Shown: positions 1 through 64,000 of the stretch, piece by piece
Position numbering within the stretch: the stretch's first letter is position 1
How the letters are laid out: each line of letters starts with the position of its first letter
Sequence record: EU863409
Source of the DNA: Escherichia phage JS10
Length of the DNA: 64,000 bases
Reading direction: 5' to 3' (one strand)
Translations under genes and position numbers: made by a program
Notes under the pieces: model-generated
The model's input: the letters and a program-made list of their open reading frames with translations, nothing else
Told to the model about the DNA's origin: nothing
Database searches by the model: none

Positions 1-399
1 CAAGACGAATTGGCTTATGGTGTATTAAAGAATGGTCTGCCTCTTTATGCCGATATGAATAGTCCATGTGATTATGTTATTGTTGGTGTAAATGCTCAGA
101 TGGGTGAAGGACAGACGGTCGCATCTTTATATTATGCGCCTTATACGGAAGGTTTGGATGTGGTTGATGAAGAAGGTGATACTTCAGTAGGTGAATTTAA
201 GGTTATTGTTGACCCAGAAAGCTTACAACCTACAGTAGCATTGCTTGCTCGTTATGCATTGACTGCAAACCCTTATACCGTCGCTAAGGACGATAAAGAA
301 GCCCGCATTATTGATGGCTCTGATATGGACAAAATGGCTAACCAAAGCCAGTTGAGTTCTTATCTTGGTGTAAAACTTCCTCCATTGGATAAAAACTAA
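1..399 (+). CDS. 24: gp23/gp24-family capsid protein, C-terminal part (5' end outside window); gp24 (head vertex) by synteny
   Basis: Open frame runs from the window edge to the stop at 397-399; lies immediately upstream of rnlB as gene 24 does in T4; followed by a hairpin terminator. Confidence 0.5.
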   Translation, partial: QDELAYGVLKNGLPLYADMNSPCDYVIVGVNAQMGEGQTVASLYYAPYTEGLDVVDEEGDTSVGEFKVIVDPESLQPTVALLARYALTANPYTVAKDDKEARIIDGSDMDKMANQSQLSSYLGVKLPPLDKN

Positions 400-432
400 A
401 AAGGGACCTCACGGTCCCTTTACTGTTTATTT
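395..432. terminator. Bidirectional rho-independent terminator between convergent gene 24 and rnlB
   Basis: Hairpin agggacc-tcac-ggtccct (about 402-419) with an A-run upstream and a T-rich run downstream. Confidence 0.6.
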
Positions 433-1455
433 GGATACTAGTTCAATCCATACAGCTCGTAGCGTATCTTTAACGCACTCAACGAGCTGCTTTTTAACTT
501 CAACAGGGTTTTCTGCATCGGTTAATTCTAATTCTTCACGGGCTGCCTCTTCCAAAATATCTTGGACCGTCAAGCCCATTACCTTTCCAAAATCTTTAGG
601 TGTTACTTCACCAATCTTACTGATAACGTTATTGATACGGTTAACTGTCACATAATCTGTGAATTGCCACATCAAGTCCATATCGTCTTGGGACAATACT
701 ACTGCAGCCTTAATAGGCTTATCAGATTTTTTCTTCTCGCTGAATTTAGAGTTCTTACATTTAATCGCTACACGATTTCCATTAGGAAGCCAGATTGGAA
801 CATCAGGTTTCAGTACAAAGCCTTCAGCCGTAAATACTTTACCTTCGACCTTAGGAATAAAATCGGTTGAGTTAGCAATGGTTAAACCTGCATTATCCAC
901 TGCAAAATTGTAATCTGGGATAACAGAATCAAAATCATTCGGCAGTTTAATAAGGTCTTCAAAGCTACCTGTGGCTAAGCACGGAGCAACCTTAAACTTA
1001 TGGATAATACAGAAAGCTTCCATAAGGGTATCAGTTAAAACGGATTCGGTGCCATCTTCTTTAGTAACACGGATATCAAATACATAAAAGTCTTTATCGC
1101 CGTAATCCACATTCTTCTGGATACCCGTACCAGCGAACTCGCCATAAATTTGGTACGACTGATAATTAATAGATTCGATTAGATGTTGAACAGATTTAAT
1201 AGAATCAGCATAGTTCTTAAGTACAATTTCATAGCCATAGAAATCTTCGGCCGGGAGAATTGGGCCAGTGCGCTTGGCGCACGTGACTGCGTCACGTTCT
1301 ATGATTAAACTAAAGTTGGTTCCATGAATCTTCTCACGTGCTACCCATTCACCACCAGTCAAACCATGGGTACGGAGTTTTTCGATAAACTTACTGTTGT
1401 AATGGTTTTCCAGACTGCTATATTTCTTGAACATATTATTTGCTTCCATAATCAA
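427..1455 (-). CDS. rnlB: RNA ligase 2 (Rnl2)
   Basis: 342 aa; N-terminus [16 protein letters not shown]...[15 protein letters not shown] matches T4 Rnl2 as I recall it, including the KxHGxN nucleotidyltransferase motif. Confidence 0.9.
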
Positions 1456-1804
1456 TTTTAACTAATTTACCTTTAAGGTAACCATAATTTGAAGGTTTAC
1501 AATCAGACATATACATGCTTTCTACCAGAGTGTGGTGCCTAGCATGGTGTATTTCTGTTTTCCACAACCCTATATTAGTAACTTCTTTGGCCCTTGGCAT
1601 AACTATAACAAGTCCTAACCAAGATTTCCATATAACAGGACACAAATACGGGTCCTTCAATGATGAGAATTCATGTTCTGTTATATTGCAATAGAGTCCA
1701 GTTAAAAACAGTTTCCAACTATAGAAGCTTGGTATCTTAATGGCGTATCGTTTCGTCAGGAAGACCTGCCGGGTTGCACCATTTCTTTTTCTGATAAATG
1801 GCAT
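1436..1804 (-). CDS. hypothetical protein (24.2-position)
   Basis: 122 aa ORF with ATG start, co-oriented with rnlB, in the T4 24.2 position. Confidence 0.45.
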
Positions 1805-1919
1805 AAAACCACCATAATAAATATAATTAAATAGAAGAGCTAGTAATCTTCTGTCACCAAGCCAAATGGTTTAACGGAAGGACCTAGACCCATTATAACA
1901 CACCTAAATTTAAAGCATA

Positions 1920-2168
1920 TTACTTTGAACTAGAACGCGCTTTGCGCCGAACCTTGTTGTTCAATCTTTTACGATAAACAACCTTTTCTTTTGATTTAAA
2001 TTTCTCTTTGGCTTGTTCTACATCGACCCAAGCTTTAGCCATGTCCTTAGCAGTACCACCTAATTTTTTAGCAATTTCTATAAAATTTAGTCCAGATTCG
2101 TGTAAAAAATGTACTTTAACCTTATCCATAACAATTCTCTTGTTGAGTTGGTAAAGCCATCTTAACAT
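1920..2168 (-). CDS. small basic protein, possibly DNA-binding (24.3-position); alternative start at internal Met near 2129
   Basis: 82 aa ORF; Lys/Arg-rich C-terminus; segment LNFIEIAKKLGGTAKDMAKAW resembles a helix-turn-helix. Confidence 0.4.
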   Translation of the reverse strand: MLRWLYQLNKRIVMDKVKVHFLHESGLNFIEIAKKLGGTAKDMAKAWVDVEQAKEKFKSKEKVVYRKRLNNKVRRKARSSSK

Positions 2169-2199
2169 AGGATTTTTAACTTGTAAACAGGAGTATTAA

Positions 2200-3207
2200 A
2201 TGGCAGATTCTATTTTTGGTCATGACGGTCGAGGGACCTTTTCCGGTATTGCTTTAAAGGAATCGGATACTGTTATCCCTTTTGAAAAAATTCTTACTAA
2301 AGAAAGTCTTATAAACCCGGCAAGATTGGTAGGGAGTAATTCGTATGGCTTAGGCTTGGTTAGTAAATCCGGAAGAGCTGAAGTTCTGGCCCATTTGGGG
2401 ATAACCGAAGAAATGTTATCCCCTGGTATCCCTGGCCCTAAAGGTGAAAGCATTGTAGGACCGAGAGGCCCGGCTGGTCCTGTAGGCCCTGTGGGTCTAA
2501 ATTGGAAAGGAACATGGAGTGCTGCAACAGCCTATGTTAAGGATGATGCAGTAGGGTACAATGGGGCTTCTTATTTTTGCGTTCAGGATTCTACCGGTAA
2601 TAATCCTGCTGAAGAAAACAGCCTTTACTGGGCCTTATTGGCTTCTCAGGGTGCACAAGGCGAACAGGGTATCCCGGGTAAAGATGGTGAGCAGGGTCCG
2701 CAAGGTGTTCAAGGTCCTCCTGGGGTGGATGGGATTGATGGACTTGACGGAGCTACTGGCCCTCTAGGTCCTCAGGGTCCTCAAGGCGAACCTGGTAAAG
2801 ATGGCACAGATTTGTTTTCATTCCATAAGTATACCAACGTTGCTGCTGGGTACGGTGAAATAAAAATACCTGGGGTCGCCAATACGGTTCTTAGAGTTAG
2901 ATTGGTTAACAACCAAATAGAATACAGCATTTTAAGTAAAGGTGGGACTACCCGATATTGTGATTATCACTTTGTTGCTCCTAGTGTTTCGGGTGGAACG
3001 GTTACTACCGGTGGCGGAACTAAGACTTTGTCTCCTACAGGCTCATTTGTTATAGTAAGTGCGGCATATAACGGGCTACGTCCTATTAATATAACCTTAA
3101 AGGAATGGGGTTCTAAAACAATTTCAGAAATAACAGTATTTCAACACGGGCGCAGTGTAGATTCTAATAAACCTATATTGGTTAAAATGGTTAGTTTCCC
3201 TTATTAA
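2200..3207 (+). CDS. collagen-like repeat protein with a CBM5/12-like aromatic motif
   Basis: 335 aa; AGGAG RBS before the ATG; Gly-X-Y tracts (GIPGPKGESIVGPRGPAGPVGPVG; GAQGEQGIPGKDGEQGPQGVQGPPGVDGIDGLDGATGPLGPQGPQGEPGKDG); motif TWSAATAYVKDDAVGYNGASYFC...P...LYWALL resembles chitin-binding type 3 domains. Confidence 0.8.
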   Translation: MADSIFGHDGRGTFSGIALKESDTVIPFEKILTKESLINPARLVGSNSYGLGLVSKSGRAEVLAHLGITEEMLSPGIPGPKGESIVGPRGPAGPVGPVGLNWKGTWSAATAYVKDDAVGYNGASYFCVQDSTGNNPAEENSLYWALLASQGAQGEQGIPGKDGEQGPQGVQGPPGVDGIDGLDGATGPLGPQGPQGEPGKDGTDLFSFHKYTNVAAGYGEIKIPGVANTVLRVRLVNNQIEYSILSKGGTTRYCDYHFVAPSVSGGTVTTGGGTKTLSPTGSFVIVSAAYNGLRPINITLKEWGSKTISEITVFQHGRSVDSNKPILVKMVSFPY

Positions 3208-3218
3208 TTGGAGGTAGC

Positions 3219-4079
3219 ATGTCTATACAAGTAAATGGACCTCATTATGAATTGGTTGGGAGAACGGTAACTCTTAGGGCTGTTTTATCTGAATCTTTAA
3301 CTGACGCTGATATAAAATGGTACAAAAACGGTGTAAACGTTCCATTATTAGATAAAGAAGACCCGATGTATCTAAATCTTTGGGATGTAGGGTTTCCGGC
3401 TTCTGGGACCTATTATGCAATAGCAACCGATAAACTTACACAAGAGGTTTTTCAAAGCGACGATTTTGTTTTAGAAATAGGAATGGAGCCTAGAGATATA
3501 GTTATTTCCGTAGAAAATTTAGATGCTATCGTAAAGGCGGCCATAGGTCAAAAAGTTTCTTTACAACCTTTAATTTCTATGGGTGCCACGCCCTGGGCTG
3601 AAGTCGAGTGTGAATGGTGGAAATACGATAAAATGGTTTCAAATGTAAAGGATTTGGACGTTGATATAAATCCTTCTATGTACGGGACATATTCACTTAA
3701 TGTTTCTGCTACCGCTGAAGGAGCCTATAATCCGTATCATGATATAGTTACGGTAGATATCATGCCTTTAGATGGTATTTTACCAGAACCTGAAGTGTGT
3801 CCTTTTATATACTCGAATGATTTAAATCAATATTTGTCTTATCCTGGTGGAAGAAATAGGGCTCATATGTGGATAGGTTGGTGGGTATTGGATGAGATAA
3901 AAGGAGCCCTTGCTAAAGACCAGGATTGGGCTATCAATATAGAAGATAGCAATTTTAGGTATAAGTGTGAGCTCATGAAAGTGGCAGAACTTTTGTCACG
4001 ATATCCTGATGTAGAAATACAGGAATCAAGAAATGGATACATTTTGAATAGGAAGCACCTGACATTAAATGTCATATAA
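3219..4079 (+). CDS. Hoc-like protein: Ig-like N-terminal region plus Hoc-type C-terminal capsid-binding region
   Basis: 286 aa; GGAGG RBS; Ig-like segment IKWYKNGVNV...SGTYY; C-terminus WIGWWVLDEI...DW...EDSNFRY...YPDVEIQESRNG parallels the canonical Hoc C-terminus at 4124-5533. Confidence 0.8.
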   Translation: MSIQVNGPHYELVGRTVTLRAVLSESLTDADIKWYKNGVNVPLLDKEDPMYLNLWDVGFPASGTYYAIATDKLTQEVFQSDDFVLEIGMEPRDIVISVENLDAIVKAAIGQKVSLQPLISMGATPWAEVECEWWKYDKMVSNVKDLDVDINPSMYGTYSLNVSATAEGAYNPYHDIVTVDIMPLDGILPEPEVCPFIYSNDLNQYLSYPGGRNRAHMWIGWWVLDEIKGALAKDQDWAINIEDSNFRYKCELMKVAELLSRYPDVEIQESRNGYILNRKHLTLNVI

Positions 4080-4080
4080 C

Positions 4081-4112
4081 AAAACGGGAGAGCGAAAGCT
4101 CTCCCGTTTTTA
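4081..4112. terminator. Bidirectional rho-independent terminator between the Hoc-like gene and hoc
   Basis: Hairpin cgggagagc-gaaa-gctctcccg flanked by an A-run and a T-run. Confidence 0.65.
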
Positions 4113-4123
4113 TTTAGCCAAAA

Positions 4124-5533
4124 TTAGTAAAAATAAATTATACCTGTGTCAAGAGCCGAACGATGGATAATTCTTCCATTTCGTGATTCTTGTACATCAA
4201 CCTCTGGATAATCCGCAACCATTTTTTGAAGAGTGTAGCGATGGAGATAATAATTGCTATCTGGGTCATCAGTTTTCCAATCTTTACCTTCAAGTGTCAT
4301 TTTCTGGATTTCATCCATAACCCACCAACCGGCCCAAATATACGCTGAATTACGAACCGGCAGCGGATGGACGTAAGGTAGTTCGCCTTCCGGTTCAGGA
4401 GCAACTTTAGGCGTAATTGTTACATTACCAGATTTTTTGACAGTCACAGGATTATAGTCGGTAGCCGAAACCACAACAGAAACTTCAATAACCTGTGAAC
4501 CTTCAGCACTTGTATCGACTACTAAAGTATCTGTGGTGCCGGCAACAGGTGAACCATCTTTCTTCCAAGAATATGCAAAAGTAGCACCAGCAGGCGCACC
4601 TGCTACGGTAGCTTTAAAAGAAGCTGGAGTTCCTTCCGGAGTATTAATAGAGGCCGGCGCTAAAGTAACAGAAACACCTGTCATGGTCTTTTTAGTAATT
4701 GTTACACTTCCGGTTTTGGTAACGGTTAAATCGTTATAATCCGTACCTTTTAGGACTACCGAAACTTCAATAGTGTAAGAACCTACTGTAGATGTATCAA
4801 CAGCAAGGGTATTACTGCTTTCGCCCGGAATAATAGAACCATTTTTCTTCCAAGAATAAGTTGCATTTACGCCGGAAGGAGCGCCAACTACATCCGCTTT
4901 AAACTGTGCAGATGAGCCTTTCTCTGTACTAATTGAGGCTGGTGTTAAAGTAACGGAAGCACCTGATATAGTTTTCTTAACAAAAGTTACCGCAATACCT
5001 TTAGTAGCTGTAGCCGGGTCATATTCAGGGGCGGTAACAGTAACTTCACAGTTCAACGTGTAATTTGCTTCTGCTGCTTCAGTTACAGTAATAGTTTTAC
5101 CAGTTTGACCTGAAATTACAGTTGTATTACGTTTCCAAACATAAGCCATTGTAGCGCCAGCAGGGACACCCGATACGTTAGCAGTAACAACTTGGGATTG
5201 ACCGATTTCTTTAGAAACGGAAGTAGGGTCTAAGGTCAAAGAAAGAGCCCCAATGGTCTTATTAGCTACAGTAACTTCAAAAGTTTTTTCAGCTACCTCA
5301 GGTTCGCCTTCGGTCGGAGTAGAAGTTGCTACTACTTTTAAAACTTTCTTACCAGCTGGAGCCGCACCGGTATATCTCAAAACATTGGTGGCCTCTGGAT
5401 TAGAAGCACCGTCAATGGTCCATACATATGTAACGGTTCCTTCTACAGCTGCACCTGTTGCGGTAGCAGTGTAGTTGGCGCTTTCGCCTATTTTAATAGA
5501 CGCAGCGCCGGCTATACTTACAGTAAAAGCCAT
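4124..5533 (-). CDS. hoc: Hoc, highly immunogenic outer capsid protein (Ig-like repeats plus capsid-binding C-terminus)
   Basis: 469 aa; several Ig-like repeats (AT[FY][AS]WKK[ND]GS...), C-terminal WAGWWVMDEI...YPEVDVQESRNG; position as in T4. Confidence 0.85.
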   Translation of the reverse strand: MAFTVSIAGAASIKIGESANYTATATGAAVEGTVTYVWTIDGASNPEATNVLRYTGAAPAGKKVLKVVATSTPTEGEPEVAEKTFEVTVANKTIGALSLTLDPTSVSKEIGQSQVVTANVSGVPAGATMAYVWKRNTTVISGQTGKTITVTEAAEANYTLNCEVTVTAPEYDPATATKGIAVTFVKKTISGASVTLTPASISTEKGSSAQFKADVVGAPSGVNATYSWKKNGSIIPGESSNTLAVDTSTVGSYTIEVSVVLKGTDYNDLTVTKTGSVTITKKTMTGVSVTLAPASINTPEGTPASFKATVAGAPAGATFAYSWKKDGSPVAGTTDTLVVDTSAEGSQVIEVSVVVSATDYNPVTVKKSGNVTITPKVAPEPEGELPYVHPLPVRNSAYIWAGWWVMDEIQKMTLEGKDWKTDDPDSNYYLHRYTLQKMVADYPEVDVQESRNGRIIHRSALDTGIIYFY

Positions 5534-5542
5534 ATTTTACCC

Positions 5543-6214
5543 TTATTTTAAAGTTACGAAAGATGAATTACGCGTTTCACGTACTAATACTGAACCATTA
5601 CGATTAATGTAATAAATCAGACTGAATAGTGTTTGGTGGGCAGATGGGTGTTGGAAATCTTTAGGGCGTTCTTTCCAATCAGGGGTTTCGGTAATCCATT
5701 GATAAATCCACCAAGGCACGGTACAATACCCTGGGTTTTTACCAATGAGTAAAAGATTAGGGCTAAAGTTTTCAGGCAAAGAGAATACAGGTTTTTCCGA
5801 TTCAATAACCTTGGTTACGGCCTCTTTGAATTTCTCTTCGACAAACGGAACATCTTCTTCAATAATCTCTACCTTAGGAAGTTCGGCTACCTCAATAACT
5901 TCAACTACTGCTTCAGGGGCATCAAATAATAGGGTAGCTTCTTCTTTGGCAGGTTCCGCACCATCAACAAATTCGTTAGCGCCTGTGAGTTCGTCGGCGG
6001 CATCAATCAAATCAGAAATAGACAAACCTTCGGTTTCTGGAAGTGGTTCATCAGCCAAGGCTTTAAGGCCTTCAGAGATATCGATAATCAAATTATCAAA
6101 CGAACGGGTTTTCTTAAGTTTTAAACCGAATTGTTCGCCGTATTCGATTAACTTAGCTTTAGCTTCTTTTTTATCTTCGAGTGCACGAAGCTCTTCAATA
6201 TATTGAGTATCCAT
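5543..6214 (-). CDS. inh: Inh-like protein (inhibitor of prohead protease), by synteny
   Basis: 223 aa acidic protein between hoc and uvsW; size and position match T4 inh. Confidence 0.55.
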   Translation of the reverse strand: MDTQYIEELRALEDKKEAKAKLIEYGEQFGLKLKKTRSFDNLIIDISEGLKALADEPLPETEGLSISDLIDAADELTGANEFVDGAEPAKEEATLLFDAPEAVVEVIEVAELPKVEIIEEDVPFVEEKFKEAVTKVIESEKPVFSLPENFSPNLLLIGKNPGYCTVPWWIYQWITETPDWKERPKDFQHPSAHQTLFSLIYYINRNGSVLVRETRNSSFVTLK

Positions 6215-6233
6215 AATTAGTCTCTTGTTGGTG

Positions 6234-6241
6234 TATAAATA
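6234..6241 (+). promoter_or_regulatory. T4-type late promoter TATAAATA upstream of uvsW
   Basis: Exact TATAAATA about 30 nt upstream of the uvsW ATG. Confidence 0.5.
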
Positions 6242-6247
6242 TAATTA

Positions 6248-6255
6248 TATTTATA
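6248..6255 (-). promoter_or_regulatory. T4-type late promoter TATAAATA (- strand) upstream of inh-hoc
   Basis: Forward tatttata is TATAAATA on the - strand, about 35 nt upstream of the inh start. Confidence 0.45.
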
Positions 6256-6269
6256 ACTGAGAATTAGAC

Positions 6270-7766
6270 ATGCAAATTCAAGTACATTTTGATAATTTTA
6301 GTCATGTTCGTGTCGAGTGTGATGAATCCACCTTCTACGAACTCAGAGACTATTTCAGCTTTGAAGCTGATGGATATAAATTTAACCCTAAATACCGTTA
6401 CGGGCAATGGGATGGGAGAATTCGTCTTCTAGATTATAACCGTAAACTTCCATATGGTCTAGTCCCACAAATTAAAAAATTCGCTGACCAGTTTGAATAC
6501 TCTCTGTGGATTGACCCACGTATTCTTGAACAGGAAGATATTTCTCGCGAAGATTTTGACTCATGGGTAGCTTCACAAGAGATTTATTCAGGTTCTACCA
6601 AGATTGAGCCGCATTGGTATCAGAATGAAGCCGTATACAACGGTCTGACGAAACGTCGTGCAATTCTGAATTTACCTACATCTGCAGGTAAATCATTGAT
6701 TCAGGCGCTCCTGAGTAGATATTATGTTGAGAACTATGAAGGTAAAATTCTTATCTTAGTTCCTACTACTGCACTTGTTGACCAGATGATTAATGACTTC
6801 ATTGATTATCGTTTGTTCCCTAAAGCTGCTATGCTTGGTATTCGTTCAGGTACTGCTCGTGATTCCGATGCAATGATTTATGTTTCAACTTATCAAACGG
6901 CTATTAAACAACCTAAAGAATGGTTTGCTCAGTTTGGTATGTTTATGAACGACGAATGCCATTTGGCGACAGGTAAATCAATTTCTACCATCATCGAAGG
7001 CCTAACCAATTGTATGTTTAAATTCGGTTTGTCTGGTTCTTTAAAAGACGGTAAAGCCAATTTAATGCAATATATGGGTTTGTTTGGTGATGTGTTTAAG
7101 CCAGTATCCACTTCGCAGTTAATGGAAGAAGGACAGGTTACAGACCTTAAAATCAACAGTATTTTCCTTCGTTATCCGGATGAATTCACTGTTAAGATGA
7201 AAGGTAAAGATTACCAATCAGAAATAAAGGTCATTACTAAGGCTACTCGTCGTAATAAATGGGTTGCTAATTTAGCTGTTAAACTCGCTAAGAAAGAAGA
7301 GAACGTATTCCTGATGTTTAAAAACATCGAACACGGTAAAACTCTTTTTGAAATGGTTAAAGAGCAACATAAAGAAGTTTATTACGTATCAGGTGAAGTT
7401 AATACCGAAACGCGTAATGCTCTGAAAGTAATGGCGGAAAATGGTAAGGGTATTATTGTTGTGGCAAGTTATGGTGTGTTCTCTACTGGTATTTCCGTTA
7501 AGAACCTTCATCATGTTGTATTTGCTCATCCGGTAAAATCCAAAATCATTGTACTCCAGACAATCGGTCGTGTACTCCGTAAACATGCTTCTAAATCAAC
7601 AGCACAAGTTTGGGACATTATAGACGACATGGGCGTTAAGCCTAAATCAGCAAATGCTAAAAAGAAATATGTTCATTTGAATTATGCATTAAAACATGCC
7701 TTAGAACGTATTCAACGTTATGCTGACGAGAAATTTAATTACGTAATGAAACAGGTGGATTTATGA
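6270..7766 (+). CDS. uvsW: UvsW DNA/RNA helicase (SF2)
   Basis: 498 aa; N-terminus VHFDNFSHVRVECDESTFYELRDYFSFEADGY and Walker A LPTSAGKS match T4 UvsW as I recall it. Confidence 0.9.
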   Translation: MQIQVHFDNFSHVRVECDESTFYELRDYFSFEADGYKFNPKYRYGQWDGRIRLLDYNRKLPYGLVPQIKKFADQFEYSLWIDPRILEQEDISREDFDSWVASQEIYSGSTKIEPHWYQNEAVYNGLTKRRAILNLPTSAGKSLIQALLSRYYVENYEGKILILVPTTALVDQMINDFIDYRLFPKAAMLGIRSGTARDSDAMIYVSTYQTAIKQPKEWFAQFGMFMNDECHLATGKSISTIIEGLTNCMFKFGLSGSLKDGKANLMQYMGLFGDVFKPVSTSQLMEEGQVTDLKINSIFLRYPDEFTVKMKGKDYQSEIKVITKATRRNKWVANLAVKLAKKEENVFLMFKNIEHGKTLFEMVKEQHKEVYYVSGEVNTETRNALKVMAENGKGIIVVASYGVFSTGISVKNLHHVVFAHPVKSKIIVLQTIGRVLRKHASKSTAQVWDIIDDMGVKPKSANAKKKYVHLNYALKHALERIQRYADEKFNYVMKQVDL

Positions 7767-7990
7767 AGTCCTTTAAAGAAGTTATCTATGAAGCCTCTAT
7801 CGAGAGCTTCATGTCTAAAATTAGTTCTTGTCAGACCATGGAAGGTCTGGAGGAATTAGAGAAGTATTACAAAACTCGTAGTAAGGAAGCCGAACTTCGT
7901 GATTCGGATGATATCAGCGTACGCGATGCATTGGCTGGTAAGAGAGCCGAATTGGAGTCGATGGACGACGAGGAAGAGGAAGATTTCTAA
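7763..7990 (+). CDS. uvsW.1: UvsW.1 small acidic protein
   Basis: 75 aa ORF overlapping the uvsW stop (ATGA), as for T4 uvsW.1. Confidence 0.65.
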   Translation: MKSFKEVIYEASIESFMSKISSCQTMEGLEELEKYYKTRSKEAELRDSDDISVRDALAGKRAELESMDDEEEEDF

Positions 7991-8025
7991 ACAAAAAAGG
8001 CCCAACCTTTCGGAAGGGCCAATAA
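7990..8025. terminator. Hairpin terminator, stronger for the - strand
   Basis: Imperfect hairpin ggccc...gggcc with a T-run on the - strand side. Confidence 0.4.
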
Positions 8026-8050
8026 CCATAAAATGGCTATACACACTAGA

Positions 8051-8218
8051 CTAAAGTAATAATTGTGTTTCGTTCAGCTGTTCTTCAGTGTTTTCCGTAA
8101 CAGGCATGCTTTGAACGTAATTATAACATGAACCCGGATGAACCGGACCTTTTTCTGTTTCAACAACCAATGCAGCATCGATTGGAGTTTTACAGACAAC
8201 GCAAATCTTATCTGACAT
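8051..8218 (-). CDS. small Cys-containing protein (uvsY.-2 position)
   Basis: About 55 aa ORF MSDKICVVCKTPIDAAL... with GGAGA RBS; below the track size cutoff; coordinates from my reading. Confidence 0.35.
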   Translation of the reverse strand: MSDKICVVCKTPIDAALVVETEKGPVHPGSCYNYVQSMPVTENTEEQLNETQLLL

Positions 8219-8246
8219 GATTGTCTCCTTAGTTTAACTTACATAT

Positions 8247-8345
8247 CTATTTATTACTTGCTAAAGCGGCATTAATGAATTCTTGGAGAAGTTTCATCTT
8301 ATCGGCATCTACTTTAATGGGTTTGGTATTTTTAGTACGTCTCAT
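8247..8345 (-). CDS. very small basic ORF (about 32 aa), start overlapping the uvsY stop
   Basis: ATG overlaps the uvsY TAA (TAATG); may not be translated. Confidence 0.2.
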   Translation of the reverse strand: MRRTKNTKPIKVDADKMKLLQEFINAALASNK

Positions 8346-8779
8346 TATTTGCCAGCCTCAAATTGTCTCATTTCATGCATGGTCTTAAGGTTAAAACCTC
8401 GCGCCTTAATAGCATCCAGTGCTGAACTACAAAAGTCCTGTAATAAGGCCCAATACTGGATTGATGTATCTATTTTAATCACGCTAGAATCTGCGGCCAT
8501 TACAGTCTTTAATTCTGACTTCTCGTATTGGTCCATACAAACCTCATCACCAGGCTCTCCACGTCCCGTGTAGAAATCTAATCGCTTCTTAAGTGAGGTC
8601 TTTTTCTGGATTTCTAATCGCATTATCTCTTTCTTACAATTCGTATACAGCCTTAGCCATTTGCTGTGCAGCAAAACATTGTTCTGTACTTCATACTGTA
8701 AACGAGTCCCATCAATCTTTAAATCTTCATCTAATGCATCTTGGAATGATTCCAATTTATATTCAATCTCTTTACTCAT
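8345..8779 (-). CDS. uvsY: UvsY recombination mediator
   Basis: Track ORF 8345-8812; start taken at the internal Met (MSKEIEYKL); ...KLQYEVQNNVLLHSKWL...DTSIQYWALLQDFCSSALDAIKARGF matches T4 UvsY. Confidence 0.85.
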   Translation of the reverse strand: MSKEIEYKLESFQDALDEDLKIDGTRLQYEVQNNVLLHSKWLRLYTNCKKEIMRLEIQKKTSLKKRLDFYTGRGEPGDEVCMDQYEKSELKTVMAADSSVIKIDTSIQYWALLQDFCSSALDAIKARGFNLKTMHEMRQFEAGK

Positions 8780-8837
8780 CGCATGTTTCCTGTGTAATAA
8801 CCATAAGACCATTATACACTATTCATTTGAACAGCAA

Positions 8838-9227
8838 TTAACCACTCTGTGAGAGCTGGATTCTAATTTGCTCTAATGTATCCGGGTCATCAACAATACT
8901 AAACTGGACGGATACTATAATAGAGTTGTCATCATAAACAGGGGTAACGCCTACGGCAAGAGCAGAAATTCTGGGTTCGAAGTTCCGCACGGCGGAAACT
9001 ATATTACGCTTAATGGTATCCGTAATTAATGGGGTAATATTCTCAAATAGTTGATTACTGATATCACAACCAAATTCAGGCATAAAAGGGCGAGAACCCT
9101 TACGAGTGGTAATAATGCCTAACAAACTATTTTTTACTGCACGGGCCCCTGTAGCTTTAGCGACGTCTCTATTCCAAGACGTCCTCATTTCGGGGTCCAA
9201 ATCTGAATACATTTTATCGATATTCAT
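8838..9227 (-). CDS. 25: baseplate wedge subunit gp25
   Basis: 129 aa; ...LLGIITTRKGSRPFMPEFGCD... matches T4 gp25. Confidence 0.85.
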   Translation of the reverse strand: MNIDKMYSDLDPEMRTSWNRDVAKATGARAVKNSLLGIITTRKGSRPFMPEFGCDISNQLFENITPLITDTIKRNIVSAVRNFEPRISALAVGVTPVYDDNSIIVSVQFSIVDDPDTLEQIRIQLSQSG

Positions 9228-9850
9228 TACATCACCTTAAAGAACTCTTTAAGTCCCTCAATAACGTGGACGGTATGCTCACCACATTCACAAGAAATAG
9301 GTATGGCCAAAATAGGCTTAGGGGCGACTAGAGCATCATAAACTTCTTTTACATCTTTTTCTGTTATCACAGAATAAAGGTCGTCTAGTTCCGCATCACT
9401 TAAATCAGAAAGAAGAAGCTTTTCACCTGCAGAAGTTAAAATATAATCGATACATCCTGCAACCATCATAGCCCTATTTTTGTCTTCAAAGAGCTTAGGA
9501 TATCTGAACACTATTTTAAAGTTGCCGAAGTCCTTAATAATATCAGGCTCTTTACCTAATGTAGCGCGGGTTAACGTCATAGGGACAACCTGGGAGCGGC
9601 CACAACTGCAAACCCACTCACGTTCTATATTCACTTCAGCTAGTGAATGGGCCCACAGGTTTATCACCAGGAGCTCAGATTCTTGCTTGTTTAAACCACG
9701 AGCATCTGTGCAATTCAAAATGAGTTCATTGATAAAGGGCTCTATTCTGTCTTCTAATTTAGCTTGGAGCAAGTCCTTATACTCTCTGAGGGTAAATGCT
9801 CTGCATTTTATGGTCTTGTTTTTAATTTTTACGTCAAAAGTATAATTCAT
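9227..9850 (-). CDS. 26: baseplate hub subunit gp26
   Basis: 207 aa; synteny between gp25 and gp51; start overlaps the gp25 stop. Confidence 0.75.
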   Translation of the reverse strand: MNYTFDVKIKNKTIKCRAFTLREYKDLLQAKLEDRIEPFINELILNCTDARGLNKQESELLVINLWAHSLAEVNIEREWVCSCGRSQVVPMTLTRATLGKEPDIIKDFGNFKIVFRYPKLFEDKNRAMMVAGCIDYILTSAGEKLLLSDLSDAELDDLYSVITEKDVKEVYDALVAPKPILAIPISCECGEHTVHVIEGLKEFFKVM

Positions 9851-9868
9851 TGTCTTCTCCTTTAAGCT

Positions 9869-9880
9869 TATTTATAAATA
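9869..9880. promoter_or_regulatory. Back-to-back late promoters inside the palindromic TATTTATAAATA between divergent genes 26 and 51
   Basis: TATAAATA on the + strand (9873-9880) and on the - strand (9869-9876). Confidence 0.45.
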
Positions 9881-9897
9881 CATCAATAAGAGGATAC

Positions 9898-10653
9898 CCT
9901 ATGGCTAATATAGTACGTTGCGAAATGCCTGATGGAGTCCACCGATTTAAACCTTTTACAGTAGCTGATTATCGTGATTTTATTTTGATTCGAAATGATA
10001 TGAATAATAAATCACCTGAAGAGCAAAAACAAATTTTAGATGAGTTACTGGAAGAATACTTTGGTGAGTACCCTGTGTCATGGCGCCCATACATGTTTAT
10101 TGAATTGTATACGTCATCTCTCGGCAAGACCAAAATTCCTATCCGATACACTTGCAGTAAGTGTGAAAAGGATAGACAAGTTTTATTCAATTTGAAGCAG
10201 ACCAAGTTAGTTAACCCTACAATTGAAGTGGCTGGCTTGAAATTGACATTCAAATTCCCTGAAATAGAATATCATGATAAATCTGAATTGATTTTGAATA
10301 CCCTCCAGACAGTAGAAGATGAAAATGGGGTTTATAACTGGTCAGACCTTTCTGAAGAAGACCAGTTAGCCGTAATAGATGCTATAGACTTATCTACTTT
10401 AGAGGATATAGTCAAACAAACAAGCCCTATTCATTTCGAGCTCAAATATGGGTGCTGTAATCGTAGAACAATTACATACACTGACGTTTTAGAAGTGTTT
10501 AAACTTATAGTCAATCCGGATGAGATATTTTTATTTTACCAAATAAACCATTTACTGGTAAAGAACAATTATTCATTAGAAAGCATTATGCAGATGATTC
10601 CAATCGAACGCGGTATTGCTTTGTCTTTGGTTGAAAAGGACCTTAAGAAATGA
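9898..10653 (+). CDS. 51: baseplate hub assembly catalyst gp51
   Basis: Track ORF starts at 9850 with a non-ATG codon; the ATG at 9898 (MANIVRCEM...) has RBS AAGAGG and gives about 251 aa, like T4 gp51. Confidence 0.75.
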
Positions 10654-11819
10654 GTTCAAAAACTATGCAGCGTGAAGGCTTTCCTAATATTAGTATACGC
10701 CTTTACGAAGATTATGACGCCTGGTTAGAGCATCGTTTTGTTGAACTAGGCGCGACATTTACTACCCTAACAATGCGAGATGGTCTTTATGGTAATAATG
10801 AAGGATTGCTCCAGTTTTATGATGCAAAAAACCTTCATACTAAAATGGATGGTGAACAAATTATCCAAGTTTCTGTTAAGAATGCCAACTCGGAACGTAC
10901 CCAATCAAGAATTTACGGAAGTAAACACTTTGCAGTAGGGGTGGATTCTAAGGGCGACAATATCATAACAATACAACTCGCCCCTATCCACTTTTTAGAA
11001 AATCTTAAATTCGGACGTATGTTCTTCCCTAGTGTTCAAGAAACATTAACCGAAATGATTGGGGTTATTTATCAAGACCGACCACTCCTTGCACCTCCAT
11101 TGAACGGGATAAACGTTTATGTTCCTAATGTTCCGTGGTGTGATTCTATGGACAGATATATGGAATTTGTACGAGAAGTTGGTATGGCCGTTGAATCCGA
11201 TAAATTTGTATTTGTCTGGGAAGATATAGATGGTATTTCTATCATGGACTACGAATTTATGGTTAATCAAGAGCCTATCAATTTTGTGGTTGGTGAGCCT
11301 CGTTTAATAGGCCAATATGTCCAAGATATGGATACTCCTATTGCATTTGATTTTGAGTGGTTAACTAAAGCCAACCAACATACCCGAAAACCGTACGAAA
11401 ATGCTACAGTATATGCCCATTCGTTCCTAGATAAAAACGCCACACGAATTACTTTTGGTGACGGGCAAAACAGTATATTGGTTTCTCGTTCAGGTGGATA
11501 TTCTGATTATACCTACCGAAACGGGTTTGAAGAAGCTGATAGATTGGTTACTATGGCCCAGTATGATGGGTACGCTCATTGCAAGGTATATGGGAACTTT
11601 GAATTAACTCCGGGTGATAAGATTAACTTCTATGACCCTAAAAACCAATTCCAATACGATTTTTATGTAGACGAAGTTATTCATGAAGTGAGTAACAATA
11701 CATCAATTACAAACCTTTATATGTTTACTAATGGTAAGCCTATTAAGATTGAAGAGCCACCGAAGGTTAAAAATGAACTTAAAACTGATACTCCCGATCA
11801 AGAAAATAACGCTGGGTGA
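10650..11819 (+). CDS. 27: baseplate hub subunit gp27
   Basis: 389 aa; synteny and size match T4 gp27. Confidence 0.85.
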
Positions 11820-12294
11820 TAAAGAGATTTCCATTCCTAAATTGGGTCTTAAACACCAAAAATTGGTTAAAGATGAAAAAGACCCTTATAAAGCTCTTCA
11901 TATATTAATGAGTTCCATTTATAAGGGTTTAACTGCAGCCGAAACCGATTTCGCTGCTCTTCATCTTTTAGAATTCAACGGACGGCTAAAAGAAAAGGTA
12001 ACTAAGGATGGGTTTACGTATAACCTAAATGACCTTTATATCTGCCAACGTCTTGAATTCCAATTCCAAGGTAAAACATTTAAATTTAAATCACATGAAC
12101 CGTTCCAAACATTTGGTCCTGTTGATAGTGTATTACAATCTCTTTACCTTGGGGACGATGTACCAGATTTTCTGGATATGCCTGCCTTTGTTGCTACATG
12201 GGCCGACGATATAACTTCTACTGTAGCTATCCCTGGTCCTAATGGTCCTATTAAAGGATTGCTTAAAATCATGGATATCTTAAATGAAGAATGA
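11773..12294 (+). CDS. 28: baseplate hub distal subunit gp28
   Basis: Start taken at internal Met [11 protein letters not shown] (track ORF begins at 11731); overlaps the gp27 end. Confidence 0.7.
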
Positions 12295-14020
12295 ATCTAA
12301 TCAGAATAGTTTTCGTCGCAATAAACTGATTGAAGAAATGGCTCCTCAGCGTCGTGCTGAGGCGCTAGCCCAAACCCAGAACGACGAATTAGGAAATATA
12401 ACAGAAGCTTTATCAGAAACCCAGGCGGCGTCTGAATTGCTCTCTGAAGTTGTTGAAACAAAGTCTAATCAGATTATTAATTCTATAGACCGAGTAGATA
12501 AAAGTGTTCAGGATGTTGTCGCCGGAACAGAATTAACGGCTGAAGCTATATCAGAGCAAACCCAACAATCTAAAGCTCTTTCGGATGCATTAAACGAAAA
12601 GATTAATAAGCTTTCTAATATGTTGGAGGCTAAATTCTCTGGTATTTCTATTCCGCCGGAAGGGAGCTCATTAAAGGTTATTGAAGACTCTATTCCAGAA
12701 GAACCTAAGGCCGAAACTCCTAAAGTCCCGGCAGTTATTGAAGATATTCTTCCGCCTGAAGATAATAAACCTGATGCTGAATTTGTACCAGAGCCTCCTA
12801 AAAATTCGGATGAAGGTAAAGAAGGTGATAAGTCTTCTCTTTCCGATAAAATCGAAGCCCTTACAAAAATAACCGAAAAAGGATTTAAAGCTTCTATAGG
12901 CGTCGCTGATAGAATTTCAGGTATGCTTTTTAAGTATACTATTACTGCTGCTGCAGAAGCCGCTAAACTGGCAGCAGGCCTGGCCCTTTTAATATTTGGT
13001 ATAGATGCTATTCGCGTATACTTCCAATATTTCATGGACCAATTTAATGAAGGATGGAAAAAATTTAACGATAAGTTTAAAGAGTGGGGTCCGTTACTTG
13101 AAGGATTAATGACATGGGCCAAGAATGCTGAAGCTATGTTTAGCGAAAGAAATTGGCTAGGTCTGGCTGAAGCTATTATTCGCGGTATGGTTAATCTTAC
13201 CAAAAATATGGCACAACTGCTAATGCTCGGTATTTCTAAATTGATTTCTGCTATTTTAAGTAAAATACCGGGTATGGGTGATTTGGCTGAAAACGTAGAG
13301 GCATCCGCTTTAATGTCGTATCAACAAAATACCGGAGCCACTTTAGATGACGAAGACCAAACTAAAGTAGCCAAGTACCATGATAGACGTTCAGCTGAGG
13401 CTTTAGAAACAGCCGAGAAAATGAATAAGAAGTATAAGGGTAAACCTGAGCTTATAAACCAGGCAGAGAAATACGGTAACCTTACTAAAGAACAAGCCGA
13501 CCAATTACGCGCTGGTGGAATTGACACAAGCTTCCGTAACCTCCCTGAAGAAGAACGTTTAGAGTATTTTAAGAAACGTGATAAAGCACAGGCTGATATT
13601 ATTCGTTTAACTCAAACCGCCGATAATATAATGAAGCCTGATTCTAAAGATATCGAAAATGCCAAGGCATTTAAAGCGGATATCGAGAAACAATTGGCTG
13701 ACCCTATTATGGCTAAAGGTGGAGCACCTAAAGACCTTAATATCCAGCAATTACTTGATAAGATGAATAAATCTTTAGAGAAATTTAATGAAGCTGAAAA
13801 GCCTAAACCTGCTTCTGTAGCGGAATCTCCTGAAAATACCCAGGTTAAAAAGGTTGACGAGCAAATGAGAGCAAAGGAAAATGCTAAATATAGTCAGCAA
13901 GCTCCAACTCAAATAAATCAGCAAACGAATATCAAGAAAACGAGTAAGACTAGTTATAATTTACCACCACAGTCTTCCACTCCTGCTCCTGGTATGCGTC
14001 AAGCTACTAAAGTTAATTAG
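12284..14020 (+). CDS. 29: baseplate hub subunit / tail length determinator gp29
   Basis: 578 aa, extended charged helical protein; synteny. Confidence 0.85.
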   Translation: MKNESNQNSFRRNKLIEEMAPQRRAEALAQTQNDELGNITEALSETQAASELLSEVVETKSNQIINSIDRVDKSVQDVVAGTELTAEAISEQTQQSKALSDALNEKINKLSNMLEAKFSGISIPPEGSSLKVIEDSIPEEPKAETPKVPAVIEDILPPEDNKPDAEFVPEPPKNSDEGKEGDKSSLSDKIEALTKITEKGFKASIGVADRISGMLFKYTITAAAEAAKLAAGLALLIFGIDAIRVYFQYFMDQFNEGWKKFNDKFKEWGPLLEGLMTWAKNAEAMFSERNWLGLAEAIIRGMVNLTKNMAQLLMLGISKLISAILSKIPGMGDLAENVEASALMSYQQNTGATLDDEDQTKVAKYHDRRSAEALETAEKMNKKYKGKPELINQAEKYGNLTKEQADQLRAGGIDTSFRNLPEEERLEYFKKRDKAQADIIRLTQTADNIMKPDSKDIENAKAFKADIEKQLADPIMAKGGAPKDLNIQQLLDKMNKSLEKFNEAEKPKPASVAESPENTQVKKVDEQMRAKENAKYSQQAPTQINQQTNIKKTSKTSYNLPPQSSTPAPGMRQATKVN

Positions 14021-14022
14021 GA

Positions 14023-15117
14023 TTGATAATGAAAGTAAAAGAAATTGACATTGACGTAGCCTCCTTATTTAAAGGAGGTTCAAAAACCTCCGCGGGCCAA
14101 TCTAAAGCTAAACCAGCCCAAACTACGGTAACTGCCCAGTATCCAGCCGAAAGGGCCTCTGGCAATGATACCTCTACAGATATGGTGTTAAACGATTTAT
14201 ATAAAAATGGATTACTTTTTACGGCATATAATTTTAGCTCTCGCGTATCACCTGATTTACGTAACGACCGCTCAAGCCAAATGACCAAAAAGTTTTCAAA
14301 AGCTGCAGGTAAACTTACCAGTAATACTGGAGGGTTCAGTGCTGTTAAAAACCTGTTTAGTAACAACTCTAAAGGAGTTAAATTTGATAGCCAGGCTTTA
14401 GCCAATATTTTGCTCCCTCGTTCTAAATCTGATGTTGATTCGGTTACGCATAAATTTAATGATGTAGGCGAATCATTAATTACTAAAGGTGGTGGTACTG
14501 CTACGGGTATTTTGAGTAACGTTGCCAGTACTGCTGTATTTGGTGCATTGGAATCTGTAACTAACGGTGTAATGGCCGATTCCGGTGAGCAAATATACAC
14601 AACCGCACGTAGTATGTATGCAGGACCAGATAACCGTACTAAGGTATTCACTTGGGAAATGACCCCTAGAAACGCCCAAGACCTTATTCAGATTATTAAA
14701 ATATACGAAATCTTTAATTATTATTCTTATGGTGAAACAGGCAACTCTGCCTTCGCCGGTGAATTAAAAGAGAAGATTGATACTTGGTACCGTTCCACAT
14801 TTAAAAAAGAAGCTATTGATAACTTTGACGGCAAGCTATTAGGAGAAGGTATCACAAGTTTCCTTTCTAATGTTATTGTGGTAAGTAACCCAACTATTTG
14901 GTATATTCGAAACTTTGGTAATACAAGTTCATATGACGGACGTGAAGATATTTTCGGACCGTGCCAAATCCAAAGTATACGATTTGATAAAACTCCCGAC
15001 GGACATTTTAATGGTTTGGCTATTGCTCCTAACTTACCATCCACGTTTAGTTTAGAAGTTACTTTCCGTGAAATCATTACTTTGAACCGTGGCTCACTTT
15101 ATACGGAAGGATTCTAA
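14023..15117 (+). CDS. 48: baseplate tail tube cap gp48
   Basis: 364 aa; synteny and size match T4 gp48. Confidence 0.85.
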   Translation: MIMKVKEIDIDVASLFKGGSKTSAGQSKAKPAQTTVTAQYPAERASGNDTSTDMVLNDLYKNGLLFTAYNFSSRVSPDLRNDRSSQMTKKFSKAAGKLTSNTGGFSAVKNLFSNNSKGVKFDSQALANILLPRSKSDVDSVTHKFNDVGESLITKGGGTATGILSNVASTAVFGALESVTNGVMADSGEQIYTTARSMYAGPDNRTKVFTWEMTPRNAQDLIQIIKIYEIFNYYSYGETGNSAFAGELKEKIDTWYRSTFKKEAIDNFDGKLLGEGITSFLSNVIVVSNPTIWYIRNFGNTSSYDGREDIFGPCQIQSIRFDKTPDGHFNGLAIAPNLPSTFSLEVTFREIITLNRGSLYTEGF

Positions 15118-16070
15118 TGTATACTTTACAAGAATTTCAAAACCAGGCAATTAATATTGACCTACAAAGGAATAACCTGTTTAGTGTAGTATTTGCTACA
15201 GTTCCTTCTTCTAAATCCCAAGCGCTCCTCGACCAGTTCGGTGGAGCTTTATTTAACAATATCCCGTTGAATACCGATTTGTTTGGAATTACCCAAGGAG
15301 ATTTAACCCAAGGTGTTACGACATTAGTGACAGCGGGCACTCAGAAGTTGATTCGTAAGTCCGGCATAAGTAAATATCTGATTGGAGCTATGTCATCCAG
15401 GGTTGTGCAGAGCTTACTAGGTGAGTTTGAAGTAGGTACATATCTGATGGATTTTTTCAATATGGCTTATCCTACGGCAGGTCTTTTAGTCCATGCCGTT
15501 AAAATTCCGGATAATACTTTGAACTATGAAATGGATTTGAACCACAACTCGCCTAATATCAAAATTACCGGAAGAGAATATTCCCCATTGGTATTAAGCT
15601 TCCGTATGGATTCTGAAGCTGCTAACTACCGTGCTTTTAATGATTGGGTCAATAGTGTCCAAGACCCTATTACACAATTAAGAGCATTGCCTGAAGATGT
15701 TGAAGCTGACATCCAAGTCAACCTTCATTCTCGTAATGGATTGCCACATACGGTGGTAATGCTTAATGGATGTGTTCCTGTTAGTGTTTCATCGCCGGAA
15801 TTATCCTATGATGGTGATAACCAAATTGCTTCGTTTGATGTTACATTTGCTTATAGAAGTGTGCAGACGGGTGCAGTTGGTAAACAAGCTGCTTATGAAT
15901 GGCTGGAAGATAAAGTCCTTAAAGGCGTAGCAGGTATAAGTGAGAGTAACTCATTAAGTGCTTCTGTAGCTAAATTAAGCCGACTTTCAGGAGCTTCTAG
16001 TGGATTGACCGGATTGGTTAATACATTTGGTGGGCGTGCTATTAATAATGGAATATCCAGGTTGTTATAA
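15117..16070 (+). CDS. 54: baseplate tail tube initiator gp54
   Basis: 317 aa; synteny and size. Confidence 0.85.
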   Translation: MYTLQEFQNQAINIDLQRNNLFSVVFATVPSSKSQALLDQFGGALFNNIPLNTDLFGITQGDLTQGVTTLVTAGTQKLIRKSGISKYLIGAMSSRVVQSLLGEFEVGTYLMDFFNMAYPTAGLLVHAVKIPDNTLNYEMDLNHNSPNIKITGREYSPLVLSFRMDSEAANYRAFNDWVNSVQDPITQLRALPEDVEADIQVNLHSRNGLPHTVVMLNGCVPVSVSSPELSYDGDNQIASFDVTFAYRSVQTGAVGKQAAYEWLEDKVLKGVAGISESNSLSASVAKLSRLSGASSGLTGLVNTFGGRAINNGISRLL

Positions 16071-16105
16071 CAAAAAAGGAGAGCTTACGCTCTCCTTTAG
16101 GGGTT
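16070..16105. terminator. Bidirectional terminator between gp54 and the leftward early genes
   Basis: Hairpin aggagagc-ttac-gctctcct with an A-run upstream and T-rich run downstream. Confidence 0.6.
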
Positions 16106-16395
16106 TATTTACGGAACGAAATGAAACCTGCTGCGGTCATTAATGGCTGCTTTTTAACAAAGACCGTGATAGAAATAGGAGCTTCAGATTCAAGCTGACC
16201 GGTTACTACACCATTAAAGATATTTTCAGTTTGTTCAGGTTGTGAAAAATTTTCAACCGGGCGTAAGTCGAACTGTTTGTCTTCGCCGAAAACTCGGCGT
16301 AATTCATTACCGACTGCACTGTCGAACTCTTCAGAAGCAGGGATAACGTTTTCAACTACCAGTTCTTGACCGTTAAAGCGGAATGTAGATTTCAT
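16105..16395 (-). CDS. hypothetical protein downstream of alt
   Basis: 96 aa ORF with ATG start and a GAGGA-like RBS. Confidence 0.5.
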   Translation of the reverse strand: MKSTFRFNGQELVVENVIPASEEFDSAVGNELRRVFGEDKQFDLRPVENFSQPEQTENIFNGVVTGQLESEAPISITVFVKKQPLMTAAGFISFRK

Positions 16396-16452
16396 AATGT
16401 TCTCCTCATGTTTGTGTAAGGTAATAGTACCACATCCTTGTGGTGTTGTAAA

Positions 16453-18576
16453 CTACATTTTGAATTTATTTGGTAAAGAAGAGATGTCCAAAGATGCAGC
16501 AAGGATTTCCATAGCCTCATTACTTTCTGAAACAGATTCTGAAACTAGGAATTCTTTAAACCCATTCATCAATTTAACTTCACCGGTTTCCATCAGATGG
16601 TCGCCATCGTAAACGGACTCACTGAGTTCTGAAGGAGATGTCACTGTAGCTTCCATAAGGTATTTGTGAGATACTCTATCATTCATAGCAAAAGCCGCTA
16701 CTTTATCAACCTTCAACAATAATCCGCGCGGAAGGATAATTTCTGCTTCTTCAGAATATTCCGTAAGGTCACCAGGAGCGATAACTTTAACTGCTTCAGC
16801 ACCTCGAATAACCATACCGATTTCAGCAATCCTGTCTGCAGGGCCTTCAGGTGCAATTGGATTACCGAACTCATCTTCTTCCCATTCTACCTCTTCATCA
16901 TCAACTTCACCTACGTCAGATGAACTACCACTAGCCAATTTAAACAACTCATCGGCGGAGGATAAAGAACCTTCATCACCAACAAAAACTGCTTGGTTGT
17001 CGAGGGCCATATAATTTTTACCAAATTCGCCAAAGATGTTAGGCTTTAATGAAGCGGACACAAAGTTCTTAAAGTAAAATGTTTTGTTATCAATATTATG
17101 GCGTAGAATTTTGTATGGTAAATCCTGGCCACGATACAAAATAGTACCCTTAGGAAGTTTAATACCCTTAGTAAATGCTGAGTCTAAATCCTTAATCAAT
17201 TTAATAGCTGTTGTATTGTTTTCGGATTCAGGTTTACCTAAAAGGAATAAGTTCATAGGAGCATATTCAGCTGCACAATATTCGATAATGGCATTACTTT
17301 CGTCTTTTGTCAAGCCCTTAGGTTTAATGAGCTCGCCTGAATAAGCATACGCATCGCCAATAGAATCGTTAATTAGTTTATAAACGGCTTCCATAGCGAA
17401 AGCAATTCGGGATGCTTTCTCTGAAGGAGACCCCTGAAAACGGGCACTCAGGTTATTAACAATTCTCTTAATAATATCCAGACTATTGGTAGTATTGATT
17501 TGAGAAAGGCCGCTTAAAAGTCTATCGACTTCCGTATTAAAAAACGCCATATTATTAGAGTAAATTTCAAACCCTTGTTTATCTCTATTAGCATAATTTA
17601 GTTTAAATTTACTATCAGTCATTAAAGCGTGCGTGAGAGCAATGGTGTATCTAAAGTTGGCAAGGTCCTCACTCTTAGATTTAAACTGAGAGGCCTGTCG
17701 CATTTTAGTAATAGCACCTTTTTTAAAGTTCTGGCTAATCTGCTCAATACCTTCGTTCTCAGGGCCTTCGGCCGAGTGAACAGGTACAGAAACTTCAAAC
17801 TCGTTATAAACCTGCAATTCTTTAGGTGATAAAGTTTCAGGTTCGGCAGTAGAATACTGCGCTGCTGCAGCCATACGACGGGAAATTTTAGTACGAGAGA
17901 TAACGGCCTTATCGGTACGTTTCTCTTCAACCTGTGCAATAGATGCCGCTACGGCTTCGACCTTACTTACGGCCTGTCCGGTTTTCTTAGAAACATAAAC
18001 TTCACCGACTTTAGACTCAACCTTGGTATAAAGGTCCGCATCAATTTCAGGCATACCCTTGATATCTTCAATATTAGTGCCACGACGTGCTAAAAGAACG
18101 TATGTATGTTTACCACTAAACTGGAACATATCATCAACAACTTTAAACTTACCACCAGTACGAGCCATAGCCAAACGAGCTAATACACGCTGAACAGTAG
18201 GACCCTTACCTTTCATTTTCTTGGTAGGGAAACGGAACAAAACTGCATCCATTTTAAGTTTACTTACTTGTTCGTATATCGTATCGAAAATAGTATTCAA
18301 TGCACCAAGAGGGTCAGAACCAAGGCCACCTTTGAGTTCAGCTGGAGCACCCTTGCTCGACAAACTCATTAAAATAACATGAACGTATTTGTCGCCAGGC
18401 TTAACCATTTTAATAGCGTCTCCTTGAGACGCATAAGATACCATACGAGCAACAAGATTATCATTACCCGGTGCTTTAATAGAGAAAATCTGTGGGATAC
18501 CGGAGCCCGGCTTAAGATTTGTTACTGGATAGTTTTTAGCGGAATCACTATCAAAAACTTCGTTTAAATTTTCCAT
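16453..18576 (-). CDS. alt: Alt-type ADP-ribosyltransferase (packaged head protein), paralog 1
   Basis: 707 aa; C-terminal domain has the R (YRGQ), S-x-S (FVSASL) and E-x-E (EAEIILPRG) ADP-ribosyltransferase motifs; position between 54 and 30 as T4 alt. Confidence 0.85.
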   Translation of the reverse strand: MENLNEVFDSDSAKNYPVTNLKPGSGIPQIFSIKAPGNDNLVARMVSYASQGDAIKMVKPGDKYVHVILMSLSSKGAPAELKGGLGSDPLGALNTIFDTIYEQVSKLKMDAVLFRFPTKKMKGKGPTVQRVLARLAMARTGGKFKVVDDMFQFSGKHTYVLLARRGTNIEDIKGMPEIDADLYTKVESKVGEVYVSKKTGQAVSKVEAVAASIAQVEEKRTDKAVISRTKISRRMAAAAQYSTAEPETLSPKELQVYNEFEVSVPVHSAEGPENEGIEQISQNFKKGAITKMRQASQFKSKSEDLANFRYTIALTHALMTDSKFKLNYANRDKQGFEIYSNNMAFFNTEVDRLLSGLSQINTTNSLDIIKRIVNNLSARFQGSPSEKASRIAFAMEAVYKLINDSIGDAYAYSGELIKPKGLTKDESNAIIEYCAAEYAPMNLFLLGKPESENNTTAIKLIKDLDSAFTKGIKLPKGTILYRGQDLPYKILRHNIDNKTFYFKNFVSASLKPNIFGEFGKNYMALDNQAVFVGDEGSLSSADELFKLASGSSSDVGEVDDEEVEWEEDEFGNPIAPEGPADRIAEIGMVIRGAEAVKVIAPGDLTEYSEEAEIILPRGLLLKVDKVAAFAMNDRVSHKYLMEATVTSPSELSESVYDGDHLMETGEVKLMNGFKEFLVSESVSESNEAMEILAASLDISSLPNKFKM

Positions 18577-18579
18577 TAT

Positions 18580-20664
18580 TTACCCTTGGATGAATTTTTC
18601 TGGTATGTCATAGAGGTCTATGCATGAAGCCAAAAGAGGCAGTACGTCAAACCGTGTAGATTTAACAAATGAATCAAAAGATACAGGGCTTTCGGAAGTA
18701 TCGAAGTCATCTTGGTATACGACCAACTCACCGGTTTCCATTAGTACGTCACCATCATACACTACAGATTCTTGAAGCTCATCCGTCGTCATAACTTCGG
18801 CTTGAACGAGTTTTGTATTACTAGATGTCGTTCCGTCATTATTAGAGGCATCAGTTATTTTATTAACTTTGACCATCAATCCGCGTGGTAGAATAACTTC
18901 AGCTTCTGTTGCTATTCCAAGACTTCCTGGATATACCGCATTAACTTTATGGGCTCCATCAATTGCCCATCCTATTTGAACTTTAACGTAATCAGGGTTT
19001 TCTTTATACGCTCTTATTTCATTAGGATTAATGGTTATTCCTTCTTCATTTTTATCGACTGTCAATTCGTTGCGAACTTCCGGTTCTAAAAGACCAACCC
19101 CGGCATGTGTAACACCAAAACGTCCAAAAATGATAGGAGTCAGTGAAGTAGATACAAAATTTCTAAAATAAAATACCTTATTTTTAACTAGTGCTTCGTA
19201 TATAGGAGCGGTCATACTCTGTGCACGATAAACTGTAATGCCTTCTGGTATACGGTCACCATTTTCAAAAGCTGAATCAAGATTATTAACAGCAGATTCA
19301 ATAGACCTTTCATTCATTACATCATAGTTCTGAGGATTATAACGTCCTAAAAGAAGATTATTGATGTCGGTATAACCTGAGCCGCAGTATTCTCTGATGC
19401 CGCGCTTTTGTGATGGGGTGTATTTAGAACCATCACGAGCGATAGTAATATCGACCATAATACCACCACCTACACCGGCAAAACTATAAATGCGTTTTTT
19501 AATGAACTTGGTCTTGGCCGCTTTCCACTTGGACTCGGTTAATTCATTCCAGACGTCGTCAGGTTGACCTTTACGAGTTTTGTTATGCATAGCCAGCCAT
19601 TCGCCTTTATATTCTTCAAAAACCGTATTAATAACAGAGGCATATTTTTCTAGAGCTTTAACAGATGTCAAAGGTTCGTTTTTGATGGCTGTAAGAATTT
19701 TATCTTTAATTTTCTCTTGGATTTCACCTATACCGTGAAGAGGAAACATTTTATATTCGTAATGCAATTCTTCAGCAGTGCCTTCAGCTACTATATTAGC
19801 AACTTTATTTTTAGCCGCAGGAGAATTGTTATTAGTGACCATTTCCTGTGCCTCAGGGATTAATGGAGCTGTTGCAGGTTTATTAAAATCTGCTGCAGTA
19901 GCTTCATATTTCTTAAACAGTTCACTTTCATTACGATAAGATTCTAAAGACTGACTTGCTGCAATAGCGCGACGAGAAATCTTAGTCTTGGTTATAACCA
20001 TTTTATCAGTGCGACGTTCTTCAACTTTAGCAATACTGCCGGCAATAGCAGTTTCTTTAGTAACCTGCACACCTTCTTTTTTAGAAATATAAACTTCACC
20101 AACATCAGAATCTACCTTAGTATACAATTCGGCATTAATTCCTGGCATACCTTTGATATCTTCAATATCAGCTTGTTTACGAACTACTAGGATATAAGTA
20201 TGTTTACCGGTAAATTGGTACATAGCCGGAACTACTTTGAAGCGTCCACCAGTTTTTTGAGTTACCAGACGTTGGATAATCCGTTGGACAATAGGCCCTT
20301 GCCCTTTCATTTTCTTGGTTGGAAAACGGAACATCACAGCATCCATACGAAGCTTTTTAACTTGTTCGAATACTACGTCGAAAATGGTATTAATAGCATC
20401 AATAGGAGTAGGGCCTAAGCCGCCTTTAAGTTCGGCTGGAGAACCTTTAGCCGAAAGGCTCATAAGGATAACGTGGGCGTATTTATCACCTAATTTAACC
20501 TGTTTAATAGCATCGCCTTCAGAGGCATAAGATACCATACGAGCAACTAATTGGGATTCGACATCACCAATCTTCCAAATCTGGGGTACTTTAAGTTTCG
20601 GGTTTAAGTTTACAGTAGGCAGCGTGCCTTCAGACTCAAACACTTCATTTAATTGTTCGGTCAT
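18580..20664 (-). CDS. Alt-type ADP-ribosyltransferase, paralog 2
   Basis: 694 aa; N-terminal ~230 aa close to paralog 1; C-terminal YRAQ / FVSTSL / EAEVILPRG motifs intact. Confidence 0.85.
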   Translation of the reverse strand: MTEQLNEVFESEGTLPTVNLNPKLKVPQIWKIGDVESQLVARMVSYASEGDAIKQVKLGDKYAHVILMSLSAKGSPAELKGGLGPTPIDAINTIFDVVFEQVKKLRMDAVMFRFPTKKMKGQGPIVQRIIQRLVTQKTGGRFKVVPAMYQFTGKHTYILVVRKQADIEDIKGMPGINAELYTKVDSDVGEVYISKKEGVQVTKETAIAGSIAKVEERRTDKMVITKTKISRRAIAASQSLESYRNESELFKKYEATAADFNKPATAPLIPEAQEMVTNNNSPAAKNKVANIVAEGTAEELHYEYKMFPLHGIGEIQEKIKDKILTAIKNEPLTSVKALEKYASVINTVFEEYKGEWLAMHNKTRKGQPDDVWNELTESKWKAAKTKFIKKRIYSFAGVGGGIMVDITIARDGSKYTPSQKRGIREYCGSGYTDINNLLLGRYNPQNYDVMNERSIESAVNNLDSAFENGDRIPEGITVYRAQSMTAPIYEALVKNKVFYFRNFVSTSLTPIIFGRFGVTHAGVGLLEPEVRNELTVDKNEEGITINPNEIRAYKENPDYVKVQIGWAIDGAHKVNAVYPGSLGIATEAEVILPRGLMVKVNKITDASNNDGTTSSNTKLVQAEVMTTDELQESVVYDGDVLMETGELVVYQDDFDTSESPVSFDSFVKSTRFDVLPLLASCIDLYDIPEKFIQG

Positions 20665-20694
20665 AATAATTCCTCTTTAATAACCGTATTTATG

Positions 20695-20720
20695 CCATAA
20701 AAGGCCCGAAGGCCTTAAAG
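20695..20720 (-). terminator. Hairpin terminator (- strand) upstream of the alt paralogs
   Basis: aaggcc-cgaa-ggcctt followed by a T-run on the - strand. Confidence 0.4.
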
Positions 20721-20927
20721 TGGTAGCAACGTACGATATACTTCGAATGTCGGGCCTTTTTCATACCGGTCAAAAGTATCTTTGAAATCAGCAAAAGCTA
20801 TTTCATCCTCAAACTCGAGGATGATTTGAGAGGCCGCGGTGGTGTTTGTATTTGTTACAACAATTGTTTCTAAATAAGCTTTCATATTATAGTCCAGTTT
20901 GAGACCAATCACCAAATACATCTTCAA
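20715..20927 (-). CDS. hypothetical small protein
   Basis: 70 aa ORF between ligase and alt; 5' end overlaps the ligase 3' end by about 40 nt. Confidence 0.35.
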   Translation of the reverse strand: MKMYLVIGLKLDYNMKAYLETIVVTNTNTTAASQIILEFEDEIAFADFKDTFDRYEKGPTFEVYRTLLPL

Positions 20928-22410
20928 ATGTATCAGCTTCTGTTTTATCGAAACGCCAACCTTTAATAATTGGAAGGAAAATACCTACAGTATCAGTACG
21001 TCCTTTAGAATGAACCCAACCATTACATTCACAGTCAGCAATACGTCCAATCAACTTACCTTCACGGGCTTGTTTCATAAGAAGTTCACGGTCTAAATCA
21101 GGACGGTCTTCTAATGGAATCAATACCTTTTTACCTGATTTATCTTTCTTATGGGTAGTATCTTTAAAACCTGAACCACAGTCAGATGTAATTCGACGAC
21201 ACCGCGATACCAGCTCGACACCACCAAGTTTGTTTGGGTCTTTAGAGTGTTCATAATAACCTACCACTTCTAAAGCGATATCGATTACTTCTTTGAACTT
21301 GATAAGATTCTTAGAACGGCGGTTTTCCCAGTAGGAGTCCATGTTCTTAAGGATAATACCTTCCAGGCCTTGGTCGACATATTTCTTATAAACAACTTTA
21401 GCTTCGTCAAGATTATTAACCCATTGGTTTTCGATAGCTTCAACACGCGTTGTACCATGCAATACGACATTATGAGCAACCATAAGTTCTAAGGCTGCAA
21501 AGCGTACATCATACTTATCGCCTTTAATTTTACCTTCGGAATATACGACATCCAATGGGACATAATCCCACGCCTGTAATACCATACCTGCTGCTTCGGT
21601 TGGAGTAATAGTTCCTTGAAGAGCCTTGTTAGCCAACCCGTTTGAAGTAGAACGATCGGCTACGGTTTGGAATTCCTTGGCTTTACTTAATTCAGGAAGT
21701 TCCTCATCAAACATACTAAACAAATCATTAGACGCTTTAGGTTCTACTTTAGGAGTGTGGTAAACTAATTCACCGTCAATCATAACACCATTAGGATGGC
21801 GCTGTCGAGCTTCTTCAGTCATGGCCATTAATTCAGCCGCCAAAAGATTAAGCCCTTGGTATTCATTACCACCGCGAGTAAGGAATGTTACGCCATCGTT
21901 ACGAACTTCAGCAAAACAACGAGCACCGTCAGCTTTTAATTGGGCGAACGCAGGCCATTTAATATTTTTCTTAATCAAATCTTCATCATAAGAACTAGCC
22001 AACATTTGAGGTTGTTCAGGGATTAAACCTTTCCAAACCTTGTTAGCAATAGAAATCGATGCACCACATTCAAGGTCACGCATCATTACGCGACGTAATA
22101 CCTCAGCGTCAGGACCCTTAGCATCGGCAATAATTTGGGCAAGCTCTTCAATAGCAGCATTACCCGTAATCTTACGGGTGGCTAATGTGAACTCGGCGAA
22201 ATCAAGAAGGTCTTCAAGAGTAATCATACCAAAGGATTGAGACGTAAATCCAGGTTCAGGCCACTTTTTAATACCGTAGTTTAAACGACGGGTATAAGCC
22301 ATACGATATACACGTTTCAGAAGCTCGTTATCCTTTTCACGAGCAATAATAGCTTCTTTAGATTTAGTAGAATCAATAGAAGCAATTTCGTTTAAAATAT
22401 CTAAAATCAT
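20887..22410 (-). CDS. 30: ATP-dependent DNA ligase gp30
   Basis: 507 aa; MILDILNEIASIDSTK..., active-site region FAQLKADGARCFAEV matches T4 DNA ligase. Confidence 0.9.
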   Translation of the reverse strand: MILDILNEIASIDSTKSKEAIIAREKDNELLKRVYRMAYTRRLNYGIKKWPEPGFTSQSFGMITLEDLLDFAEFTLATRKITGNAAIEELAQIIADAKGPDAEVLRRVMMRDLECGASISIANKVWKGLIPEQPQMLASSYDEDLIKKNIKWPAFAQLKADGARCFAEVRNDGVTFLTRGGNEYQGLNLLAAELMAMTEEARQRHPNGVMIDGELVYHTPKVEPKASNDLFSMFDEELPELSKAKEFQTVADRSTSNGLANKALQGTITPTEAAGMVLQAWDYVPLDVVYSEGKIKGDKYDVRFAALELMVAHNVVLHGTTRVEAIENQWVNNLDEAKVVYKKYVDQGLEGIILKNMDSYWENRRSKNLIKFKEVIDIALEVVGYYEHSKDPNKLGGVELVSRCRRITSDCGSGFKDTTHKKDKSGKKVLIPLEDRPDLDRELLMKQAREGKLIGRIADCECNGWVHSKGRTDTVGIFLPIIKGWRFDKTEADTFEDVFGDWSQTGL

Positions 22411-22670
22411 TTTACCGTCCTTACAGTTTGTGTACTTCTATTATAAGCTACTTCATCTAAAAGCTCATTTAAAGTTTTGTGATACGATATAATACGCTTA
22501 TCTTTAATATCATATTCAGTAACATACATAAATCCACGCCGAACACATTGGATAAAGATATCTTCATCTTTGGCTTGGAAATATACAGGATTCAATCGAA
22601 GGAATTGTCTAAAGTTTCCATAATCATGGGATTTAGGGATTCCATCAGTAATAGTATGAACAACAAACAT
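22407..22670 (-). CDS. hypothetical protein (30.1-position)
   Basis: Start taken at internal Met (MFVVHTITDG) abutting the upstream stop; track ORF is 22407-22703. Confidence 0.4.
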   Translation of the reverse strand: MFVVHTITDGIPKSHDYGNFRQFLRLNPVYFQAKDEDIFIQCVRRGFMYVTEYDIKDKRIISYHKTLNELLDEVAYNRSTQTVRTVK

Positions 22671-22671
22671 A

Positions 22672-23310
22672 TTAACCTCGTGCAATCCATTCAACGGCTG
22701 CATTATTACGAAGGGATTCGATTGCTGCGATATCGTCCCATGAATTAACCTTTACGGCTAAATTAGGTTTAAAGTCGCGTTCACCACGGGCTAACCAATA
22801 AACTTGGATATCCATGAGAATATTAGATGCAGCATCACAGTGGTGAGCCAAATCGTCAACATAAAACTTAATGCGTTTGCCGTACGTATTTTTAGCTCTT
22901 ATGAACAGGTCTTCTTTTGATTCTGAATGACCACACATCAGAATCTCCTTGAATGCGCCAGGGAACAAAGCATTCAAATTGAATTGTCTATTCAGCAGAG
23001 CATCAATTGAGTCGCCTAGCGCAGTCACGGCCACAAAATCGAAGTCTTTTTTGAGCTTGTTGATGTGTTTTAATGCGTCCATGTAAGGGGACAGATAACG
23101 AATAAAATCCGACTGATTATATTTCTCAATTAAACGTGCGCCTAATTCGTCGTCACAATTAAACAGTTCGCCTGGAGATAAGAAACGTTCGTCCTGAATC
23201 ATATTCAAAATATGTTCTAAAGGCAAATTATATTTCTGTGCGAAATAAGGCAAGCCGGACTGCCAACTTAAACATACTCCATCGATATCTGTTAAGATAA
23301 CTGGTTTCAT
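22672..23310 (-). CDS. HAD-superfamily hydrolase-like protein
   Basis: 212 aa; N-terminal ILTDIDGV (HAD motif I) and later FYVDD. Confidence 0.55.
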   Translation of the reverse strand: MKPVILTDIDGVCLSWQSGLPYFAQKYNLPLEHILNMIQDERFLSPGELFNCDDELGARLIEKYNQSDFIRYLSPYMDALKHINKLKKDFDFVAVTALGDSIDALLNRQFNLNALFPGAFKEILMCGHSESKEDLFIRAKNTYGKRIKFYVDDLAHHCDAASNILMDIQVYWLARGERDFKPNLAVKVNSWDDIAAIESLRNNAAVEWIARG

Positions 23311-23774
23311 AATAAATCTCTCAATTTGTTTAGGATGTCGATAAACTCTTTTTCAGTTAGTATTGTATCACATTCTTTGAGGTGGCTTGCCATTGAATGC
23401 TTTAAAACCTTACCTTTAGTGGCTTGTAAAGCTTCTCGGAATCCTTTGTTCTGGAGCGCTGCTTCAAAATACGCACTTTCGTAAAGCTCTTTCCACGCTT
23501 CGGAATATCTTGAAAACGGGGTTCCAAGCCAGAACAACGTGCCACGGTCCTGAGCTCTAGCATAAGCTCGTCCAGCTTTTTGCGCGTCTAACCCGGACAT
23601 CCTAAATATACGTCTTTGTTGTTCAACATTTTTCACCTTACACCCTTGGAGGAATCCTTCGAGTCCACCAAATTGGATACCATCCATAACGAAAGGCCAT
23701 TTAGCAAAGTTACTTAATGCACATGATGGCCACGGAAAGTTACTTCTAATTTCTAACTCAGACATCTTTGACAC
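23307..23774 (-). CDS. NADAR / YbiA-like domain protein
   Basis: 155 aa; LSNFAKWPFVMDGIQFGGLEGFLQGCK parallels the YbiA-family SNFxxWP...DG...E..FQ core. Confidence 0.55.
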   Translation of the reverse strand: MSKMSELEIRSNFPWPSCALSNFAKWPFVMDGIQFGGLEGFLQGCKVKNVEQQRRIFRMSGLDAQKAGRAYARAQDRGTLFWLGTPFSRYSEAWKELYESAYFEAALQNKGFREALQATKGKVLKHSMASHLKECDTILTEKEFIDILNKLRDLL

Positions 23775-23973
23775 TTATAATTTCAACATCGGCCCAATAA
23801 CCATAACCCGGCAGTCGGTCTTCAATGGATAAACCACCGTCATGTTTAGGCATTTTAATTGTCATGATATAAGGTTCTAAATGGTCCGCCGTATGAGGAG
23901 AAACATCAGTCACACGATAAGTCACTTCAACCATTTCCGTACCTAACAATTTCTGAATCAGTTTCTTAACCAT
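23758..23973 (-). CDS. hypothetical protein
   Basis: 71 aa ORF in the early gene array. Confidence 0.4.
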   Translation of the reverse strand: MVKKLIQKLLGTEMVEVTYRVTDVSPHTADHLEPYIMTIKMPKHDGGLSIEDRLPGYGYWADVEIISVKDV

Positions 23974-23974
23974 A

Positions 23975-24169
23975 TTATCCTCGCTTCAAACATTTGATTA
24001 CAGACAATTCAGAACCCATGCGCACGTCTTCAGTGCCATCGACCCATAGGACCGTGTAGGCTTCTTTAATAGTAGCATTACCCAATTTAAAAGCAGGTAA
24101 AACCTTTGAAATCATACCAGGAATACCAACGCCTTTTAACTGAACGGTTTGTGATAAGAATAGTTGCAT
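23975..24169 (-). CDS. hypothetical protein
   Basis: 64 aa ORF in the early gene array. Confidence 0.4.
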   Translation of the reverse strand: MQLFLSQTVQLKGVGIPGMISKVLPAFKLGNATIKEAYTVLWVDGTEDVRMGSELSVIKCLKRG

Positions 24170-24456
24170 TAGAACCTCATCTGAAATCCATGTGATTTAA
24201 CATTACCGCCGTAGATGTCAGAAGTATTGACTTCGCGGGCAGCGCTAGGGTCGATGTTAATATCATGGTTGAGCTTAGTGATTGCTAGGGTGTCACGACC
24301 ATTGACTGTACGGAATTCTACTGGACAAACCACATCAGCATAGGCCTTAATGGATTCACGAGTAGGCTGTTTGTCAGCAGGAACATCTTTACCTGCCTTA
24401 GAGAAAACAACTTCACAGAAATTTTTACGAGTATCGAAATAAGTGGTCATAAACAT
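24169..24456 (-). CDS. hypothetical protein
   Basis: 95 aa ORF, first gene behind an early promoter cassette. Confidence 0.5.
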   Translation of the reverse strand: MFMTTYFDTRKNFCEVVFSKAGKDVPADKQPTRESIKAYADVVCPVEFRTVNGRDTLAITKLNHDINIDPSAAREVNTSDIYGGNVKSHGFQMRF

Positions 24457-24469
24457 AATATTTTTTCCT

Positions 24470-24518
24470 CATCAGTTGATAGGTCTATAGTATCATGCCT
24501 ACTGGAGATGTATACCCT
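24470..24518 (-). promoter_or_regulatory. Early promoter cassette (GTATAC-N17-TACTAT plus conserved leader)
   Basis: Conserved motif ttgataggtctatagtatcatg...gtatac read on the - strand; RBS GAGGAAAA follows. Confidence 0.5.
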
Positions 24519-24540
24519 TTTTTAAAGATTTAGAAACAAA

Positions 24541-24563
24541 AATGGGACTCCGAAGAGTCCCAT
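24541..24563 (-). terminator. Rho-independent terminator (- strand)
   Basis: gggactc-cgaa-gagtccc hairpin followed by a T-run on the - strand. Confidence 0.55.
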
Positions 24564-24566
24564 AAC

Positions 24567-24728
24567 TTATGCAATAACTTTACCGAAGCAAGCAGCATCT
24601 GCACGCAATACTGCACGAGCACGAGCTTGAAGCTTATCAACTACCTGATTGATACGCTTGTTAGACGCACGCTTGTAACCAGCGCGTTTAGAGGTTCCGT
24701 CAACTACTTTAACTTCTTTCTTAGCCAT
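24567..24728 (-). CDS. possible small basic protein (about 53 aa)
   Basis: ORF MAKKEVKVVDGTSKRAGYKRASNKR... ending just before the terminator; no strong RBS. Confidence 0.3.
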   Translation of the reverse strand: MAKKEVKVVDGTSKRAGYKRASNKRINQVVDKLQARARAVLRADAACFGKVIA

Positions 24729-25027
24729 TTTTTAAATCTCTTAAATTAGGATGCAGGACTTATTGACATTGCCTGCGCAAGCCCTCAAGGGGAACATAGG
24801 TTTTAGATATTTAACGACAGGATAACCGTAAACCTCGTCATCATAGCTCTTATCTGTTGCACACCGTTAGCTTAAAGGTTCCGGGTTCGATTTCTCGAGG
24901 ATAAGATATATACTGATGGATATATAGGCCTTGAGGCGTACTCCCGATTGGCCATCACCTCGGGGTAGCATGCACTTGCCGCTATAAAATACCATTCAAG
25001 AGGTACACCGTAAAACTGCTGTGGTCT

Positions 25028-25056
25028 TAAAACTATAATGATTCGCAAATCATTAA
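25028..25056 (-). terminator. Hairpin terminator following rIII
   Basis: taatgatt-cgca-aatcatta stem-loop followed by a T-run on the - strand. Confidence 0.45.
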
Positions 25057-25082
25057 TCAGACAGTTCGACGGCTCCTCGATT

Positions 25083-25331
25083 TTACTTCAGGGTAATAAT
25101 AAAATGACGTACTGCTTTACGAGCTGCTGAAGCCAAAGGCTTAGCATATTTCAGTTCATCTTTTGCTTCCAGTTCAGCAGCCAGAGCGGCCTGAGCCGGA
25201 TTAAGATGTTTGAAATAACGCAGGATTTCCAGTGCTTCGGCTTCAACATCAATAGATGCGCCGTAGTTTTCGTGACCGTTGTTCCAAGCGTTGCGTTGCA
25301 GTTCAAGAGCGTGATTCAGATGTTTGTTCAT
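25083..25331 (-). CDS. rIII: rIII lysis-inhibition accessory protein
   Basis: Start taken at internal Met (MNKHLNHALELQRNAWNNGHENYG..., 82 aa); close match to T4 rIII as I recall it. Confidence 0.85.
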   Translation of the reverse strand: MNKHLNHALELQRNAWNNGHENYGASIDVEAEALEILRYFKHLNPAQAALAAELEAKDELKYAKPLASAARKAVRHFIITLK

Positions 25332-25469
25332 TTTAAATTCTCGATTCGAGATAAAGATTGGTGGACACGTTCTTCTGAATTTCACTTCCTTTCGGCAAGT
25401 CTCTCAGTTGTAGTCCACCGCTTAGGATTCTCCGGTTAACTAACTAGTCCGGCAGCCAATCCATATTAT

Positions 25470-25477
25470 TATTTATA
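25470..25477 (-). promoter_or_regulatory. Late-promoter-like TATAAATA (- strand) upstream of rIII
   Basis: Forward tatttata at the 3' end of gene 31. Confidence 0.3.
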
Positions 25478-25801
25478 TCACTTATAAAGACACGGAATAG
25501 CTTTATAGTGACAGGTAACGAATTTCTGTTTAATTTCTTTAGGCTGTTTAATACCTAATGCAACTAAAGGATGTGGCACGTTAGCAATCTTACCAACAGG
25601 AAGTGGAGTCAAATCACCTACTTCACAAAAACCTTCAGGGACATCGGGTCCTACAGAATAAATTTCACAAAGTTCAGGGATTTCACCTTGATGAAGTTTG
25701 CCAATAACGATACCAGATGCAGTAGTTTCTTCATCACCAGCTTGTTTTGGTTCGGAAACGAGAATAACATATTCTCCGACCGCTTTAATAGGAAGTTCCA
25801 T
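25478..25801 (-). CDS. 31: gp31 co-chaperonin (GroES-like)
   Basis: 107 aa; ...[18 protein letters not shown]...[15 protein letters not shown]...[14 protein letters not shown] matches T4 gp31. Confidence 0.9.
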
Positions 25802-25859
25802 ATTTAATCCATGTTGTTTTGTTGATAGATTAATAATAACACGCTATTCTTAAAGCATA

Positions 25860-26126
25860 TTACAGGACAAGCAGAGTTTCAGTCTGAAGCCCATTAATAG
25901 AAATCAGTTTATCGAAACGGAACGAGCGCCAGTCATTAACCTTGGTATCAAATACACGAATATAATTAACCGGTTCTTTATTAGCTTCTGGGCCCGGTGC
26001 TTGAATTTCTTTATACGGGAGAAGGTCCAGGTCGCGAGTACATGTCATACGACGAACGCTACCATCCGCCTTTTCAAACAGAACTTCGTGAGTACCCCAC
26101 GGACAGAATAGTCTTAGCTTTTTCAC
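25860..26126 (-). CDS. hypothetical protein (31.1-position)
   Basis: 88 aa ORF. Confidence 0.5.
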   Translation of the reverse strand: MKKLRLFCPWGTHEVLFEKADGSVRRMTCTRDLDLLPYKEIQAPGPEANKEPVNYIRVFDTKVNDWRSFRFDKLISINGLQTETLLVL

Positions 26127-26162
26127 GGAGTCGAATAGTTTCTTGTTCAGTTAAAATCATAA

Positions 26163-26396
26163 TTATTCCAGAATAGTTTTAATAGTGGTTGCATTACGCT
26201 CTTTTAGAGCTCTTAATAGGCTATGGCAATTATCAAGAATAGGCACCGTTTTGTATTTCATGTTGGCATAAACCCACTCAGATTTATAGTACGATTTCCA
26301 TCGAGAGAAAAAGTACTTTTTGTATTCTACTGAATAGGCTACTAAGCTTTCACCTTTTGAATTCAGACCTGAAAACTTAACTAGACGAAATTTCAT
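26163..26396 (-). CDS. hypothetical protein (31.2-position)
   Basis: 77 aa ORF. Confidence 0.5.
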   Translation of the reverse strand: MKFRLVKFSGLNSKGESLVAYSVEYKKYFFSRWKSYYKSEWVYANMKYKTVPILDNCHSLLRALKERNATTIKTILE

Positions 26397-26941
26397 TATT
26401 CACCACAATAGTTTTGAATTGATTCCCAGTTCAGAGAACGGAGACCGGTACGGTTATACTGGATAACTTCGATGCCGGATTCACGGAGGATATCATCCCA
26501 CCCTTCAGGATTTCGGTCATAGAGTTCAGCATAAACCAGCGTTTTAATTCCGGACTGCGCAATAGACTTAGCACAATCTGCACATGGGGACAGTGTCACA
26601 TACATCGTAGCACCGTCAATAGAACTTCCTGTACGAGCTGCGAACAGGATAGCATTCAGTTCAGCATGGATTTCATTTTTGGATGACCATGCGGCATGAG
26701 CCATACGATGTTCTTTAAGAAGAATCGATTTATGGGACATTCGTGCCGTGTCATACACAACACGAGTCCAGTCCTGTTCCACTGCATGGTCACAACAGTT
26801 AACACCACCAGACGGAGAACCATTATACCCTGTAGAAATAATGCGACCATTCTTTTCAATAACCGCGCCCACTTTCCATGAACAACATTTTGATTCCTGA
26901 GAAATCAGATAGGCAATCTGAAGATATGTACTTGCTTTCAT
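26396..26941 (-). CDS. cd: dCMP deaminase
   Basis: 181 aa; zinc-binding HAELNAI...PCADCAK cytidine/dCMP deaminase motifs. Confidence 0.85.
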   Translation of the reverse strand: MKASTYLQIAYLISQESKCCSWKVGAVIEKNGRIISTGYNGSPSGGVNCCDHAVEQDWTRVVYDTARMSHKSILLKEHRMAHAAWSSKNEIHAELNAILFAARTGSSIDGATMYVTLSPCADCAKSIAQSGIKTLVYAELYDRNPEGWDDILRESGIEVIQYNRTGLRSLNWESIQNYCGE

Positions 26942-27171
26942 TCTACGAACACTCGCTGCGCTTCGACCAGACCATCAGAACCAAGTTTTAACTGGGTAAT
27001 CTGGCCGCCATTTTTAGGATTAACGATAACCAATACCGCACGTGGTGATTCCTGGATTACTCGCAGAGTCGCATCAGGAAAACGTACAGAAACCTTATTA
27101 ATCAGGGCCTGAGCAAATTCTTTAACTTTAACTTGAAACTGCTCTACAGTAATAGGTTGTTCGCTCAGCAT
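26938..27171 (-). CDS. hypothetical protein
   Basis: 77 aa ORF overlapping the cd start (ATGA). Confidence 0.45.
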   Translation of the reverse strand: MLSEQPITVEQFQVKVKEFAQALINKVSVRFPDATLRVIQESPRAVLVIVNPKNGGQITQLKLGSDGLVEAQRVFVE

Positions 27172-27725
27172 TAGATGGTCTCCAACTTAAGTTGTTTGGT
27201 AGTGGTAGCTTGGGTAACGTCGCCTTTAACAATATAACACACTTGGTGGAACGAACTGGTCAAAAGCTCTTCGGCTTGACGGTCGGCTTGTTCCTTTGTG
27301 TTATGGCGAGAATGAACTTCAATCTTACCATTTTTAATGATAAGCACTTTCCAATCCGCGGTGGCTTTTACCGGTTTAGGTCCACCATTTTCAGAAATAC
27401 TCACCGAGGCCAGTGGACGTACTACTTCAATAAAGTATTCGAATTCATGGCCAAAAAGGCCTGTTGAATTAAAAAGAACAGCATTTACATCATCAGGATT
27501 ACCTGTGATTTTGCTCGGGTCGACAAACATCATCTCGTCATATACACGAATTCGGCTTACACGTTCACGCCCATTATGGTAATCAATTTCAACTTCAAAC
27601 GGATTCATACCTACATACTTGGCAAAAGCTGTATTGAGGCCATAAGAGCCGTTATTAGTGAATTTGTTTTTAGTGTATTCGCTAATGAACTTATAAAACT
27701 TACGCTCTTCAAAGAACTTACCCAT
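27171..27725 (-). CDS. hypothetical protein
   Basis: Start taken at internal Met MGKFFEERKFY with GAGG RBS; track ORF is 27171-27836. Confidence 0.5.
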   Translation of the reverse strand: MGKFFEERKFYKFISEYTKNKFTNNGSYGLNTAFAKYVGMNPFEVEIDYHNGRERVSRIRVYDEMMFVDPSKITGNPDDVNAVLFNSTGLFGHEFEYFIEVVRPLASVSISENGGPKPVKATADWKVLIIKNGKIEVHSRHNTKEQADRQAEELLTSSFHQVCYIVKGDVTQATTTKQLKLETI

Positions 27726-27787
27726 TTCGATTTCCTCATTTGTTTCGGTAGGACTACTATACCACAGTCCTACCATGATGTAAACAC

Positions 27788-28066
27788 TTAAATTGCTTCG
27801 ACAACTACCGTTTGTTTCTGGAAGTCCATTTTGCATGAAATAGCCAAAATGTGGTCATCAATTTTAAATGGAACAATTGCAAATGCTGCACCAGTCGTGA
27901 GTTGGACAGTGATTGCATCAACTGCATCCGGGAACATGATTTCCAGAATAGCAGACAAACGTCCGTGCACTTTTAATTCAGTCGACGTGTCGACAGGTTC
28001 GTATAGGTAATCAGATACAATCTGACTAAAAACCACTTTAACAATTTCAGAATAAGTAGGGAACAT
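27788..28066 (-). CDS. hypothetical protein
   Basis: 92 aa ORF. Confidence 0.5.
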   Translation of the reverse strand: MFPTYSEIVKVVFSQIVSDYLYEPVDTSTELKVHGRLSAILEIMFPDAVDAITVQLTTGAAFAIVPFKIDDHILAISCKMDFQKQTVVVEAI

Positions 28067-28073
28067 AATTACC

Positions 28074-28289
28074 TCAGTGTACTGTATGGACCTTCACGTT
28101 AACAATAAACCGGTCAACGACTTCAGTCAGAGGAACGAACTCAACATAGTACTCACCTTTGTAACGTTCATTCAGGTCATTACGAAGGGCTGCTAGTGAG
28201 TTAATGAGGGTAGGAGACATATTAAGCCCTACCAGTTTCTGAAGCTCTTTATAAGCTTCTTCTTCAACTTCATGGTGTTTGTTATACAT
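28074..28289 (-). CDS. hypothetical protein
   Basis: Start taken at internal Met (MYNKHHEVEEE...); track ORF is 28074-28394. Confidence 0.4.
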   Translation of the reverse strand: MYNKHHEVEEEAYKELQKLVGLNMSPTLINSLAALRNDLNERYKGEYYVEFVPLTEVVDRFIVNVKVHTVH

Positions 28290-28478
28290 AATGTTTTTCC
28301 AAGAAGGCAAGGAGTTCTGGCGCCGATTTAAAAATACCACCATCGACCCTGTCTTCATCTCTATAGTCCATAACATCCAGGCCAATACGTCCATCAGTTA
28401 AAGGCCATACGCTGAAGAAAAAGCATTTACGTTTTTCAATTTCTTCGATTGTACGAAAAATCTTTTCGATATTATTCA

Positions 28479-28479
<1 letters not shown>
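28282..28479 (-). CDS. hypothetical protein
   Basis: Start taken at internal Met (MNNIEKIF...) overlapping the pseT stop. Confidence 0.4.
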
Positions 28480-29700
<1,221 letters not shown>

Positions 29701-29704
<4 letters not shown>

Positions 29705-30198
29705 ACACCAAGCTCCTTATAAAGCTCTTCACGGCAGGTTTTAAGGATTTTACCAGTTTCATAAGCAACACTTTCAGGAACATCGCCGAGGGTTACTGCG
29801 GATTGCATTTGACCATGGCGCTTAGCTGCGTATTCAAAACTTTTTACTAGCTCACGAATACGTTCTTTTTCTTCATAAAGCGATTGGTTTTCTTTATAGC
29901 ACGCCGTAACATCTAAGATTGAATTCCACACATCAGAAGGAATAGGTTTGGACAATTTCAACACTCGGCTCGGGAAATCATTCCATGGGGCATAGTATTC
30001 AACTTCTGTAATAACTCCACCTTTACATTCTGTAATAAAAAATCGAGCTTTACCTTCCAAAGGTGTTTTACGGCAAGAACCAATTCGGGCCAGATTTTGG
30101 AAGAATTCGTCTTTACACTTCATGATATTATTAGCGTTCTCAACATACCATAATATTTTCATATCCAATTCCTCAATTTTTATAATCCGTAGGAGCAT
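29701..30198 (-). CDS. hypothetical protein
   Basis: 165 aa ORF; an alternative start at Met13 has a better RBS. Confidence 0.45.
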
Positions 30199-30329
30199 TA
30201 TACTCTGCTCCCAAGAGTTTGTAAACTACTTTCCAAAAATGCCATTCATACACAGGCTGAACACGATACCAAAGCAAAAACATGCAGCACCGAATTTAAA
30301 AACATCCCACCCATCGATACAGGCTTCAA

Positions 30330-30620
30330 TCATTTGCACTTCTCCTCTTTTAGTCCAGAACGATAATAACATAACATAGATTTCTGGTCTTGTACATATC
30401 TTTTTACGTCGTTCAACCAAATGCGATGTTCTTGCGAGTCTTCAAACGGCATTCCAACCCAGGCCTTACCATCGATTACCTTAACCTGCCATTTAACATT
30501 ATGTTCGGCAATAGGTTGTGGCCATGAAGGGTGGAGTTGTTGTTTAGGCGCTACAGGAACATCCTGGGCACATCCAACTAACAAGCCAATAGATAACATT
30601 ACAGCAGTCAATTTAATCAT
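30330..30620 (-). CDS. o-spanin-like outer-membrane lipoprotein (T4 PseT.2-type)
   Basis: 96 aa; signal peptide with lipobox LLVGC; immediately downstream of the i-spanin-like gene. Confidence 0.55.
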   Translation of the reverse strand: MIKLTAVMLSIGLLVGCAQDVPVAPKQQLHPSWPQPIAEHNVKWQVKVIDGKAWVGMPFEDSQEHRIWLNDVKRYVQDQKSMLCYYRSGLKEEKCK

Positions 30621-30970
30621 TCTGTGATGCTCCTGAAGTCTTGGGTAAAGGAATCGAAGGACTTGTTGATTTGTTTTTCGACCAATCCTGGCTTACTTGC
30701 CACCACGTGCGCCTTCTTCGAATCTTTACGGAGCTTTTCATTTTCTGCCTTAATTTTATCCATTCGGGCATTCATTTCAGTAGTACGGAATTCAATATCC
30801 GAGTATTGACCACGAAGGTCCTCTACAGCTTCGGCGTTCTGTTTAGCTGTTTGCTGGGTTGTTTTCAGTTCTTCAGTTAATGTATCAATACGGCTTGATT
30901 GATACGAAATAAAACCGTAAGCACCTACTGCAATGGCCCCAGCTAAAAGGTAAATACTTAATTTAGACAT
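30617..30970 (-). CDS. i-spanin-like protein (T4 PseT.3-type)
   Basis: 117 aa; N-terminal transmembrane helix followed by a charged coiled-coil region. Confidence 0.55.
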   Translation of the reverse strand: MSKLSIYLLAGAIAVGAYGFISYQSSRIDTLTEELKTTQQTAKQNAEAVEDLRGQYSDIEFRTTEMNARMDKIKAENEKLRKDSKKAHVVASKPGLVEKQINKSFDSFTQDFRSITE

Positions 30971-31458
30971 TTGGTAATAATCTCGATGATGTCATCACGT
31001 GACAGGGAGTTGATAAGAACCGTTTTAGGGTTTTCACACTGGATTTTATACGTTTCGAACATCACGCACAATTCTTCAGCGGTATGGTAAGGGCTCGAAA
31101 TGCCAAGGCGATTAAACTTGTCGCTTAATGGGTCGCAAATCAAATAAAATGTGATTCCTGCGATTTTGACATTAGGTTGGCTGATATTAATGAATATCTC
31201 AGCATCATACTTAGAAAGGTTGTTTTGGAGAAACTCAACCATAGAGTTAACAGCTTCAGGCATGGCTTCACGCTTTTCTTCTGCATAACGGGTAGAGTAT
31301 TCTTTTTGCTTAATTTTCTTTTTAGCATTTTTAGCTAAAGTAACACGAAGATCGGTTAGGTACCCTACTGCACGAGAACCTTTAAAAACTTGGATACCGT
31401 CAGTAGAGTCACCAAAAGCTTTAACAACCATTTCGTTGGTAATCATTTGCATATTCAT
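30958..31458 (-). CDS. hypothetical protein in the alc position
   Basis: 166 aa; size and position match T4 alc, but I cannot confirm the sequence. Confidence 0.35.
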   Translation of the reverse strand: MNMQMITNEMVVKAFGDSTDGIQVFKGSRAVGYLTDLRVTLAKNAKKKIKQKEYSTRYAEEKREAMPEAVNSMVEFLQNNLSKYDAEIFINISQPNVKIAGITFYLICDPLSDKFNRLGISSPYHTAEELCVMFETYKIQCENPKTVLINSLSRDDIIEIITKCLN

Positions 31459-31477
31459 TTTGTTTTCTCCTCATTAG

Positions 31478-31518
31478 TTGGTAAGTCTATACTAACACAT
31501 CATGAGGAGATGTAAACT
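31478..31518 (-). promoter_or_regulatory. Early promoter cassette (GTTTAC-N17-TAGTAT)
   Basis: Variant of the conserved cassette upstream of the 30958-31458 gene. Confidence 0.45.
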
Positions 31519-32665
31519 ACTCTATTACAATTTCTTTCAAATATTTTTCAGGGATTTGGGCCTTATGATTTTTCAAGAACACAGAGTTAATCTGGTCCAT
31601 GACCGTATCATAATTAATACCGTCTACGTACGCCTGCATAAGAATAGAGAACAGCCCTGGGAAGTCTTTGAGGATTAACTGACCGGTGACAGCATAGTCT
31701 TTACGGTCACGGCCCTTGAGCTGAGAATACGCTGCTTCTAACAAAGCCAAGGACTGTTCTAAGTAGTCTAAATGGATACGTTCAAATGCATTGATTTTCT
31801 CGATAGCAAATGAATCAGTGCTGAACAAACCTCGGAGGTCATCGGTTCCACCAGCCACTACAACTTCAAACAAACGTTCGTTGTTGTTAATGGAATCTTT
31901 GGTATGATGCAGTGCGCTATACCAAGCGGTTTTGAGTTTAAAGAACGTGCCATCTTTAAGTACAAAGATAAAGCCTTCAATACCCTCTTGTTTACGGATA
32001 TTGTCAACAAAATCACCTTCGGTGAGTTCATAGCTTTTAACCAAATGCTTACGCAGAGCGCCATCTTTAAACAGTTCAGCGTAAGGGATATATTCACCCG
32101 TTTCGTTATTACGAACGTTCAGTAAGATAAGGTTTGTTTCTTGGTAAGCCAGCACAATACGGTTAGTAGGCGAAACATACTCGAGGTTACATGTATAGCC
32201 TGCTTTAGTAATTTCTTCTAAACGAGCAGCGAAGGCCTCGTTTTCAGGGAGTCGAAGGAAACGTAAAGAATCGTGTACCATCGACGAGTGGATAGAGCCT
32301 TTAGATTTAACAGAAAGATATTGTCTGTCCATGAAGGTAGAAATCAAGGAACCATCTTCCTTAGCCATTACGAGGTCGATATTTTCTTGTGATAAATCTA
32401 AACCAATAGTCAATGGGTTTTCATCGAGATTAAAGAACTTTTGCATAGGACGAGCCGCGATACGTACAGGACCGTTCTCGTCCATTTCAAACATAATGCC
32501 TCGGCACTCTAGTGCGCCGTCTTCCAACCAATCACTGTACGATGCATAGTTATAACTAAAGATGCGATAGTTGACTCCTAGCGCACTCTGGAAGTCTTTA
32601 AAGAAGAACTTAGATTTAGTTGAGTTTTTAACCAAAGTCATCAAGTTATCATATAATTCAATCAT
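31517..32665 (-). CDS. rnlA: RNA ligase 1
   Basis: 382 aa; ...YRIFSYNYASYSDWLEDGALECRGIMFEMDENGPVRIAARPM.KFFNL... matches T4 Rnl1. Confidence 0.9.
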   Translation of the reverse strand: MIELYDNLMTLVKNSTKSKFFFKDFQSALGVNYRIFSYNYASYSDWLEDGALECRGIMFEMDENGPVRIAARPMQKFFNLDENPLTIGLDLSQENIDLVMAKEDGSLISTFMDRQYLSVKSKGSIHSSMVHDSLRFLRLPENEAFAARLEEITKAGYTCNLEYVSPTNRIVLAYQETNLILLNVRNNETGEYIPYAELFKDGALRKHLVKSYELTEGDFVDNIRKQEGIEGFIFVLKDGTFFKLKTAWYSALHHTKDSINNNERLFEVVVAGGTDDLRGLFSTDSFAIEKINAFERIHLDYLEQSLALLEAAYSQLKGRDRKDYAVTGQLILKDFPGLFSILMQAYVDGINYDTVMDQINSVFLKNHKAQIPEKYLKEIVIE

Positions 32666-33075
32666 TGCTTTATCCTATGTTGGGTATTCCAAGGTGGATT
32701 AAATTTCTTTATGAACATTGGCTCTTCAAGAGACATGGTCTCAACTGACATAGTTCCAAGTTCGTTAGTCATCGACAGATTAAAGCACTGTCTAGCATAG
32801 AACTCTACCTTTTTACCTGCCATTAATGCTTCATGAATCAGAATGGACTTGGTCGAATCCGACGTTTGGTCCTTACGATTAATAGCGGTTCGGTAGTAGT
32901 TGATGCGCTTACGAAGATTTTTAGTCTTCCCGATGTAGACTAGTATATCATCAACCGCTATAGCATATATGACATTTTGTTTATTTGGAACCGTGATAGG
33001 GGCTATAGTAGCATCTGTTTGGAGCTCCAGTGTAACGTACTTGATAAAGCTAAATTCATCTGCGATTTCTTTCAT
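32662..33075 (-). CDS. denA: endonuclease II-like GIY-YIG nuclease
   Basis: Start taken at internal Met (MKEIADEF...), about 137 aa; GIY-YIG-like IYAIAVDDILVYIGKTKNLRKRINYY; synteny. Confidence 0.6.
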   Translation of the reverse strand: MKEIADEFSFIKYVTLELQTDATIAPITVPNKQNVIYAIAVDDILVYIGKTKNLRKRINYYRTAINRKDQTSDSTKSILIHEALMAGKKVEFYARQCFNLSMTNELGTMSVETMSLEEPMFIKKFNPPWNTQHRIKQ

Positions 33076-33079
33076 AGCA

Positions 33080-33100
33080 ATAAGGGGCCGAAGCCCCATT
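33080..33100 (-). terminator. Possible attenuator hairpin between nrdB and denA
   Basis: ggggc-cgaa-gcccc hairpin with only a weak U-run. Confidence 0.3.
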
Positions 33101-33102
33101 CC

Positions 33103-34242
33103 TTAAAAATATTTCTTGTATGACGCCATTACTTTTTCATCGACATCATTATCAATTTGTGCTACAAGGTAAGAACTGATTTCCACTTCCTGAGGAGCGG
33201 CCTGTACAGCATCAGAGTTCAGGTATTCGCGAATCCAAGGATATGGATGGCGAGTAGGAGCATCAGTAATAGGACACGGTAAGCCACATTGCTTCATACG
33301 AGAAACTGTCAGGTAATCGACAAAAGCACCCATGTTCTGAGTATTTAATCCAGGGCAAGTACCATCTTTGAACAGGTGGCCAGCCCACTCTTTTTCTTGT
33401 CGGTTAACTTCCATGAAAATATCAACTGCTTCTTGTTCACACTCTTGAGCAATTTTAACCCATTCATCACCATCAGTACCAAGCTGGAGTTGACGAATAA
33501 TATATTGGGTGCCTTTAAGGTGAAGCTGTTCATCACGTGCAATGAACTTCATAATCTTAGCATTACCTTCCATGATTTCCATATTCTTATGGAAGTTAAA
33601 GGTACATGCAAAAGATACATAAAAACGAATAGCTTCCAATGCGTTGATTACATGGAGGCAGAGGTAAAGAGAACGCATTAGTTCGTATTTGGCCTGTTTT
33701 ACGCCTTCGCTAAACTCATGATATTCTTCTAAAGCATTCTGGTAAAGTCGGGTTTTCTCAATAACATCATCATAATAACGACCAATAGATTCAGCACGTT
33801 TCATGATAGCTTCATCTAACAGAATTTCATCAAATACCTTAGATGGGTCTGTATAGAGGTTACGCATGATATGGGTATATGAACGAGAGTGAATAGTTTC
33901 ACTAAAGGTCCATGTAGCAACCCACGTATCAAGGCTAGGGTCTGAAATCAATGCTTGGAGTGCAGCAGAAGGAGCACGTCCCTGGATACTATCCAGAAGT
34001 GATTGATACTTCAGGTTATTGGTAAAAATATTTTGCTGGAATTGTGGAAGCTTATTAAACTGGGCCGCATCCATCATCAAGTTAACTTCCTCTGGACGCC
34101 AGAAGAAACTCAACTGCTTTTCACAAAGCTCTTCGAATACTTTATGACGCTGGATATCGTAACGAGCAATACCCAATCCTGAACCAAAGAACATCGGTTC
34201 GACTAAAACATCAACTGGGGTAGTATTAAAAACTGTAGACAT
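33103..34242 (-). CDS. nrdB: ribonucleotide reductase small subunit
   Basis: 379 aa continuous ORF with di-iron RNR beta features; synteny. Confidence 0.9.
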   Translation of the reverse strand: MSTVFNTTPVDVLVEPMFFGSGLGIARYDIQRHKVFEELCEKQLSFFWRPEEVNLMMDAAQFNKLPQFQQNIFTNNLKYQSLLDSIQGRAPSAALQALISDPSLDTWVATWTFSETIHSRSYTHIMRNLYTDPSKVFDEILLDEAIMKRAESIGRYYDDVIEKTRLYQNALEEYHEFSEGVKQAKYELMRSLYLCLHVINALEAIRFYVSFACTFNFHKNMEIMEGNAKIMKFIARDEQLHLKGTQYIIRQLQLGTDGDEWVKIAQECEQEAVDIFMEVNRQEKEWAGHLFKDGTCPGLNTQNMGAFVDYLTVSRMKQCGLPCPITDAPTRHPYPWIREYLNSDAVQAAPQEVEISSYLVAQIDNDVDEKVMASYKKYF

Positions 34243-34295
34243 GTTATTCTCATTTGTTAGTGACTCATCCGTGAGTCAATTATAATCAGATTTTA

Positions 34296-36551
34296 TTAAA
34301 GCTTACAAGCTGCACAATCATCGGCTTTAGGAGTTTCGATTTCATAATCGTCAGTACCAGAGCCATCACGGGTGTTATGATAGTAAAGGTTCTTACCACC
34401 AAAGTACCAGAAATATAACAGGTCATCAAGCATTACTGACATAGGAACTTTTCCTTTCTCATAATTCTGAGGGTCGTAATACGTATTCGCTGATGCTGAT
34501 TGGCAAACCCATTTCAACATAATTGCCACTTGGGTAAGATAAGGTTTATTACCTTTCTTAGCGAGGCTCCAAGCGTAATCATAAAGGCCTTGGTTATGTT
34601 CTACATTAGGAACTACCTGACGGAAGTTACCTTCTTTAGATTCTTTAATACTTACCGGACCACGCGGAGGTTCGATACCGTTGGTAGAGTTGGAAACCTG
34701 GCTGCTTGACTCGCATGGCATAAGTGCTGATAATGTGCTATTACGGATGCCATGTTTAGCCAAGTCTTCCCGCAACGCCGACCAGTCACAAACATAGTTT
34801 GGGGCTGCGATTTGGTCAATCTTTTTATTGTACCAGTCGATAGGAAGCTCGCCTCGAGACCACTTAGTGTCTGAATAATACTCGCAAGGTCCTTTTTCTT
34901 CGGCCAACTTGATTGATGCTCGGATAAGTCCATACTGTAATCTCTCAAACAGTTCATGAGTTAAATCGTTTGCGTCTTCATAAGAAGCAAAGTTGCTTGC
35001 CAGCCATGCTGCGTAGTTAGTAACACCCACACCAAGGTTACGACGTTTCTTAGCCTTAAGAGCTTCAGGAACAGGATAATCTTGGTAGTCTAACAAGTTA
35101 TCAAGTGCACGTACCTGTACTTCAGCAAGTTCGTTGATTTTGTCTTGGTCTTGCCAATCGAAGTTATCCAATACGAATGCAGACAGAGTACATAAACCAA
35201 TTTCAGCATCAGGACTATTCACATCGGTAGTCGGGATGGCAATTTCACAACACAAGTTGCTCTGACGAATAGGAGCTTTCTCACGAATGAATGGCGTGAA
35301 GTTGTTAGTGTTATCAACGAATTGAGGATAAATTCGTGCAGTGCCTGAACGTTCGGTCATGAACAATTCAAAGAGGTCGCGTGCTTTAATACGTTTCTTA
35401 CGAATACTAGGGTCTTTTTCTGCGGCTTCATACAATTCACGGAAACGTTCTTGGTCTTCAAAATAAGAATAATAAAGCTCGCCACCCATTTCATGAGGAC
35501 TAAACAGGGTAATATAATCATTCTTACCGAAACGTTCCATCATCAGGTCGTTTAACTGGATTCCGTAGTCCATATGACGAATACGGTTTTCATCGACACC
35601 TTTGTTGTTTTTCAGAACGAGCAGATTTTCAACTTCCAAATGCCAAATAGGATAATAAGCAGTAGCAGCGCCGCCACGGATTCCACCTTGTGAACATGAT
35701 TTAACAGCAGTCTGGAAATGTTTCCAGAATGGAATAACACCAGTATGTTTGACTTCACCCATGCCAATACGAGAACCTTCAGCACGAATCATACCAACGT
35801 TAATACCAATACCTGCACGTTTAGAAATGTATTCAATTATTGAGTTTGCAGTTTTGTTAATAGATTTCAGTGAGTCACCTGCTTCAATAACAACACAAGA
35901 ACTAAATTGACGGGTTGGAGTACGTGCACCAGCCATAATAGGAGTAGGCAACGAAACCTGACGAGTACTTACAGCGTCATAAAAACGAATAATATGTGCT
36001 AAACGGTTGCCCGGCTCGTCTTGGTGTAAGGCCATACCAATACACATTATAGCGAACTGAGGAGTTTCGTAGATTTTACCTGTTGTTTTATCTTTAACCA
36101 GATATTTCTCTTTAAGCTGCATTGCACCAGCATAGGTTAATTCGAAATCGCGTTCATGCTTGATATGAGATTCCAGGAAAGTAATTTCTTCTGCAGAATA
36201 TCGAGACAACAATTCAGGGTCATATTTACCTTCGTTAACACAATAGGAAATATGGTCGATAAAACTGCGTGGTTCAAACTGGCCATAAACTTCTTTACGC
36301 AGTGCAAACATCAATTGCTTTGCAGCAACATACTGATAGTCAGGCTCTTCAACCGAGATAAGGTTGGCCGCTACCTTAACAGTCAGATTTTGGATATCTT
36401 TGGTAGTCATACCATCACGAAGGTGGGTTTTGATTTCTTCGTATAATTCATAGGGGTCGATTTGGGTTCCTTCACAGCCCCAAGTCAGAACTTTAATAAT
36501 TTTTTGTGCGTCAAAATCTTGGGATACACCACTACTTTTTTGTACTTGCAT
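34296..36551 (-). CDS. nrdA: ribonucleotide reductase large subunit
   Basis: 751 aa; N-terminal ATP-cone, catalytic region, C-terminal Cys pair (CAACKL). Confidence 0.9.
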   Translation of the reverse strand: MQVQKSSGVSQDFDAQKIIKVLTWGCEGTQIDPYELYEEIKTHLRDGMTTKDIQNLTVKVAANLISVEEPDYQYVAAKQLMFALRKEVYGQFEPRSFIDHISYCVNEGKYDPELLSRYSAEEITFLESHIKHERDFELTYAGAMQLKEKYLVKDKTTGKIYETPQFAIMCIGMALHQDEPGNRLAHIIRFYDAVSTRQVSLPTPIMAGARTPTRQFSSCVVIEAGDSLKSINKTANSIIEYISKRAGIGINVGMIRAEGSRIGMGEVKHTGVIPFWKHFQTAVKSCSQGGIRGGAATAYYPIWHLEVENLLVLKNNKGVDENRIRHMDYGIQLNDLMMERFGKNDYITLFSPHEMGGELYYSYFEDQERFRELYEAAEKDPSIRKKRIKARDLFELFMTERSGTARIYPQFVDNTNNFTPFIREKAPIRQSNLCCEIAIPTTDVNSPDAEIGLCTLSAFVLDNFDWQDQDKINELAEVQVRALDNLLDYQDYPVPEALKAKKRRNLGVGVTNYAAWLASNFASYEDANDLTHELFERLQYGLIRASIKLAEEKGPCEYYSDTKWSRGELPIDWYNKKIDQIAAPNYVCDWSALREDLAKHGIRNSTLSALMPCESSSQVSNSTNGIEPPRGPVSIKESKEGNFRQVVPNVEHNQGLYDYAWSLAKKGNKPYLTQVAIMLKWVCQSASANTYYDPQNYEKGKVPMSVMLDDLLYFWYFGGKNLYYHNTRDGSGTDDYEIETPKADDCAACKL

Positions 36552-36584
36552 AATTTCCTCAATATGTTAGGTTCTACATCTATA

Positions 36585-36625
36585 ATAACATAGAACCTGT
36601 TAAGCATGGACTGATATTTATAGGT
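36585..36625 (-). promoter_or_regulatory. Candidate promoter region upstream of nrdA (MotA-box-like TGCTTAA and TATAAATA-like elements)
   Basis: On the - strand: tataaata followed by tccaTGCTTAAcaggttctatgtTATTAT. Confidence 0.3.
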
Positions 36626-36911
36626 CTTCTAATGAGAACGTATCTTTGAAAAGTTTGTTAACAACCAGGGCTATCACATCCCCATGACAGTCCTTAGGTT
36701 TACAGGTACACGCTATTCGCATACCTCTAAGGGTTTCAAGGTGTTCTCTTTTAATTTCACCTGATTTTATTTTAGCAATAAAGTATTCTTTAAAGTTCTT
36801 GATGTTTTCCTCACGAGTCCCATCTTTAAATGGATTACCCCACATAGTTCCACGCTGGATATTGACATCAAAATCTTCTTTATACTTGTTAACAACTCTA
36901 CAGACTCTCAT
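36618..36911 (-). CDS. DUF4326-like protein
   Basis: Start taken at internal Met (MRVCRVV...), about 97 aa; motifs RGTMWGNPF and CTCKPKDCHGDV. Confidence 0.45.
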   Translation of the reverse strand: MRVCRVVNKYKEDFDVNIQRGTMWGNPFKDGTREENIKNFKEYFIAKIKSGEIKREHLETLRGMRIACTCKPKDCHGDVIALVVNKLFKDTFSLEDL

Positions 36912-36972
36912 TATAGCACCAAATTCAGCCCAATCATAATAACCAAAAATAAGGTACCAGCGATTTGAATTT

Positions 36973-37829
36973 TCATACAGCCATCTTAGCCTTAATAGTA
37001 GGGTGTGATTCATAACCTTTAAGAACAAAATCAGACGGCTTCATTGAATCAATCCAAGACAGTTGTGTCTTAGTGTCCCAAAGAATAAACTCTTCCGGTA
37101 AATCAATCTCGAGTTCACAAAGATCTTTAGGTTCGCGACGAAGAACTTCTTGGCATTGTTCAACGTGATTAGAATAGATGTGCGTATTGCCGCCTGAGAA
37201 CACTAAATCGCCAGGAATAAGATTACACATCTTAGCTACAATATGCACAAGAGCGGCGTAAGAGGCGATATTAAATGGCAATCCTAAGAACACGTCAACA
37301 GAACGTTGGTACCACTGGAGGTCAAGATGGCCGTTACGAACGTTGAACTGATAAAAACAATGACATGGCGGAAGAGCCATCTGGTTGATTTCAGCCGGGT
37401 TCCATGCGGATACGATTTGACGTCGGTCATTAGGCATCTTTTTAATACGGTTGATAATTTCTACAACCTGGTCGACACCACCAAAATCTCGCCATTGTTT
37501 CCCATATACAGGACCGAGTTCGCCGCTATGATAACCTAGGTCTTTGGCCTGATTTTCATAGTTCTCGTCCCAAATAGTTTTACCGTCAATTAATGAACCG
37601 TGAGTACGGAAACGAAGGTCGTTAACGTTTGTTGAACCCGAAAGGAACCAAAGGAGCTCAGCAATACAGGCTTTCCATGCTAATTTTTTAGTTGTTACTG
37701 CAGGAAAGCCTTTAGTTAAATCAAAACGTAATTTAGTACCGAACAGTGCAATTGTACCGGTGCCGGTACGGTCGTCGGTTTCGTAGCCATTTTCCAGGAT
37801 ATCTTTAATTAAAAATTGATATTGTTTCA

Positions 37830-37842
<13 letters not shown>
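36973..37842 (-). CDS. td: thymidylate synthase (intron-less)
   Basis: 289 aa continuous ORF; active site LPPCHCFYQF. Confidence 0.9.
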
Positions 37843-38951
<1,109 letters not shown>

Positions 38952-38952
<1 letters not shown>

Positions 38953-39197
38953 TATAGCACCTCAACATGTGTGATATCGTTTGGCCAAATGATGTCATGA
39001 TGGTTATAATAGGAAATATCTCCCTTAACAAAACGATAATTATTACCACGGCCTTGCTCCCAGGCCAAAGATACCTTATGGAGGTTTTCATAACGGTCCC
39101 TGACCCAAAAGGATTCGTCATATGCTGTATTATTATAAAGTCTATCCAATTCTGCTTCGGTACCAGTAAACTCTTTTAAATTGATAGTAATTTGCAT
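38952..39197 (-). CDS. hypothetical protein
   Basis: Start taken at internal Met (MQITINLKEF...) with GAGGAAAA RBS; track ORF is 38952-39338. Confidence 0.45.
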
Positions 39198-39207
39198 TAT
39201 ATTTTCC

Positions 39208-39447
39208 TCACGCTTTCTTAGCGATTTTCCAGTCAGCTTTAAATTGGTCAACATCAGAATGGTGAATCCAGAAACCAGATGAGCTACCATCTTCATAAAG
39301 AGGACAACCATCACACTCATCTTTCCAGCCCATTTCACACAAAGCTTGTTCGGCTTTTTCCAGAGCTTCCGGATTGTTACCTTGGATTGTAAAGTACCAT
39401 TTGCCTTTAACTTCAGAATCTTTAATTGATTCGCGTTGTAATTTCAT
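39208..39447 (-). CDS. hypothetical protein
   Basis: 79 aa ORF behind an early promoter cassette. Confidence 0.5.
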   Translation of the reverse strand: MKLQRESIKDSEVKGKWYFTIQGNNPEALEKAEQALCEMGWKDECDGCPLYEDGSSSGFWIHHSDVDQFKADWKIAKKA

Positions 39448-39461
39448 TTTATTCTCCTCAA

Positions 39462-39504
39462 GTTGATAAGGCTATAGTATCACTACCATAGCCTTAGGTA
39501 AACA
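39462..39504 (-). promoter_or_regulatory. Early promoter cassette
   Basis: ttgataaggctatagtatcac...gtaaac variant. Confidence 0.45.
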
Positions 39505-39505
39505 C

Positions 39506-39751
39506 TTATTTTTGAATTAAGCCCATATAAAATTCAGCGTCTTCAGCATGCATACCATCGCAATATTCATCAGCCATAAAGCGGGTAAGGTCTTCAAGAG
39601 GACCTTGGACTTCAATTTGCATACTACAGAATTGTGTGTCTTTGATATAAGTCATAGTCAAAGAAGGATAACGATTACGGATAACTTCGTAGGTGTATTC
39701 AAAATCAACGATATCAATATTAACCTTAGCCATTTTATTTTCCTCACTCAT
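39506..39751 (-). CDS. hypothetical protein
   Basis: 81 aa ORF behind an early promoter cassette. Confidence 0.5.
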
Positions 39752-39754
39752 TAG

Positions 39755-39795
39755 TTGATAGGTCTATAGTATCATGCCTATAGACCATGTAAACA
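39755..39795 (-). promoter_or_regulatory. Early promoter cassette with stem-loop (GTTTAC-N17-TACTAT)
   Basis: ttgataGGTCTATAGtatcatgcCTATAGACCatgtaaac; inverted repeat spans the -10 region. Confidence 0.55.
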
Positions 39796-39796
39796 T

Positions 39797-40057
39797 TTAT
39801 TTTTGAATTTTATCAAGCCATTTACCAAGTTTAATCATTTCTTTGGTAGCTTTTTCCATACTTCTGAATTTAACCAGTAAGGGTTGAGCATCAACACCCA
39901 TAACTAAGGTGGTTACAAGACTATGTTCGCCTACAAGCCATAACGAATACGTTTGGATATCGAGGCCGTAATTTCGGTCTTTATGAACTCGTACACCCAT
40001 CACTTCAAATTTCTCACTGGCTTTTTCTACTGCATCCAGGAAATCATCTTTAGTCAT
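39797..40057 (-). CDS. hypothetical protein
   Basis: Start taken at internal Met (MTKDDFLD...) abutting the upstream stop; track ORF is 39797-40120. Confidence 0.4.
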   Translation of the reverse strand: MTKDDFLDAVEKASEKFEVMGVRVHKDRNYGLDIQTYSLWLVGEHSLVTTLVMGVDAQPLLVKFRSMEKATKEMIKLGKWLDKIQK

Positions 40058-40058
40058 G

Positions 40059-40457
40059 TTAGGCCTTAAAAGTTTTTTGCAAAAGTTCAATAATTTGGTC
40101 GACGTTCTGTTCAGTGACAATGCAATGGATTTGGGTCACGCCGGTCTTAGTAACAGGTTTGTCAACTTCATCTTGTCCATCATATTCACGGAAGCAATAG
40201 AACTCATCTTCATGCAATTCAAAATATTCCTCTAGTGTTCCGTCTGCACTAAAAATCTTGCCATTAGCACATTTGATTTTAGTTACAAATTTATCCCCAT
40301 CTGTGGTCGTTGTATCCTTTACTTCAAACCACCCACCATTTTCTTGGATAATATCGACCATATCATTATTATTGATAGGGGTGATATTAATAAAAGCTTT
40401 GATACACTCAGGGCGAAGTTCGTATTTTTTACCAATTTTCATTTTTTTAAATTCCAA
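40059..40457 (-). CDS. hypothetical protein, tandem paralog A
   Basis: 132 aa; shares ...EYFEL.E.EF..F.E.DG... pattern with the adjacent 40447-40818 gene. Confidence 0.55.
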   Translation of the reverse strand: MEFKKMKIGKKYELRPECIKAFINITPINNNDMVDIIQENGGWFEVKDTTTTDGDKFVTKIKCANGKIFSADGTLEEYFELHEDEFYCFREYDGQDEVDKPVTKTGVTQIHCIVTEQNVDQIIELLQKTFKA

Positions 40458-40818
40458 AGGTAGCTTTAATCAAGGCAACAACTTCTGCCGCATTTTTGTG
40501 GTTTACCTGTACATGGATAGTTTGGGTATCAACGGCAGGAGCATCGCCATCAACTTCCAGGAAGTGACAGAATTCCCATTCACCGAGTTCAAAGTACTCA
40601 TCAGCACCGCCCATACTATTCAGGATGGTGCCATCTTTCATTTCAACTTTTTCAACAAAATAATCACCTTCAATATAACTCATATCCAGGACTTTGAAGG
40701 AATTGCCATGTTGTTCCAACAATCTGACTATGCACGAATTATAATTATCATCAGGACTACCAGCGATGAATTGTTTTTTGGCAGCAGGGTCTAATACGTA
40801 AAATTTACCAATTTCCAT
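40447..40818 (-). CDS. hypothetical protein, tandem paralog B
   Basis: 123 aa; paralogous to 40059-40457. Confidence 0.55.
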   Translation of the reverse strand: MEIGKFYVLDPAAKKQFIAGSPDDNYNSCIVRLLEQHGNSFKVLDMSYIEGDYFVEKVEMKDGTILNSMGGADEYFELGEWEFCHFLEVDGDAPAVDTQTIHVQVNHKNAAEVVALIKATFGI

Positions 40819-40834
40819 TTTTATTTCCTCATGT

Positions 40835-40877
40835 AGTTGATAGGACTATAGTATCATGTTTAAAGGCATTGTAAACC
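40835..40877 (-). promoter_or_regulatory. Early promoter cassette
   Basis: gttgataggactatagtatcatg...gtaaac. Confidence 0.5.
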
Positions 40878-40884
40878 ATTAAAT

Positions 40885-40913
40885 GCCAAAAAGGGAAGAC
40901 CGAAGTCTTCCCA
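40885..40913 (-). terminator. Rho-independent terminator downstream of gene 32
   Basis: gggaagac-cgaa-gtcttccc hairpin followed by a T-run on the - strand. Confidence 0.6.
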
Positions 40914-40928
40914 TTATAAATCAATAAC

Positions 40929-41834
40929 TTATAGACCAGCTAACAGGTCGTCCAGACCATCGTCATCAGAAGGACTTACTGATGGCTCAGGAGTAGTGGA
41001 ACGGGTCGGTGTAGACGGTTTGGAATCATATGCATCAAGGTCTGCACTGAATGCGTCCAGGTCATCACCAATCTTATCAGCAGCTGCAGAAGCTTTAGCG
41101 GCAGCACCACCAAGAGCAGCAGTACCAACAACTTTCTTAAACTTGGCTTCGTTAGTTTCAAAGGATTTGAACTCGAGCAGTTTAGAAAGGTCGTGCATTT
41201 CTTCCATCAATTTAGCTTGGTAAGCTTCATCATTGATGTTAGGAATTTCAGACTGACCCATGAATTTGGAATCGTCGTAGTTTTTGAAGTCACCAACTTT
41301 CTTAGATTTCAGTACGAAGTTAGCACCATCAAACGGACACGTTACGTCAACCGGCACTTCACCAATATCAGTATCAACTTCAACCATCTGGTTGATTTTA
41401 TCCATAATTTTCTGACCGAAACGGAATTTAAACACTTTACCTTCGTTAGCAGGCACTGCACTATCCTTAATAACAAGGATATTAGCCCAGAAGGAAGTTT
41501 TACGTTTCATCAGTTTGTATTCGGCGTTATTAGTATTATACGTATCGTTCTGGTTCATGTATTTACATACAGGACAAGAATCGAAATCACCGTGAGTAGA
41601 CGTACAGTTTTCAATATACCATTGACCATTTTTCTTAAAGCCGTGGTTAACGAGCTTAACGAATGGAGATGGATTTTCTTCGTTTTTCGAAGGTAGGAAA
41701 CGAATTACCGCAGTACCAACACCATTGTCATCTTTCAATTTCCATTCAGCTTTATCATCGGAAGAGAAAGAAGAACCACCTTTCATTGCAGACAGTTGAG
41801 CAGCCAGTTGGGAAGGGTCTTTACGTTTGAACAT
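40929..41834 (-). CDS. 32: single-stranded DNA-binding protein gp32
   Basis: 301 aa; MFKRK...[20 protein letters not shown]...[20 protein letters not shown] matches T4 gp32; acidic C-terminus. Confidence 0.9.
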
Positions 41835-41924
41835 ATTATTTACCTTAGCAGATTTTAGCAGTTGTATTTTATTAACAGTTTTTAACAGATTGAGTTAGTA
41901 TATTAACACATTTAATATGAAGCA

Positions 41925-42578
41925 TTAAAACTTACAAGATTTGATAGTTTCAATGAACAATTTACGAGCTTCTAAATTATCGATTATAAGAATTTTCTTA
42001 TAAGCATTTAATTTAGTCGAATACTTAGACCACACTAAATCGTTGGTCTGTTCATCATGTTTATTTATTATATCCATAAATGAATCAAGCAAAATAAACG
42101 TTTCGAATGAAATAACATTCGATTGAAGGAGCTTAAAAATATAGCTCGAGTTAACTTTTTTATTATATTCAAAAATTTCAGAAAGCGCTTGAACTTCCAC
42201 TTTCTTACTGAAATAATAGATGTTTTTGATATCATCCTCAAAAACTTGTTTTATTCTTTTAAGTCTACCGATATATTCTCGGTAAAAGACTAAGGCGTCA
42301 GCATCACTGATGTCGCCAATCCATGCGTCTTGGTTAGCCACCAAGTTACTCATGAAGATAAGAGCAAGCTCTTTCAAAGTGTATTTATCACTCAATTTCT
42401 CGAAGAAATATTTGTCACGACGTTTTTGGTAAGCCGTATCAGAGATTCGCATGACCCAGTTATATTTTATAACGTCGTATTTGGCGTTGAAGTGATGTTT
42501 GAGCATTAAGTATAGTGAATATACGCTCTTACCATTCACCATACGATTATTGTTTGGTGGCATGCGAATCTTAATCAT
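41925..42578 (-). CDS. 59: helicase loader gp59
   Basis: 217 aa; ...YDVIKYNWVMRISDTAYQKRRDKYFFEKLS...ISNLVANQDAWIGDISDADALVFYREYIGRLK matches T4 gp59. Confidence 0.9.
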   Translation of the reverse strand: MIKIRMPPNNNRMVNGKSVYSLYLMLKHHFNAKYDVIKYNWVMRISDTAYQKRRDKYFFEKLSDKYTLKELALIFMSNLVANQDAWIGDISDADALVFYREYIGRLKRIKQVFEDDIKNIYYFSKKVEVQALSEIFEYNKKVNSSYIFKLLQSNVISFETFILLDSFMDIINKHDEQTNDLVWSKYSTKLNAYKKILIIDNLEARKLFIETIKSCKF

Positions 42579-42877
42579 AACAAGAAATCCAGGGTATTAG
42601 TTTTTTGCGTTCGTGCCATTGAAGGCCGAAGCAAGTTATCATCAATGGCCTCGTTCATAATTTTATCAATAATTCCTGCAGGCAAATAACGAGCAAAGTT
42701 ACCTTCAGGGATGCTGTTCTCTTCCAACCATGCGGTAGCCGCTTCGAGGTAACTACAACCTTCAGCCTCAACAAAGGCCTCAATATCAAGGCCATTCTGT
42801 TGTTTATTTACCAATACATGGACAGGTTCAGAAGCGGTATTAACCGCTCCATCAAAATCATTCAAAGATTGTGTCAT
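42575..42877 (-). CDS. 33: late-transcription coactivator gp33
   Basis: 100 aa acidic protein with C-terminal hydrophobic LDFLL clamp-binding-type tail; synteny. Confidence 0.65.
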   Translation of the reverse strand: MTQSLNDFDGAVNTASEPVHVLVNKQQNGLDIEAFVEAEGCSYLEAATAWLEENSIPEGNFARYLPAGIIDKIMNEAIDDNLLRPSMARTQKTNTLDFLL

Positions 42878-43136
42878 ACAGTTCTACCACTTCAGTTTTT
42901 TCGTCTTCGAAACGTTCACGAGTGCCTTTATGATACAGGGAGAACAGCTGGTTAAACATTTTACCGTCTACACCAAGTTCGGTCTTAGCACGGTCTTTGA
43001 TATCTTTAATTTCGTCACCATATGCTTCCATTTTTAATTTGGTATCGGAAGCAGTTTTAATCAATTGGGCTAGGGTATTACCATGTTCTTCTTGGTTGAA
43101 TTCAACTTTCACTTTTTCTTTAGCCATTATATTCAC
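42858..43136 (-). CDS. dsbA: DsbA-like dsDNA-binding protein
   Basis: 92 aa; position between rnh and 33 as in T4. Confidence 0.55.
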   Translation of the reverse strand: MNIMAKEKVKVEFNQEEHGNTLAQLIKTASDTKLKMEAYGDEIKDIKDRAKTELGVDGKMFNQLFSLYHKGTRERFEDEKTEVVELYDTIFE

Positions 43137-43137
43137 C

Positions 43138-44085
43138 TTAATAAAAATCAGCTACTGTAGCAGTTAGTTTAGACAAACCTGATTTAACGAAATAAGGATA
43201 AACTTTAGATTTCGAAGGTTTGTCATACGTATTATATCTTTCAGTAATTAAAGCAACAATATCATCTGGGATAAAGTCCATATCAATTAAGATTTGGTTT
43301 TCACAGAAACGTTCATATTGTTCCTCAGTAAGAAGTGTTTTAATTATATCATGGTCATAATAATTCAGAGCAATTGCTTCAAGTTCCTTGGCACGAGTGC
43401 TAGGAGTACGTTCGCCTTCAACCATTGTCAACCAATAATCACCACGAACTTTAATACTTGCAACGTTGTCCTTGCGGTCACCTTTAATAACCTTAGTCAC
43501 GCAATCAAGCAGAGCATCACCAGATTTTGTTTTGACGAATTTTTTCTGCATTGGAGACCATTGTTTTACACCAGGGAATTTATGAAGTTGGGTAAAGTCA
43601 CCATCAGAAGAGCCAATCATAACAGGATGGCCTAAAGCCGTAAGGATGCGAGTCAATACAGCAATATGGTCATCAGCCTCGATTGTATCGATATTCATAA
43701 CAATATAAGGCATGTTTTGTTCAAGCTCATCCACAATAATATGCATTGCAGTGAATAAGCCTTCCCAATCAAATGGTGATTCGTCACGTGCCTTGGCACG
43801 GTTTTTCTTATAATAAGAAGAATATCGACGACGCCAATAACCTGATTTAGAGTTATCAACACAAATGATTAATTGGTTGTAACCTTGTTTTTTAAAGTCT
43901 TTAATGTTTTTCTTAATTGAATTCAACACGAGGTGTCGAAGCATTGCTGTGGTTACTTTAGGAAATCCAGCGTTTTCACCAAATTCTTGGAAGGCTGCCG
44001 CCATAATGATTTGGCTGAAATCCAGGAGTAAAAATCCGTCTTTTTGTTGGTCTTCTTCAGGAAGTAAAAAATCTAAATCGTTCAT
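43138..44085 (-). CDS. rnh: RNase H (5'-3' exonuclease / flap endonuclease)
   Basis: 315 aa; ...CVDNSKSGYWRRRYSSYYKKNRAKARDES.FDWEG...IEADDHIAVL...SSDGDFTQLHKFPGVKQWSPMQKK matches T4 RNase H. Confidence 0.9.
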   Translation of the reverse strand: MNDLDFLLPEEDQQKDGFLLLDFSQIIMAAAFQEFGENAGFPKVTTAMLRHLVLNSIKKNIKDFKKQGYNQLIICVDNSKSGYWRRRYSSYYKKNRAKARDESPFDWEGLFTAMHIIVDELEQNMPYIVMNIDTIEADDHIAVLTRILTALGHPVMIGSSDGDFTQLHKFPGVKQWSPMQKKFVKTKSGDALLDCVTKVIKGDRKDNVASIKVRGDYWLTMVEGERTPSTRAKELEAIALNYYDHDIIKTLLTEEQYERFCENQILIDMDFIPDDIVALITERYNTYDKPSKSKVYPYFVKSGLSKLTATVADFY

Positions 44086-44104
44086 ATGAACCTCTGTCCA
44101 ATTA

Positions 44105-44146
44105 GTGTAGAAGGTTATTATATCATGGCCCTGGAAGAAGTAAACA
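44105..44146 (-). promoter_or_regulatory. Early promoter for rnh (GTTTAC-N17-TATAAT)
   Basis: On the - strand: GTGTTTACttcttccagggccatgaTATAATaac. Confidence 0.55.
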
Positions 44147-44152
44147 CTTTGC

Positions 44153-44160
44153 TATAAATA
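44153..44160 (+). promoter_or_regulatory. Late promoter TATAAATA for the tail fibre operon
   Basis: Exact TATAAATA about 33 nt upstream of the gp34 ATG. Confidence 0.55.
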
Positions 44161-44192
44161 GTTCTATACCCTGAAAACGAAAAGGAAATAAA

Positions 44193-47100
44193 ATGGCTGA
44201 TATTTTAAAACCTGCATTCCGTGCTACATCCGGACTCGATGCTGCGGGCGAGAAAGTTATCAATGTTGCCAAAGCCGATTACAATGTACTAGATGATGGC
44301 GTCAACGTTGAATTCTTTATAGATGAGAACACCATCCAGGCGTACGACGAGACGCGCGGATATAAGAAAGGGTTTGCCGTAATCCATGACCAACGTATTT
44401 GGGTTGCTCAACGTGATATCGCTGCACCATCTGGAACTTTTGTACCCGGTTATTGGACTGCTACCCGTACTGACCCTAAATGGATTACAGTAGCATCTCC
44501 TACGCGCCAGTTGGCTTCCGGTGAATATATTGCGGTGGACTCAGCTGCTAGCTTTACTACATTTACTCTGCCTCCTAACCCTACTGATGGTGATACCATT
44601 GTAATCAAGGATATCGGTGGCCGTGTAGGTTATAATGAAATCAAGGTTCAATCTAGTTCTGCTCCAGGCGGCGGTAATCAGAAAATTGTTCGATTTGGTA
44701 ACCAGTTCTCTGAAACTCTGATAACCAAACCTTTTTCTTATAACATGCTTATCTTTGCTAACCGTCTTTGGCATTTCTGGGAAGCAGGTAACGAAGAACG
44801 TGGTATTCGCGTAGAGCCTAATACTGCACAGTTCCAAGCTCAAGCGGGTGATAACGTTTTACGTCGTTATACTTCAGGTGCAGTAATTAAATTTACTCTT
44901 CCTAAGTATGCGAACCAAGGTGATATGGTTAAAACCGTAGATATCGATGGTCTTGGAAGTAAGTTCCACTTAATCGTTGAAACCTTTGATGCATCGTCTT
45001 CATTAGGTAAGCCTGGTCAGCATAGCATGGAATTCCGTACCTCTGGTGATGGGTTCTTTGTTTATAACTCTGTTGAAAAAGTGTGGTATGTTTGGGACGG
45101 TGACCGCCAAACTCGACTGCGTGTTATTCGTGATGACGTAGAACTTTTGGCTAACGAAAGTATTATTGTTTTTGGTCCTAATAACACAACTCCACAAACT
45201 ATTAATATCACTTTACCTACTAGCGTAGCACAAGGCGATACTATTAAAATCGCATTGAACTATCTTCGTAAAGCACAGACAGTAAATATTAAGGCTGCTG
45301 TAGGTGATAAAATTGCTTCTTCGGTCCAATTGCTCCAGTTCCCTAAACGTTCTGAATATCCACCAGATACTGAATGGGTGTTGAATGACGTATTGACCTT
45401 TAATGGTAATATAAGTTATACCCCGGTTATTGAACTGAGTTATATCGAAGACACCACTACAGGCGGTAAATATTGGGTTGTTGCCCAGAACGTTCCTACG
45501 GTAGAACGTGTGGATTCTAAGGATGATTTAACTCGTGCTCGTCTTGGTGTTATTGCCCTTGCGTCTCAGACCCAGGCAAACGTCGACCATGAAAATAATC
45601 CTGAAAAAGAACTTGCAATTACTCCGCAGACTTTAGCTAATCGTGTTGCCACTGAAACTCGTCGTGGTATTGCTCGTATTGCTACGACTGCTCAGGTGAA
45701 CCAAGACACCACTTTCGCTTTCCAGGATGATTTGATTATTTCTCCTAAGAAATTAAACGAACGTACTGCAACCGAAACTCGTCGTGGTGTAGCCGAAATT
45801 GCTACGCAACAGGAAACTGATGCTGGTGTTGACGATACCACCATTATTACTCCTAAGAAGCTACAGACGCGCCAGGGCACTGAAAGTCTTTCAGGTATTG
45901 TAAAATATACCTCTACGGTAGACACCACTCCTGCGACTGCTAGGGACACTGTAGGTACTAACGTTTATAATAAGAACGTAGGCAATTTGGTTATTTCTCC
46001 TAAAGCTTTAGACCAATATAAAGCTACTCAAGCCCAACAAGGTACGGTATATCTTTCTACCCAGTCAGAAGTTAATACCGGACAATCTGCTAGCGGATTT
46101 GCTAACAGTGCAGTTTCTCCTGAAACGTTGCATGCCCGTGTGGCTCTTGATACTCGTACAGGGTTAATTGAAATTGCTACGCAAGTAGAGACAGATACTG
46201 GAACAGATTATACTCGTGCGGTAACGCCTAAAACGTTAAATGATAGGAAAGCTACGGAAGGATTGACTGGTATTGCTAGAATTGCAACCCAAGAAGAATT
46301 TGATGCAGGCACGTTAGATAATGTTATTTCAACTCCGTTGAAAATTAAAACAAGACTTAATGATACTGCTAGAACTTCTGTCTCAGCAGCCAGCGGTTTG
46401 ATTGAATCAGGAACCTTATGGAACCATTATACACTAGATATTAGAGAAGCAAATGAGACCCAACGTGGTACCGCTCGTCTGGCTACCCAGACCGAAGTCA
46501 ATGTTGGCACCGATGACAAAACCATCATCACTCCTTTGAAATTACACTCTAAAAAATCTACTGAAAGTTCTGAAGGTATTATTCGTGTTGCAACGAATAC
46601 CGAAACCACTGCAGGAACTTCTAAAGTTCTGGCTGTAAGCCCTTCTGGTTTAAAATATGTAGTACAGTCCGAAACCACTTGGGAAGCTACTGCACTTCGC
46701 CGTGGATTTGTTAAATTGACCGAAGGTGCTTTGACTTACTCAGGAAATAAAGTTACCGGTTCTGGTGTTAAATTTAACTCAGGTACAGGCCTTTATGAGA
46801 ACGACGATACTGTTCTGAATGCAGCCAACTATCCTAAAACAGGTTATGCGGTTTCATCTTACGAGATGAATAAAACTTTACAGAACTTTTTACCTATAAA
46901 TGCTACGGCTGTGAACTCCGAGAAATTGGATGGCCTGGATTCACTTCAGTTCATTCGTAGAGACGTCGACCAAACGGTTAATGGTTCTTTAACCCTAACC
47001 AAACAATTGAACCTGGCAGCCCCTCTGGTGTCTTCTAGTACTGCTACATTTACGGATGTTACAGCTACTAATTCTACCTTTGGTACAGTGAACGTTGTTA

Positions 47101-48161
47101 ACGGAACTAATAAATGGAAAATAACATCTCCATCTACTGGAACTACGTTAACTATCGGCGATACTACTAACGTATTGACATTAAACACTGCTACAGGTAA
47201 TGTTGCTGCACTTAATAACCTTAGCGCTGGTAATGATGTTCAGGCCAAAAATAACTTTGTGTTAAATGGAAGAACTATCGCAACCACCACTGGTGAAGCT
47301 TCTGGTGCTACATTGTCTTTAGGCGATAACTCACAGAATTTAGTGCTCAAAACTCTTGATGCTGGTAATATCGTAGCTAATGGTGGCGGTGCTTATAAAG
47401 TTCTTACCGAGAAAAACGCAGTAGAAATTGTAGACAGAAACTTTGTTAACCAAGCCGGTGATACAATGTCCGGTGTACTCCGTGTGAATGCCCCGGTTCG
47501 TGTATTTGGTACTAAGCCTACATTAGCTTCTCAGGTTCCTACGGCAGAGACAGTTGGCTTCTGGTCTGTTGATATCAATGACGAGGCTACTTATAGTAAG
47601 TTCCCTGGTTATTGGACTATGAAGACCAAACGTCAAGTTAATATTGACACGGTCCAAACTAAACCTGCTGGTGTTTCTGATGAGATATGGAATGCTTCTG
47701 GTTGGTTAACAGAAACCGGTGCATTTAGTTCTCCGGCCATTCGTTATCGTAACGAAGACGGTAGTTTTGGTGATGAAGTTCTTGGTACGTCTGGTCAGAA
47801 ATTACGTGGTGCTTGGTTTGATTATTCTGTTCGTGATAAGGAAGTTAAATATCCTGGTACATTAACTCAGTTTGGTAATACGTTAGATTCATGTTATCAG
47901 GATTGGGTGTGTTATCCTACAGGACTGAATGGCGGTACTATTCGCTATACCCGCACCTGGCAGAAGAATAAAAACGCATGGACTACGTTCTCAATGGTCT
48001 ATACGGCAGATAACCCTCCTTCTGCGGAAGATGTTGGTGCACTGCCGGCAGATAACGCTACAATGGGTAACATTACAATCCTCGATTGGTTGCGTATTGG
48101 TAACGTTCGCATTATTCCTGACCCAGTCACTAAATCCGTTAAGTTTGAGTGGATTGAATAA
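44193..48161 (+). CDS. 34: long tail fibre proximal subunit gp34
   Basis: 1322 aa; many copies of the tail-fibre repeat (ETRRG[IV]A.IAT...E..G.DD...I.P..L); synteny. Confidence 0.9.
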   Translation: MADILKPAFRATSGLDAAGEKVINVAKADYNVLDDGVNVEFFIDENTIQAYDETRGYKKGFAVIHDQRIWVAQRDIAAPSGTFVPGYWTATRTDPKWITVASPTRQLASGEYIAVDSAASFTTFTLPPNPTDGDTIVIKDIGGRVGYNEIKVQSSSAPGGGNQKIVRFGNQFSETLITKPFSYNMLIFANRLWHFWEAGNEERGIRVEPNTAQFQAQAGDNVLRRYTSGAVIKFTLPKYANQGDMVKTVDIDGLGSKFHLIVETFDASSSLGKPGQHSMEFRTSGDGFFVYNSVEKVWYVWDGDRQTRLRVIRDDVELLANESIIVFGPNNTTPQTINITLPTSVAQGDTIKIALNYLRKAQTVNIKAAVGDKIASSVQLLQFPKRSEYPPDTEWVLNDVLTFNGNISYTPVIELSYIEDTTTGGKYWVVAQNVPTVERVDSKDDLTRARLGVIALASQTQANVDHENNPEKELAITPQTLANRVATETRRGIARIATTAQVNQDTTFAFQDDLIISPKKLNERTATETRRGVAEIATQQETDAGVDDTTIITPKKLQTRQGTESLSGIVKYTSTVDTTPATARDTVGTNVYNKNVGNLVISPKALDQYKATQAQQGTVYLSTQSEVNTGQSASGFANSAVSPETLHARVALDTRTGLIEIATQVETDTGTDYTRAVTPKTLNDRKATEGLTGIARIATQEEFDAGTLDNVISTPLKIKTRLNDTARTSVSAASGLIESGTLWNHYTLDIREANETQRGTARLATQTEVNVGTDDKTIITPLKLHSKKSTESSEGIIRVATNTETTAGTSKVLAVSPSGLKYVVQSETTWEATALRRGFVKLTEGALTYSGNKVTGSGVKFNSGTGLYENDDTVLNAANYPKTGYAVSSYEMNKTLQNFLPINATAVNSEKLDGLDSLQFIRRDVDQTVNGSLTLTKQLNLAAPLVSSSTATFTDVTATNSTFGTVNVVNGTNKWKITSPSTGTTLTIGDTTNVLTLNTATGNVAALNNLSAGNDVQAKNNFVLNGRTIATTTGEASGATLSLGDNSQNLVLKTLDAGNIVANGGGAYKVLTEKNAVEIVDRNFVNQAGDTMSGVLRVNAPVRVFGTKPTLASQVPTAETVGFWSVDINDEATYSKFPGYWTMKTKRQVNIDTVQTKPAGVSDEIWNASGWLTETGAFSSPAIRYRNEDGSFGDEVLGTSGQKLRGAWFDYSVRDKEVKYPGTLTQFGNTLDSCYQDWVCYPTGLNGGTIRYTRTWQKNKNAWTTFSMVYTADNPPSAEDVGALPADNATMGNITILDWLRIGNVRIIPDPVTKSVKFEWIE

Positions 48162-48169
48162 GAGGTATT

Positions 48170-49291
48170 ATGGAAAGATTTATGGCAGAATTTGGACAAG
48201 GATATGTCCAGGTTCCTACATTATCTGAAAACAATGCTGTAAGGTATAAACTTAGTATAGCTGGTAGTTGTACTAAGTCTACTAAAAAAGCGTATGTTAA
48301 ATTTCAAGATGGGGACTTCGGTCCCCAGAATTTTCAAAATGGACTAAACCTTATAGAAATTGATGTTAGTGCCGAACCTAAAGTGGTGGCTAACAAAACT
48401 TATAGCTTTACAAAAGATTTTGATGTTATCTCTGAAGCTTTTATTACTTACATAAGTTCAATACCAGCCAATAGAATAGTTTGTTTAGTATCTTCTGGTA
48501 GATTAAATGCTTCACAAAATCTTATTGATTGGTTCCGTGCAGCAGGAAGTACCGCATTTCCATCTAAATGGCTAATAGACCGCTTCGAGCCGTCTTATTC
48601 AGCCTTTTACGTGTCCGGTAGAAATACTATAGTGATGGAACACGTCCTTTATAATGATGGGGTGTTTGTTGAAGATGTTTCTACACCATTAGAAGTCGTT
48701 TTTGACGATATCAGTGATGTAGGCGGGACCGGGTATCCTATAAGAATAGTAGAAGATGAAAACACTTATCTAAGTAATGGTGGAGAAGAAATAAAACGTT
48801 TCCCTACCGAATCTCCTACTACTCCTTGCGCCGATTATAACATGAAGCCTGGGGAATTCTTTTATCTTAAATTCCAAATGATGTGTGACCAGGAATTAAA
48901 AGATTTAGGGACCTCTCAGATGTCTGTTAGATTTTTTAATGCCTCAGGTGCTTTAACAGGGTCGGTTAATATGGAAGTTCCACCTAATGTCCCTGCTGGG
49001 TCTTGGATGACTTTTGAGCGGGTAATTGAAGTTCCTGCTAATACTGAAACATTTACATTGTATGCAAGAAAAACAGTGGCCGATGGAGTCGGCGGTGTAC
49101 GTAATGTGATGTTTGGGGAAGTATCAGAGCCAGAATCACAGCCTAAATCAGCCGAATTTGGTGTAAATGGTATTCGTATGAATTTCGGTACCGAAACTAA
49201 GAATATGGGTACTACCATAGCCCAGTTATACGATAAAACAGGTACTAAACCGGGACAGGTTTGGGTGTCTGAATTTAGAGAAAAATATTAA
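48170..49291 (+). CDS. 35: long tail fibre hinge connector gp35
   Basis: 373 aa; synteny and size. Confidence 0.8.
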   Translation: MERFMAEFGQGYVQVPTLSENNAVRYKLSIAGSCTKSTKKAYVKFQDGDFGPQNFQNGLNLIEIDVSAEPKVVANKTYSFTKDFDVISEAFITYISSIPANRIVCLVSSGRLNASQNLIDWFRAAGSTAFPSKWLIDRFEPSYSAFYVSGRNTIVMEHVLYNDGVFVEDVSTPLEVVFDDISDVGGTGYPIRIVEDENTYLSNGGEEIKRFPTESPTTPCADYNMKPGEFFYLKFQMMCDQELKDLGTSQMSVRFFNASGALTGSVNMEVPPNVPAGSWMTFERVIEVPANTETFTLYARKTVADGVGGVRNVMFGEVSEPESQPKSAEFGVNGIRMNFGTETKNMGTTIAQLYDKTGTKPGQVWVSEFREKY

Positions 49292-49320
49292 GGAACCTTC
49301 GGGTTCCTTTTTCGTTTTCT
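49292..49320 (+). terminator. Rho-independent terminator after gene 35
   Basis: ggaacc-ttcg-ggttcc hairpin followed by tttttcgtttt. Confidence 0.6.
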
Positions 49321-49367
49321 ACAGCCATAAATATATAAAAAGGCTATAACTCCCAAAGGAAACTCAA

Positions 49368-50015
49368 ATGGCAGATTTAAAATTAGGTTCTACAGCAGGA
49401 GGTTCGGTATTATGGCACCAAGGTAATTTTCCTTTAACGCCTGTATCAAACGACCTTCTTTACAAAACATATAAAGTTTACACCGAGTATAATAAACCTC
49501 AAGCAGTTGATAACGATTTCGTTTCAAAAGCTAACGGTGGTAATTATCAGAACAACGTGTATTTTGAAAAAGGTTTGACCTTTAATGATACTAATGGATA
49601 TGGTATTAAATTAGGAGCAAGAACCGCCGGAGCCCCTTTCACAGCTTCTTTCCGTATTAAAGGTGCTTTTGGATATGAAACGGAAGATGGTACTCCGTTT
49701 ATGATATTTGACCCAAGTACAGTAGTAGGTGCTAAACGCCTCACAGTAATGGGTGATTCATTATTCCGTCAAGTTTATGACGAATCAGGTCGTGTATTCA
49801 GCCCAGGCAACACCCCTACTAAAGCTCAAGTAGGATTATCGTTAGTAGATAACGCAAAACAGGTCCAAATAAATAATACTAACATGCAAACAATGACCGG
49901 AGTACTTGCTGCTCCTAACTTTATTTCGCTGAATCCGGCCTCTGACGCAGGACACGTTCCTCGTTTTGACCAGATTGTCATTAAAGATTCTATTCAAGAT
50001 TTTGGTTATTATTAA
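49368..50015 (+). CDS. 36: long tail fibre distal connector gp36
   Basis: 215 aa; synteny and size. Confidence 0.8.
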   Translation: MADLKLGSTAGGSVLWHQGNFPLTPVSNDLLYKTYKVYTEYNKPQAVDNDFVSKANGGNYQNNVYFEKGLTFNDTNGYGIKLGARTAGAPFTASFRIKGAFGYETEDGTPFMIFDPSTVVGAKRLTVMGDSLFRQVYDESGRVFSPGNTPTKAQVGLSLVDNAKQVQINNTNMQTMTGVLAAPNFISLNPASDAGHVPRFDQIVIKDSIQDFGYY

Positions 50016-50023
50016 GAGGCATT

Positions 50024-53000
50024 ATGGCTACTTTAAAGCAAATCCAATTTAAAAGAAGTAAAGTGGCCGGTGTACGTCCGACACCGGCCCAGTTGGCTGA
50101 AGGCGAACTGGCTATTAACTTAAAGGACCGTTTACTTTTTACTAAAGACGATACTGGAGCGATTATCGACCTTGGCTTTGCTAAAGGTGGTAATATCGAC
50201 GGAAACGTTATTCATAACGGTAACTACAACCAGACCGGCGATTACACTCTTACGGGTGTATTTACTCAAATAGGTGATTTTAATCTCAACGGTATTGCTC
50301 GCGTAACTCGTGATATTATTGCTGCAGGTCAGATAATGACACACGGTGGCGAACTTATTTCTAAGAGCGCCTCAACTTCTCACCTTCGTTTCTTTGACGG
50401 TAATGATCGCGAACGTGGCATTATTTTTTCTCCTAATAATGCAGGAGCAACCAACCAAATAGTTAATATTCGCGTACAGGATTATTCTACTGCAAGCGAA
50501 AGCACTTATGCATTTTCAGGTAATGGTTTATTTTCTTCTCCTGAAGTTTTTGGATGGAAATCCGTATCAACTCCAGTAATTTATACTAATAAAGTTATTA
50601 CCAATGGTAAAGTTGCTGGCGATTACGATATATCTTCATTATCAAATAACACTCCATTGGCAGAAAGCGAAACGGCTATTAACCACCTCCGTGTTATGCG
50701 AAATGCTGTAGGAGCAGGTATTTTCCACGAAGTTAATGTTAATGACGGAATAGCCTGGTATTCCGGAGATGGCTTAGACACTTATCTTTGGTCGTTTACC
50801 TGGTCCGGTGGATTGAAAGCCGGTCATTCTATTTCTGTAGGTCTTCCAGGTGGCCCTAAAGGATATTCTGAATTAGGGACGGCTTCAATTGCTCTTGGTG
50901 ACAATAACACTGGTTTGAAATGGAAACAAGACGGCCAGTTCCATACAGTTAATAATGGAGCTTATACTTTACTTACAACTCCGACTGAAGTTACAAGCCT
51001 TAAACAGTTAGTTGCGGGTTATTCAACCAACGGTTCTGATTTAATTCTTCCTACAACTCAAAACTATCCATTAGTTATTGTTAATACTACTAATGATAAA
51101 AACGGCTTCGGCGACGGTCAAACTCTTTTAGGTTATCACCAAAGCGGTAAATATCACCATTATTTTCGTGGTAAAGGCGTAACAAACGTTAATACCGATG
51201 GTGGGTTGTTGGTTACTCCTGGTAACGTTGAAGTCCGTGGTGGTTCTGTTAATATTGACGGTCGTGGTAACGCTTCCACTGTGCTTTTTAAAGGAAGTAC
51301 CTCAGGATATAGTTCAGTTGATAATATAGAGCTCAAAGGTTGGGGTGACACTTTTAATACGGTAGGTGGTTCTCGTAAAAACGTATTGGAAACATCTGAT
51401 GCTACCGGCTGGATGCACTATATTCAACGAAATACGGCAGGTAAAGTCGAATCTTATTTAAACGGCACGATGAACATCGCCGAAGGATTGTCTGTCAGTC
51501 AAGATACATCCTTAAAACGCAATCTGTATGTTTCCAATGAAATTAAAGTCCGCGCTGCTAGTGGTCTTCGTATTTGGAATGATAAGTATGGTGTTATTTT
51601 TCGAAATTCAGAAGACCAGCTGCATATTATCCCAACCAATGTTAATGCTGGTGAAAGTGGCGGATTAGGTCCATTACGCCCATTAAGTATTATGCTAGAC
51701 ACCGGTCGGGTTAAAATCCCTAACTTAGAAGCAGACCAGGTTTCTTTTAAGGGCACCGGTGTATTGGAATTCCCTAATAGTAGCGGCGCATCTTATGCCA
51801 ACCAGAACACGACTAAAGCTCCGTTGTATCAAGCACTTGATGCTGCAACTCAAGCATTTTACCCTATTACTAAGCAGAAAAATGTTGATTCGAACGTAAC
51901 TGTTACTCAAGGTATGGACCGAGCTACAAGTGAATATCGAATTGTTGCTCAAGGTGATTTGCTTGGTGATGGTGATGCTACAGGATTAAAATATTGGCGC
52001 TTTACCAAAGAAGGTAACTTCATGGCTCAGAACCGCTTATATGCAGGTACAGCTTTCATGAATACTGATGGTAATATTGCAGGTTCTATTTGGAACAAGT
52101 ATAGCGGTGCTACTAACCTTGACGCAGCGGTGAGTACTCGTGTGGCTAAAGAAGGCGACACAATGACAGGCCGCTTAACTCTTAAAACCAATTCAGACGC
52201 TATTGTTATTGATTATCCGGCAGATGAAGCTGGTTATGTTAAGGGTAAAAAAGGTGGTGTTGATAACTGGTATGTAGGTAATGGTGGTGCTGATAACGGT
52301 TTAGCCTTCTGGAGCTTCCAATCCCAAGGTGGTATTAATATCACCCATAATGGTGAGGTTGTTTTATCTCCACAAGGTGCTTCAGTATTCAATATAAACC
52401 GAGACCGTATTTATATGAACGGTTCCAACTGGATTGCACATAAATCTGGTGCATGGGGTGACCAATGGGGCTTAGAAGCACCTTATTTCCTTGAGTTTGG
52501 TAGTGTGGGTGAAGACAGTTATTATCCCATTATTAAAGGCCGATCTGTAATTAGTGGTCAGGGTTATACTACTTCTGTTGAATTAGGCATGCGTCGTACT
52601 CCACAAGCATGGGGACAAGCGATAATTCGAGTAGGTAATGCCGAGCGTGGCGACGGTCCTGTAGGTATTTTCGAATTCCACTCTAGCGGTTTATTTTACG
52701 CCCCGACTTTAGTCCAGACTCCTGCCATTGGTGTTGGTACTGTTAACGGATTAGGCTCTCCTAGTATTGCTATCGGTGATAATGATACTGGATTAGTTCA
52801 TGGTGGTGACGGCCGAATCAATATGGTTGCAAATGGTATACATATTGCATCTTGGTCTAGCTCTTACCATATCCATGAAGGTCTTTGGGATACCACTGGT
52901 GCTTTGTGGACTGAGCAAGGAAGAGCTATTATGTCTTATGGTCATCTTGTTCAGGCAAACGACAGCTATTCTACATATGTCCGTGATGTTTATGTCCGTT

Positions 53001-53335
53001 CTGATATTCGCGTTAAAAAAGACCTCGTTAAATTTGAAAATGCTTCTCAGAAGCTTTCCAAAATTAATGGTTACACTTATATGCAGAAACGAGGCCTGGA
53101 TGAGGAAGGTAATCAGAAATGGGAACCTAACGCCGGTTTAATTGCTCAAGAAGTTCAAGCTATTTTACCTGAATTGGTTGAAGGTGACCCTGATGGTGAA
53201 GCTTTACTTCGTTTAAACTATAACGGTGTAATTGGTTTAAATACAGCTGCAATCAATGAGCATACTGCTGAAATAGCAGAATTGAAATCAGAGATTGAAG
53301 AACTTAAAGCTTTAGTTAAATCATTGTTAAAATAA
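50024..53335 (+). CDS. 37: long tail fibre distal subunit gp37 with C-terminal intramolecular chaperone-type domain
   Basis: 1103 aa; C-terminal ...[30 protein letters not shown]... then coiled coil; SDxRxK is the signature of self-cleaving fibre chaperone domains. Confidence 0.85.
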
Positions 53336-53366
53336 TAAGAGGGGCTTAGGCCCCTTGGAGGTTTAT

Positions 53367-54140
53367 ATGGCAGTTGAAGGACCGTGGGTAGGATGGTCTG
53401 CAAGGGTACAAACTGGGGACCCTTGGATGGCAGGAGCAGCCGTAAGATTAAGAATGGGTGTTCCATTTTGGATGAGTAATATGATAGGTCGATCTGTTGA
53501 AGTAATTCACACGCTTGGGGCCGACCATAACTTTAACGGGCAATGGTTTAGAGACCGTTGTTTTGAAGCCGGCGGTGCTCCTATAGTGTTTAATATCACA
53601 GGCAACTTAGTATCATATACTAAAGATGTTCCATTGTTCTTTATGTACGGTGATACTCCTAATGAATATGTTACTTTGAATATTCATGGTGGTGTTCATA
53701 TGTGGGGCCGAGGTGGCAACGGTTCAGTAAATGGAAGCCCAGGCACTAATGGCGGTGACGTAATCCAAAATGATATTGGTGGGCGACTTCGCATTTGGAA
53801 TTATGGTGTGATAGCCTCCGGTGGTGGTGGCGGCGGTGCCGTATCATTACAGAATAGTTGGCCTGCAAATTCTACAGCAGGTGGCGGTGGCGGCAGACCA
53901 TTTGGTCTCGGCGGCGGTGGTGTTAATTGGCCAGGTGGCAATGCTAGTTATGATGGTCCAGGTGGCGCCGGTTACACTTCCCAATTCGGCGGAGGCAATG
54001 GCGGTGATGCTGGAGGTTGGGGCGGAGATGGATGGGGTAATAACTTATCCAGGTCAGGTGGGGGTGCTCCTGGTAGAGCAGTATTCGGTTCCTCCCCATC
54101 ATGGGGCGCTACAGGCACTATCTACGGCTCATGGTTATAG
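53367..54140 (+). CDS. 38: gp38 tail fibre adhesin (T2 type, glycine-rich motifs)
   Basis: Start at ATG with GGAGG RBS (track ORF begins at 53355); about 257 aa; several poly-Gly tracts ([21 protein letters not shown]). Confidence 0.8.
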
Positions 54141-54151
54141 TACATAAGCGC

Positions 54152-54159
54152 TATAAATA
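54152..54159 (+). promoter_or_regulatory. Late promoter TATAAATA upstream of holin t
   Basis: Exact TATAAATA about 20 nt upstream of the t ATG. Confidence 0.5.
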
Positions 54160-54177
54160 TCTTTAAAGGAGAAAAGT

Positions 54178-54831
54178 ATGGAACCAAAAGTAGGATTTTC
54201 ATTATCAGACCTACTTTTTGGACTTCTTGATAGAATTTTTAAAGATACTTCTTCCGGGAAAGTAGTTTTTTCCCGGGTCCTAGTCGTAATATTATTGTTC
54301 TTTATGGCATTAGTTTGGTATAAAGGCGAATATATTCTAAACTTTTATAAAGAGACAACTTATGCCTCTTATACTGAAATGATTAGACAAGACCAGGACA
54401 ATAGATTTAAAATTGCGGCTATCGAGCAGCTCCGAATAGTGCATTCTTCTTCAGGCGCAGACTTCACAGCAATATATTCTTTTAGACCAACCAACATGAA
54501 TTATTTTGTGGACATGGTTGCTTATGAGGGTAAATTACCGGAAACGGTAGACGCAAAAAATACGGGAGGATTTCCGATTGACAAAACGTCAGTAGAGTAT
54601 ATGGCGGGAGTTAACGGGAACTATTTTGAATCAAGTACAGAAACTGTGTTCCTTCCTACAAAGAAGAAAACCCATTTCACGTATATGTTTTCATGTCCGT
54701 TTTTTAATTTGGATAACATCTATGCCGGTTCGATATCATTATACTGGTATGACATCAAACCGGATTTAGGATTTCCTAGACTTTCGTCTATGTGTGGTCA
54801 GGCCGGGAGGACATTAGGTCGAACTCGTTAA
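54178..54831 (+). CDS. t: holin T
   Basis: 217 aa; N-terminal transmembrane segment and large periplasmic domain; ...SDLLFGLLDRIFKD...YSFRP.NMNYFVDMVAYEGKLP... matches T4 T. Confidence 0.9.
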   Translation: MEPKVGFSLSDLLFGLLDRIFKDTSSGKVVFSRVLVVILLFFMALVWYKGEYILNFYKETTYASYTEMIRQDQDNRFKIAAIEQLRIVHSSSGADFTAIYSFRPTNMNYFVDMVAYEGKLPETVDAKNTGGFPIDKTSVEYMAGVNGNYFESSTETVFLPTKKKTHFTYMFSCPFFNLDNIYAGSISLYWYDIKPDLGFPRLSSMCGQAGRTLGRTR

Positions 54832-55103
54832 AAATTGGAGGTATACATCATTAGATAACGGTGTATATCTTCATACCCTTCATTAAATTGCTCAATAAGA
54901 GTATCACGTTCATCTTCAGTTAAAGACTTAAAGAGTTTATTAAAAGATAGACCGTTAAGTTCCTTTCCATGTTCATTACGAATACCTAACTCATTCAAAA
55001 AGGCAATAAACTCATCACGACGTTGCATGATGTCTTCACAATCCGTTTTAATCAAAATGGAAACAATAGTAGCAATTTCGGAAACGATTTCAATTTTAGT
55101 CAT
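54828..55103 (-). CDS. asiA: anti-sigma70 protein AsiA
   Basis: 91 aa; ...IVSILIK...FIAFLNELGI...EQFNEGYEDIHRYLMMYT matches T4 AsiA. Confidence 0.85.
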   Translation of the reverse strand: MTKIEIVSEIATIVSILIKTDCEDIMQRRDEFIAFLNELGIRNEHGKELNGLSFNKLFKSLTEDERDTLIEQFNEGYEDIHRYLMMYTSNF

Positions 55104-55134
55104 AATATTCTCTTCAATTCAGTACGACATTATC

Positions 55135-55174
55135 TGATAAGGCTATAATAACATATCCTTAGTAATTGTAAACA
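55135..55174 (-). promoter_or_regulatory. Early promoter for asiA (GTTTAC-N17-TATTAT)
   Basis: On the - strand: GTTTACaattactaaggatatgtTATTATagcc. Confidence 0.5.
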
Positions 55175-55317
55175 TGTTCTTCGTTCTTTTTAACATATTC
55201 CTGATACATTTCTTCAATAGGTTCCTGGAACTTAAAATCAGCTCCTAGGAATTCCTCAAAGCACTCCTGCTCACGTGTACGCATGCCTGATACGGTGTTC
55301 TCTAAGTTATGACTCAT
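55159..55317 (-). CDS. possible small acidic ORF (about 52 aa) between arn and asiA
   Basis: ATG-initiated ORF MSHNLENTVSGMRTREQ...; overlaps the asiA promoter, so doubtful. Confidence 0.2.
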   Translation of the reverse strand: MSHNLENTVSGMRTREQECFEEFLGADFKFQEPIEEMYQEYVKKNEEHVYNY

Positions 55318-55327
55318 AGGTTAATCC

Positions 55328-55609
55328 TCAATCAATGTAGTCTTCTAAACCGAAACCATCAATTTCTTCTTGAATTTCTCTTAATACTTGTTCTTCATCT
55401 AGACCGGACCCAAAAGTTACTTTAACATACCCGGGGCGTTCACCAGAGAACCGAATTGTGTATTCTGGTTGGATATAACCAAAACTACTATCCAAATCAC
55501 AAAGGATTTCTGCATAGGTTTCGTCGCCAACAGCAGCATGAATTTTTAAAAGTTCATCAATGAGAATAACTAGTTCAGTTGCTTCGCATGCCTGGAGTTT
55601 AGTAATCAT
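55328..55609 (-). CDS. arn: Arn-like acidic protein (anti-restriction, by synteny)
   Basis: 93 aa strongly acidic protein next to asiA, as T4 arn. Confidence 0.5.
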   Translation of the reverse strand: MITKLQACEATELVILIDELLKIHAAVGDETYAEILCDLDSSFGYIQPEYTIRFSGERPGYVKVTFGSGLDEEQVLREIQEEIDGFGLEDYID

Positions 55610-55698
55610 AGCCTTTACCCTTATGCTTCTGTTTACGTTTGGACTCTTTAAAGTTTTTCTTCTTGTCCTTATGGACTGAAGCCTTATTGAAATCGTGC

Positions 55699-55980
55699 TT
55701 AGCTACCAGATTGATCACGTAATTTCCTTAATTGATATTCAAGAGAACTGATAATTTCTTTATTAGTTGCAATATACATATCACGTAGGAACGGCTTCAA
55801 CCCTTCCATATTCCCATGGATTGTCTTAGAACTAATATTCTTTATATATTCATGGTCTAATGCATCCCAAGCCGGCTGGTTGACGTAAGTTCCCCAGTTG
55901 TCTTCAACCATAACATTCAGACGTTTAATGTGGTTGATATGGGCTTCGATTGCATCAATCTGGAGTTGTTTAAGATTCAT
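55699..55980 (-). CDS. hypothetical protein
   Basis: 93 aa ORF. Confidence 0.5.
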   Translation of the reverse strand: MNLKQLQIDAIEAHINHIKRLNVMVEDNWGTYVNQPAWDALDHEYIKNISSKTIHGNMEGLKPFLRDMYIATNKEIISSLEYQLRKLRDQSGS

Positions 55981-56468
55981 TAGTAAAGGTCCTCAGAGTA
56001 AAGTTCTTTTTCACTACCACCACGTTCAATACGAACTTGATTAGCATATGTTGCAATAATCATTGCTTCTTCGCGAGTCCAATAATTTGAGTATTGGTCG
56101 ATAAATCCTTGGTCATCACCGCAAACATGCTCTGACACAAGTTTATCACTTACTTGGTCAAGCACTTCCGCCATATCTTTAGAATAATGACGAGCTCCTG
56201 GAATAACCAGAGTCCCGCCGTCTTTTAACTTAAAGCGGTTGGCTGCGCATACAATTCGACGTTGGTATTTTTCATTGTTATTCCAATGAGCAATCTGCCA
56301 ACATATTTCAGGAACCTCTTCCAAAACATCCTCTTCCGAATATTCAGTGTAATCACCGTAGGCTCGTAATTTAGCTGCCAGACTTTTAGGCGTTTCACGA
56401 GAAAGAGCTTTATCTAATAAAGCCATACGGTCTTTAAAGGATAATTCTTTACCTTTTAAGGGATTCAT
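55980..56468 (-). CDS. hypothetical protein
   Basis: 162 aa ORF. Confidence 0.5.
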
Positions 56469-56824
56469 TTCACAATTACCTTATAGCCTTTAACTTTAGA
56501 AAATGATTGGATTTTGGAACCAGTTTCAATCAACATATCTTCATTAGAAGAAGATAGCATGATATCCACGATTTGACCTTTACCGTATGGGTTGATAGAA
56601 ACTTCTTCCTTGGCAATCATAGCTAAAAATCTATTTAACTGCATACCAAATTCAAGAGTCACTTCATGAATACGAAGGTTAAGCTGGTATACTTTCTTAA
56701 CACCGTTAACTAAGGAAGCCATTTCACCCCATGCATTACGTTGTTCTTCGCAAGGCTCTTCAATCAATTTAAGGGAATGGCCTTCACCGTCCCAGTTAAG
56801 TTCCATCGGAATCATTTGAACCAT
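56465..56824 (-). CDS. hypothetical protein
   Basis: 119 aa ORF. Confidence 0.5.
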
Positions 56825-57141
56825 CCTTTAACACGTTGCCATAAAGTTTTCTGTTGAGCTTTATTTACACCAATTGAACGAATGACCGGTTGTGATTCCT
56901 GGTATTCTTTGTAGTCAGCTTTATAGACTTCATAAGCCGCTGGAACAAAGGTGCTGATGGCTGCCATAAAGTTCTTACGAATTCCCATAGAAGCTTCAGA
57001 ACCGCCACGGATGATTAAGTATTTACCCGCTTTAATCTTAACAATAGTGCCGAGATAAGCGCCATGGTACCAAATATCCCAACCTTCTTGAGTAGGTTCT
57101 GCACAACGACGAAGTTCATTAACAATATTCAGCTTGTTCAT
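56812..57141 (-). CDS. hypothetical protein (motA.1-position)
   Basis: 109 aa ORF directly downstream of motA. Confidence 0.5.
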   Translation of the reverse strand: MNKLNIVNELRRCAEPTQEGWDIWYHGAYLGTIVKIKAGKYLIIRGGSEASMGIRKNFMAAISTFVPAAYEVYKADYKEYQESQPVIRSIGVNKAQQKTLWQRVKGWFK

Positions 57142-57159
57142 AATAATTTCCTCAGTCAG

Positions 57160-57792
57160 TTAAATTGCGTTGGTTACGGTTTTGATAACTTCAGATGATA
57201 CGTTTTGGAAGTCGATATAAGTATTCTTACCACCAGTCTTAATCTTAACATCAAGATTCAAAGAAGTAAACACTTGTTTTTCTTTATCAGTCATATTATA
57301 ACCGAAGATGCGCATCATTCCGTCACGACGGACTTCGATTTGACGAATACCGTTAGTACGTTTAGCGAATCGAACTTCAAGATTGCTACGGTTTTCAGCG
57401 ATTTCACGAATCTCGATACGGTCTTCTAACAAAGATTTAACTTCATCAGCCAATACTACCATTTCAGGAGTAACACCACGTGAACTACGTGTTTTACGTT
57501 TTTCCAACATCTCTGGAGCATTTTCAGAAGCGAACAGGTCAGCAGCTTTTTGAACTAGGTCCATTGCTTCACCTGTAGCCACCAGTCCATCACCAGATTT
57601 TTCGATGAATCCTTTCTTAATCAATACACCAATGTTAGAGTTAACTACCGCTGCACTAAATTGTTCACTCAGGGCTTCACGGACTTCGCCTGAAGTGATG
57701 AAGTTATGCTTGATGATATGTACTAAGATTGAAGCGGTTTTTTCATTCAGGGCGTCTTCAGAAGCTTTGATGATATAAGTAATTTTAGACAT
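57160..57792 (-). CDS. motA: MotA middle-transcription activator
   Basis: 210 aa; MSKITYIIKASEDALNEKTASILV...SNIGVLIKKGFIEKSGDGL matches T4 MotA. Confidence 0.85.
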   Translation of the reverse strand: MSKITYIIKASEDALNEKTASILVHIIKHNFITSGEVREALSEQFSAAVVNSNIGVLIKKGFIEKSGDGLVATGEAMDLVQKAADLFASENAPEMLEKRKTRSSRGVTPEMVVLADEVKSLLEDRIEIREIAENRSNLEVRFAKRTNGIRQIEVRRDGMMRIFGYNMTDKEKQVFTSLNLDVKIKTGGKNTYIDFQNVSSEVIKTVTNAI

Positions 57793-57814
57793 TTTAATCT
57801 CCGTTTCAGTTCAT

Positions 57815-57860
57815 TTATTTGATAGGTCTATAGTATCATGTTTAAAGCAGAAGTAAACTT
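57815..57860 (-). promoter_or_regulatory. Early promoter cassette for motA
   Basis: tttgataggtctatagtatcatgtttaaagcagaagtaaac. Confidence 0.55.
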
Positions 57861-57898
57861 TATTTTGAGCTCTTTTTCAAGAGCTCTAATAAAAGTAC

Positions 57899-58126
57899 TT
57901 ACTTAATGTTCAGATTACGAACTTCGATTTCGTCTTCAGGGGCAAAATCAAACTGTTTGAATTCTGTGTCACCTTTAAATTTAAAAATCATTGTGAAGAA
58001 AGTCAGAACACCGGGTTTTTCTTCACGAACTCCACAGATATCATATTCAATACCATCTACAACCAGTTTGTTAGCAGTCAGAGCATTTTTAGCTTTAACG
58101 ATTTCGTTTTCGATTTTAAATTTCAT
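57899..58126 (-). CDS. hypothetical protein
   Basis: 75 aa ORF flanked on both sides by near-identical promoter cassettes. Confidence 0.5.
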   Translation of the reverse strand: MKFKIENEIVKAKNALTANKLVVDGIEYDICGVREEKPGVLTFFTMIFKFKGDTEFKQFDFAPEDEIEVRNLNIK

Positions 58127-58149
58127 TTTTGTATCTCCGGGTTGTTTGT

Positions 58150-58197
58150 TTCAGTTCATTTATTTGATAGGTCTATAGTATCATGTTTAAAGCAGAT
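58150..58197 (-). promoter_or_regulatory. Early promoter cassette (near-identical copy of the one at 57815-57860)
   Basis: tttgataggtctatagtatcatgtttaaagcagatgtaaac. Confidence 0.55.
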
Positions 58198-58221
58198 GTA
58201 AACACTTTTTTGCACTAAACC

Positions 58222-58252
58222 CAAAAAGGAACCCGAAGGTTCCTTACTTTTT
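58222..58252 (-). terminator. Rho-independent terminator (- strand)
   Basis: ggaacc-cgaa-ggttcc hairpin followed by a T-run on the - strand. Confidence 0.55.
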
Positions 58253-58348
58253 AAAGTGGGCCGCTATTAAACCTATAGCTAAGCCTGTTGCCAGGCCTAG
58301 GATAACAGCAAAGATACAGAGTAGCAAGAACTCGACTCCAAGGCTCAT
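58244..58348 (-). CDS. possible small hydrophobic membrane peptide (about 34 aa)
   Basis: MSLGVEFLLLCIFAVILGLATGLAIGLIAAHFKK; GGAGG RBS; ATG overlaps the gp52 stop; followed by a terminator. Confidence 0.35.
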   Translation of the reverse strand: MSLGVEFLLLCIFAVILGLATGLAIGLIAAHFKK

Positions 58349-59724
58349 AGAGCCTCCAAATCTTTAACATACTCAGTTACAACATCAGTGGTTTTCCAGT
58401 ATTGATGCTCTTCTTTCTTAGCCTTGGCTTCCAAAGCCAGTTTCTTAGCTTCATCGGACGTGATATGGAAAATATTCATTGCTACGAGTTTATCAGCGTA
58501 TTCGCCGTAGACTTTATTACCGGTTAATTCTTCGGTTAAAACCTTACGGGTCTTACCTTGGATAACCACTACACCATCAATAACATCTTTAATGAATGTG
58601 GCTTTAGCCAATGCCAGTTTGAAAGCTTCTTCGGTTTCGATGATTTTACCATCAATACGTTTTTGTACAAAGGTCTTACGGACCTCAACGAAATCACGAA
58701 TCAGTTCAACTACATCTTCGTAAACCTTAAGTTTACCTTTCTCATTAATGACGGTCAGGTTTTGCGAACGACGTTCGATTAACCCGAAGTCCTTCATGAT
58801 TTTTTCATGCTTCTTATTTTCTTCAGTAGGCAATTCATATTCTTTACGAATCTTAACCTTGAAGCCGAAACCATTCTCGTCACAGTCGTCATCATACGTG
58901 ATATACCCTTTGTCTTCTAAAGGGTCCAACACCTTAGCCACATACGTTTCACGGTCGTATTTGTACGGGATTTCTGTGATATGCATTTGGGTTCGAGATG
59001 TGAACTTATACGTGCCTCGTAGTTCATAACTACCTGGTTCAATCTCAACCACATCGCCACGGAATTCCGGATAAGCCACCTTAGGCTTGGTTACGCGTTT
59101 TTCTTGAAGAACCTGCAATACAGCTTTCTTAACAGAATCAAAACTATGAGGAAGAATATTAGTTGCATAACCAGTTGCAATACCGGAAATACCATTAAGA
59201 AGAACAGTAGGAATAATAGGCAGATAAAAAGCTGGTGGCTTATGTTCGACATCCGCATGAACCGGAGCATATTCTGTATCCTTATAAACCTTTGCGAAAT
59301 TAGTTCCAATTCGTGCAAAAATATAACGAGAGGCCGCAGCCTTTTGAACCAGTCGAGAACCGAAGTTGCCCTGACCATCCAACAGTGGGAAGTTGTTGTT
59401 CCATGTGTTAGCCATCAGAGCACCTGCTTCTTGAGCAGAACCTTCACCGTGGTGATATCCAAGGTCGGCTACACCACCTGCAATAGAAGCCAGTTTGTGG
59501 AATTTTTCTTTATTACCACGAGCCATATCAAGACAACGAGCAACTACAAAACGTTGTACAGGTTTAAAGCCATCAATCATATTTGGAATGGCTCGGTTTT
59601 CGACAGTATACATTGCATAAGCCAATGCTTCGTTGTCGATAATACTTTTTAAGTCACGAGGAGTAAAAGTATCGTCGTAAACATCTAAAGCCTGTTTAAA
59701 AAGGGTATCAATTACATCAGCCAT
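58345..59724 (-). CDS. 52: DNA topoisomerase II medium subunit gp52
   Basis: 459 aa; GyrA/ParC-like N-terminus (...AMYTVENRAIPNMIDGFKPVQRFV...). Confidence 0.9.
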   Translation of the reverse strand: MADVIDTLFKQALDVYDDTFTPRDLKSIIDNEALAYAMYTVENRAIPNMIDGFKPVQRFVVARCLDMARGNKEKFHKLASIAGGVADLGYHHGEGSAQEAGALMANTWNNNFPLLDGQGNFGSRLVQKAAASRYIFARIGTNFAKVYKDTEYAPVHADVEHKPPAFYLPIIPTVLLNGISGIATGYATNILPHSFDSVKKAVLQVLQEKRVTKPKVAYPEFRGDVVEIEPGSYELRGTYKFTSRTQMHITEIPYKYDRETYVAKVLDPLEDKGYITYDDDCDENGFGFKVKIRKEYELPTEENKKHEKIMKDFGLIERRSQNLTVINEKGKLKVYEDVVELIRDFVEVRKTFVQKRIDGKIIETEEAFKLALAKATFIKDVIDGVVVIQGKTRKVLTEELTGNKVYGEYADKLVAMNIFHITSDEAKKLALEAKAKKEEHQYWKTTDVVTEYVKDLEAL

Positions 59725-59728
59725 AATT

Positions 59729-59869
59729 TTACCATACTAGTGAATGAATAGCCATAATAACATCGGAAATAAAAAGCACAACTTGGATAAGCCCGAATAT
59801 TACTCCATAATACAGTGCTACTAATAAAGCAGCAAGGGCTAACGAGTAACCCAAGATTTTCTTAATCAT
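59729..59869 (-). CDS. possible small membrane protein (about 46 aa)
   Basis: Hydrophobic ORF; ATG start inside the track ORF 59729-59917 (which begins with TTG). Confidence 0.3.
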   Translation of the reverse strand: MIKKILGYSLALAALLVALYYGVIFGLIQVVLFISDVIMAIHSLVW

Positions 59870-60023
59870 TTTTAATCGTCTTAAGTAAACCGACAAAAGT
59901 AGAAAGAATCCAGCCAATAAACAGAAAACTTAAGAATACCGGACCAGGGGTCCACACACCTAAAAAGAAGCAAACCGAACAGACTATAGCCGTAATAAGT
60001 TCAATAAAAACTAGGATAATCAT
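59862..60023 (-). CDS. possible small membrane protein (about 53 aa)
   Basis: MIILVFIELITAIVCSVCFFLGVW...; GAGGAAAA RBS; overlaps the next small ORF. Confidence 0.3.
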   Translation of the reverse strand: MIILVFIELITAIVCSVCFFLGVWTPGPVFLSFLFIGWILSTFVGLLKTIKND

Positions 60024-60110
60024 ATTTTCCTCATTAGCGTCCGAAGACGCCTTTAGTTTTAAGATTGTTACGATAGAACTGCATCACATGTTCGTTATGG
60101 AAATTACTCA

Positions 60111-60560
60111 TTAGTAAGCCTGCAGAACGAATTTGAAGTTATCAGCCAACATGCGGTTCATTTCTTCCAGGGTCTGGAGGTCAGAACTATGGTTGCGGGT
60201 GAAAGCCATTGCAATTTGACCTTTACCAAAGCCTGTGGTCAGAGGTTTCATTTTAGAAGCCGGCACATAAAGGACTTCATACACAACACCATTCACAGCC
60301 ATAGTGCGAGCTGATTGAGAACGTTTCTTACGGATGTTAGCCACAATACCATCAAGACCTTGAGCTGAACGTTGGTTACCGACATAAAAGCGAGCGGCTA
60401 CGACACGAGAATCTGCTTCACCTTTAACAAAGAAGTAGAAGCCTGGCTGGGCTGAGATTTCTTTAGAAGGCTTACCATTTTGGTATTCACCATTCTTAAC
60501 ATAAGCAACAGTAGTAGCACCAGCAGACAGAACGTTACCGCGAGTCATATAAGTATTCAT
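60111..60560 (-). CDS. ndd: Ndd-like protein (nucleoid disruption), by synteny and size
   Basis: 149 aa; position between gene 52 and rIIB as in T4; sequence not independently confirmed. Confidence 0.4.
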
Positions 60561-60594
60561 ATCAATTTCCTCAGTAGATTAATGTTTTGTTATC

Positions 60595-60640
60595 CAGTCA
60601 ACGAGAACCATTATAACATGATTCTCGAGGTTGTAAACTA
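60595..60640 (-). promoter_or_regulatory. Early promoter (GTTTAC-N17-TATAAT) with flanking inverted repeat
   Basis: On the - strand: GTTTACaacctcgagaatcatgtTATAATgg; cgagaa/ttctcg inverted repeat. Confidence 0.45.
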
Positions 60641-60982
60641 TTTTTGTAGCTGTTCTAAAATAAATCCGCTCGTATAAAAGGAAGCATTATAAACCTTATT
60701 CAGTGGGTTCAAAGCGCGTCCGTAAGTATCACGTAATTCTTTGATAACATTTTCGTAACTCACATAGTAAGCACTACGATAGTCAGGGTCCATGCTCATA
60801 CGGAATTTGATGAATCGATAAAACCCTGTATCCGGGTCTTGAACGAAAACGAAATCCGCGCTTGCCATAGTTTTTGAATCTAACCCAGTAACCAGTTCTT
60901 GATTGAAGGCTGCCAATGCCTCTTTAAGACTGAGTTGCTCAAAGAACATAACCTTAGCATTACCAAAAAATACTTTAGACAT
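60638..60982 (-). CDS. hypothetical protein
   Basis: 114 aa ORF. Confidence 0.5.
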   Translation of the reverse strand: MSKVFFGNAKVMFFEQLSLKEALAAFNQELVTGLDSKTMASADFVFVQDPDTGFYRFIKFRMSMDPDYRSAYYVSYENVIKELRDTYGRALNPLNKVYNASFYTSGFILEQLQK

Positions 60983-60996
60983 GATAATTTCCTCAA

Positions 60997-61296
60997 TTAT
61001 TCAGAGTCGACTTCTTCTGATAATTCCATCAGTTCATCAACCGTGAAACACTCGGTATTATTTTCAATAGCAAAACGCTTTTGATAAAAAGGATAATCCA
61101 AACAGTTTTCAGTACGAATGGGCCGCTCACTATTATCCATTAAAGGAGAAATGCGAATCAATTGTTGACCATTACCTAAGACAAATTTTTCACCAACTGC
61201 GATATCTTTAAAAAGTTTCATAATATTTTCCTCAGAATTAAAGAACTTCTTCAATTTGGATGTATTCGCTATATCCTTCCTCGATGAGGATATCAC
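60997..61296 (-). CDS. hypothetical protein
   Basis: 99 aa ORF; the real start may be the internal Met near 61221. Confidence 0.4.
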   Translation of the reverse strand: MISSSRKDIANTSKLKKFFNSEENIMKLFKDIAVGEKFVLGNGQQLIRISPLMDNSERPIRTENCLDYPFYQKRFAIENNTECFTVDELMELSEEVDSE

Positions 61297-61384
61297 GGGC
61301 GCAGTCAGCGCTGATATAAAAATTAAAACTAACGGTAGTAATCACTTTACCATGCAACTTTACTTTATAAATTCGATTACCCAT
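61238..61384 (-). CDS. hypothetical small protein
   Basis: Start taken at internal Met (MGNRIYKVKL...) with GAGGAAAA RBS; track ORF is 61238-61426. Confidence 0.35.
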   Translation of the reverse strand: MGNRIYKVKLHGKVITTVSFNFYISADCARDILIEEGYSEYIQIEEVL

Positions 61385-61394
61385 AATATTTTCC

Positions 61395-61505
61395 TCAGAA
61401 GTTAAAGAATACACGTACATGGTCAATCATAAAAACGATTGGGAAAATGCTCAATACCATTAACAACACAAACATGTTCCAAATTGCTTTAAGTAAGTTT
61501 TTCAT
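61395..61505 (-). CDS. possible small hydrophobic peptide (about 36 aa)
   Basis: MKNLLKAIWNMFVLLMVLSIFPIVFMIDHVRVFFNF, directly behind an early promoter cassette. Confidence 0.3.
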   Translation of the reverse strand: MKNLLKAIWNMFVLLMVLSIFPIVFMIDHVRVFFNF

Positions 61506-61517
61506 AATCATCTCCAT

Positions 61518-61562
61518 TAGTTGATAGGTCTATAATATCATGTCTAATGGAGATGTATACTG
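61518..61562 (-). promoter_or_regulatory. Early promoter cassette (GTATAC-N17-TATTAT)
   Basis: ttgataggtctataatatcatg...gtatac. Confidence 0.5.
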
Positions 61563-61650
61563 ATTTATGCCAATTTCCACAACAATAAACTAAAACATAC
61601 GCAAATCACTGGGATACAGGCTATCCAAATAAGGCACCACATTTTGCTAC

Positions 61651-61911
61651 TCATAATACTATCTCTTTTATTTCCATAAACCCATCATTCAGTGCATGGC
61701 GGAGTTCATAATGGATATCTATATCATCGACATTATCTAATTTACCGTCGATAAGTTTTTGTAAATCTTTTTTTGACGCTATCAAAGGACGAAGAAATCT
61801 ACAATTAGAAAGGGATAATTCCGTAATAACATCTTCACCTGATGCATCGTACATTGCGGCAACAACTTTACCCGTAACTTTGTGTTTAGCGTAATATAAT
61901 TTGATATCCAT
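61651..61911 (-). CDS. hypothetical protein
   Basis: 86 aa ORF behind an early promoter cassette. Confidence 0.5.
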   Translation of the reverse strand: MDIKLYYAKHKVTGKVVAAMYDASGEDVITELSLSNCRFLRPLIASKKDLQKLIDGKLDNVDDIDIHYELRHALNDGFMEIKEIVL

Positions 61912-61929
61912 TTTGTTTTCCTCTCATGT

Positions 61930-61973
61930 AGTTGATAGGAAGATAGTAACACCATCCATGGTGTATGTAAACA
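61930..61973 (-). promoter_or_regulatory. Early promoter cassette (variant)
   Basis: gttgataggaagatagtaacacc...gtaaac. Confidence 0.4.
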
Positions 61974-61986
61974 CTTATTTTTAAAA

Positions 61987-62505
61987 TTATAAGGCGAGAT
62001 ACCAGCCGTTGTAATTGCTCTTACGGACCAGCTTTTTGATGGATTCTCTGTCACCAGAGAACTTAGGAGTGAACAGGACGTCGCCTGCCTCATTTACTGA
62101 AGTGTCGAATATAATTATACAGTCTGCAACTTTATGATTCAAGAGCGGTCCCAGGTTAATCCCTGTTCCATAAGGGAAGTCACCAGAGTATCCTGTAGTG
62201 CAGGAAATCCACTTAGAATCAGATTGGTGGGTCTTGACCTCTACACGTAGTCCACAATACATAGGATGGGCTAAAACATCCCAGGCGTAGGTATAAGGGT
62301 CGTCATGGTCTTCCAGACCACTGTTGACGTATCCTTTTAACCAATCAGCAACCATGTACTCTGCATACGTTGCAATAACACACCGAGTCAATACTTCTTT
62401 CTTATCTTGGGATGGGTCTTGGCTTAAGGAATACAATACGGTATCCTTAATCTTGACCTTCATTTCACCCGTTAAATCAGATGTCTTCAGGGTAAATGTC
62501 GGCAT
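61987..62505 (-). CDS. hypothetical protein in the denB position (possible endonuclease IV)
   Basis: Track ORF 61987-62607 begins with GTG; first ATG is MPTFTLK, giving about 172 aa; assignment by position only. Confidence 0.3.
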   Translation of the reverse strand: MPTFTLKTSDLTGEMKVKIKDTVLYSLSQDPSQDKKEVLTRCVIATYAEYMVADWLKGYVNSGLEDHDDPYTYAWDVLAHPMYCGLRVEVKTHQSDSKWISCTTGYSGDFPYGTGINLGPLLNHKVADCIIIFDTSVNEAGDVLFTPKFSGDRESIKKLVRKSNYNGWYLAL

Positions 62506-62803
62506 CTTCGACAGTCGAACTAGTCCCGGATTTGACGGATTCATAATCACCACCAATATACAATTCTTCGACGTGAACATTACCAAAATAGATACGAGAG
62601 TTTTCACTCAATTTACTGTGGTCTAATTTTTTAAGGTTTTCAACTGAATCGAAAATCACATCTGTTGCAAAAAGATGGCCTGTAGCTTTATCAGATTTGA
62701 TTACATCCACACAATAAACCTTATCGGCCACATGATTACCTTGGAGATAACTATCTTTGATATCTTCGTCGCCGACGTTCATGAAATTAATCATTTTACT
62801 CAC
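62477..62803 (-). CDS. hypothetical protein
   Basis: 108 aa ORF. Confidence 0.45.
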   Translation of the reverse strand: MSKMINFMNVGDEDIKDSYLQGNHVADKVYCVDVIKSDKATGHLFATDVIFDSVENLKKLDHSKLSENSRIYFGNVHVEELYIGGDYESVKSGTSSTVEDADIYPEDI

Positions 62804-62993
62804 CGAAATAAGAAATACGAACCTCTAAACAATGAGCGTATGCACCCATCGCGTCCAGTTGTGCAATAAGTAACCCTTGTTGACGGATATCAAGAGTTTC
62901 AAAAACACCGCCTTTAATAAACTCTTCAAGTGCATTAATTTTCAAGACCAGTTGGGCATATTCATCAATTACACGTGCTTGGTAATCTAACAT
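62796..62993 (-). CDS. hypothetical protein
   Basis: 65 aa ORF directly downstream of rIIB. Confidence 0.45.
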   Translation of the reverse strand: MLDYQARVIDEYAQLVLKINALEEFIKGGVFETLDIRQQGLLIAQLDAMGAYAHCLEVRISYFGE

Positions 62994-63031
62994 AATTCCT
63001 CATTAGGAGGCCGGAGCCTCCGTTTATTGAT

Positions 63032-64000
63032 TTAGTATTTGTATTCGTTTGCGAACTGTTCGGTGACGTCTTCCAGAACTTCATAATAACACACACGCAT
63101 TTTAGCATCACCGTAATCGACCGGGATACTAACAACATCACGCGGGTTAACTTTGCATGAAACTACTTTACAGTTAGAGTTACCAAAATGACCAATATAG
63201 CTACGAGAGCAAACGTGCAGACCACTTGAACAAGTTACTTCATCGTCATCATTTACACGCGAACGAGGCATTTTAACTGGCTTACCTGGCGAGTTATCAA
63301 ACGTACCCGTACGGCAGTCGGTGTAATCGGAGTTAACAACTTTCCATGCGATAAAGTGGCCGTCTTCAGTGATTTTGATATCGTTCGCGACCAGGAAGTC
63401 GAACAGACGCTGTACAGCTTTTTCACTTGGGTTTTCTAACAGATTCTCAAGGAACGGCAGGTAGAATTCAAAATCTTCGCCATTTTCCATTGAGGTGATA
63501 ATACGGTCAATCAACCCTGAACGCAATTCGATACCTTGATAAACCAGACGTCCACCTTCAATACGAACGTTACCTTTAACGAAAGCCTTAACAGCTTCTT
63601 TAATGGAAATCAGTTTAATCGCGTCATCAAAACGGGATTCTTTAAGGGCCTGTACGATGGCATCAAAGTGTTTGTTCTTATTAGTAGTATTCCATACTGT
63701 ACGACCTTCAGTGATGGATACGAATTTAGAACTGGCGTTCCAGATAATTTCCGGACGAGAACCACCAATAGTAACTTCAACAGGAACTGCACGAGGCTCG
63801 TTAGGAACCGTTACTTTAATATTTCCGGTAATAACCACTTGTGAACGTTTAGCTTCTTCAGCATTTTTCAGAACTTTACGGACCGTATCAACCGAGATAC
63901 CAAAATCTTCAGCCAGATCAGATTGGGTATAATTACCTGAAGCATACATAGAAGTAATTAAGGTTTGTTCGTATTCAGAGACACATTTAATATTGTACAT
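63032..64000 (-). CDS. rIIB: rIIB lysis-inhibition / membrane-associated protein
   Basis: 322 aa; MYNIKC...SGNYTQSDLAEDFGISVDTVRKVLKNAEEAKR...FEFYLPFLENLLENPS.KAV.RLFDFLVANDI.ITEDG matches T4 rIIB; the ATG falls on the last three bases of the window. Confidence 0.85.
   Translation of the reverse strand: MYNIKCVSEYEQTLITSMYASGNYTQSDLAEDFGISVDTVRKVLKNAEEAKRSQVVITGNIKVTVPNEPRAVPVEVTIGGSRPEIIWNASSKFVSITEGRTVWNTTNKNKHFDAIVQALKESRFDDAIKLISIKEAVKAFVKGNVRIEGGRLVYQGIELRSGLIDRIITSMENGEDFEFYLPFLENLLENPSEKAVQRLFDFLVANDIKITEDGHFIAWKVVNSDYTDCRTGTFDNSPGKPVKMPRSRVNDDDEVTCSSGLHVCSRSYIGHFGNSNCKVVSCKVNPRDVVSIPVDYGDAKMRVCYYEVLEDVTEQFANEYKY

What the first reader, a model, noticed from the sequence alone, without database searches (positions are those of the whole stretch)
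22672..23774. NADAR/YbiA-like gene adjacent to a HAD-like hydrolase gene in the early region next to DNA ligase
The 23307-23774 product has the YbiA/NADAR-type core (SNFAKWPFVMDG...EGFLQGCK), a family linked to hydrolysis of ADP-ribose adducts and related N-glycosides. The downstream gene (22672-23310) has HAD phosphatase motif I (DIDGV) and a DD motif. An ADP-ribose-processing enzyme in a phage that also encodes two ADP-ribosyltransferases 3 kb away could reverse host ADP-ribosylation-based toxins or tune the phage's own modification chemistry.
Basis: partly seen in the sequence, partly recalled or inferred. Interest (0 to 1): 0.6.

Follow-up and report, generated by a model that had tools for sequence, protein, structure and literature searches.

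The report
Known phage anti-DarT enzyme plus phosphatase
The two genes are the T4-type genes 30.3 and 30.2: the first is the already published enzyme AdfN, which strips ADP-ribose off phage DNA to beat the bacterial DarTG1 defence. The second is an uncharacterised nucleotidase-like phosphatase that travels with the DNA ligase gene and is not needed for that counter-defence.

Summary
The window is a JS98-like T4-type phage (genus Dhakavirus).

**Gene 30.3 (23307-23765, minus strand)**
- It matches Pfam Phage_30_3 at E = 2e-65 and is 85% identical to T4 gp30.3.
- The gene here is full length and keeps E36, K43 and the phage-clade H123.
- Its predicted structure matches only the three solved NADAR structures.

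Both are already in the literature (2012 bioinformatics, 2024-2025 experiments).

**Gene 30.2 (22672-23310, minus strand)**
- It is a HAD phosphatase with all four catalytic motifs.
- It is closest to the NT5C 5'(3')-deoxyribonucleotidase branch.
- Its substrate is unknown.

**No support for a NADAR-HAD module**
- gp30.2 sits beside DNA ligase in 74 of 79 loci, but has gp30.3 within 6 kb in only 37.
- Only 22 of 80 gp30.3 loci have gp30.2 nearby.
- In a published T4 transposon screen, 30.2 insertions are neutral under DarTG1, while 30.3 insertions are lost.

Verdict: ordinary and already known. The only open point is what gp30.2 does.

The parts
23307..23765 (-). Gene 30.3 / adfN orthologue: 152-aa NADAR-family DNA ADP-ribosylglycohydrolase. 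Probable ATG start at 23765; the mechanical ORF extends to a GTG at 23774.
   Evidence: Pfam PF08010 at E = 2.3e-65. 85% identical over all 152 aa to T4 gp30.3. AF2 model pLDDT 94.9. Foldseek top three hits are the only NADAR structures in the PDB. The T4 orthologue was characterised in PMC11825919.
23637..23660 (-). Catalytic core EGFLQGCK. The E36 codon is 23660-23658 and the K43 codon is 23639-23637.
   Evidence: Read from the sequence. E36, Q40 and K43 are invariant in 34 family members. T4 E36A and K43A lose most rescue activity.
23397..23399 (-). H123 codon: the histidine in the last beta-strand that replaces the YbiA-type Glu / DarG1-type Asp and marks the phage gp30.3 clade.
   Evidence: Invariant in alignment A2/A3. 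The clade signature is described in PMC11125620 and PMC11543638.
23307..23354 (-). C-terminal helix (residues about 138-151), intact here. It is the part lost in the inactive RB69 allele.
   Evidence: AF2 secondary structure gives helix H138-151. Full-length alignment to T4. The truncation phenotype is in PMC11825919.
22672..23310 (-). Gene 30.2: 212-aa HAD-superfamily phosphatase with a C1 helical cap, NT5C (5'(3')-deoxyribonucleotidase)-like. Its start overlaps the 30.3 stop (ATGA).
23281..23289 (-). HAD motif I, D8-I-D10 (nucleophile and acid/base aspartates).
   Evidence: Read from the sequence. D8, D10 and G11 are invariant in 38 family members. D8 and D10 are still invariant in 60 sequences that include distant relatives.
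22852..22857 (-). HAD motif IV, D152-D153 (Mg2+ ligands). Motif II T96 and motif III K132 lie between motifs I and IV.
   Evidence: D152, D153 and K132 are invariant, and T96 is conserved in at least 90% of sequences.
22407..22670 (-). Gene 30.1 (DUF3045), context. Lies between 30.2 and the ligase gene.
   Evidence: Pfam PF11243 at E = 3.6e-19. JS98 annotation gives 87 aa.
20887..22410 (-). Gene 30, ATP-dependent DNA ligase. It is the conserved neighbour of gene 30.2.
   Evidence: JS98 and T4 annotation. Ligase lies beside gp30.2 in 74 of 79 loci.
23758..23973 (-). Gene 30.4, context. Its stop overlaps the 30.3 start.
   Evidence: phrog_2042, JS98 annotation, sequence.
16453..20664 (-). Two tandem Alt-type ADP-ribosyltransferase genes (16453-18576 and 18580-20664), context only.
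   Evidence: ORFs. JS98 annotation shows two alt genes. phmmer finds two alt hits in Dhakavirus loci.

Best explanation
The region is the 30.3-30.2 segment of the tightly packed early gene run 30.6 > 30.5 > 30.4 > 30.3 > 30.2 > 30.1 > 30 (ligase) of a JS98-like T4-type phage.

**Gene 30.3.** This is the orthologue of T4 adfN. It is a free-standing NADAR hydrolase that cuts the N-glycosidic bond between guanine and ADP-ribose in DNA modified by the host toxin DarT1. That lets phage DNA replicate in DarTG1-carrying hosts. The activity is inferred here from 85% identity, intact catalytic residues and the fold. It was shown experimentally only for T4.

**Gene 30.2.** This is a separate, catalytically competent HAD phosphatase of the NT5C (5'(3')-deoxyribonucleotidase)-like branch. 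It most likely dephosphorylates a (deoxy)nucleoside monophosphate or a similar small phospho-metabolite. That substrate assignment is inferred from fold, cap type and family bridging and has not been tested.

**Relation between the two.** Their adjacency reflects local gene order in T-even-type genera, not a two-enzyme pathway. The conserved partner of gp30.2 is the ligase gene, and gp30.2 is dispensable for DarTG1 counter-defence in T4.
For: **Identity of the phage and genes**
- 98.7-99% DNA identity to JS98 and MN04, with genes annotated 30.1-30.6.

**gp30.3**
- PF08010 at E = 2.3e-65.
- 85% identical to T4 gp30.3 with no gaps.
- E36, Q40, K43 and H123 are invariant in the family.
- AF2 pLDDT is 94.9. 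The only meaningful PDB fold hits are YbiA 2b3w (E = 3.8e-5, TM 0.67), PnNADAR 8bau and G. lovleyi NADAR 8bat.
- 8 of 34 family members hit Pfam NADAR, best E = 1.5e-7.

**Published function of the T4 orthologue**
- Genetics, E36A/K43A mutants and in vitro de-ADP-ribosylation (PMC11825919).
- Guanosine-ADPr hydrolysis in vitro (PMC11125620).
- Transposon insertions in 30.3 are lost under DarTG1, log2FC -7.25.

**gp30.2**
- D8, D10, K132, D152 and D153 are invariant, and T96 is conserved in at least 90% of sequences.
- AF2 pLDDT is 94.4, a Rossmannoid core plus helical cap.
- 31 of 59 distant relatives hit Pfam NT5C. The L161 homologue hits NT5C at E = 1.5e-4 over its full length.

**Linkage**
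- 74 of 79 gp30.2 loci have ligase adjacent, and only 37 have gp30.3 within 6 kb.
- 22 of 80 gp30.3 loci have gp30.2 within 6 kb.
- T4 30.2 insertions are neutral under DarTG1, log2FC -0.12, p = 0.61.
Against: - No activity was measured for this phage's proteins. 15% of gp30.3 residues differ from T4.
- T4 AdfN does not rescue uninfected E. coli from DarT1 and works fully only during T-even infection, so an unknown phage factor or specificity determinant exists.
- The transposon data are from T4, not a Dhakavirus. A redundant factor could mask a contribution of 30.2.
Confidence: 0.82

Rival explanations
1. gp30.3 and gp30.2 form a two-step ADP-ribose-processing module. The NADAR releases ADP-ribose or a phosphorylated derivative, and the HAD phosphatase then dephosphorylates it. 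Alternatively, gp30.2 is the unknown T-even factor that AdfN needs for full activity.
For: - The two genes overlap by ATGA and lie in one tightly packed run.
- Where both are within 6 kb, gp30.2 is always downstream on the same strand.
- PMC11825919 reports that AdfN needs an unidentified T-even factor.
Against: - T4 30.2 transposon insertions are not depleted under DarTG1 (log2FC -0.12, p = 0.61), while 30.3 insertions are lost (log2FC -7.25).
- Only 22 of 80 gp30.3 loci have gp30.2 within 6 kb. In several 167-174 kb T4-type genomes the two genes lie about 55-60 kb apart.
- NADAR hydrolysis of guanine-ADPr needs no phosphatase step (PMC11543638).
Confidence: 0.05
2. gp30.3 mainly reverses or tunes ADP-ribosylation made by the phage's own transferases (the two Alt paralogues, ModA, ModB) rather than by host toxins.
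For: - Two Alt genes lie 2-6 kb away in the same early region.
- Iyer et al. note that T4-like NADAR genes are expressed early along with ARTs (PMC9503650).
Against: - The demonstrated NADAR substrates discussed here are guanine-ADPr in DNA, not arginine-ADPr on proteins.
- T4 30.3 is non-essential without DarTG1 (27 of 28 TA sites hit) and becomes essential only with DarTG1.
- gp30.3 is often far from alt in other genera.
Confidence: 0.05
3. gp30.2 is a DNA-end 3'-phosphatase (end-healing enzyme) that prepares nicks for the adjacent DNA ligase, like the HAD phosphatase domain of T4 polynucleotide kinase.
For: - Ligase is adjacent in 74 of 79 loci. This includes two distant contigs (L161, L163) where the order is reversed but the linkage is kept.
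- One distant relative hits Pfam HAD_PNKP.
Against: - gp30.2 has a roughly 70-residue helical C1 cap over the active site. By general knowledge of HAD enzymes, which was not tested here, that is typical of small-molecule phosphatases. PNKP-type phosphatases are capless.
- 31 of 59 distant relatives hit NT5C, against 1 for HAD_PNKP.
- Conserved adjacency may simply be conserved core gene order in T4-type phages.
Confidence: 0.1
4. gp30.3 is a YbiA-type housekeeping N-glycosidase acting on riboflavin-pathway intermediates.
For: The best single-sequence matches are to YbiA and TIGR02464.
Against: - The scores are far below threshold (14.3 versus 73.7 bits).
- The YbiA-defining Glu in the last strand is replaced by His123.
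- The T4 orthologue has a demonstrated DNA de-ADP-ribosylation role.
Confidence: 0.02

Closest known systems
T4 gp30.3 = AdfN (anti-DarT factor NADAR), Johannesman et al. 2025, PMC11825919
   Same: - 85% identical over the same 152 residues.
- Same E36, K43, H123 and C-terminal helix.
- Same genomic slot between 30.4 and 30.2, upstream of the ligase gene.
   Different: - 23 substitutions.
- The host phage is a Dhakavirus rather than a Tequatrovirus.
- No experimental data exist for this allele.
DarG1 (the DarT1-associated NADAR antitoxin; structure 8bat)
   Same: NADAR fold and catalytic Glu/Lys, and the same reaction of guanine de-ADP-ribosylation.
   Different: - No N-terminal extension and no adjacent darT.
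- His instead of Asp in the last strand.
- The T4 orthologue cannot replace DarG1 in uninfected cells.
E. coli YbiA (2b3w) / Pfam NADAR PF08719
   Same: Best structural match (TM 0.67), with the shared SNFA...PF...E..Q..K core.
   Different: - Sequence similarity is only marginal for this protein alone (E = 0.77 as a single sequence, 0.012 as a profile).
- The YbiA-type Glu is replaced by His.
- The biological role is different.
NT5C family: cytosolic and mitochondrial 5'(3')-deoxyribonucleotidases (cdN 2jao/6g2n, mdN 4mum) and S. epidermidis 3bwv
   Same: - HAD core with DxDGV motif I and an aromatic residue eight positions after the nucleophile. W16 here aligns with the Phe of cdN in the HMMER alignment.
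- Helical C1 cap.
- Family bridging through distant relatives.
   Different: - About 14-18% identity.
- The Pfam NT5C score for this protein is below threshold.
- The substrate is untested.
- The family is phage-restricted, with variable C-terminal tails.
T4 gp30.2 (uncharacterised)
   Same: 75% identical over residues 1-194, in the same position next to 30.3 and 30.1.
   Different: T4 gp30.2 is 278 aa, 66 aa longer, with a C-terminal tail beyond the aligned 191 residues that is absent here.

Membership tests
gp30.3 / AdfN clade of the NADAR superfamily | Match to Pfam Phage_30_3 (PF08010) above the gathering score | tested here: met
   219 bits against a cutoff of 36, E = 2.3e-65.
gp30.3 / AdfN clade of the NADAR superfamily | NADAR (YbiA) fold | tested here: met
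   AF2 pLDDT 94.9. Foldseek top three hits are 2b3w, 8bau and 8bat, and nothing else scores below E = 1.
gp30.3 / AdfN clade of the NADAR superfamily | Conserved catalytic Glu and Lys (T4 E36 and K43) | tested here: met
   E36 and K43 are present at identical positions and invariant in 34 homologues.
gp30.3 / AdfN clade of the NADAR superfamily | Histidine in the last beta-strand, in place of the YbiA Glu or DarG1 Asp | tested here: met
   H123 is invariant. The signature is described in the papers read.
gp30.3 / AdfN clade of the NADAR superfamily | Intact C-terminal helix (lost in the inactive RB69 allele) | tested here: met
   Full-length 152 aa, with helix 138-151 in the model.
gp30.3 / AdfN clade of the NADAR superfamily | Hydrolysis of guanine-ADP-ribose in DNA, and protection of the phage from DarTG1 | not testable with these tools
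   Shown only for the T4 orthologue.
DarTG1 toxin-antitoxin system (DarG1 antitoxin) | NADAR gene in an operon with darT1, and a DarG1-type N-terminal extension | tested here: not met
   The neighbours are 30.4 and 30.2. The protein starts directly with the NADAR core. PADLOC gives no hit. It works like DarG1 but is an orphan.
HAD (haloacid dehalogenase-like) phosphatase superfamily | Four catalytic motifs: I DxD, II T/S, III K, IV DD | tested here: met
   D8, D10, T96, K132, D152 and D153 are conserved across 38 homologues. D8, D10, K132 and D153 stay invariant when distant relatives are added.
HAD (haloacid dehalogenase-like) phosphatase superfamily | Rossmannoid core fold with a cap insertion after motif I | tested here: met
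NT5C 5'(3')-deoxyribonucleotidase family (PF06941) | Match to the Pfam NT5C model above the gathering score | tested here: inconclusive
   - This protein scores 12.9 bits against a cutoff of 24.8.
- 7 of 38 close family members hit weakly.
- 31 of 59 distant relatives hit, best E = 4.2e-10.
NT5C 5'(3')-deoxyribonucleotidase family (PF06941) | Phosphatase activity on 5'- or 3'-dNMPs | not testable with these tools
   No biochemical data were found for any gp30.2 homologue.

The most novel reading that the evidence does not exclude
gp30.2 may define an uncharacterised, phage-specific branch of NT5C-like phosphatases that is functionally tied to the T4-type DNA ligase. The two are adjacent in 74 of 79 loci, including distant contigs with reversed gene order. 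Possible roles are a nucleotide-pool editing enzyme, a clearing enzyme for ligase or repair by-products, or an end-processing enzyme that supports nick sealing. This would be separate from the known AdfN function next door.
Probability: 0.2. Interest if true: 0.4.

Novelty: already known. Interest (0 to 1): 0.15.

Why it matters
The main element is an orthologue of a published counter-defence enzyme, so its presence adds no new biology. It does predict that this Dhakavirus, unlike RB69 or relatives with deleted alleles, should resist DarTG1.

The analysis also argues against one candidate for the unidentified T-even factor that AdfN is reported to need. gp30.2 is not linked to gp30.3 across phages, and it is dispensable under DarTG1 in T4.

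What remains open is modest. gp30.2 is a widely conserved, ligase-linked, catalytically intact NT5C-like phosphatase of T4-type phages that still has no known substrate or phenotype.

Tried and rejected
- **Single-sequence tests of gp30.3 against NADAR were too weak to decide.** NCBIfam TIGR02464 gave E = 0.037, far below its cutoff. phmmer against the PDB gave YbiA at E = 0.77, and the family profile gave E = 0.012. PADLOC gave nothing. The question was settled by structure and by family-level bridging.
- It was rebuilt as A3.
- **Literature searches found nothing functional on gp30.2.** This covers searches for gp30.2 and for phage deoxyribonucleotidases.
- **The hypothesis that gp30.2 is AdfN's missing cofactor was considered and rejected**, on neighbourhood statistics and the HIDEN-SEQ DarTG1 sheet.
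- **One supplementary look-up missed its target.** Part 17 of the HIDEN-SEQ table was read for another condition but did not contain the 30.2 row, and this was not pursued.
- **A possible NADAR-like ORF in the distant contig L161 was inconclusive.** It had no Pfam hit and an hhalign probability of 41%.
Full report
**What the window is.** The 2-kb stretch around the finding is 99.0% identical to Escherichia phage MN04 and 98.7% identical to phage JS98, genus Dhakavirus, a T4-type myovirus. In JS98 the genes under the finding are annotated 30.1, 30.2, 30.3, 30.4, 30.5 and 30.6. DNA ligase (gene 30), alt.1 and two Alt-type ADP-ribosyltransferase genes lie downstream. T4 has the same order.

In the window all these genes are on the minus strand and tightly packed. 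The stop of 30.4 overlaps the ATG of 30.3. The stop of 30.3 overlaps the ATG of 30.2 (ATGA). Gene 30.1 starts right after the stop of 30.2, and the stop of 30.1 overlaps the ligase start.

**Check of the observation.** Both ORFs and the quoted motifs are present.
- The 23307-23774 ORF matches Pfam Phage_30_3 (PF08010) at E = 2.3e-65, and phrog_652.
- The 22672-23310 ORF matches phrog_420 at E = 2.4e-70, with only a sub-threshold hit to Pfam NT5C.
- The next ORF is DUF3045, that is gp30.1.
- The orthologues in JS98 and T4 are 152 aa, so the real start of 30.3 is most likely the ATG at 23765, not the GTG at 23774.
- The two Alt paralogues lie at 16453-18576 and 18580-20664.

**Gene 30.3 is the known enzyme AdfN.** The product is 85% identical to T4 gp30.3, without gaps, over all 152 residues.

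The published record on T4 gp30.3 and the phage NADAR clade is as follows.
- T4 gene 30.3 was renamed adfN (anti-DarT factor NADAR). It is necessary for T4 to resist DarTG1 and sufficient to rescue RB69. It has a NADAR fold, needs E36 and K43 and its C-terminal helix for full activity, and removes ADP-ribose from DarT1-modified DNA in vitro (PMC11825919).
- An independent study showed that the phage gp30.3 NADAR hydrolyses guanosine-ADPr but not thymidine-ADPr (PMC11125620).
- The NADAR superfamily paper states that phage NADARs carry a histidine where YbiA has Glu and DarT1-associated NADARs have Asp. It cites the 2012 bioinformatic classification for this (PMC11543638).
- A T4 transposon screen confirms that 30.3 is dispensable on E. 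coli K-12 but essential with DarTG1 (10.1101/2025.11.20.689424).

For the window's protein, each defining feature was tested.
- E36, Q40, K43 and H123 are present, and they are invariant in 34 homologues down to 36% identity.
- The protein is full length, with a predicted C-terminal helix at residues 138-151.
- The AlphaFold2 model has pLDDT 94.9. Its only meaningful matches in the PDB are the three NADAR structures: YbiA 2b3w (E = 3.8e-5, TM 0.67), Phytophthora NADAR with ADP-ribose 8bau, and Geobacter lovleyi NADAR 8bat.
- 8 of the 34 family members also hit Pfam NADAR PF08719, best E = 1.5e-7.
- Tests with this one sequence alone were marginal, and PADLOC found nothing.

The NADAR call stands, and so does the suggested role against DarT-type toxins. 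Neither is new.

**Gene 30.2 is a HAD phosphatase of the nucleotidase-like kind.**
- The product is 75% identical to T4 gp30.2 over residues 1-194. T4 gp30.2 is 278 aa, 66 aa longer, and its C-terminal tail beyond the aligned region is absent here.
- Homologues occur in 1436 phage records. They carry no precomputed Pfam domain, apart from one 302-aa entry carrying DUF3045 (the gp30.1 domain), and only occasional source names such as "5'(3')-deoxyribonucleotidase" or "HAD-superfamily hydrolase".
- In 38 homologues the residues D8, D10, G11, W16, K132, D152 and D153 are invariant, and T96 is conserved in at least 90%. These are the four HAD motifs.
- The AlphaFold2 model (pLDDT 94.4) has a Rossmannoid core with a helical insertion at residues 16-86, which is a C1-type cap.
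- Foldseek places mouse cdN at rank 2. The only PDB sequence hit with a consistent alignment is also cdN. It lines up DxDGV, the aromatic residue eight positions after the nucleophile (W16 here, Phe in cdN), SGL, and the cap segment YNxSxF with YESPGFF.
- A profile search of 1.84 billion representatives found 1150 relatives. Of 59 distant ones (20-31% identity), 31 hit Pfam NT5C (best E = 4.2e-10), against 16 for the generic Hydrolase model and 13 for HAD_2.
- The distant homologue in contig L161 hits NT5C over its full length at E = 1.5e-4.

I conclude that gp30.2 is a catalytically intact, divergent NT5C-like HAD phosphatase. A (deoxy)nucleoside monophosphate substrate is the leading inference, not a demonstrated fact. 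I found no paper on its function.

It also bears on an open question, because AdfN of T4 does not protect uninfected cells or unrelated phages, and the authors propose an unknown T-even factor. Two independent lines argue against gp30.2 being that factor or a pathway partner.

First, gene neighbourhoods.
- Among 80 IMG/VR loci that encode a gp30.3 relative, only 22 have a gp30.2 relative within 6 kb.
- Among 79 loci that encode a gp30.2 relative, 74 have DNA ligase beside it. This includes two distant contigs where ligase lies upstream instead of downstream. Only 37 have gp30.3 within 6 kb.
- Several complete 167-174 kb T4-type genomes appear in both sets with the two genes about 55-60 kb apart.
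- gp30.3 relatives also occur in much larger contigs (250-424 kb) and in an Agrobacterium phage locus that has no gp30.2 nearby.

Second, published genetics. These data come from the HIDEN-SEQ T4 library, sheet "resampling_Control_vs_DarTG1" (sheet identity checked; values).

| T4 gene | log2 fold change under DarTG1 | p-value |
|---|---|---|
| 30.3 | -7.25 | adjusted p = 0 |
| 30.4 (directly upstream, overlapping) | -1.79 | adjusted p = 0.014 |
| 30.2 | -0.12 | p = 0.61 |

The 30.4 effect is probably polar. Gene 30.2 is also non-essential on K-12, with insertions at 72 of 72 TA sites. The adjacency in this window is therefore best read as local gene order in T-even-type genera.

**Most likely mechanism.**
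- Shown for the T4 orthologue and inferred here: DarT1 ADP-ribosylates guanines in phage DNA and blocks replication. The early-expressed gp30.3/AdfN hydrolyses the guanine-ribose N-glycosidic bond using the E36/K43/H123 centre. This releases ADP-ribose and restores the base.
- Inferred only: gp30.2 uses D8 as nucleophile and D10 as acid/base, with Mg2+ held by D152 and D153, to dephosphorylate a small nucleotide-like substrate enclosed by its cap. Its conserved position next to ligase hints at a role in DNA or nucleotide metabolism, but this could equally be conserved synteny.

**Comparison and novelty.** gp30.3 is a member of the gp30.3/AdfN clade of NADAR, and every sequence or structure feature tested was met. 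It works like DarG1 but is not a DarG1: it has no darT partner, no N-terminal extension, and His instead of Asp. gp30.2 is a member of the HAD superfamily. Membership in NT5C is inconclusive for this sequence alone but is supported at family level. The finding as stated is already known.

The residual novelty is the uncharacterised, ligase-linked gp30.2 family. I put about 0.2 probability on that linkage reflecting a real functional tie, with moderate interest if true.

**Verdict.** Interest is low (0.15), because the key element is published and the remainder is an ordinary conserved hypothetical enzyme.

Noticed in passing
window 22672-23310 with 20887-22410; loci L085-L163: The gp30.2 phosphatase gene is adjacent to the DNA ligase gene in 74 of 79 viral loci. 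This includes two distant contigs (L161, L163, 36-37% identity) where ligase is upstream instead of downstream. gp30.1, gp30.3 and gp30.4-30.6 are far less constant.
   Followed up: partly
L087:5500-6004 (IMGVR_UViG_2974741249); protein clusters P0124, P0126, P0132, P0133, P0134: Some close relatives carry damaged adfN alleles. L087 has an in-frame deletion that joins residue 8 to residue 44, removing the SNFA...EGFLQGCK catalytic core. Other clusters are N- or C-terminally truncated calls of 89-126 aa. The window's allele is intact.
   Followed up: partly
window 23402-23563, minus strand, inside gene 30.3: An out-of-frame internal ORF of 53 aa corresponds to T4's annotated 30.3'. It is only 57% identical to the T4 version and lacks its first 22 residues, while the main frame is 85% identical. 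That does not suggest independent protein-level conservation.
   Followed up: partly
window 23758-23973 (gene 30.4): In the published T4 transposon data, insertions in 30.4 are moderately depleted under DarTG1 (log2FC -1.79, adjusted p = 0.014). Gene 30.4 overlaps the 30.3 start, so this may be a polar effect, but a role of its own is not excluded.
   Followed up: no
window 22672-23310 versus L002:6475-7311: T4 gp30.2 is 278 aa, 66 aa longer than the 212-aa protein here, and its low-complexity C-terminal tail is absent in this Dhakavirus. Across the family, C-terminal tails vary widely in length and sequence.
   Followed up: no
L161:2037-2498: In a distant T4-like contig, an ORF with a NADAR-like motif (LSNFAYSPF...SIEGYW) lies about 1.4 kb upstream of ligase and the NT5C-like gp30.2 homologue. 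It has no Pfam hit and only 41% hhalign probability against the gp30.3 profile, so its identity is unresolved.
   Followed up: partly
window 24542-24563, minus strand: A strong terminator-like hairpin (9-bp stem, GC-rich, followed by a T run) sits just upstream of gene 30.6. It may mark the start of the 30.6-to-ligase transcription unit.
   Followed up: no
window 16453-18576 and 18580-20664: There are two full-length tandem Alt-type ADP-ribosyltransferase genes, as in JS98. T4 has one alt plus the short remnants alt.-1 and alt.-2.
   Followed up: no
window 22407-22703: The mechanical ORF for gene 30.1 starts at 22703, inside 30.2. The annotated JS98 orthologue (87 aa) corresponds to a start at 22670, directly after the 30.2 stop.
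   Followed up: no

Follow-up and report, generated by a model that had tools for sequence, protein, structure and literature searches.

A family of near-identical intergenic elements of about 55 bp, which combine the parts of a T4-type early promoter with a Shine-Dalgarno (SD) sequence and with nested or upstream stem-loops, is dispersed among the early genes of Escherichia phage JS10 and belongs to the already described class of T4 early promoters and promoter-early stem-loops (PeSLs). The analysed window of 64,000 nucleotides (EU863409) comes from a JS98-like T4-type coliphage of the Dhakavirus group (97.6% identity to JS98). The first-pass annotation had read these elements as early promoters, and this was supported by their parts and by their position directly 5′ of orthologues of T4 early genes, both of which fit T4-type early promoters. 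It is therefore highly probable that the elements act as strong σ70-dependent early promoters in PeSL architecture, an assignment that, like the predicted start sites, rests on homology and consensus; initiation right after infection, with no need of phage factors, would follow from the sequence identity to T4/Tequatrovirus promoters.

Copy census and promoter anatomy

A 54-nt weight matrix retrieved ten strong copies in the window, all on the - strand and with scores of 40-66, against a best score of 15 and a mean of 5.6 in Markov shuffles, so that the dispersed family proposed earlier is real (Table 1). Similarly, the 22-mer TTGATAGGTCTATAGTATCATG occurred six times at no more than 3 mismatches, with 0 expected from 100 shuffles, and four loci shared 22/22 core identity. 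Weaker variants were found at 44100, 60610 and 27756. Every coordinate that the first-pass annotation had listed corresponded to a copy, including its variant at 60595, where there is a good T4-type early promoter (60610-60638) that lacks the conserved AGACCTATCAA core. The promoter at 27756-27785 has the same build and lies within the range then considered, but was absent from its list; outside that range, 16424-16453 and 2159-2188 also hold promoters of this build. Copies cluster in early-gene blocks rich in small ORFs, and in the complete genome of Dhakavirus B-01 the matrix gave 24 hits, on a single strand throughout.

Table 1. Promoter elements and the cassette ORF in the JS10 window
Position	Strand	Feature	Evidence	Stem-loop, flanks and relatives
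24470..24523	-	Element 5′ of gene 30.6	Matrix score 64.8	Hybrid copy: 5′ part is the JS98 30.8 promoter orthologue, 3′ part the family core and 30.6 leader; canonical terminator upstream, 24563-24542
27756..27785	-	Divergent family member 5′ of orf212 homologue	Nested hairpin z -3.7, p 0.003	Nested 9-bp hairpin GGTAGGACT/AGTCCTACC, –10 in loop; upstream stop codon 2 nt from –35
31472..31525	-	Element 5′ of alc	Score 53.4; hairpin p<0.003	Spacer TCTCCTCAT pairs with leader/SD ATGAGGAGA; –35 overlapped by rnlA stop codon
39457..39510	-	Element 5′ of frd.1, 18-bp spacer	Weight matrix, hairpin test	TAAGGCTAT pairs with ATAGCCTTA, spanning –10
39749..39802	-	Element 5′ of frd.3	Weight matrix, hairpin test	GGTCTATAG pairs with CTATAGACC, spanning –10
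40831..40884	-	Element 5′ of frd.2a, 3′ of gene 32	Weight matrix	No nested hairpin; canonical terminator GGGAAGACTTCGGTCTTCCC+T5 upstream, 40912-40893
44100..44153	-	Weak variant 5′ of rnh, TGaTATAAT, core not conserved	Score 24	TTTACT-16-TATAAT with TG
55128..55181	-	Element 5′ of asiA	Score 48.8	Weak nested hairpin TAAGG.TAT/ATA.GCCTTA
57813..57866	-	Element 5′ of motA, SD = GGAG	Score 62.3	Promoter, spacer, core and leader same as Tequatrovirus ACG-C40 motA promoter; hairpin GAGCTCTT-GAAA-AAGAGCTC upstream, 57890-57868
57899..58126	-	Cassette ORF A, 75 aa, between two elements	98.7% aa identity to ACG-C40 gp013	Unrelated to JS98 orf253 and to second IME08 cassette; replaced or absent in JS98, CLB_P2, IME08 and NC-G
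58158..58211	-	Element 5′ of cassette ORF A	Score 66.1	Canonical terminator upstream, 58245-58226
60610..60638	-	Early promoter 5′ of ndd, family core absent	TTTACA-16-TATAAT with TG, 11/12 matches	Nested hairpin (p 0.013)
61515..61568	-	Element 5′ of ndd.4-like ORF	Weight matrix; hairpin z -6.6	12-bp stem CATCTCCATTAG/CTAATGGAGATG covers SD
61926..61979	-	Element 5′ of orf262 homologue, 18-bp spacer	Weight matrix; hairpin p 0.017	Hairpin within spacer (CACCAT-GG-ATGGTG)

The element order is an A-rich tract, GTTTAC, a spacer of 17-18 bp containing TGn (18 bp in two copies), TAcTAT, the conserved AGACCTATCAA, the SD and ATG. A –35 hexamer (GTTTAC/TTTACA), a spacer of 17±1 bp, TGn and a –10 of the form TAnnnT were present in the 10 strong copies and in 3 variants, preceded by an UP-like A/T-rich tract whose A-rich positions are conserved at about –40 to –45. 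The form given in the first-pass annotation, GTTTAC-N17-TGnTACTAT, had no literal match because TGn sits within the 17-bp spacer, the correct form being GTTTAC-N14-TGnTAcTAT. The elements immediately precede, and are co-directional with, motA, asiA, alc, rnh, frd.x, ndd.x and 30.6; the distance from the upstream gene's stop codon to the –35 hexamer ranges from –15 to +52 nt, in agreement with the PeSL layout, and leaders measure 20-43 nt, with SD and start codon at the 3′ end. The window promoters also fit the PST/T4-type PeSL consensus TTTACW...TAYWAT (PMC4122927).

The many dispersed, near-identical copies might recall a miniature transposable element of the MITE type spread through the genome. 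This origin is scarcely credible, since the copies occupy a single strand and invariably sit precisely in the gap between one stop codon and the start codon that follows, terminal inverted repeats and target duplications are absent, and the same positions are occupied at orthologous loci across genera. The elements were accordingly not classed as transposable, given their one orientation, fixed intergenic register and conserved orthologous positions.

Stem-loops and their placement

Eight of 15 promoters folded better than their spacer-shuffled versions (p≤0.033 each; binomial 7e-9), and perfect inverted repeats of at least 8 bp were found in 32% of 56 unique elements, compared with 8% after spacers had been swapped between elements. 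The inverted repeat that the first-pass annotation had pointed out in the frd.3 promoter (39766-39794) proved genuine. A stem-loop was nested in 8/13 window promoters and located upstream in 4/13, and throughout the B-01 genome it was nested or upstream in 21/24 copies, with 3/24 lacking any hairpin.

Placement followed the room available between genes: the stem-loop is nested where the preceding stop codon directly adjoins the –35 hexamer, and a separate canonical terminator is found where 40-52 nt are free. This either/or placement split the window promoters 0/4 versus 7/8 (Fisher p=0.01), and it was also observed genome-wide in B-01 (Fisher p=0.003), where only 1 of the 12 elements with a nested hairpin also has an upstream one (weak) and 9 of the other 12, devoid of a nested hairpin, have an upstream hairpin. 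The upstream hairpins show canonical terminator features. The nested ones were devoid of a T run, had loops of 8-23 nt and were not flagged by the terminator scan; therefore, their efficiency in intrinsic termination is doubtful.

The hairpin arms covary (CTCCATTAG/CTAATGGAG, CTCCTGTAG/CTACAGGAG, CTCCAGTAG/CTACTGGAG and CTCCTCATG/CATGAGGAG), with a covariation score of 0.222 versus 0.170 that was reached by 0/500 shuffles. No covariation was seen in the –10-spanning register, because the 3′ arm is there the invariant core. These observations bear on the proposal that core and palindromes together serve as an operator, bound by a protein of phage or host origin such as a factor for early-transcription shut-off. 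The conservation of AGACCTATCAA 3′ of the –10 hexamer beyond the usual promoter level would suit such a site, and the mechanism of early shut-off in T4 is not settled (PMC2988021); nevertheless, the inverted repeats vary in sequence and register between copies while their arms covary, which indicates structure rather than a fixed binding sequence, and no candidate binding protein was identified, making an operator quite improbable.

In a subset of copies only (61515, 31472, several in B-01, and T4 denV), the SD lies in the helix and the 5′ arm is upstream of the start of the internal promoter. The main task of the nested stem-loop could then be translational gating and not termination: an anti-SD in the spacer (CTCC and covarying neighbours) would pair with the SD on read-through RNA only, so that each ORF would be translated solely from its own early-promoter transcripts, as in T4 e, soc, 49 and I-TevI, whose hairpins occlude translation and silence early read-through RNA of genes with late promoters (PMC3014915). 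Besides this precedent, the 9-12 bp stems that include the SD in these copies, the covarying arms and a predicted start that falls between the two arms all speak for gating. As in the T4 genes, the internal promoter comes after the 5′ arm, and therefore only the promoter-proximal transcript would be ribosome-accessible. Conversely, in about half of the nested hairpins the spacer pairs with the –10/discriminator region and the SD stays free, the either/or relation with canonical terminators upstream suggests a function at the 3′ end of the transcript coming from upstream, and the known precedents use late promoters, whereas the internal promoter in JS10 is itself of the early σ70 type and the SD is paired in some copies only. 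Gating as the main function is thus possible but doubtful, and it is with similar reserve that the spacer anti-SD is suggested to tie translation to the transcript start site. On read-through RNA the SD would be folded into a 9-12 bp helix and left untranslated, possibly shielded from RegB, which in T4 cleaves at the motA SD (PMC2988021); RNA from the cassette's own promoter would lack the 5′ arm and be translated. If true, start-dependent translation would extend the logic of T4 e, soc and 49 from late to early promoters and make each cassette an insulated expression unit.

The arrangement that we favour is one in which promoter, short leader, SD and stem-loop are packaged as an intergenic cassette of about 55-100 bp. 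Host RNA polymerase would start about 7 nt past TAcTAT, probably at the A of CCTATCAA, yielding a leader of 20-40 nt ahead of a single small early gene or an operon. The stem-loop would functionally belong to the transcript arriving from upstream. Where the upstream stop leaves 40-52 nt free, it would be a plain tetraloop terminator with a T run; where the stop abuts the –35 hexamer, it would be nested in the promoter, its 5′ arm being in the unconstrained spacer and its 3′ arm in the –10/discriminator region or in the SD-containing leader. Either layout should lead to termination, attenuation or 3′ stabilization of upstream transcripts, and the SD-pairing one should also hide the ribosome site on read-through RNA. 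Since some 45 bp are almost identical at many loci, such cassettes would constitute portable homology, and crossovers and short-patch conversion between copies could delete, insert or replace the flanked small ORFs, both inside the genus and across genera.

Probable exchange of modules between elements

Dhakavirus genomes differ in the number of small ORFs between gene 52 and motA, which is 0, 1 (with two unrelated alleles) or 2, and each ORF is bounded by an element. In JS10, the tandem copies at 57813 and 58158 lie 345 bp apart, and in NC-G the two window copies are collapsed into one, with an overlap of 45 bp. The element-ORF-element module at 58183-57785 is 95-99% identical to Tequatrovirus ACG-C40; identity drops sharply at its edges, to 53-71% in motA and 71% in gene 52, and the boundaries of the module fall within the upstream element and shortly past the downstream one.

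Junctions were also located at other elements. At 24471/24483 the alignment breaks against all six relatives (JS98, NC-G, IME08, MN04, B-01 and CLB_P2), five of which (all but CLB_P2) are longer by 837-874 bp at this point, a segment to which the JS98 annotation assigns 30.7 and 30.8; the CLB_P2 sequence compared does not extend beyond the break. The insertions of CLB_P2 and B-01 at the 61515 element have their junctions inside it or at its upstream edge (61565/61550 and 61568/61586). In the frd.3 promoter of IME08, an orthologous copy, a motA-type spacer replaces an unrelated spacer between identical flanks, and the 11-nt spacer segment CTGCTTTAAAC is identical in this promoter and in the copies at 57813 and 58158.

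The uniformity of the copies could instead reflect convergent selection for an optimal promoter only, with no exchange between copies and no role in recombination. An unusually long consensus is indeed known for T4 early promoters (PMC2988021), and no enrichment of breakpoints was found at elements relative to other gene boundaries, since junctions inside an element occurred at 3/18 variable sites (24471/83, 57839-58163 and 61550-86) compared with 13 of about 62 gene boundaries carrying an element. Against this explanation, which is unlikely, identity reaches positions without known polymerase contact, such as the spacer segment above, junctions fall inside elements, and the module found in two genera is bounded by them. 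As 3/18 is close to the share of element-bearing boundaries, the elements count as one of several recombination substrates, with no demonstrated hotspot; other indels use repeats of 3-26 bp, for example a conserved RBS motif. Consequently, where the first-pass annotation had likened these cassettes to PeSLs reported to mediate modular shuffling, the likeness and the non-random stem-loops hold and shuffling is seen at some sites, but a hotspot is not.

Relation to known PeSLs and T4 early promoters

PeSLs were described in RB49/phi1 (Arbiol et al. 2010, PMC2839356) and in PST/T4 and nt-1/KVP40 (Comeau et al. 2014, PMC4122927), and in the 2010 study JS98 appears solely in connection with 'PeSL-like sequences' near gene 43. 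The JS10 elements have in common with them an upstream stop in an A/T-rich tract, followed by σ70-type –35 and –10 boxes and then SD and ATG, a stem-loop that lies between the boxes, spans them or closely precedes them, and their presence as repeats in early-gene regions, where some copies flank ORF insertions, deletions and replacements. They differ in that their stems are A/T-rich, with the spacer paired with the –10 or the SD, and not built of G-runs and C-runs as in RB49; that copies are much more uniform; that they also drive the conserved early genes motA, asiA, alc and rnh, whereas PeSLs are mainly found at orphan ORFs; and that breakpoint enrichment was not found among the 18 variable sites. 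The PeSL picture is thereby extended to the JS98 group, members of which are used in phage-therapy work, with three added points: a family core literally common to T4 and Tequatrovirus promoters, an element-ORF-element module moved between genera, and a stem-loop nested or separate according to intergenic room. The idea of a 'PeSL hotspot' is tempered, given that in this sample elements are at breakpoints no more often than other gene boundaries.

The –35, TGn and –10 signature is the same as that of T4 early promoters, which have been described as UP/–35/TGn/–10 'uber' promoters with extra consensus regions (PMC2988021). Compared with T4 and Tequatrovirus, a near-identical form is amplified in Dhakavirus: BLAST placed this form at 14-19 sites per genome in four of the five complete Dhakavirus records listed and at 6 in the fifth, versus 1-7 in Tequatrovirus. 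The core TGATACTATAGACCTATCAAC is literally present 5′ of T4 denV and 5′ of motA in many Tequatrovirus genomes. Upstream of denV, T4 carries GTTTACATCTCCTGTAGGTATGATACTATAGACCTATCAACTACAGGAG, which the annotation of 1986 gives as a stem-loop/terminator whose loop holds the –10 and whose 3′ arm holds the RBS.

Copies and Setting of the Early-Promoter Elements

The family of repeated elements described in the first-pass annotation is real and was rightly interpreted there. With a 54-nt weight matrix, ten copies were recovered at scores of 40-66, together with a variant at 24; all lie on the - strand, and Markov shuffles scored 15 at most. The coordinates given in the first-pass annotation are all correct. 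The 22-mer core occurred 6 times at ≤3 mismatches vs 0 expected. A relaxed search and alignment revealed a common - strand layout composed of an A-rich tract, GTTTAC, a spacer, TGaTAcTAT and AGaCCTATCAAcTaa, followed by a variable leader holding GAGG or GGAG and then ATG. The pattern GTTTAC-N17-TGnTACTAT, taken literally, had 0 matches in the window because the TGn falls within the 17-bp spacer, a matter of spacer counting and not of motif absence. A looser scan for T4-type promoters added 60610-60638, 27756-27785, 16424-16453 and 2159-2188; the first of these is the variant proposed at 60595, which stands as a T4-type promoter and lacks the core. The promoters at 16424-16453 and 2159-2188 (- strand) are T4-type early promoters (GTTTAC-N-TGnTAnnnT) lying beyond the range first described, and that at 16424 carries a spacer-internal hairpin, CCACA-AGGA-TGTGG (p=0.033).

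Every copy separates two successive leftward genes, with the stop codon of the first on its upstream side and the start codon of the second on its downstream side. The stop codon is placed anywhere from 15 nt within the element to 52 nt 5′ of the –35, and the predicted leaders are 20-43 nt long. The genes found 3′ of elements are 30.6, an orf212 homologue, alc, frd.1, frd.3, frd.2a, rnh, asiA, motA, a 75-aa ORF, ndd, an ndd.4-like ORF and an orf262 homologue. T4 early promoters are composed of UP, –35, TGn and –10 elements with additional consensus regions, and motA is an early gene whose Shine-Dalgarno sequence (SD) is cut by RegB (Hinton review, PMC2988021). A MITE-like reading of the family was rejected, since the copies occupy one strand only, keep a stop-to-start register and have no terminal inverted repeats.

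By megablast, window positions 38000-46000 were 97.6% identical to Escherichia phage JS98 (Dhakavirus, Tevenvirinae) and matched numerous further Dhakavirus genomes at 92-98%; by offset, the window corresponds to about 106-170 kb of JS98. The range first described comprises leftward blocks of early genes, one running from alt/30.x to rnh and the other from asiA to rIIB, with rightward tail-fibre genes in between. The distal tail-fibre/adhesin region (47000-54100, + strand, with gp37 and gp38 homologues) was 72-91% identical to JS98 or unalignable, with flanks at ~97%, and this divergence is the usual host-range mosaic.

Nested Stem-Loops and Covariation

Fifteen plausible promoters were folded from –35 to +32 with the spacer alone shuffled, and 8 of them were more stable than their shuffles (each p≤0.033; binomial 7e-9). 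Moreover, among 56 unique elements pooled from the window and six relatives (JS98, NC-G, IME08, MN04, CLB_P2 and B-01), 32% had a spacer forming a perfect inverted repeat (≥8 bp) with downstream sequence, vs 8% when spacers were swapped between elements. An Rfam search of the window returned no match.

These nested hairpins, i.e. stem-loops within the promoter, fall into two recurring registers; examples of nested stems lie at 39766-39794 and 61532-61560. Register 1 joins spacer positions 7-17 to leader positions 41-51, SD included, through the covarying arms CTCCATTAG/CTAATGGAG, CTCCTGTAG/CTACAGGAG, CTCCAGTAG/CTACTGGAG and CTCCTCATG/CATGAGGAG. When 43 elements were aligned without gaps, 55% of the cells in this register were paired vs 50.6% in shuffles (reached in 2/500) and 36-49% in slid controls, and the covariation score was 0.222 vs 0.170 (reached in 0/500). 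In register 2, spacer positions 8-17 pair with –10/discriminator positions 26-35; no covariation was found in this –10-spanning register, its 3′ arm being the invariant core, and the support for it comes solely from complementarity relative to shuffled or swapped spacers. An operator reading was rejected, as the inverted repeats differ between copies and their arms covary. The SD-pairing subset might conceivably, if somewhat doubtfully, constitute a translational gate set by the transcript start site, which would be analogous to T4 e/soc/49/I-TevI (PMC3014915). The family also includes the JS98 30.7 promoter, whose nested stem is 12 bp long (TTTGGTACAGGT/ACCTGTACCAAA).

Either/Or Placement of the Stem-Loop

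The window elements at 24470, 40831, 58158 and 57813 have no nested hairpin, and these are exactly the ones in which 40-52 nt separate the upstream stop codon from the –35. All four hold a separate hairpin within that gap (Table). Where the upstream stop abuts the –35, a nested hairpin is found in its place, so that nested hairpins occurred in 0/4 gapped vs 7/8 abutting elements (Fisher p=0.01). This either/or rule also holds genome-wide in B-01: an upstream hairpin accompanied only 1 of the 12 elements with a nested inverted repeat, and was weak there, vs 9 of the 12 without it (Fisher p=0.003). These observations suggest that the nested stem-loop stands in for the upstream terminator hairpin where the genome has no room for one, in agreement with the idea of PeSLs (promoter-early stem-loops) as composite promoter-terminators (PMC2839356; PMC4122927). 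Given that the nested stems have no T run and carry loops of 8-23 nt, their role may be termination, attenuation, 3′-end stabilisation or SD occlusion.

Table. Hairpins, variable sites and translation-initiation motifs in the window
Feature	Position	Strand	Remarks
TTCG-loop terminators, canonical, with T runs	24563-24542, 40912-40893, 58245-58226	-	Gap of non-nested elements
GAAA-loop hairpin	57890-57868	-	Fourth gap hairpin
Site (i)	24471/24483	n/a	JS98, NC-G, IME08, MN04 and B-01 hold an extra 837-874 bp
Site (ii)	gene 52-motA interval	n/a	0, 1 or 2 small ORFs among relatives
Site (iii)	61550-61586	n/a	Insertions in CLB_P2 and B-01
TGAGGAAAATATTATG copies 1-5	61219-61234, 61382-61397, 39195-39210, 60018-60033, 57139-57154	-	Motif scan
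TGAGGAAAATATTATG copies 6-9	60980-60995, 55101-55116, 39731-39746, 16393-16408	-	Motif scan

Distribution in Dhakavirus and Tequatrovirus

In BLAST searches, a 58-nt consensus of the element matched 686 phage records; among the five complete Dhakavirus genomes listed, four had 14-19 places each and the fifth had 6. The complete genome of Esco_phi_B-01 presented 24 matrix matches above 18, on one strand only. Many Tequatrovirus genomes had a single place at 96% identity, and some had up to 7. Where Tequatrovirus has a single place, it is the motA promoter, which in phage ACG-C40 equals the window's motA copy in promoter, spacer, core and leader. The sequence upstream of T4 denV is CAGTTTACATCTCCTGTAGGTATGATACTATAGACCTATCAACTACAGGAGAACACTAAAATG, a region annotated in a 1986 record (X04567) as a putative stem-loop/terminator of ipII, whose loop contains the denV –10 and whose 3′ arm contains the ribosome-binding site of denV. 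Positions 63300-65300 of the T4 record AF158101 hold no promoter features, so the denV promoter was not confirmed there, and literature searches yielded no usable T4 start-site map. Since T4 and Tequatrovirus carry it too, the core is no peculiarity of this phage; what sets Dhakavirus apart is the number of loci with the near-identical form.

Exchange at the Elements

BLAST chains against the six relatives delimited 18 variable sites in the early blocks, 3 of which have junctions inside elements. At site (i), where the comparison rests on five of the six relatives since the CLB_P2 locus compared does not extend beyond the break, the segment missing from the window corresponds to 30.7 and 30.8 in the JS98 annotation (5019-5855 of the JS98 locus, L001). 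The window element at 24470 is a hybrid, its upstream half being of the 30.8 type and its family core being attached to the leader of 30.6. JS98 30.6 has a canonical terminator in front and no promoter.

At site (ii), an element precedes every ORF. In NC-G, a lone element stands there with no ORF, and both window copies collapse on it, overlapping by 45 bp; ORF A (75 aa) is carried by the window, MN04 and B-01, the unrelated ORF B (71 aa) by JS98 and CLB_P2, and ORF B plus a third, ORF C, by IME08. Between 58183 (the –10 of the upstream element) and 57785 (the motA start codon), a stretch taking in ORF A and the second element, the window was 95-99% identical to Tequatrovirus ACG-C40, vs 53-71% in motA and 71% in gene 52 around it; this element-ORF-element module was therefore exchanged between genera. 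In the IME08 frd.3 promoter (L003 16035-16088, the IME08 locus), the flanks are identical to the window copy and the spacer is the motA-type ATCTGCTTTAAACATGA, a pattern suggestive of short-patch conversion among paralogous elements. Against a gene-boundary null, the breakpoints were not enriched at elements, because ~13 of the ~62 leftward gene boundaries already carry one.

Taken with several such exchange events, the anatomy and genomic setting of the elements match those of PeSLs (Arbiol et al. 2010; Comeau et al. 2014), the window promoter fits the PST/T4-type PeSL consensus, and 'PeSL-like sequences' near gene 43 of JS98 had already been noted in the 2010 paper (PMC2839356). The elements thus belong to this already known kind, in line with the resemblance noted in the first-pass annotation. 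No catalogue of PeSLs in Dhakavirus turned up in the literature searched.

Other Repeats and Indels

Other indels are bordered by direct repeats of 3-26 bp, the longest being a conserved translation-initiation motif, TGAGGAAAATATTATG, with 9 copies at ≤2 mismatches vs 0.1 expected. A small ORF at 61246-61381, flanked on either side by a perfect copy, is missing from NC-G, IME08 and CLB_P2 with a 26-bp overlap, and a further copy is found at the 38956/39194 breakpoint. Crossovers therefore seem to make use of conserved ribosome-binding leaders as well.

Two further indels were observed. A 93-aa ORF (55328-55609, - strand; junctions 55318/55606) is present in the window and missing from all six relatives, with no element involved; lacking its own promoter and starting with an ATG that overlaps the stop of the upstream gene, it looks translationally coupled. 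NC-G carries a 606-bp insertion between genes 32 and 59 (17699-18328 of the NC-G locus, L002), annotated as a homing endonuclease, which the window lacks at 41924/41927.

Follow-up and report, generated by a model that had tools for sequence, protein, structure and literature searches.

Results

Gene Context of the rIII–30.9 Spacer

The window, by which we mean the whole 64-kb stretch of DNA that was analyzed, comes from a T4-like phage of the genus Dhakavirus. Over 24400–25500 it shares 99% identity with Escherichia phages UP19, MN04, and Esco_phi_B-01 and 96% with JS98. The features around the spacer, with cd, gene 31, and 30.6 placing it in the gene order, are as follows.

26396–26941, minus strand: cd
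25478–25801, minus strand: gene 31
25083–25331, minus strand: rIII coding sequence (phrog_1457, lysis inhibition accessory protein, E = 4e-43; annotated rIII in JS98)
24567–24728, minus strand: gene 30.9 homologue encoding a 53-aa basic protein (phrog_1427; JS98 annotation)
24542–24563, minus strand: intrinsic terminator (9-bp stem, 5 of its pairs G-C, and a U tract) that closes the unit of rIII, RNA modules, and 30.9
24169–24456, minus strand: 30.6

Because the flanking genes are identified as rIII and 30.9, 24729–25082 is the rIII/30.9 spacer. The earlier note on this DNA had singled it out as an unusually large stretch beside rIII, with no ORF of 60 codons or more, that ends in a 53-codon basic ORF and a strong terminator, and each of these observations was borne out. 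rIII (phrog_1457) stops at 25083, the longest ORF in 24729–25082 encodes 58 aa (from a TTG start) and the next 42 aa, and the spacer measures 354 nt compared with a median gap of 56 nt, which ranks it among the top 3 of 54 gaps in a crude ORF map of the 64-kb window. The basic ORF is the 30.9 homologue at 24567–24728, and the terminator lies just past it at 24542–24563. rIII is the upstream gene of the transcription unit. The 30.9 protein carries an invariant SKRAGYKR-SN motif and belongs to no family besides phrog_1427, with no match in Pfam, NCBIfam, or the PDB; its AlphaFold model consists of a single helix and a disordered basic tail (pLDDT 67).

Consensus scans for transcription signals in four lineages (the window, JD18, Merlin, and Cronus) detected no sigma-70 promoter or intrinsic terminator adjoining the conserved core of the spacer described below. 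The only terminator conserved in these four lineages is the one 3′ of 30.9, which is kept at the same place in JD18, Merlin, and Cronus. A promoter suggested earlier, TTTTAC (25015–25010) and TATTTT (24991–24986) spaced by 18 nt, falls below the sigma-70 threshold of at least 9/12 matches to TTGACA-N16-18-TATAAT, and the scan of minus strand 24700–25100 gave no promoter-like site.

Distribution of a Conserved Block in the Spacer

BLAST comparison of the spacer with 50,697 phage records sets a central block of ~135 nt apart from its flanks. The flanks match T-even phages, while the central block is missing from T4, T2, T6, and RB51, reaches 91–96% identity in Klebsiella phages with unalignable flanks, and is 80% identical in Erwinia phage Cronus. 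This block, hereafter called the core, when searched alone matched 406 phage records, with one place each among the records listed. The carriers span many Tevenvirinae genera and have Klebsiella, Escherichia, Shigella, Enterobacter, Yersinia, Salmonella, Citrobacter, Serratia, Raoultella, Erwinia, and Edwardsiella as hosts. In all annotated loci inspected (JS98, JD18, Cronus, EcS1, KMB17, Merlin, UFV01, and EK29) the core is located between rIII and the 30.9 homologue and on their strand, and in several GenBank records a "hypothetical protein" is annotated over it.

A CM search gave no extra copy of the core in the 64-kb window, and no copy was found in 5,426 E. coli genomes. Plasmids yielded only two 30-nt chance matches. 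A first two-block pattern of the core found nothing in one genome per GTDB species, and the five matches of a second pattern in one genome per prokaryotic species were all rejected as chance (CM ≤14 bits). These comparisons show the core to be optional, present once per genome, and, as far as the searched collections indicate, confined to T4-like phages of Enterobacterales.

The core of the window is 95.6% identical to that of JD18 or Merlin, which belong to other genera. Between the same pairs, identity is 74% for rIII, 64–66% for 30.9, and 72% for gene 31. Part of this similarity across genera could stem from recent horizontal exchange instead of constraint.

Extent and Predicted Fold of the 135-nt RNA Core

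The nhmmer search and the CM match exactly the same ends, 24847–24981. The CM (R1), built from the alignment of core variants (A2), has one match in the 64-kb window, at these coordinates, with 170.8 bits. Together with an outer closing stem, P0, the comparisons show that minus strand 24841–24987 encodes a folded RNA domain of ~147 nt. In the list below, RNA position n corresponds to window position 24982-n.

24847–24981, minus strand: conserved RNA core of 135 nt
RNA 1–135, minus strand: core fold,
((((........(((((((((((([[[[[[))..))))).))).))......)))(((((((]]]]]])))))))(((((((.((((....))))(((((...............))).))......))))))))
24982–24987, minus strand: 5′ strand of P0, UUAUAG, part of a variable outer closing stem
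24841–24846, minus strand: 3′ strand of P0, CUAUGA, which shares bases with the first conserved bases of module X
RNA 1/135, minus strand: C1-G135 pair, extending outer stem P0
RNA 2–4/53–55, minus strand: P1 of the core model
RNA 5–12/47–52, minus strand: internal loop, AAGUGCAU / CUCAAG
RNA 13–24/31–46, minus strand: arm A, with bulges A33A34, A40, and C44
24952–24957 (RNA 25–30), minus strand: arm A hexaloop UGAUGG, 5′ strand of kissing helix K
RNA 56–62/69–75, minus strand: hairpin C of the core model
24914–24919 (RNA 63–68), minus strand: hairpin C hexaloop CCAUCA, 3′ strand of kissing helix K
RNA 76–82/128–134, minus strand: helix D of the core model
RNA 84–87/92–95, minus strand: hairpin E, with loop GAAA, GUAA, or UAAA
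RNA 96–100/116–121, minus strand: helix G, with U119 bulged
RNA 101–115, minus strand: loop G of the core model
RNA 122–127, minus strand: joining strand J, GCAACA

The core is predicted to be organized around a four-way junction of P0, the P1–A arm, hairpin C, and the D arm. When P0, C1-G135, and P1 are all included in the model, helices P0, P1, C, and D meet without an unpaired base, as a perfect four-way junction. Comparison of the variants shows that arm A and hairpin C are joined through their hexaloops by a 6-bp kissing helix, and that D, E, and G are arranged as a putative three-way junction in which the single-stranded GCAACA and GCUAA are invariant.

Covariation, Strand, and Coding Analyses of the Core

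The pairings were examined in 23 distinct core variants (alignment A2), which include loci from IMG/VR and metagenomes. The 44 core pairs are 99.3% paired in the alignment compared with 93.4% when shuffled, and 20 of them are changed on both sides (56 cells); none of 500 shuffles does as well. When the 3′ partners are displaced by 1–3 columns, core pairing falls to 31–41%. Compensatory changes thus lie above both the shuffled and the shifted controls, the generic mark of a conserved structured RNA, and a first, smaller core model gave the same picture as the 44-pair model. All six pairs of kissing helix K are 100% paired in the 23 variants, with covariation at three of the six (U-A/C-G; G-C/U-A/A-U; G-C/A-U).

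Two predictions made independently of this model bear on the nested helices. RNAalifold predicts P1, A, C, D, E, and G, and the centroid fold of the window sequence by itself recovers the nested core helices and P0. The single-sequence fold energy of the core is unremarkable (z = -1.21), and since thermodynamic stability is not significant, the case for the core rests on covariation. For P0, the window has UUAUAG/CUAUGA, six bases on each side of the core, and equivalents elsewhere include CUUAUAG/CUAUAAG, UUUAUAAG/CUUAUAAA, GUAUAAU/AUUGUAU, CAUAUUA/UAGUAUG, and UAAA/UUUA. P0 thus covaries, and flank pairing is present in every lineage, with a mean contiguous run of 5 bp compared with 2.08 bp for re-partnered flanks (0/2000). 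No variation is seen in P1, in C1-G135, or in four of the five G pairs, the exceptions being one U·G in P1 and one A-U to U-A change in G. Because those pairs never vary, P1, C1-G135, most of G, and the perfect four-way junction are predictions that agree with the data but are not proven by covariation.

The core pairs in the alignment include ~45 G·U cells and no A·C cells (for example, U62·G69 occurs in 21/23 variants and G23·U32 in 11/23); therefore, the core structure exists only on the minus, or gene-sense, strand. None of the reading frames stays open throughout the 23 variants, with 0, 0, and 1 of 23 open in the three sense frames and 0/23 in antisense, and single-base indels shift the frame between close relatives. 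Since no frame is open across the family, the "hypothetical protein" called over the core is a miscall.

Among unpaired positions of the core 30/45 are invariant compared with 44/90 among paired positions. Such invariance of unpaired bases is the pattern expected of an RNA that makes specific contacts at its junctions and loops. The structural claim for the core is strong.

Neighboring RNA Modules

The spacer contains further predicted RNA structures on both sides of the core.

25000–25078, minus strand: module W, a long imperfect hairpin just past the rIII stop (MFE -25.4 kcal/mol, z = -2.21)
24796–24845, minus strand: module X, an H-type pseudoknot identified by covariation
24833–24841 with 24814–24821, minus strand: module X stem S1, assigned by pairing
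24824–24827 with 24799–24802, minus strand: module X stem S2, up to 7–8 bp in relatives
24782–24792, minus strand: local hairpin CCCC-UUGA-GGG, the downstream half of a long-range pair noted earlier; also present in T4
24753–24776, minus strand: hairpin GCAGG...CCUGC, 5′ of the 30.9 ribosome-binding site, read from the sequence

The stem of module W was recovered by RNAalifold in 15 variants and has an invariant GGAG in its 5′ base. Compensatory changes occur along the stem (GCCGU/ACGGU to GCCAU/AUGGU; AACUG/CAGUU to AAUUG/CAAUU) and at its tip (AAUGAUU/AAUCAUU to AUCGAUU/AAUCGAU). This tip is the hairpin at 25036–25055 that had been read as a terminator after rIII. The hairpin itself is real (25036–25043/25048–25055, 8 bp with a 4-nt loop), but the consensus scan does not support it as a terminator: its stem is A/U-rich, its U tract is weak, and it forms the end of the longer conserved stem 25000–25078.

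In module X, 9 of 15 pairs are changed on both sides (0/500 shuffles), a U·G pair is invariant in 23/23, and the third loop is A-rich. Module X is located 3′ of the core in the window, in T-even phages, and in Cronus, and 5′ of the core in JD18-type phages. T4 contains modules W and X without the core, and T4-type loci that lack the core also have X. Nearer to 30.9, the hairpin at 24753–24776 is replaced in other genera by a longer one, GGGAGC...GCUCCC. The hairpin at 24782–24792 has its CCC/GGG stem in all lineages, with UUA, UUGA, UUUGA, UUCGA, UAGA, or UCGA as the loop.

A long-range stem had been proposed between this small hairpin and a segment now seen to be RNA positions 46–53 of the core. 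The 8-nt complementarity (24783–24790/24929–24936) exists in the window but is not conserved in relatives. Because the hairpin loop varies freely, and because core variants with CCUUAUGG still have CCCCUUGAGGG downstream and thus show no matching change, we regard the long-range stem as a coincidence of this genome.

The suggestion that the stretch encodes a structured RNA or a long regulatory leader is thus supported, by three covarying RNA modules on the gene-sense strand inside 24729–25082. The fold differs from the one first sketched in that it is not tRNA-like, has no conserved long-range stem to 24782, and has no promoter or terminator of its own that was detected. The earlier note had called for tRNA and Rfam scans and for a covariation-based structure across related phages; the last gave conserved sequence and structure, and the scans, described below, gave no relevant hit.

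An Exchangeable Site in the Spacer

In close relatives the core occupies a site bounded by CUCUUGAAUG and by the UAUGAUG of module X. Three alleles are found at this site. The first is the core, with UAUUUUAUAG ahead of it. The second is a different module of ~50 nt, module Y (…CUAUCACGCGUCAGAAAAAGGUUAUCUGUCUAAGCCGUGGUUGG), carried by Dhakavirus- and Tequatrovirus-like loci (L012–L014, L016, L017, L019, L022, and L024). In the third allele nothing is present (T4 and loci L018 and L021), and a CM search revealed no diverged core copy in the rIII loci that lack the core. The core is one of three interchangeable states of the spacer site (core, module Y, and empty).

Database and Literature Searches

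No Rfam 15 family (4227 in total) matches the 64-kb window at gathering score. With the threshold relaxed to E up to 10, segment 24400–25500 gave only two chance-level matches, of 12 and 18 bits, and Rfam scans of eight related loci gave no relevant match for any module. A sub-threshold match to Atu_C8 (31 bits compared with a cut-off of 50) was rejected as irrelevant because it is located on the end of T4 30.9 and its terminator. By eye, parts of the core resemble TPP (CUGAGAAAU), SAM-I (CUUAUC/GAUAAG), hammerhead (UGAUGA), and hairpin-ribozyme motifs. These likenesses were dismissed because covarying stems contain the bases in question and none of the Rfam models matches.

ARAGORN detected no tRNA or tmRNA in the 64-kb window. 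The T-arm-like GGTTCGATT noted earlier (24884–24892, plus strand) is the antisense of RNA positions 90–98 and thus is not on the RNA strand; these positions correspond to the end of the hairpin E loop, the 3′ strand of E, and the start of helix G. Homology to the T4 rnaC and rnaD genes (70908–71171) was likewise rejected, as CM R1, run with filters off over the T4 tRNA/rnaC/rnaD region, reached a best score of 6.5 bits at a site outside rnaC and rnaD. No antisense target beyond chance was found in the window for loop G or for the segment from the 3′ strand of G to J (RNA 111–127).

Full-text literature searches returned no description of the core or of its sequence. On comparative evidence, the core is a new RNA family in a spacer of exchangeable structured RNA modules, with no match in the databases and literature searched. 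A review describes the gene 32 pseudoknot as perhaps the sole viral pseudoknot known for translational autoregulation (PMC3014915), and given this remark module X also appears undescribed, as far as the literature searched shows.

Discussion

Possible Roles of the Core

The mode of action of the core we can only infer. Given a constraint that goes well past pairing and invariant bases that are unpaired, the core probably contacts a specific partner. Our preferred reading, which we hold tentatively, is that the core is an optional RNA cassette that binds one specific partner, which would be a small molecule or a protein of host or phage. We think such a binding cassette likelier than a basic signal for expressing rIII or 30.9, because these two genes occur universally, yet T4 and others lack the core.

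In T4, early, middle, and late promoters all drive rIII (PMC9409239). Given these promoters and the lack of detected signals of their own, the modules would be transcribed through most of infection, with the core presumably made throughout within transcripts that read through rIII. Trimming at P0 may then yield a compact, stable RNA. The location directly after rIII is suggestive, in that RIII binds the RNA-binding domains of host ribosomal protein S1 and so limits activation of the RegB RNase (PMC9409239); speculatively, S1 would be a candidate partner of the core, which is cotranscribed with rIII.

A cis-acting element of the rIII–30.9 mRNA would account equally well for a core that keeps its position and orientation and has no detected promoter or terminator of its own. 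Such a domain would bind a metabolite or protein, in the manner of a riboswitch or operator, and alter processing, stability, or translation of 30.9 or rIII. The constant orientation between the same two genes, in one unit that ends after 30.9, agrees with this, as does the presence of other mRNA structures, W and X, alongside, and the architecture recalls riboswitch aptamers in its closure by a P1-like stem, its multihelix junction, its kissing loop, and the invariance of its junction bases. Several observations speak against a cis-acting domain, however. The core is optional though rIII and 30.9 are universal, and T4 does without both the core and module Y. At least 118 nt, containing other conserved structures, separate the core from the 30.9 start, and the order of core and module X is reversed between lineages. 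There is also no terminator or conserved alternative pairing 3′ of the core that could represent a riboswitch expression platform, and no Rfam riboswitch matches. We consider a cis-acting domain rather unlikely, if plausible.

Phage intergenic regions commonly contain small self-cleaving ribozymes, and the core could represent a new self-cleaving class that cuts the rIII–30.9 transcript. Its compact fold of junction and pseudoknot with invariant unpaired bases, and its four-way junction, in which one arm has an internal loop, loosely as in the hairpin and twister-sister ribozymes, would be compatible with this. Set against these features, no Rfam ribozyme family matches even at E up to 10, ~147 nt exceeds most self-cleaving classes, and no cleavage-site signature can be named. 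A ribozyme is improbable.

A feature acting at the DNA level (a recombination site or mobile cassette, a promoter, or a protein-binding site), with the RNA fold incidental, might account for the presence/absence polymorphism with sharp boundaries inside genera, the three alleles at one site, and the A/T-rich, -10-box-like sequence at the 5′ edge of the core. It is very improbable given that the compensatory changes preserve pairing on one strand only (many G·U, no A·C), that the core is single copy per genome in each listed record, and that the promoter scan was negative. A small protein gene or degenerate tRNA, to which the overlapping ORFs of 42 and 58 codons, the "hypothetical protein" annotations, and the plus-strand GGTTCGATT might have pointed, can be dismissed, as no frame is open over the 23 variants and indels shift it, ARAGORN finds no tRNA, the T-arm-like motif is antisense to the RNA, and the CM has no match in the T4 tRNA/rnaC/rnaD cluster. 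Thus, strand-specific covariation, the frame analysis, and ARAGORN exclude the DNA-level, coding, and tRNA readings.

Beyond the reading of the core as an optional binding cassette, it may be, though we find this doubtful, that the core represents a new functional RNA class with an activity of its own, as a decoy or sponge for a host factor or defense signal, a ribozyme, or a ligand sensor. If this were true, the spacer would be a swap site for RNA cassettes, akin to the exchange of accessory protein genes.

Significance and Comparison with Known Systems

Although few viruses are as well studied as the T4-like phages, the core seems to have gone unnoticed, probably because T4 itself lacks it. 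With its pseudoknotted fold, many compensatory changes, and ~400 natural variants, the core is a well-defined target, and it corrects "hypothetical protein" calls in GenBank records. The three-state site points to exchangeable RNA modules as accessory content of phages.

The aptamers of the lysine and purine riboswitches have arms tied together by loop–loop kissing. Like these, the core has a junction closed by a P1-like stem, kissing arms, and unpaired bases as its most conserved positions. In contrast to them, it is optional, has no Rfam match and no expression platform, and does not directly precede a ribosome-binding site or terminator, and the gene downstream, 30.9, hints at no ligand. 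The EAR element of Bacillales and the put sites of phage HK022 are cis-acting processive antitermination RNAs inside operons. The core shares with them a conserved, partly pseudoknotted RNA between operon genes and upstream of a terminator, but it has no homology to them and is optional, and nothing shows read-through of the terminator after 30.9.

The T4 RNAs rnaC and rnaD (species 1 and 2) are, like the core, T-even RNAs of ~120–140 nt that are parts of longer transcripts. They differ in being located in the tRNA cluster, where the core CM scores at most 6.5 bits, and in the tRNA-like T arm and acceptor at the end of rnaC. T4 has both rnaC and rnaD and lacks the core.

In the T4 gene 32 mRNA leader, a pseudoknot 67 nt upstream of the start serves as an autoregulatory operator (PMC3014915). 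This comparison applies to module X and not to the 135-nt core. Module X, likewise an H-type pseudoknot in the leader of a T4-type mRNA, lies ~68 nt 5′ of the 30.9 start codon. Its sequence is unrelated, and hairpins intervene where the gene 32 leader has an A/U-rich unstructured run to the ribosome-binding site.

The closest parallels to the core are in general character, with the orphan intergenic RNA motifs of phages and bacteria (e.g., PMC2864571, PMC5737381), which likewise combine conserved, covarying complex folds with invariant junction bases. Against these motifs, the core stands apart in having no Rfam 15 match, in its restriction to T4-like Enterobacterales phages, and in its position between rIII and 30.9.

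RNA Modules of the rIII/30.9 Spacer

The spacer between rIII and 30.9, the small basic-protein gene that follows it, carries RNA modules besides the 135-nt conserved structured RNA (the core), one of which, module Y, is an alternative to the core found in related phages.

25000-25078, minus strand: the long hairpin of module W, conserved and starting just past the rIII stop codon
24796-24845, minus strand: module X, an H-type pseudoknot with compensatory changes in both stems
Related loci L012-L014, L016, L017, L019, L022 and L024: module Y (…CUAUCACGCGUCAGAAAAAGGUUAUCUGUCUAAGCCGUGGUUGG), ~50 nt ahead of UAUGAUGACG

In these eight loci, all from close relatives, module Y takes the exact site of the core, and it shares a GGUUAUC motif with module X. 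Module X itself is kept across T4-like phages, being present in T4 (L002), in the JD18-type locus (L003) and in L004, L005 and L025, and an Rfam search with it returned no match.

By a crude ORF map, the next-largest gaps of the window after the rIII/30.9 spacer are 7991-8344 and 61297-61650, each 354 nt long like the spacer and with no ORF of at least 60 codons; neither contains an Rfam match at the gathering score.

Database Records over the Core

In many GenBank records (e.g., OX638288.1, PP889492.1 and PQ537369.1) the RNA core is covered by an annotated "hypothetical protein". Because no conserved reading frame spans the core, these entries look like spurious gene calls. The core is also matched at 66699-66784 of PQ898399.1, Enterobacter phage SonariX, a record that at 248,734 bp is far bigger than the ~170 kb usual for core-carrying phages and that may be either an artefact of assembly or a genome of another type.

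Surroundings of 30.9

In Klebsiella and Enterobacter phages (L006, L025 and, downstream of the core, the JD18-type L003), base pairing is possible between the 30.9 Shine-Dalgarno sequence GGAAG and a UCUCC upstream of it. The small hairpin with this pairing lies 3' of a long GGGAGC...GCUCCC stem, and the pairing could sequester the 30.9 ribosome-binding site. The window has no hairpin of this type at the 30.9 Shine-Dalgarno.

Genes 30.7 and 30.8, which lie between 30.6 and 30.9 in JS98, UP19 and other near-identical phages, are missing from the window (~826 bp; 24457-24566, compared with 1599-2370 of the JS98 locus, L001).

Comparison with Known Systems

The 5' base of module W contains an invariant GGAG. 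Efficient RegB/S1 sites have an A-rich sequence after GGAG (PMC1702504), whereas the module W GGAG lacks such a sequence. Module X is placed similarly to the gene 32 operator pseudoknot: the latter lies 67 nt upstream of gene 32, and the 30.9 start is ~68 nt downstream of module X.

Follow-up and report, generated by a model that had tools for sequence, protein, structure and literature searches.

The gp37–gp38 locus of Escherichia phage JS10, very probably a T2-type distal tail-fibre tip module

It is from phage T2, with its processed gp37 and its gp38 adhesin, that this type of tail-fibre module has been familiar since the 1980s, and two structures of such tip modules have been solved, that of phage S16 in 2018 and that of phage PP01 in 2026. 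[quoted passage not shown] In the solved homologues, the glycine tracts of gp38 work as a polyglycine-II structural core, with the loops being separate from it (PMC12892980, PMC12032242), and in PP01 it is through loop E that gp38 binds the OmpC of O157 (PMC12892980). In phage T4, gp37 itself bears the receptor-binding tip without having an S74 domain, and gp38, which is unrelated, serves as a chaperone and is released once assembly is over (PMC12892980, PMC3157838).

Here, we analysed a window of 64,000 nucleotides, this being the whole stretch of DNA taken from Escherichia phage JS10 (sequence record EU863409), a phage of the genus Dhakavirus with an annotated RefSeq genome, whose entries YP_002922590.1 (gp37) and YP_002922591.1 (gp38) match exactly both proteins of the locus. 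Very probably, this gp37–gp38 locus encodes the distal tip of a T-even tail fibre in its standard T2-type form, as read from its domain identities, its conserved catalytic residues, its fold, its gene order, and its linkage across relatives, and no result of the present analysis contradicts this identification. The module type is already known and the JS10 locus is already annotated; there is no new element here. The features of the locus are the following:

50024..53335, plus strand: gene 37, long tail fibre distal subunit precursor (1103-aa ORF, 118.7 kDa)
50024..52999, plus strand: predicted mature gp37, aa 1-992, 106.4 kDa (site set by alignment to S16)
52997..53002, plus strand: predicted autocleavage site Arg992^Ser993, CGT TCT (alignment to the S16 site and to GA-1 3GUD)
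53000..53332, plus strand: intramolecular chaperone of the Peptidase_S74 type, aa 993-1103, 111 aa, 12.3 kDa (Pfam PF13884)
53219..53329, plus strand: predicted long C-terminal helix of the chaperone, aa 1066-1102, heptad-patterned (AF2 model, heptad count)
53339..53361, plus strand: intergenic hairpin with a 7 bp stem and a 4 nt loop (53339-53356), abutting the GGAGG of gp38 (sequence, fold prediction)
53367..54140, plus strand: gene 38, receptor-recognising adhesin, 257 aa, 26.1 kDa (Pfam GP38, Gp38_N)
53367..53498, plus strand: N-terminal attachment domain of gp38, aa 1-44, with Trp7, Trp20, and Trp35 (Pfam Gp38_N)
53499..54137, plus strand: receptor-binding domain of gp38, aa 45-257, beta-helix and polyglycine-II sandwich (106-homologue alignment, homology to 9V85 and 6F45_D)

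In JS10, gene 38 lies directly after the chaperone-ended gene 37 and before the holin gene t, an order shared by MN04, JS98, and EcWhh-1. This linkage extends to the related loci with a parsable g37-g38 junction (51, which collapse to 41 distinct types), all of which carry a chaperone-terminated fibre gene and, immediately after it, a gene with the N-terminal domain of gp38, as well as the motif [S/T]D....K followed by a tail of 92-117 aa; by tblastn, a chaperone match was found just upstream of the gp38-like gene in 49/51 viral-contig loci and in the three annotated relatives (3/3). These 51 viral-contig loci were used for the statistics because the homologue search with the chaperone segment gave only 19 proteins, mostly fragmentary, which are adequate for a profile and not for broad statistics.

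At the junction itself, the stop codon of gp37 is doubled (TAATAA, 53333-53338), and the ORF that follows (53355/53367-54140, plus strand) encodes 261 or 257 aa, depending on the start codon. The TTG at 53355 was rejected in favour of the ATG at 53367, which has a Shine-Dalgarno GGAGG at 53357-53361 and gives the MAV... beginning common to the homologues. The hairpin at 53339-53356 was considered as a regulator or terminator and discarded, given that its predicted fold of -16 kcal/mol is no better than that of shuffled sequences (z-score only -1.1) and that there is no U-tract on the plus strand; Rfam gave no match over 49000-55700. The late promoter sequence TATAAATA is found before g34 and before t and is absent before g35-g38, with a total in the window that is no more than expected by chance. 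The minus-strand ORFs within g37 and g38, none of them longer than 85 aa, were treated as spurious.

The gp38 protein matches the Pfam families GP38 (PF05268, E 3.5e-81, 272.6 bits) and Gp38_N (PF21721, E 3.1e-19, 69.1 bits), both with a cut-off of 25, besides PHROG 2056 (E 2.9e-105), the receptor-binding domain of PP01 gp38 (PDB 9V85, E 2e-73), and S16 gp38 (6F45_D, E 1e-48), and it is 59% identical to T6 gp38 and 52% identical to M1 gp38. A previous sequence-only reading of this DNA had taken gp38 for a glycine-rich adhesin of the T2 rather than the T4 type, and the receptor for a target of gp38 and not of gp37; both proposals are borne out here, the second one because of the close homology of gp38 to the S16 and PP01 adhesins of known structure. 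The Gp38_N match covers aa 5-44 of the 261-aa TTG ORF, that is, aa 1-40 of the 257-aa protein, and in 31 diverse homologues Trp7 and Trp20 are invariant, while Trp35 is conserved in at least 90%. By the role described for S16, this attachment domain would dock on the gp37 tip, and its identity correlates with that of this tip (rho 0.42) and does not do so with the identity of the receptor-binding domain of gp38 (rho 0.05-0.10). In the latter domain, the glycine motifs are separated by hypervariable loops at aa 118-128, 158-171, 186-198, 199-207, and 221-230.

Glycine makes up 25.7% of gp38 overall and 34.8% of aa 120-257, with runs of six residues at 53820-53837 (GGTGGTGGTGGCGGCGGT), five at 53880-53894, and four at 53910-53921, in addition to two runs of three and ten of two; the first two runs are indeed where the sequence-only reading had placed them, around 53820-53840 and 53880-53900. 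That reading had also suggested slippage at these GGT/GGC codons as a means of altering loop lengths, in which case the runs would be simple-sequence contingency sites changing loop length and host range. The presence of three runs of four to six glycine codons, together with the different segment lengths around the third run among homologues, would fit this idea, but as DNA repeats the runs are trivial: no perfect trinucleotide repeat goes beyond (GGT)3, Tandem Repeats Finder detected no tandem arrays in gp37-gp38, and the direct-repeat search of the same region gave only imperfect Gly-codon matches of 11-23 nt. Moreover, in the alignment of 106 homologues, the segments with the first and second runs are constant in length in 104 and 105 of them, respectively, conservation of the glycine motifs is about 99%, and the indels gather between the tracts, in hypervariable segments that vary in sequence and length; the apparent run length of 6-9 among homologues shifts via substitution of neighbouring residues, not via indels. 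By homology with the solved structures, the JS10 tracts would form the polyglycine-II core and not loops, and T6 adhesin function is lost when individual glycine motifs are deleted (PMC3157838). Run slippage was also considered as the origin of the frameshifted C-terminus of gp38 in the Bp7 record, and it was ruled out there, since the two frameshifts are single-base deletions lying outside the Gly-codon runs, and most likely errors of the record. The slippage claim is not supported, and we consider it very improbable that these runs act as contingency sites for the loop lengths of JS10 gp38.

Besides the adhesin reading of gp38, a second alternative comes from GenBank, where JS10 gp38 and several relatives are named “distal long tail fiber assembly catalyst”, as if gp38 were a T4-style catalyst absent from the virion and gp37 were the one binding the receptor. 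To this we would give even less credit than to slippage, considering that gp38 matches the adhesin families and the solved S16 and PP01 adhesins (E 1e-48 to 2e-73), that Pfam at E<=0.01 returned only GP38 and Gp38_N for it and no match to the T4-type tail-fibre assembly chaperone family, and that gp37 has its own intramolecular chaperone. The names in RefSeq and UniProt are “tail fiber protein; host specificity” and “Receptor-recognizing protein gp38”, and the old name was carried over from T4, whose gp38 is unrelated (PMC3157838, PMC12892980).

Turning to the fibre protein, gp37 matches PHROG 1699, “long tail fiber protein distal subunit”, over its full length (E 0), and its Pfam domains are Gp34_trimer, gp37_trimer, and Peptidase_S74, the fibre trimerisation domains being upstream of the C-terminal chaperone (aa 993-1103 of 1103). 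The Peptidase_S74 match (PF13884) covers aa 993-1052 and model positions 1-57 of 58, with E 2.2e-12 and a score of 47.5 bits, where the cut-off is 22; as protein features, this domain and the GP38 domain of gp38 are both well beyond chance. The motif SDIRVKKDL occupies aa 993-1001 (nt 53000-53026), 111 residues from the C-terminus, and contains both Ser993 (nt 53000-53002) and Lys998 (nt 53015-53017); this segment aligns with VSSDRRIKKDI of S16, and in 3GUD, the chaperone chain released in GA-1, the aligned Ser of SDERHK is the first residue. The homology with S16 gp37 (6F45_A) extends over aa 909-1103 (E 7e-46), where aa 909-992 align to the S16 distal tip, and the last ~85 residues of mature gp37 are the predicted tip where gp38 docks. 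The homologue profile search matched 6F45_A, the MyRF ICA domain 7DC3 (E 3.6e-12), the tail fibre 8JOV, and GA-1 3GUD. In 17 chaperone homologues, the Asp and Lys of the motif are invariant and the Ser is present in at least 90%, and in all 51 parsed related loci the Ser or Thr and the Lys at +5 are kept, with identities going down to ~28%.

The AF2 model of the chaperone, which shows a single chain although the domain functions as a trimer, has a pLDDT of 76 overall and ~90 in the chaperone part, with low confidence in its first 28 residues. In this model, strands precede one long helix formed by the last ~37 residues of gp37 (106-142 of the 143-aa model, pLDDT ~90), whose best heptad register has I, L, or V at 8 of 11 a/d positions, and the best Foldseek matches are 7DC3 (E 1.8e-6, probability 1.0), 3GUD (1.0), and 3GW6 (0.98). 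This helix is expected to build a trimeric helical bundle, an architecture described for such chaperones in PMC9608196. The S74-type chaperone, the Ser-Lys dyad in SDIRVKKDL, and the coiled coil after it, all three proposed in the sequence-only reading, are thus in agreement with the Pfam match, the 6F45_A homology, and the fold, with the alignment of Ser993 and Lys998 to the S16 cleavage site, and with the predicted helix, respectively; the comparison with S74-family chaperones gave matches by Pfam, profile, and Foldseek alike. That the S74-like domain is a degenerate, uncleaved remnant left on gp37 is about as implausible as the assembly catalyst, in view of the conservation of Ser993 (as S/T), Asp994, and Lys998 across related loci with identities to ~28%, of a domain score well above the Pfam cut-off, of the gp38 docking surface of S16 being exposed only after cleavage (PMC7917993), and of the known processing of T2 gp37 (Drexler 1986, cited in PMC3157838).

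With a cleaved gp37 and an adhesin gp38, the module would work as follows, where the cleavage of gp37, the location of gp38 in the virion, and its binding to a receptor are all inferred from the homologues of S16, PP01, T2, T6, and Bp7, which have been solved or tested, and, for gp38, also from LHE83; in the searchable literature, we found no JS10-specific experiments and no fibre or receptor data. gp37 would be synthesised as a 1103-aa precursor, whose last 111 residues, the S74 chaperone, would join three chains through the C-terminal helical bundle and nucleate the folding of the trimeric fibre. Then, Ser993, activated by Lys998, would cut the Arg992-Ser993 bond in every chain, and the departure of the 12-kDa chaperone would uncover the hydrophobic tip of the mature 992-aa gp37. 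A single copy of gp38 (257 aa) would dock on this tip through its N-terminal Trp-bearing domain, and its C-terminal part would be a beta-helix and polyglycine-II sandwich, having the glycine tracts as a rigid core and the hypervariable loops in contact with an E. coli outer-membrane protein.

As to the identity of this receptor, the gp38 of Bp7 has been experimentally assigned as the receptor-binding protein for LamB/OmpC (PMC10987938), and JS10 gp38 is 94% identical to PHB12 over aa 45-257 and 95% identical to Bp7 over aa 45-222. Because of this similarity to Bp7-type phages, LamB/OmpC is our best guess for JS10, and a weak one, given that there are ~10 substitutions between the JS10 and Bp7 receptor-binding domains, several of them in hypervariable loops, and that single loop changes can switch the receptor in the gp38 adhesin family (PMC12032242). 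The attachment domain of JS10 gp38 is of the MN04/RB69-like type, whose partner is a gp37 tip different from that of Bp7 and PHB12, and a loop patch at aa 199-207 would have been exchanged with respect to EcWhh-1 and IME281, between flanks that are 95-98% identical. We suggest only tentatively, and with more doubt than confidence, that JS10 gp38 is a natural chimera of an MN04/RB69-type attachment domain and a Bp7-type receptor-binding domain, with a single-loop exchange at aa 199-207. The recombination idea of the sequence-only reading is, in this respect, plausible from the visible mosaic patches, and it is not new, having been published. Recombination at conserved motifs is reportedly an idea of Tetart et al. 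from 1998. It was also proposed by Trojet et al. 2011 (PMC3157838). If the DNA of the glycine motifs were the crossover site, the locus would exemplify a clean natural case of loop-by-loop adhesin shuffling, and if the chimera and loop exchange were true, a LamB/OmpC host range would be predicted for JS10.

The discovery value of this locus is small, with a known module type, solved structures, and an annotated genome. Nevertheless, the misleading GenBank name “assembly catalyst” is corrected, the LamB/OmpC receptor guess is testable, and the exact coordinates of the cleavage site, attachment domain, and loops, which are required for re-targeting this group of therapeutic-candidate phages, are provided.

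Among the known systems, the gp37-gp38 of S16 (PDB 6F45; Dunne et al. [quoted passage not shown] It differs from JS10 in the length of the chaperone (113 vs. 111 aa), in the residue before the scissile Ser (Ser in S16, Arg in JS10), in a ~12-aa insertion that the JS10 gp37 tip has relative to S16, and in the hypervariable loops, with S16 binding Salmonella OmpC. The closest solved structure is that of PP01 gp38 (PDB 9V85; PMC12892980), nearly identical in the beta-helix and glycine motifs over ~aa 40-190, whereas it departs from JS10 gp38 in loops D and E and in the C-terminal third, and its specificity is not transferable to JS10 because loop E is precisely the OmpC contact of PP01. In Dhakavirus Bp7 and Mosigvirus PHB12, the receptor-binding domain is alike, while the attachment domain of JS10 is of another type; in another Dhakavirus, LHE83, the blocking of adsorption by an anti-gp38 antibody has already been assayed (PMC10987938). 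T4 shares with JS10 the gene positions 34-35-36-37-38-t and the fibre function, but JS10 gp38 has no match to the T4 gp38 type. Finally, the chaperones of the K1F endosialidase and the GA-1 neck appendage (MEROPS S74; 3GW6, 3GUD; Schulz et al. 2010) and of MyRF ICA (7DC3) belong to the same Pfam family and fold, with the Ser and the Lys at +5 conserved and a long helix coming after the strands at the C-terminus, at an identity of only 12-24% and with a tailspike or a transcription factor as the client, instead of the T-even long tail fibre that is the client in JS10.

The gp37-gp38 pair lies within a T-even long-tail-fibre operon of the classic type, which spans 44193-54831 on the + strand and comprises the following genes:

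44193-48161, + strand, g34, 1322 aa
48170-49291, + strand, g35, 373 aa
49368-50015, + strand, g36, 215 aa
50024-53335, + strand, g37, 1103 aa
53367-54140, + strand, g38, 257 aa
54178-54831, + strand, holin gene t, 217 aa

By exact-sequence look-up, gp37 matches YP_002922590.1 and gp38 matches YP_002922591.1 without a difference, both being proteins of Escherichia phage JS10, and the flanking DNA is 97.5% identical to that of phage JS98 (genus Dhakavirus); therefore, the window belongs to a phage already sequenced and annotated. The true start of g38 is ATG 53367, not the TTG at 53355 given by a mechanical ORF list; GGAGG stands before it at 53357-61, and it yields the MAV... N-terminus common to all homologues. 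Separately, residues 57-130 of gp35 (48170-49291), a tail-fibre hinge protein, carry an unexpected Pfam label, ILEI (interleukin-like EMT inducer/FAM3-type domain; E 1.9e-6), with a score barely over the gathering threshold (28.7 vs. 27 bits).

T4-type late-promoter boxes (TATAAATA) are found at 44153-44160, about 30 nt upstream of g34, and at 54152-54159, about 20 nt upstream of t, with the motif count over the whole window being no higher than chance. None was found in the window before g35-g38, which suggests that g38 is co-transcribed with g37. A GC-rich hairpin of 7 bp (53339-53356) lies between the double stop of g37 (TAATAA) and the g38 Shine-Dalgarno sequence, its stability being no greater than that of shuffled sequence (z -1.1) and a U-tract being absent on the + strand. 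Right after the g35 stop lies a perfect 8-bp palindromic hairpin at 49290-49309 (AAGGAACC TTCG GGTTCCTT) with a T-rich tract behind it, an arrangement that resembles a terminator on either strand.

The sequence-only reading had proposed that gp37 ends in a self-cleaving S74-type chaperone with the Ser-Lys motif SDIRVKKDL followed by a coiled coil, and the motif and a predicted long C-terminal helix were both found. The motif occupies residues 993-1001 (nt 53000-53026), 111 residues from the C-terminus, at the start of a Pfam Peptidase_S74 domain (“chaperone of endosialidase”, aa 993-1052) with a score of 47.5 bits (cut-off 22). Residues 909-1103 align with the S16 gp37 construct in PDB 6F45 (E 7e-46), whose VSSDRRIKKDI falls opposite the JS10 motif segment, and from this alignment cleavage is predicted between Arg992 and Ser993. 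In S16, the last 113 residues of gp37 are an intramolecular chaperone, and their removal exposes the surface on which gp38 docks (PMC7917993). In the proposed comparison with S74-family chaperones, a homologue-built profile matched the MyRF ICA domain 7DC3 (E 3.6e-12), the tail fibre 8JOV and the released GA-1 chaperone 3GUD, whose chain starts exactly at the aligned Ser. An AlphaFold2 model of residues 961-1103, with pLDDT of about 90 across the chaperone part, had 7DC3, the K1F endosialidase chaperone 3GW6 and 3GUD as its best Foldseek matches, and predicted with high confidence a single long helix for the final ~37 residues, in which 8 of 11 heptad a/d positions are I, L or V. Across 17 homologues, the Asp and Lys of the motif are invariant and the Ser nearly so. 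Taken together, the Pfam, 6F45, profile and fold matches and these conserved residues give the gp37 C-terminus every testable defining feature of an S74 chaperone domain, while cleavage itself we infer; by prediction, the precursor has a mass of 118.7 kDa, mature gp37 one of 106.4 kDa and the chaperone, once released, one of 12.3 kDa.

That gp38 is a T2-type adhesin, and not of the T4 type, was likewise borne out. The Pfam families GP38 (E 3.5e-81) and Gp38_N (E 3.1e-19) together span its full length. Among solved structures, it comes nearest to 9V85, the receptor-binding domain of PP01 gp38 (E 2e-73), and to S16 gp38 (6F45_D, E 1e-48), and the proposed comparison with T6 gp38 gave 59% identity, with 52% to M1 gp38. 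The Pfam search found no link to the T4-type gp38 assembly chaperone. In GenBank, the label “distal long tail fiber assembly catalyst” survives from T4 nomenclature; RefSeq and UniProt already name the protein for host specificity or receptor recognition. [quoted passage not shown] The conserved attachment-domain tryptophans W7, W20 and W35 are all present in JS10.

Glycine makes up 25.7% of gp38, with runs of mixed GGT/GGC codons at 53820-53837 (G6) and 53880-53894 (G5), exactly where the sequence-only reading had located them, and at 53910-53921 (G4). Its suggestion that slippage in these runs could change loop lengths is not supported, because the runs are short and imperfect, with no perfect repeat longer than (GGT)3, the segments holding runs 1 and 2 hardly vary in length, the runs are assigned to the core, not the loops, by homology to the solved structures, and deletion of individual Gly motifs inactivated the T6 adhesin (PMC3157838). 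Tandem Repeats Finder reported nothing in the gp37-gp38 region. In an alignment of 106 full-length gp38 homologues, segment length was constant for run 1 in 104 and for run 2 in 105; apparent run length varied solely through substitution of adjacent residues, and protein length varied in the loops between the runs. The deposited Bp7 g38 (NC_019500.1, 1260-1392 of the fetched locus) has two single-base deletions relative to window 54030-54140 and PHB12, giving a frameshifted, unrelated C-terminus of ~45 residues, and the record of phage vB_EcoM_RZ also appears frameshifted at the protein level; both are probably record errors, and the Bp7 deletions lie outside the Gly-codon runs.

The other half of that suggestion, recombination at the Gly-rich g38, is already an established proposal, at or near conserved motifs of g38 (Tetart 1998; Trojet 2011, PMC3157838), and mosaicism is visible in the JS10 fibre region. 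The DNA is JS98-like across g35 and g36 and for ~500 nt into g37 (86-100% identity, vs. only 61-66% to the annotated relative MN04 at 50224-50523) and MN04-like from ~50670 to ~55300 (95-100%, vs. 43-80% to JS98), with a breakpoint at 50500-50670, inside the N-terminal part of g37. Within g38, the N-domain DNA is 98% identical to MN04 and only 55-60% to JS98 and locus L006; identity to the annotated relative EcWhh-1 falls to 67% in a loop patch (aa 199-207), with flanks at 95-98%; and the receptor-binding domain shares 94-95% protein identity with Bp7/PHB12, vs. 52% for the attachment domain. Farther downstream, ~300 nt at 55324-55620 are absent from MN04, JS98 and EcWhh-1 (0-11% identity in pairwise alignments); they hold a minus-strand ORF (55328-55609, 93 aa) for a small PHROG 8202 protein of unknown function, and are an accessory-gene insertion with asiA on one side and arn-region genes on the other.

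We fetched 51 viral-contig loci, each encoding a gp38 relative. In 49 of the 51 and in all three annotated relatives, tblastn matched the JS10 chaperone directly upstream of the gp38-like gene, and a motif scan located [S/T]D....K with a tail of 92-117 aa behind it in 51/51 loci with a parsable junction, representing 41 distinct types. In pairwise comparisons, identity in the gp37 tip correlates with identity in the gp38 N-terminal domain (Spearman 0.42) and not with identity in the receptor-binding domain (0.05), which fits a docking unit of tip, chaperone and attachment domain that would move together while the specificity domain is freely exchanged. In loci L039-L054 (viral contigs of ~30-183 kb), genes from locus position 1501 onward encode a class of shorter proteins (158-174 aa) with the attachment domain alone, without a glycine-rich domain; since these follow an S74-chaperone-ending fibre gene in the parsed loci, they suggest that alternative tip proteins use the gp38-type docking system. 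In Escherichia phage vB_EcoM_005 (1146-1466 of its locus), the chaperone match begins at query residue 17, the Ser-Lys motif is absent in that frame, and two pieces are annotated there as “long tail fiber distal subunit”; g37 looks frameshifted or split in that genome.

As for the receptor, Bp7 gp38 is reported to be the protein that binds LamB and OmpC as receptors, and the related Dhakavirus LHE83, with different loops, uses OmpA (PMC10987938). Because the JS10 receptor-binding domain shares 94-95% identity with that of the Bp7 type, LamB/OmpC would be the best guess, a tentative one owing to some ten substitutions relative to Bp7, several of them in loops. The gp37-gp38 pair is a well-known type of module, already known and correctly read, in an already annotated phage.
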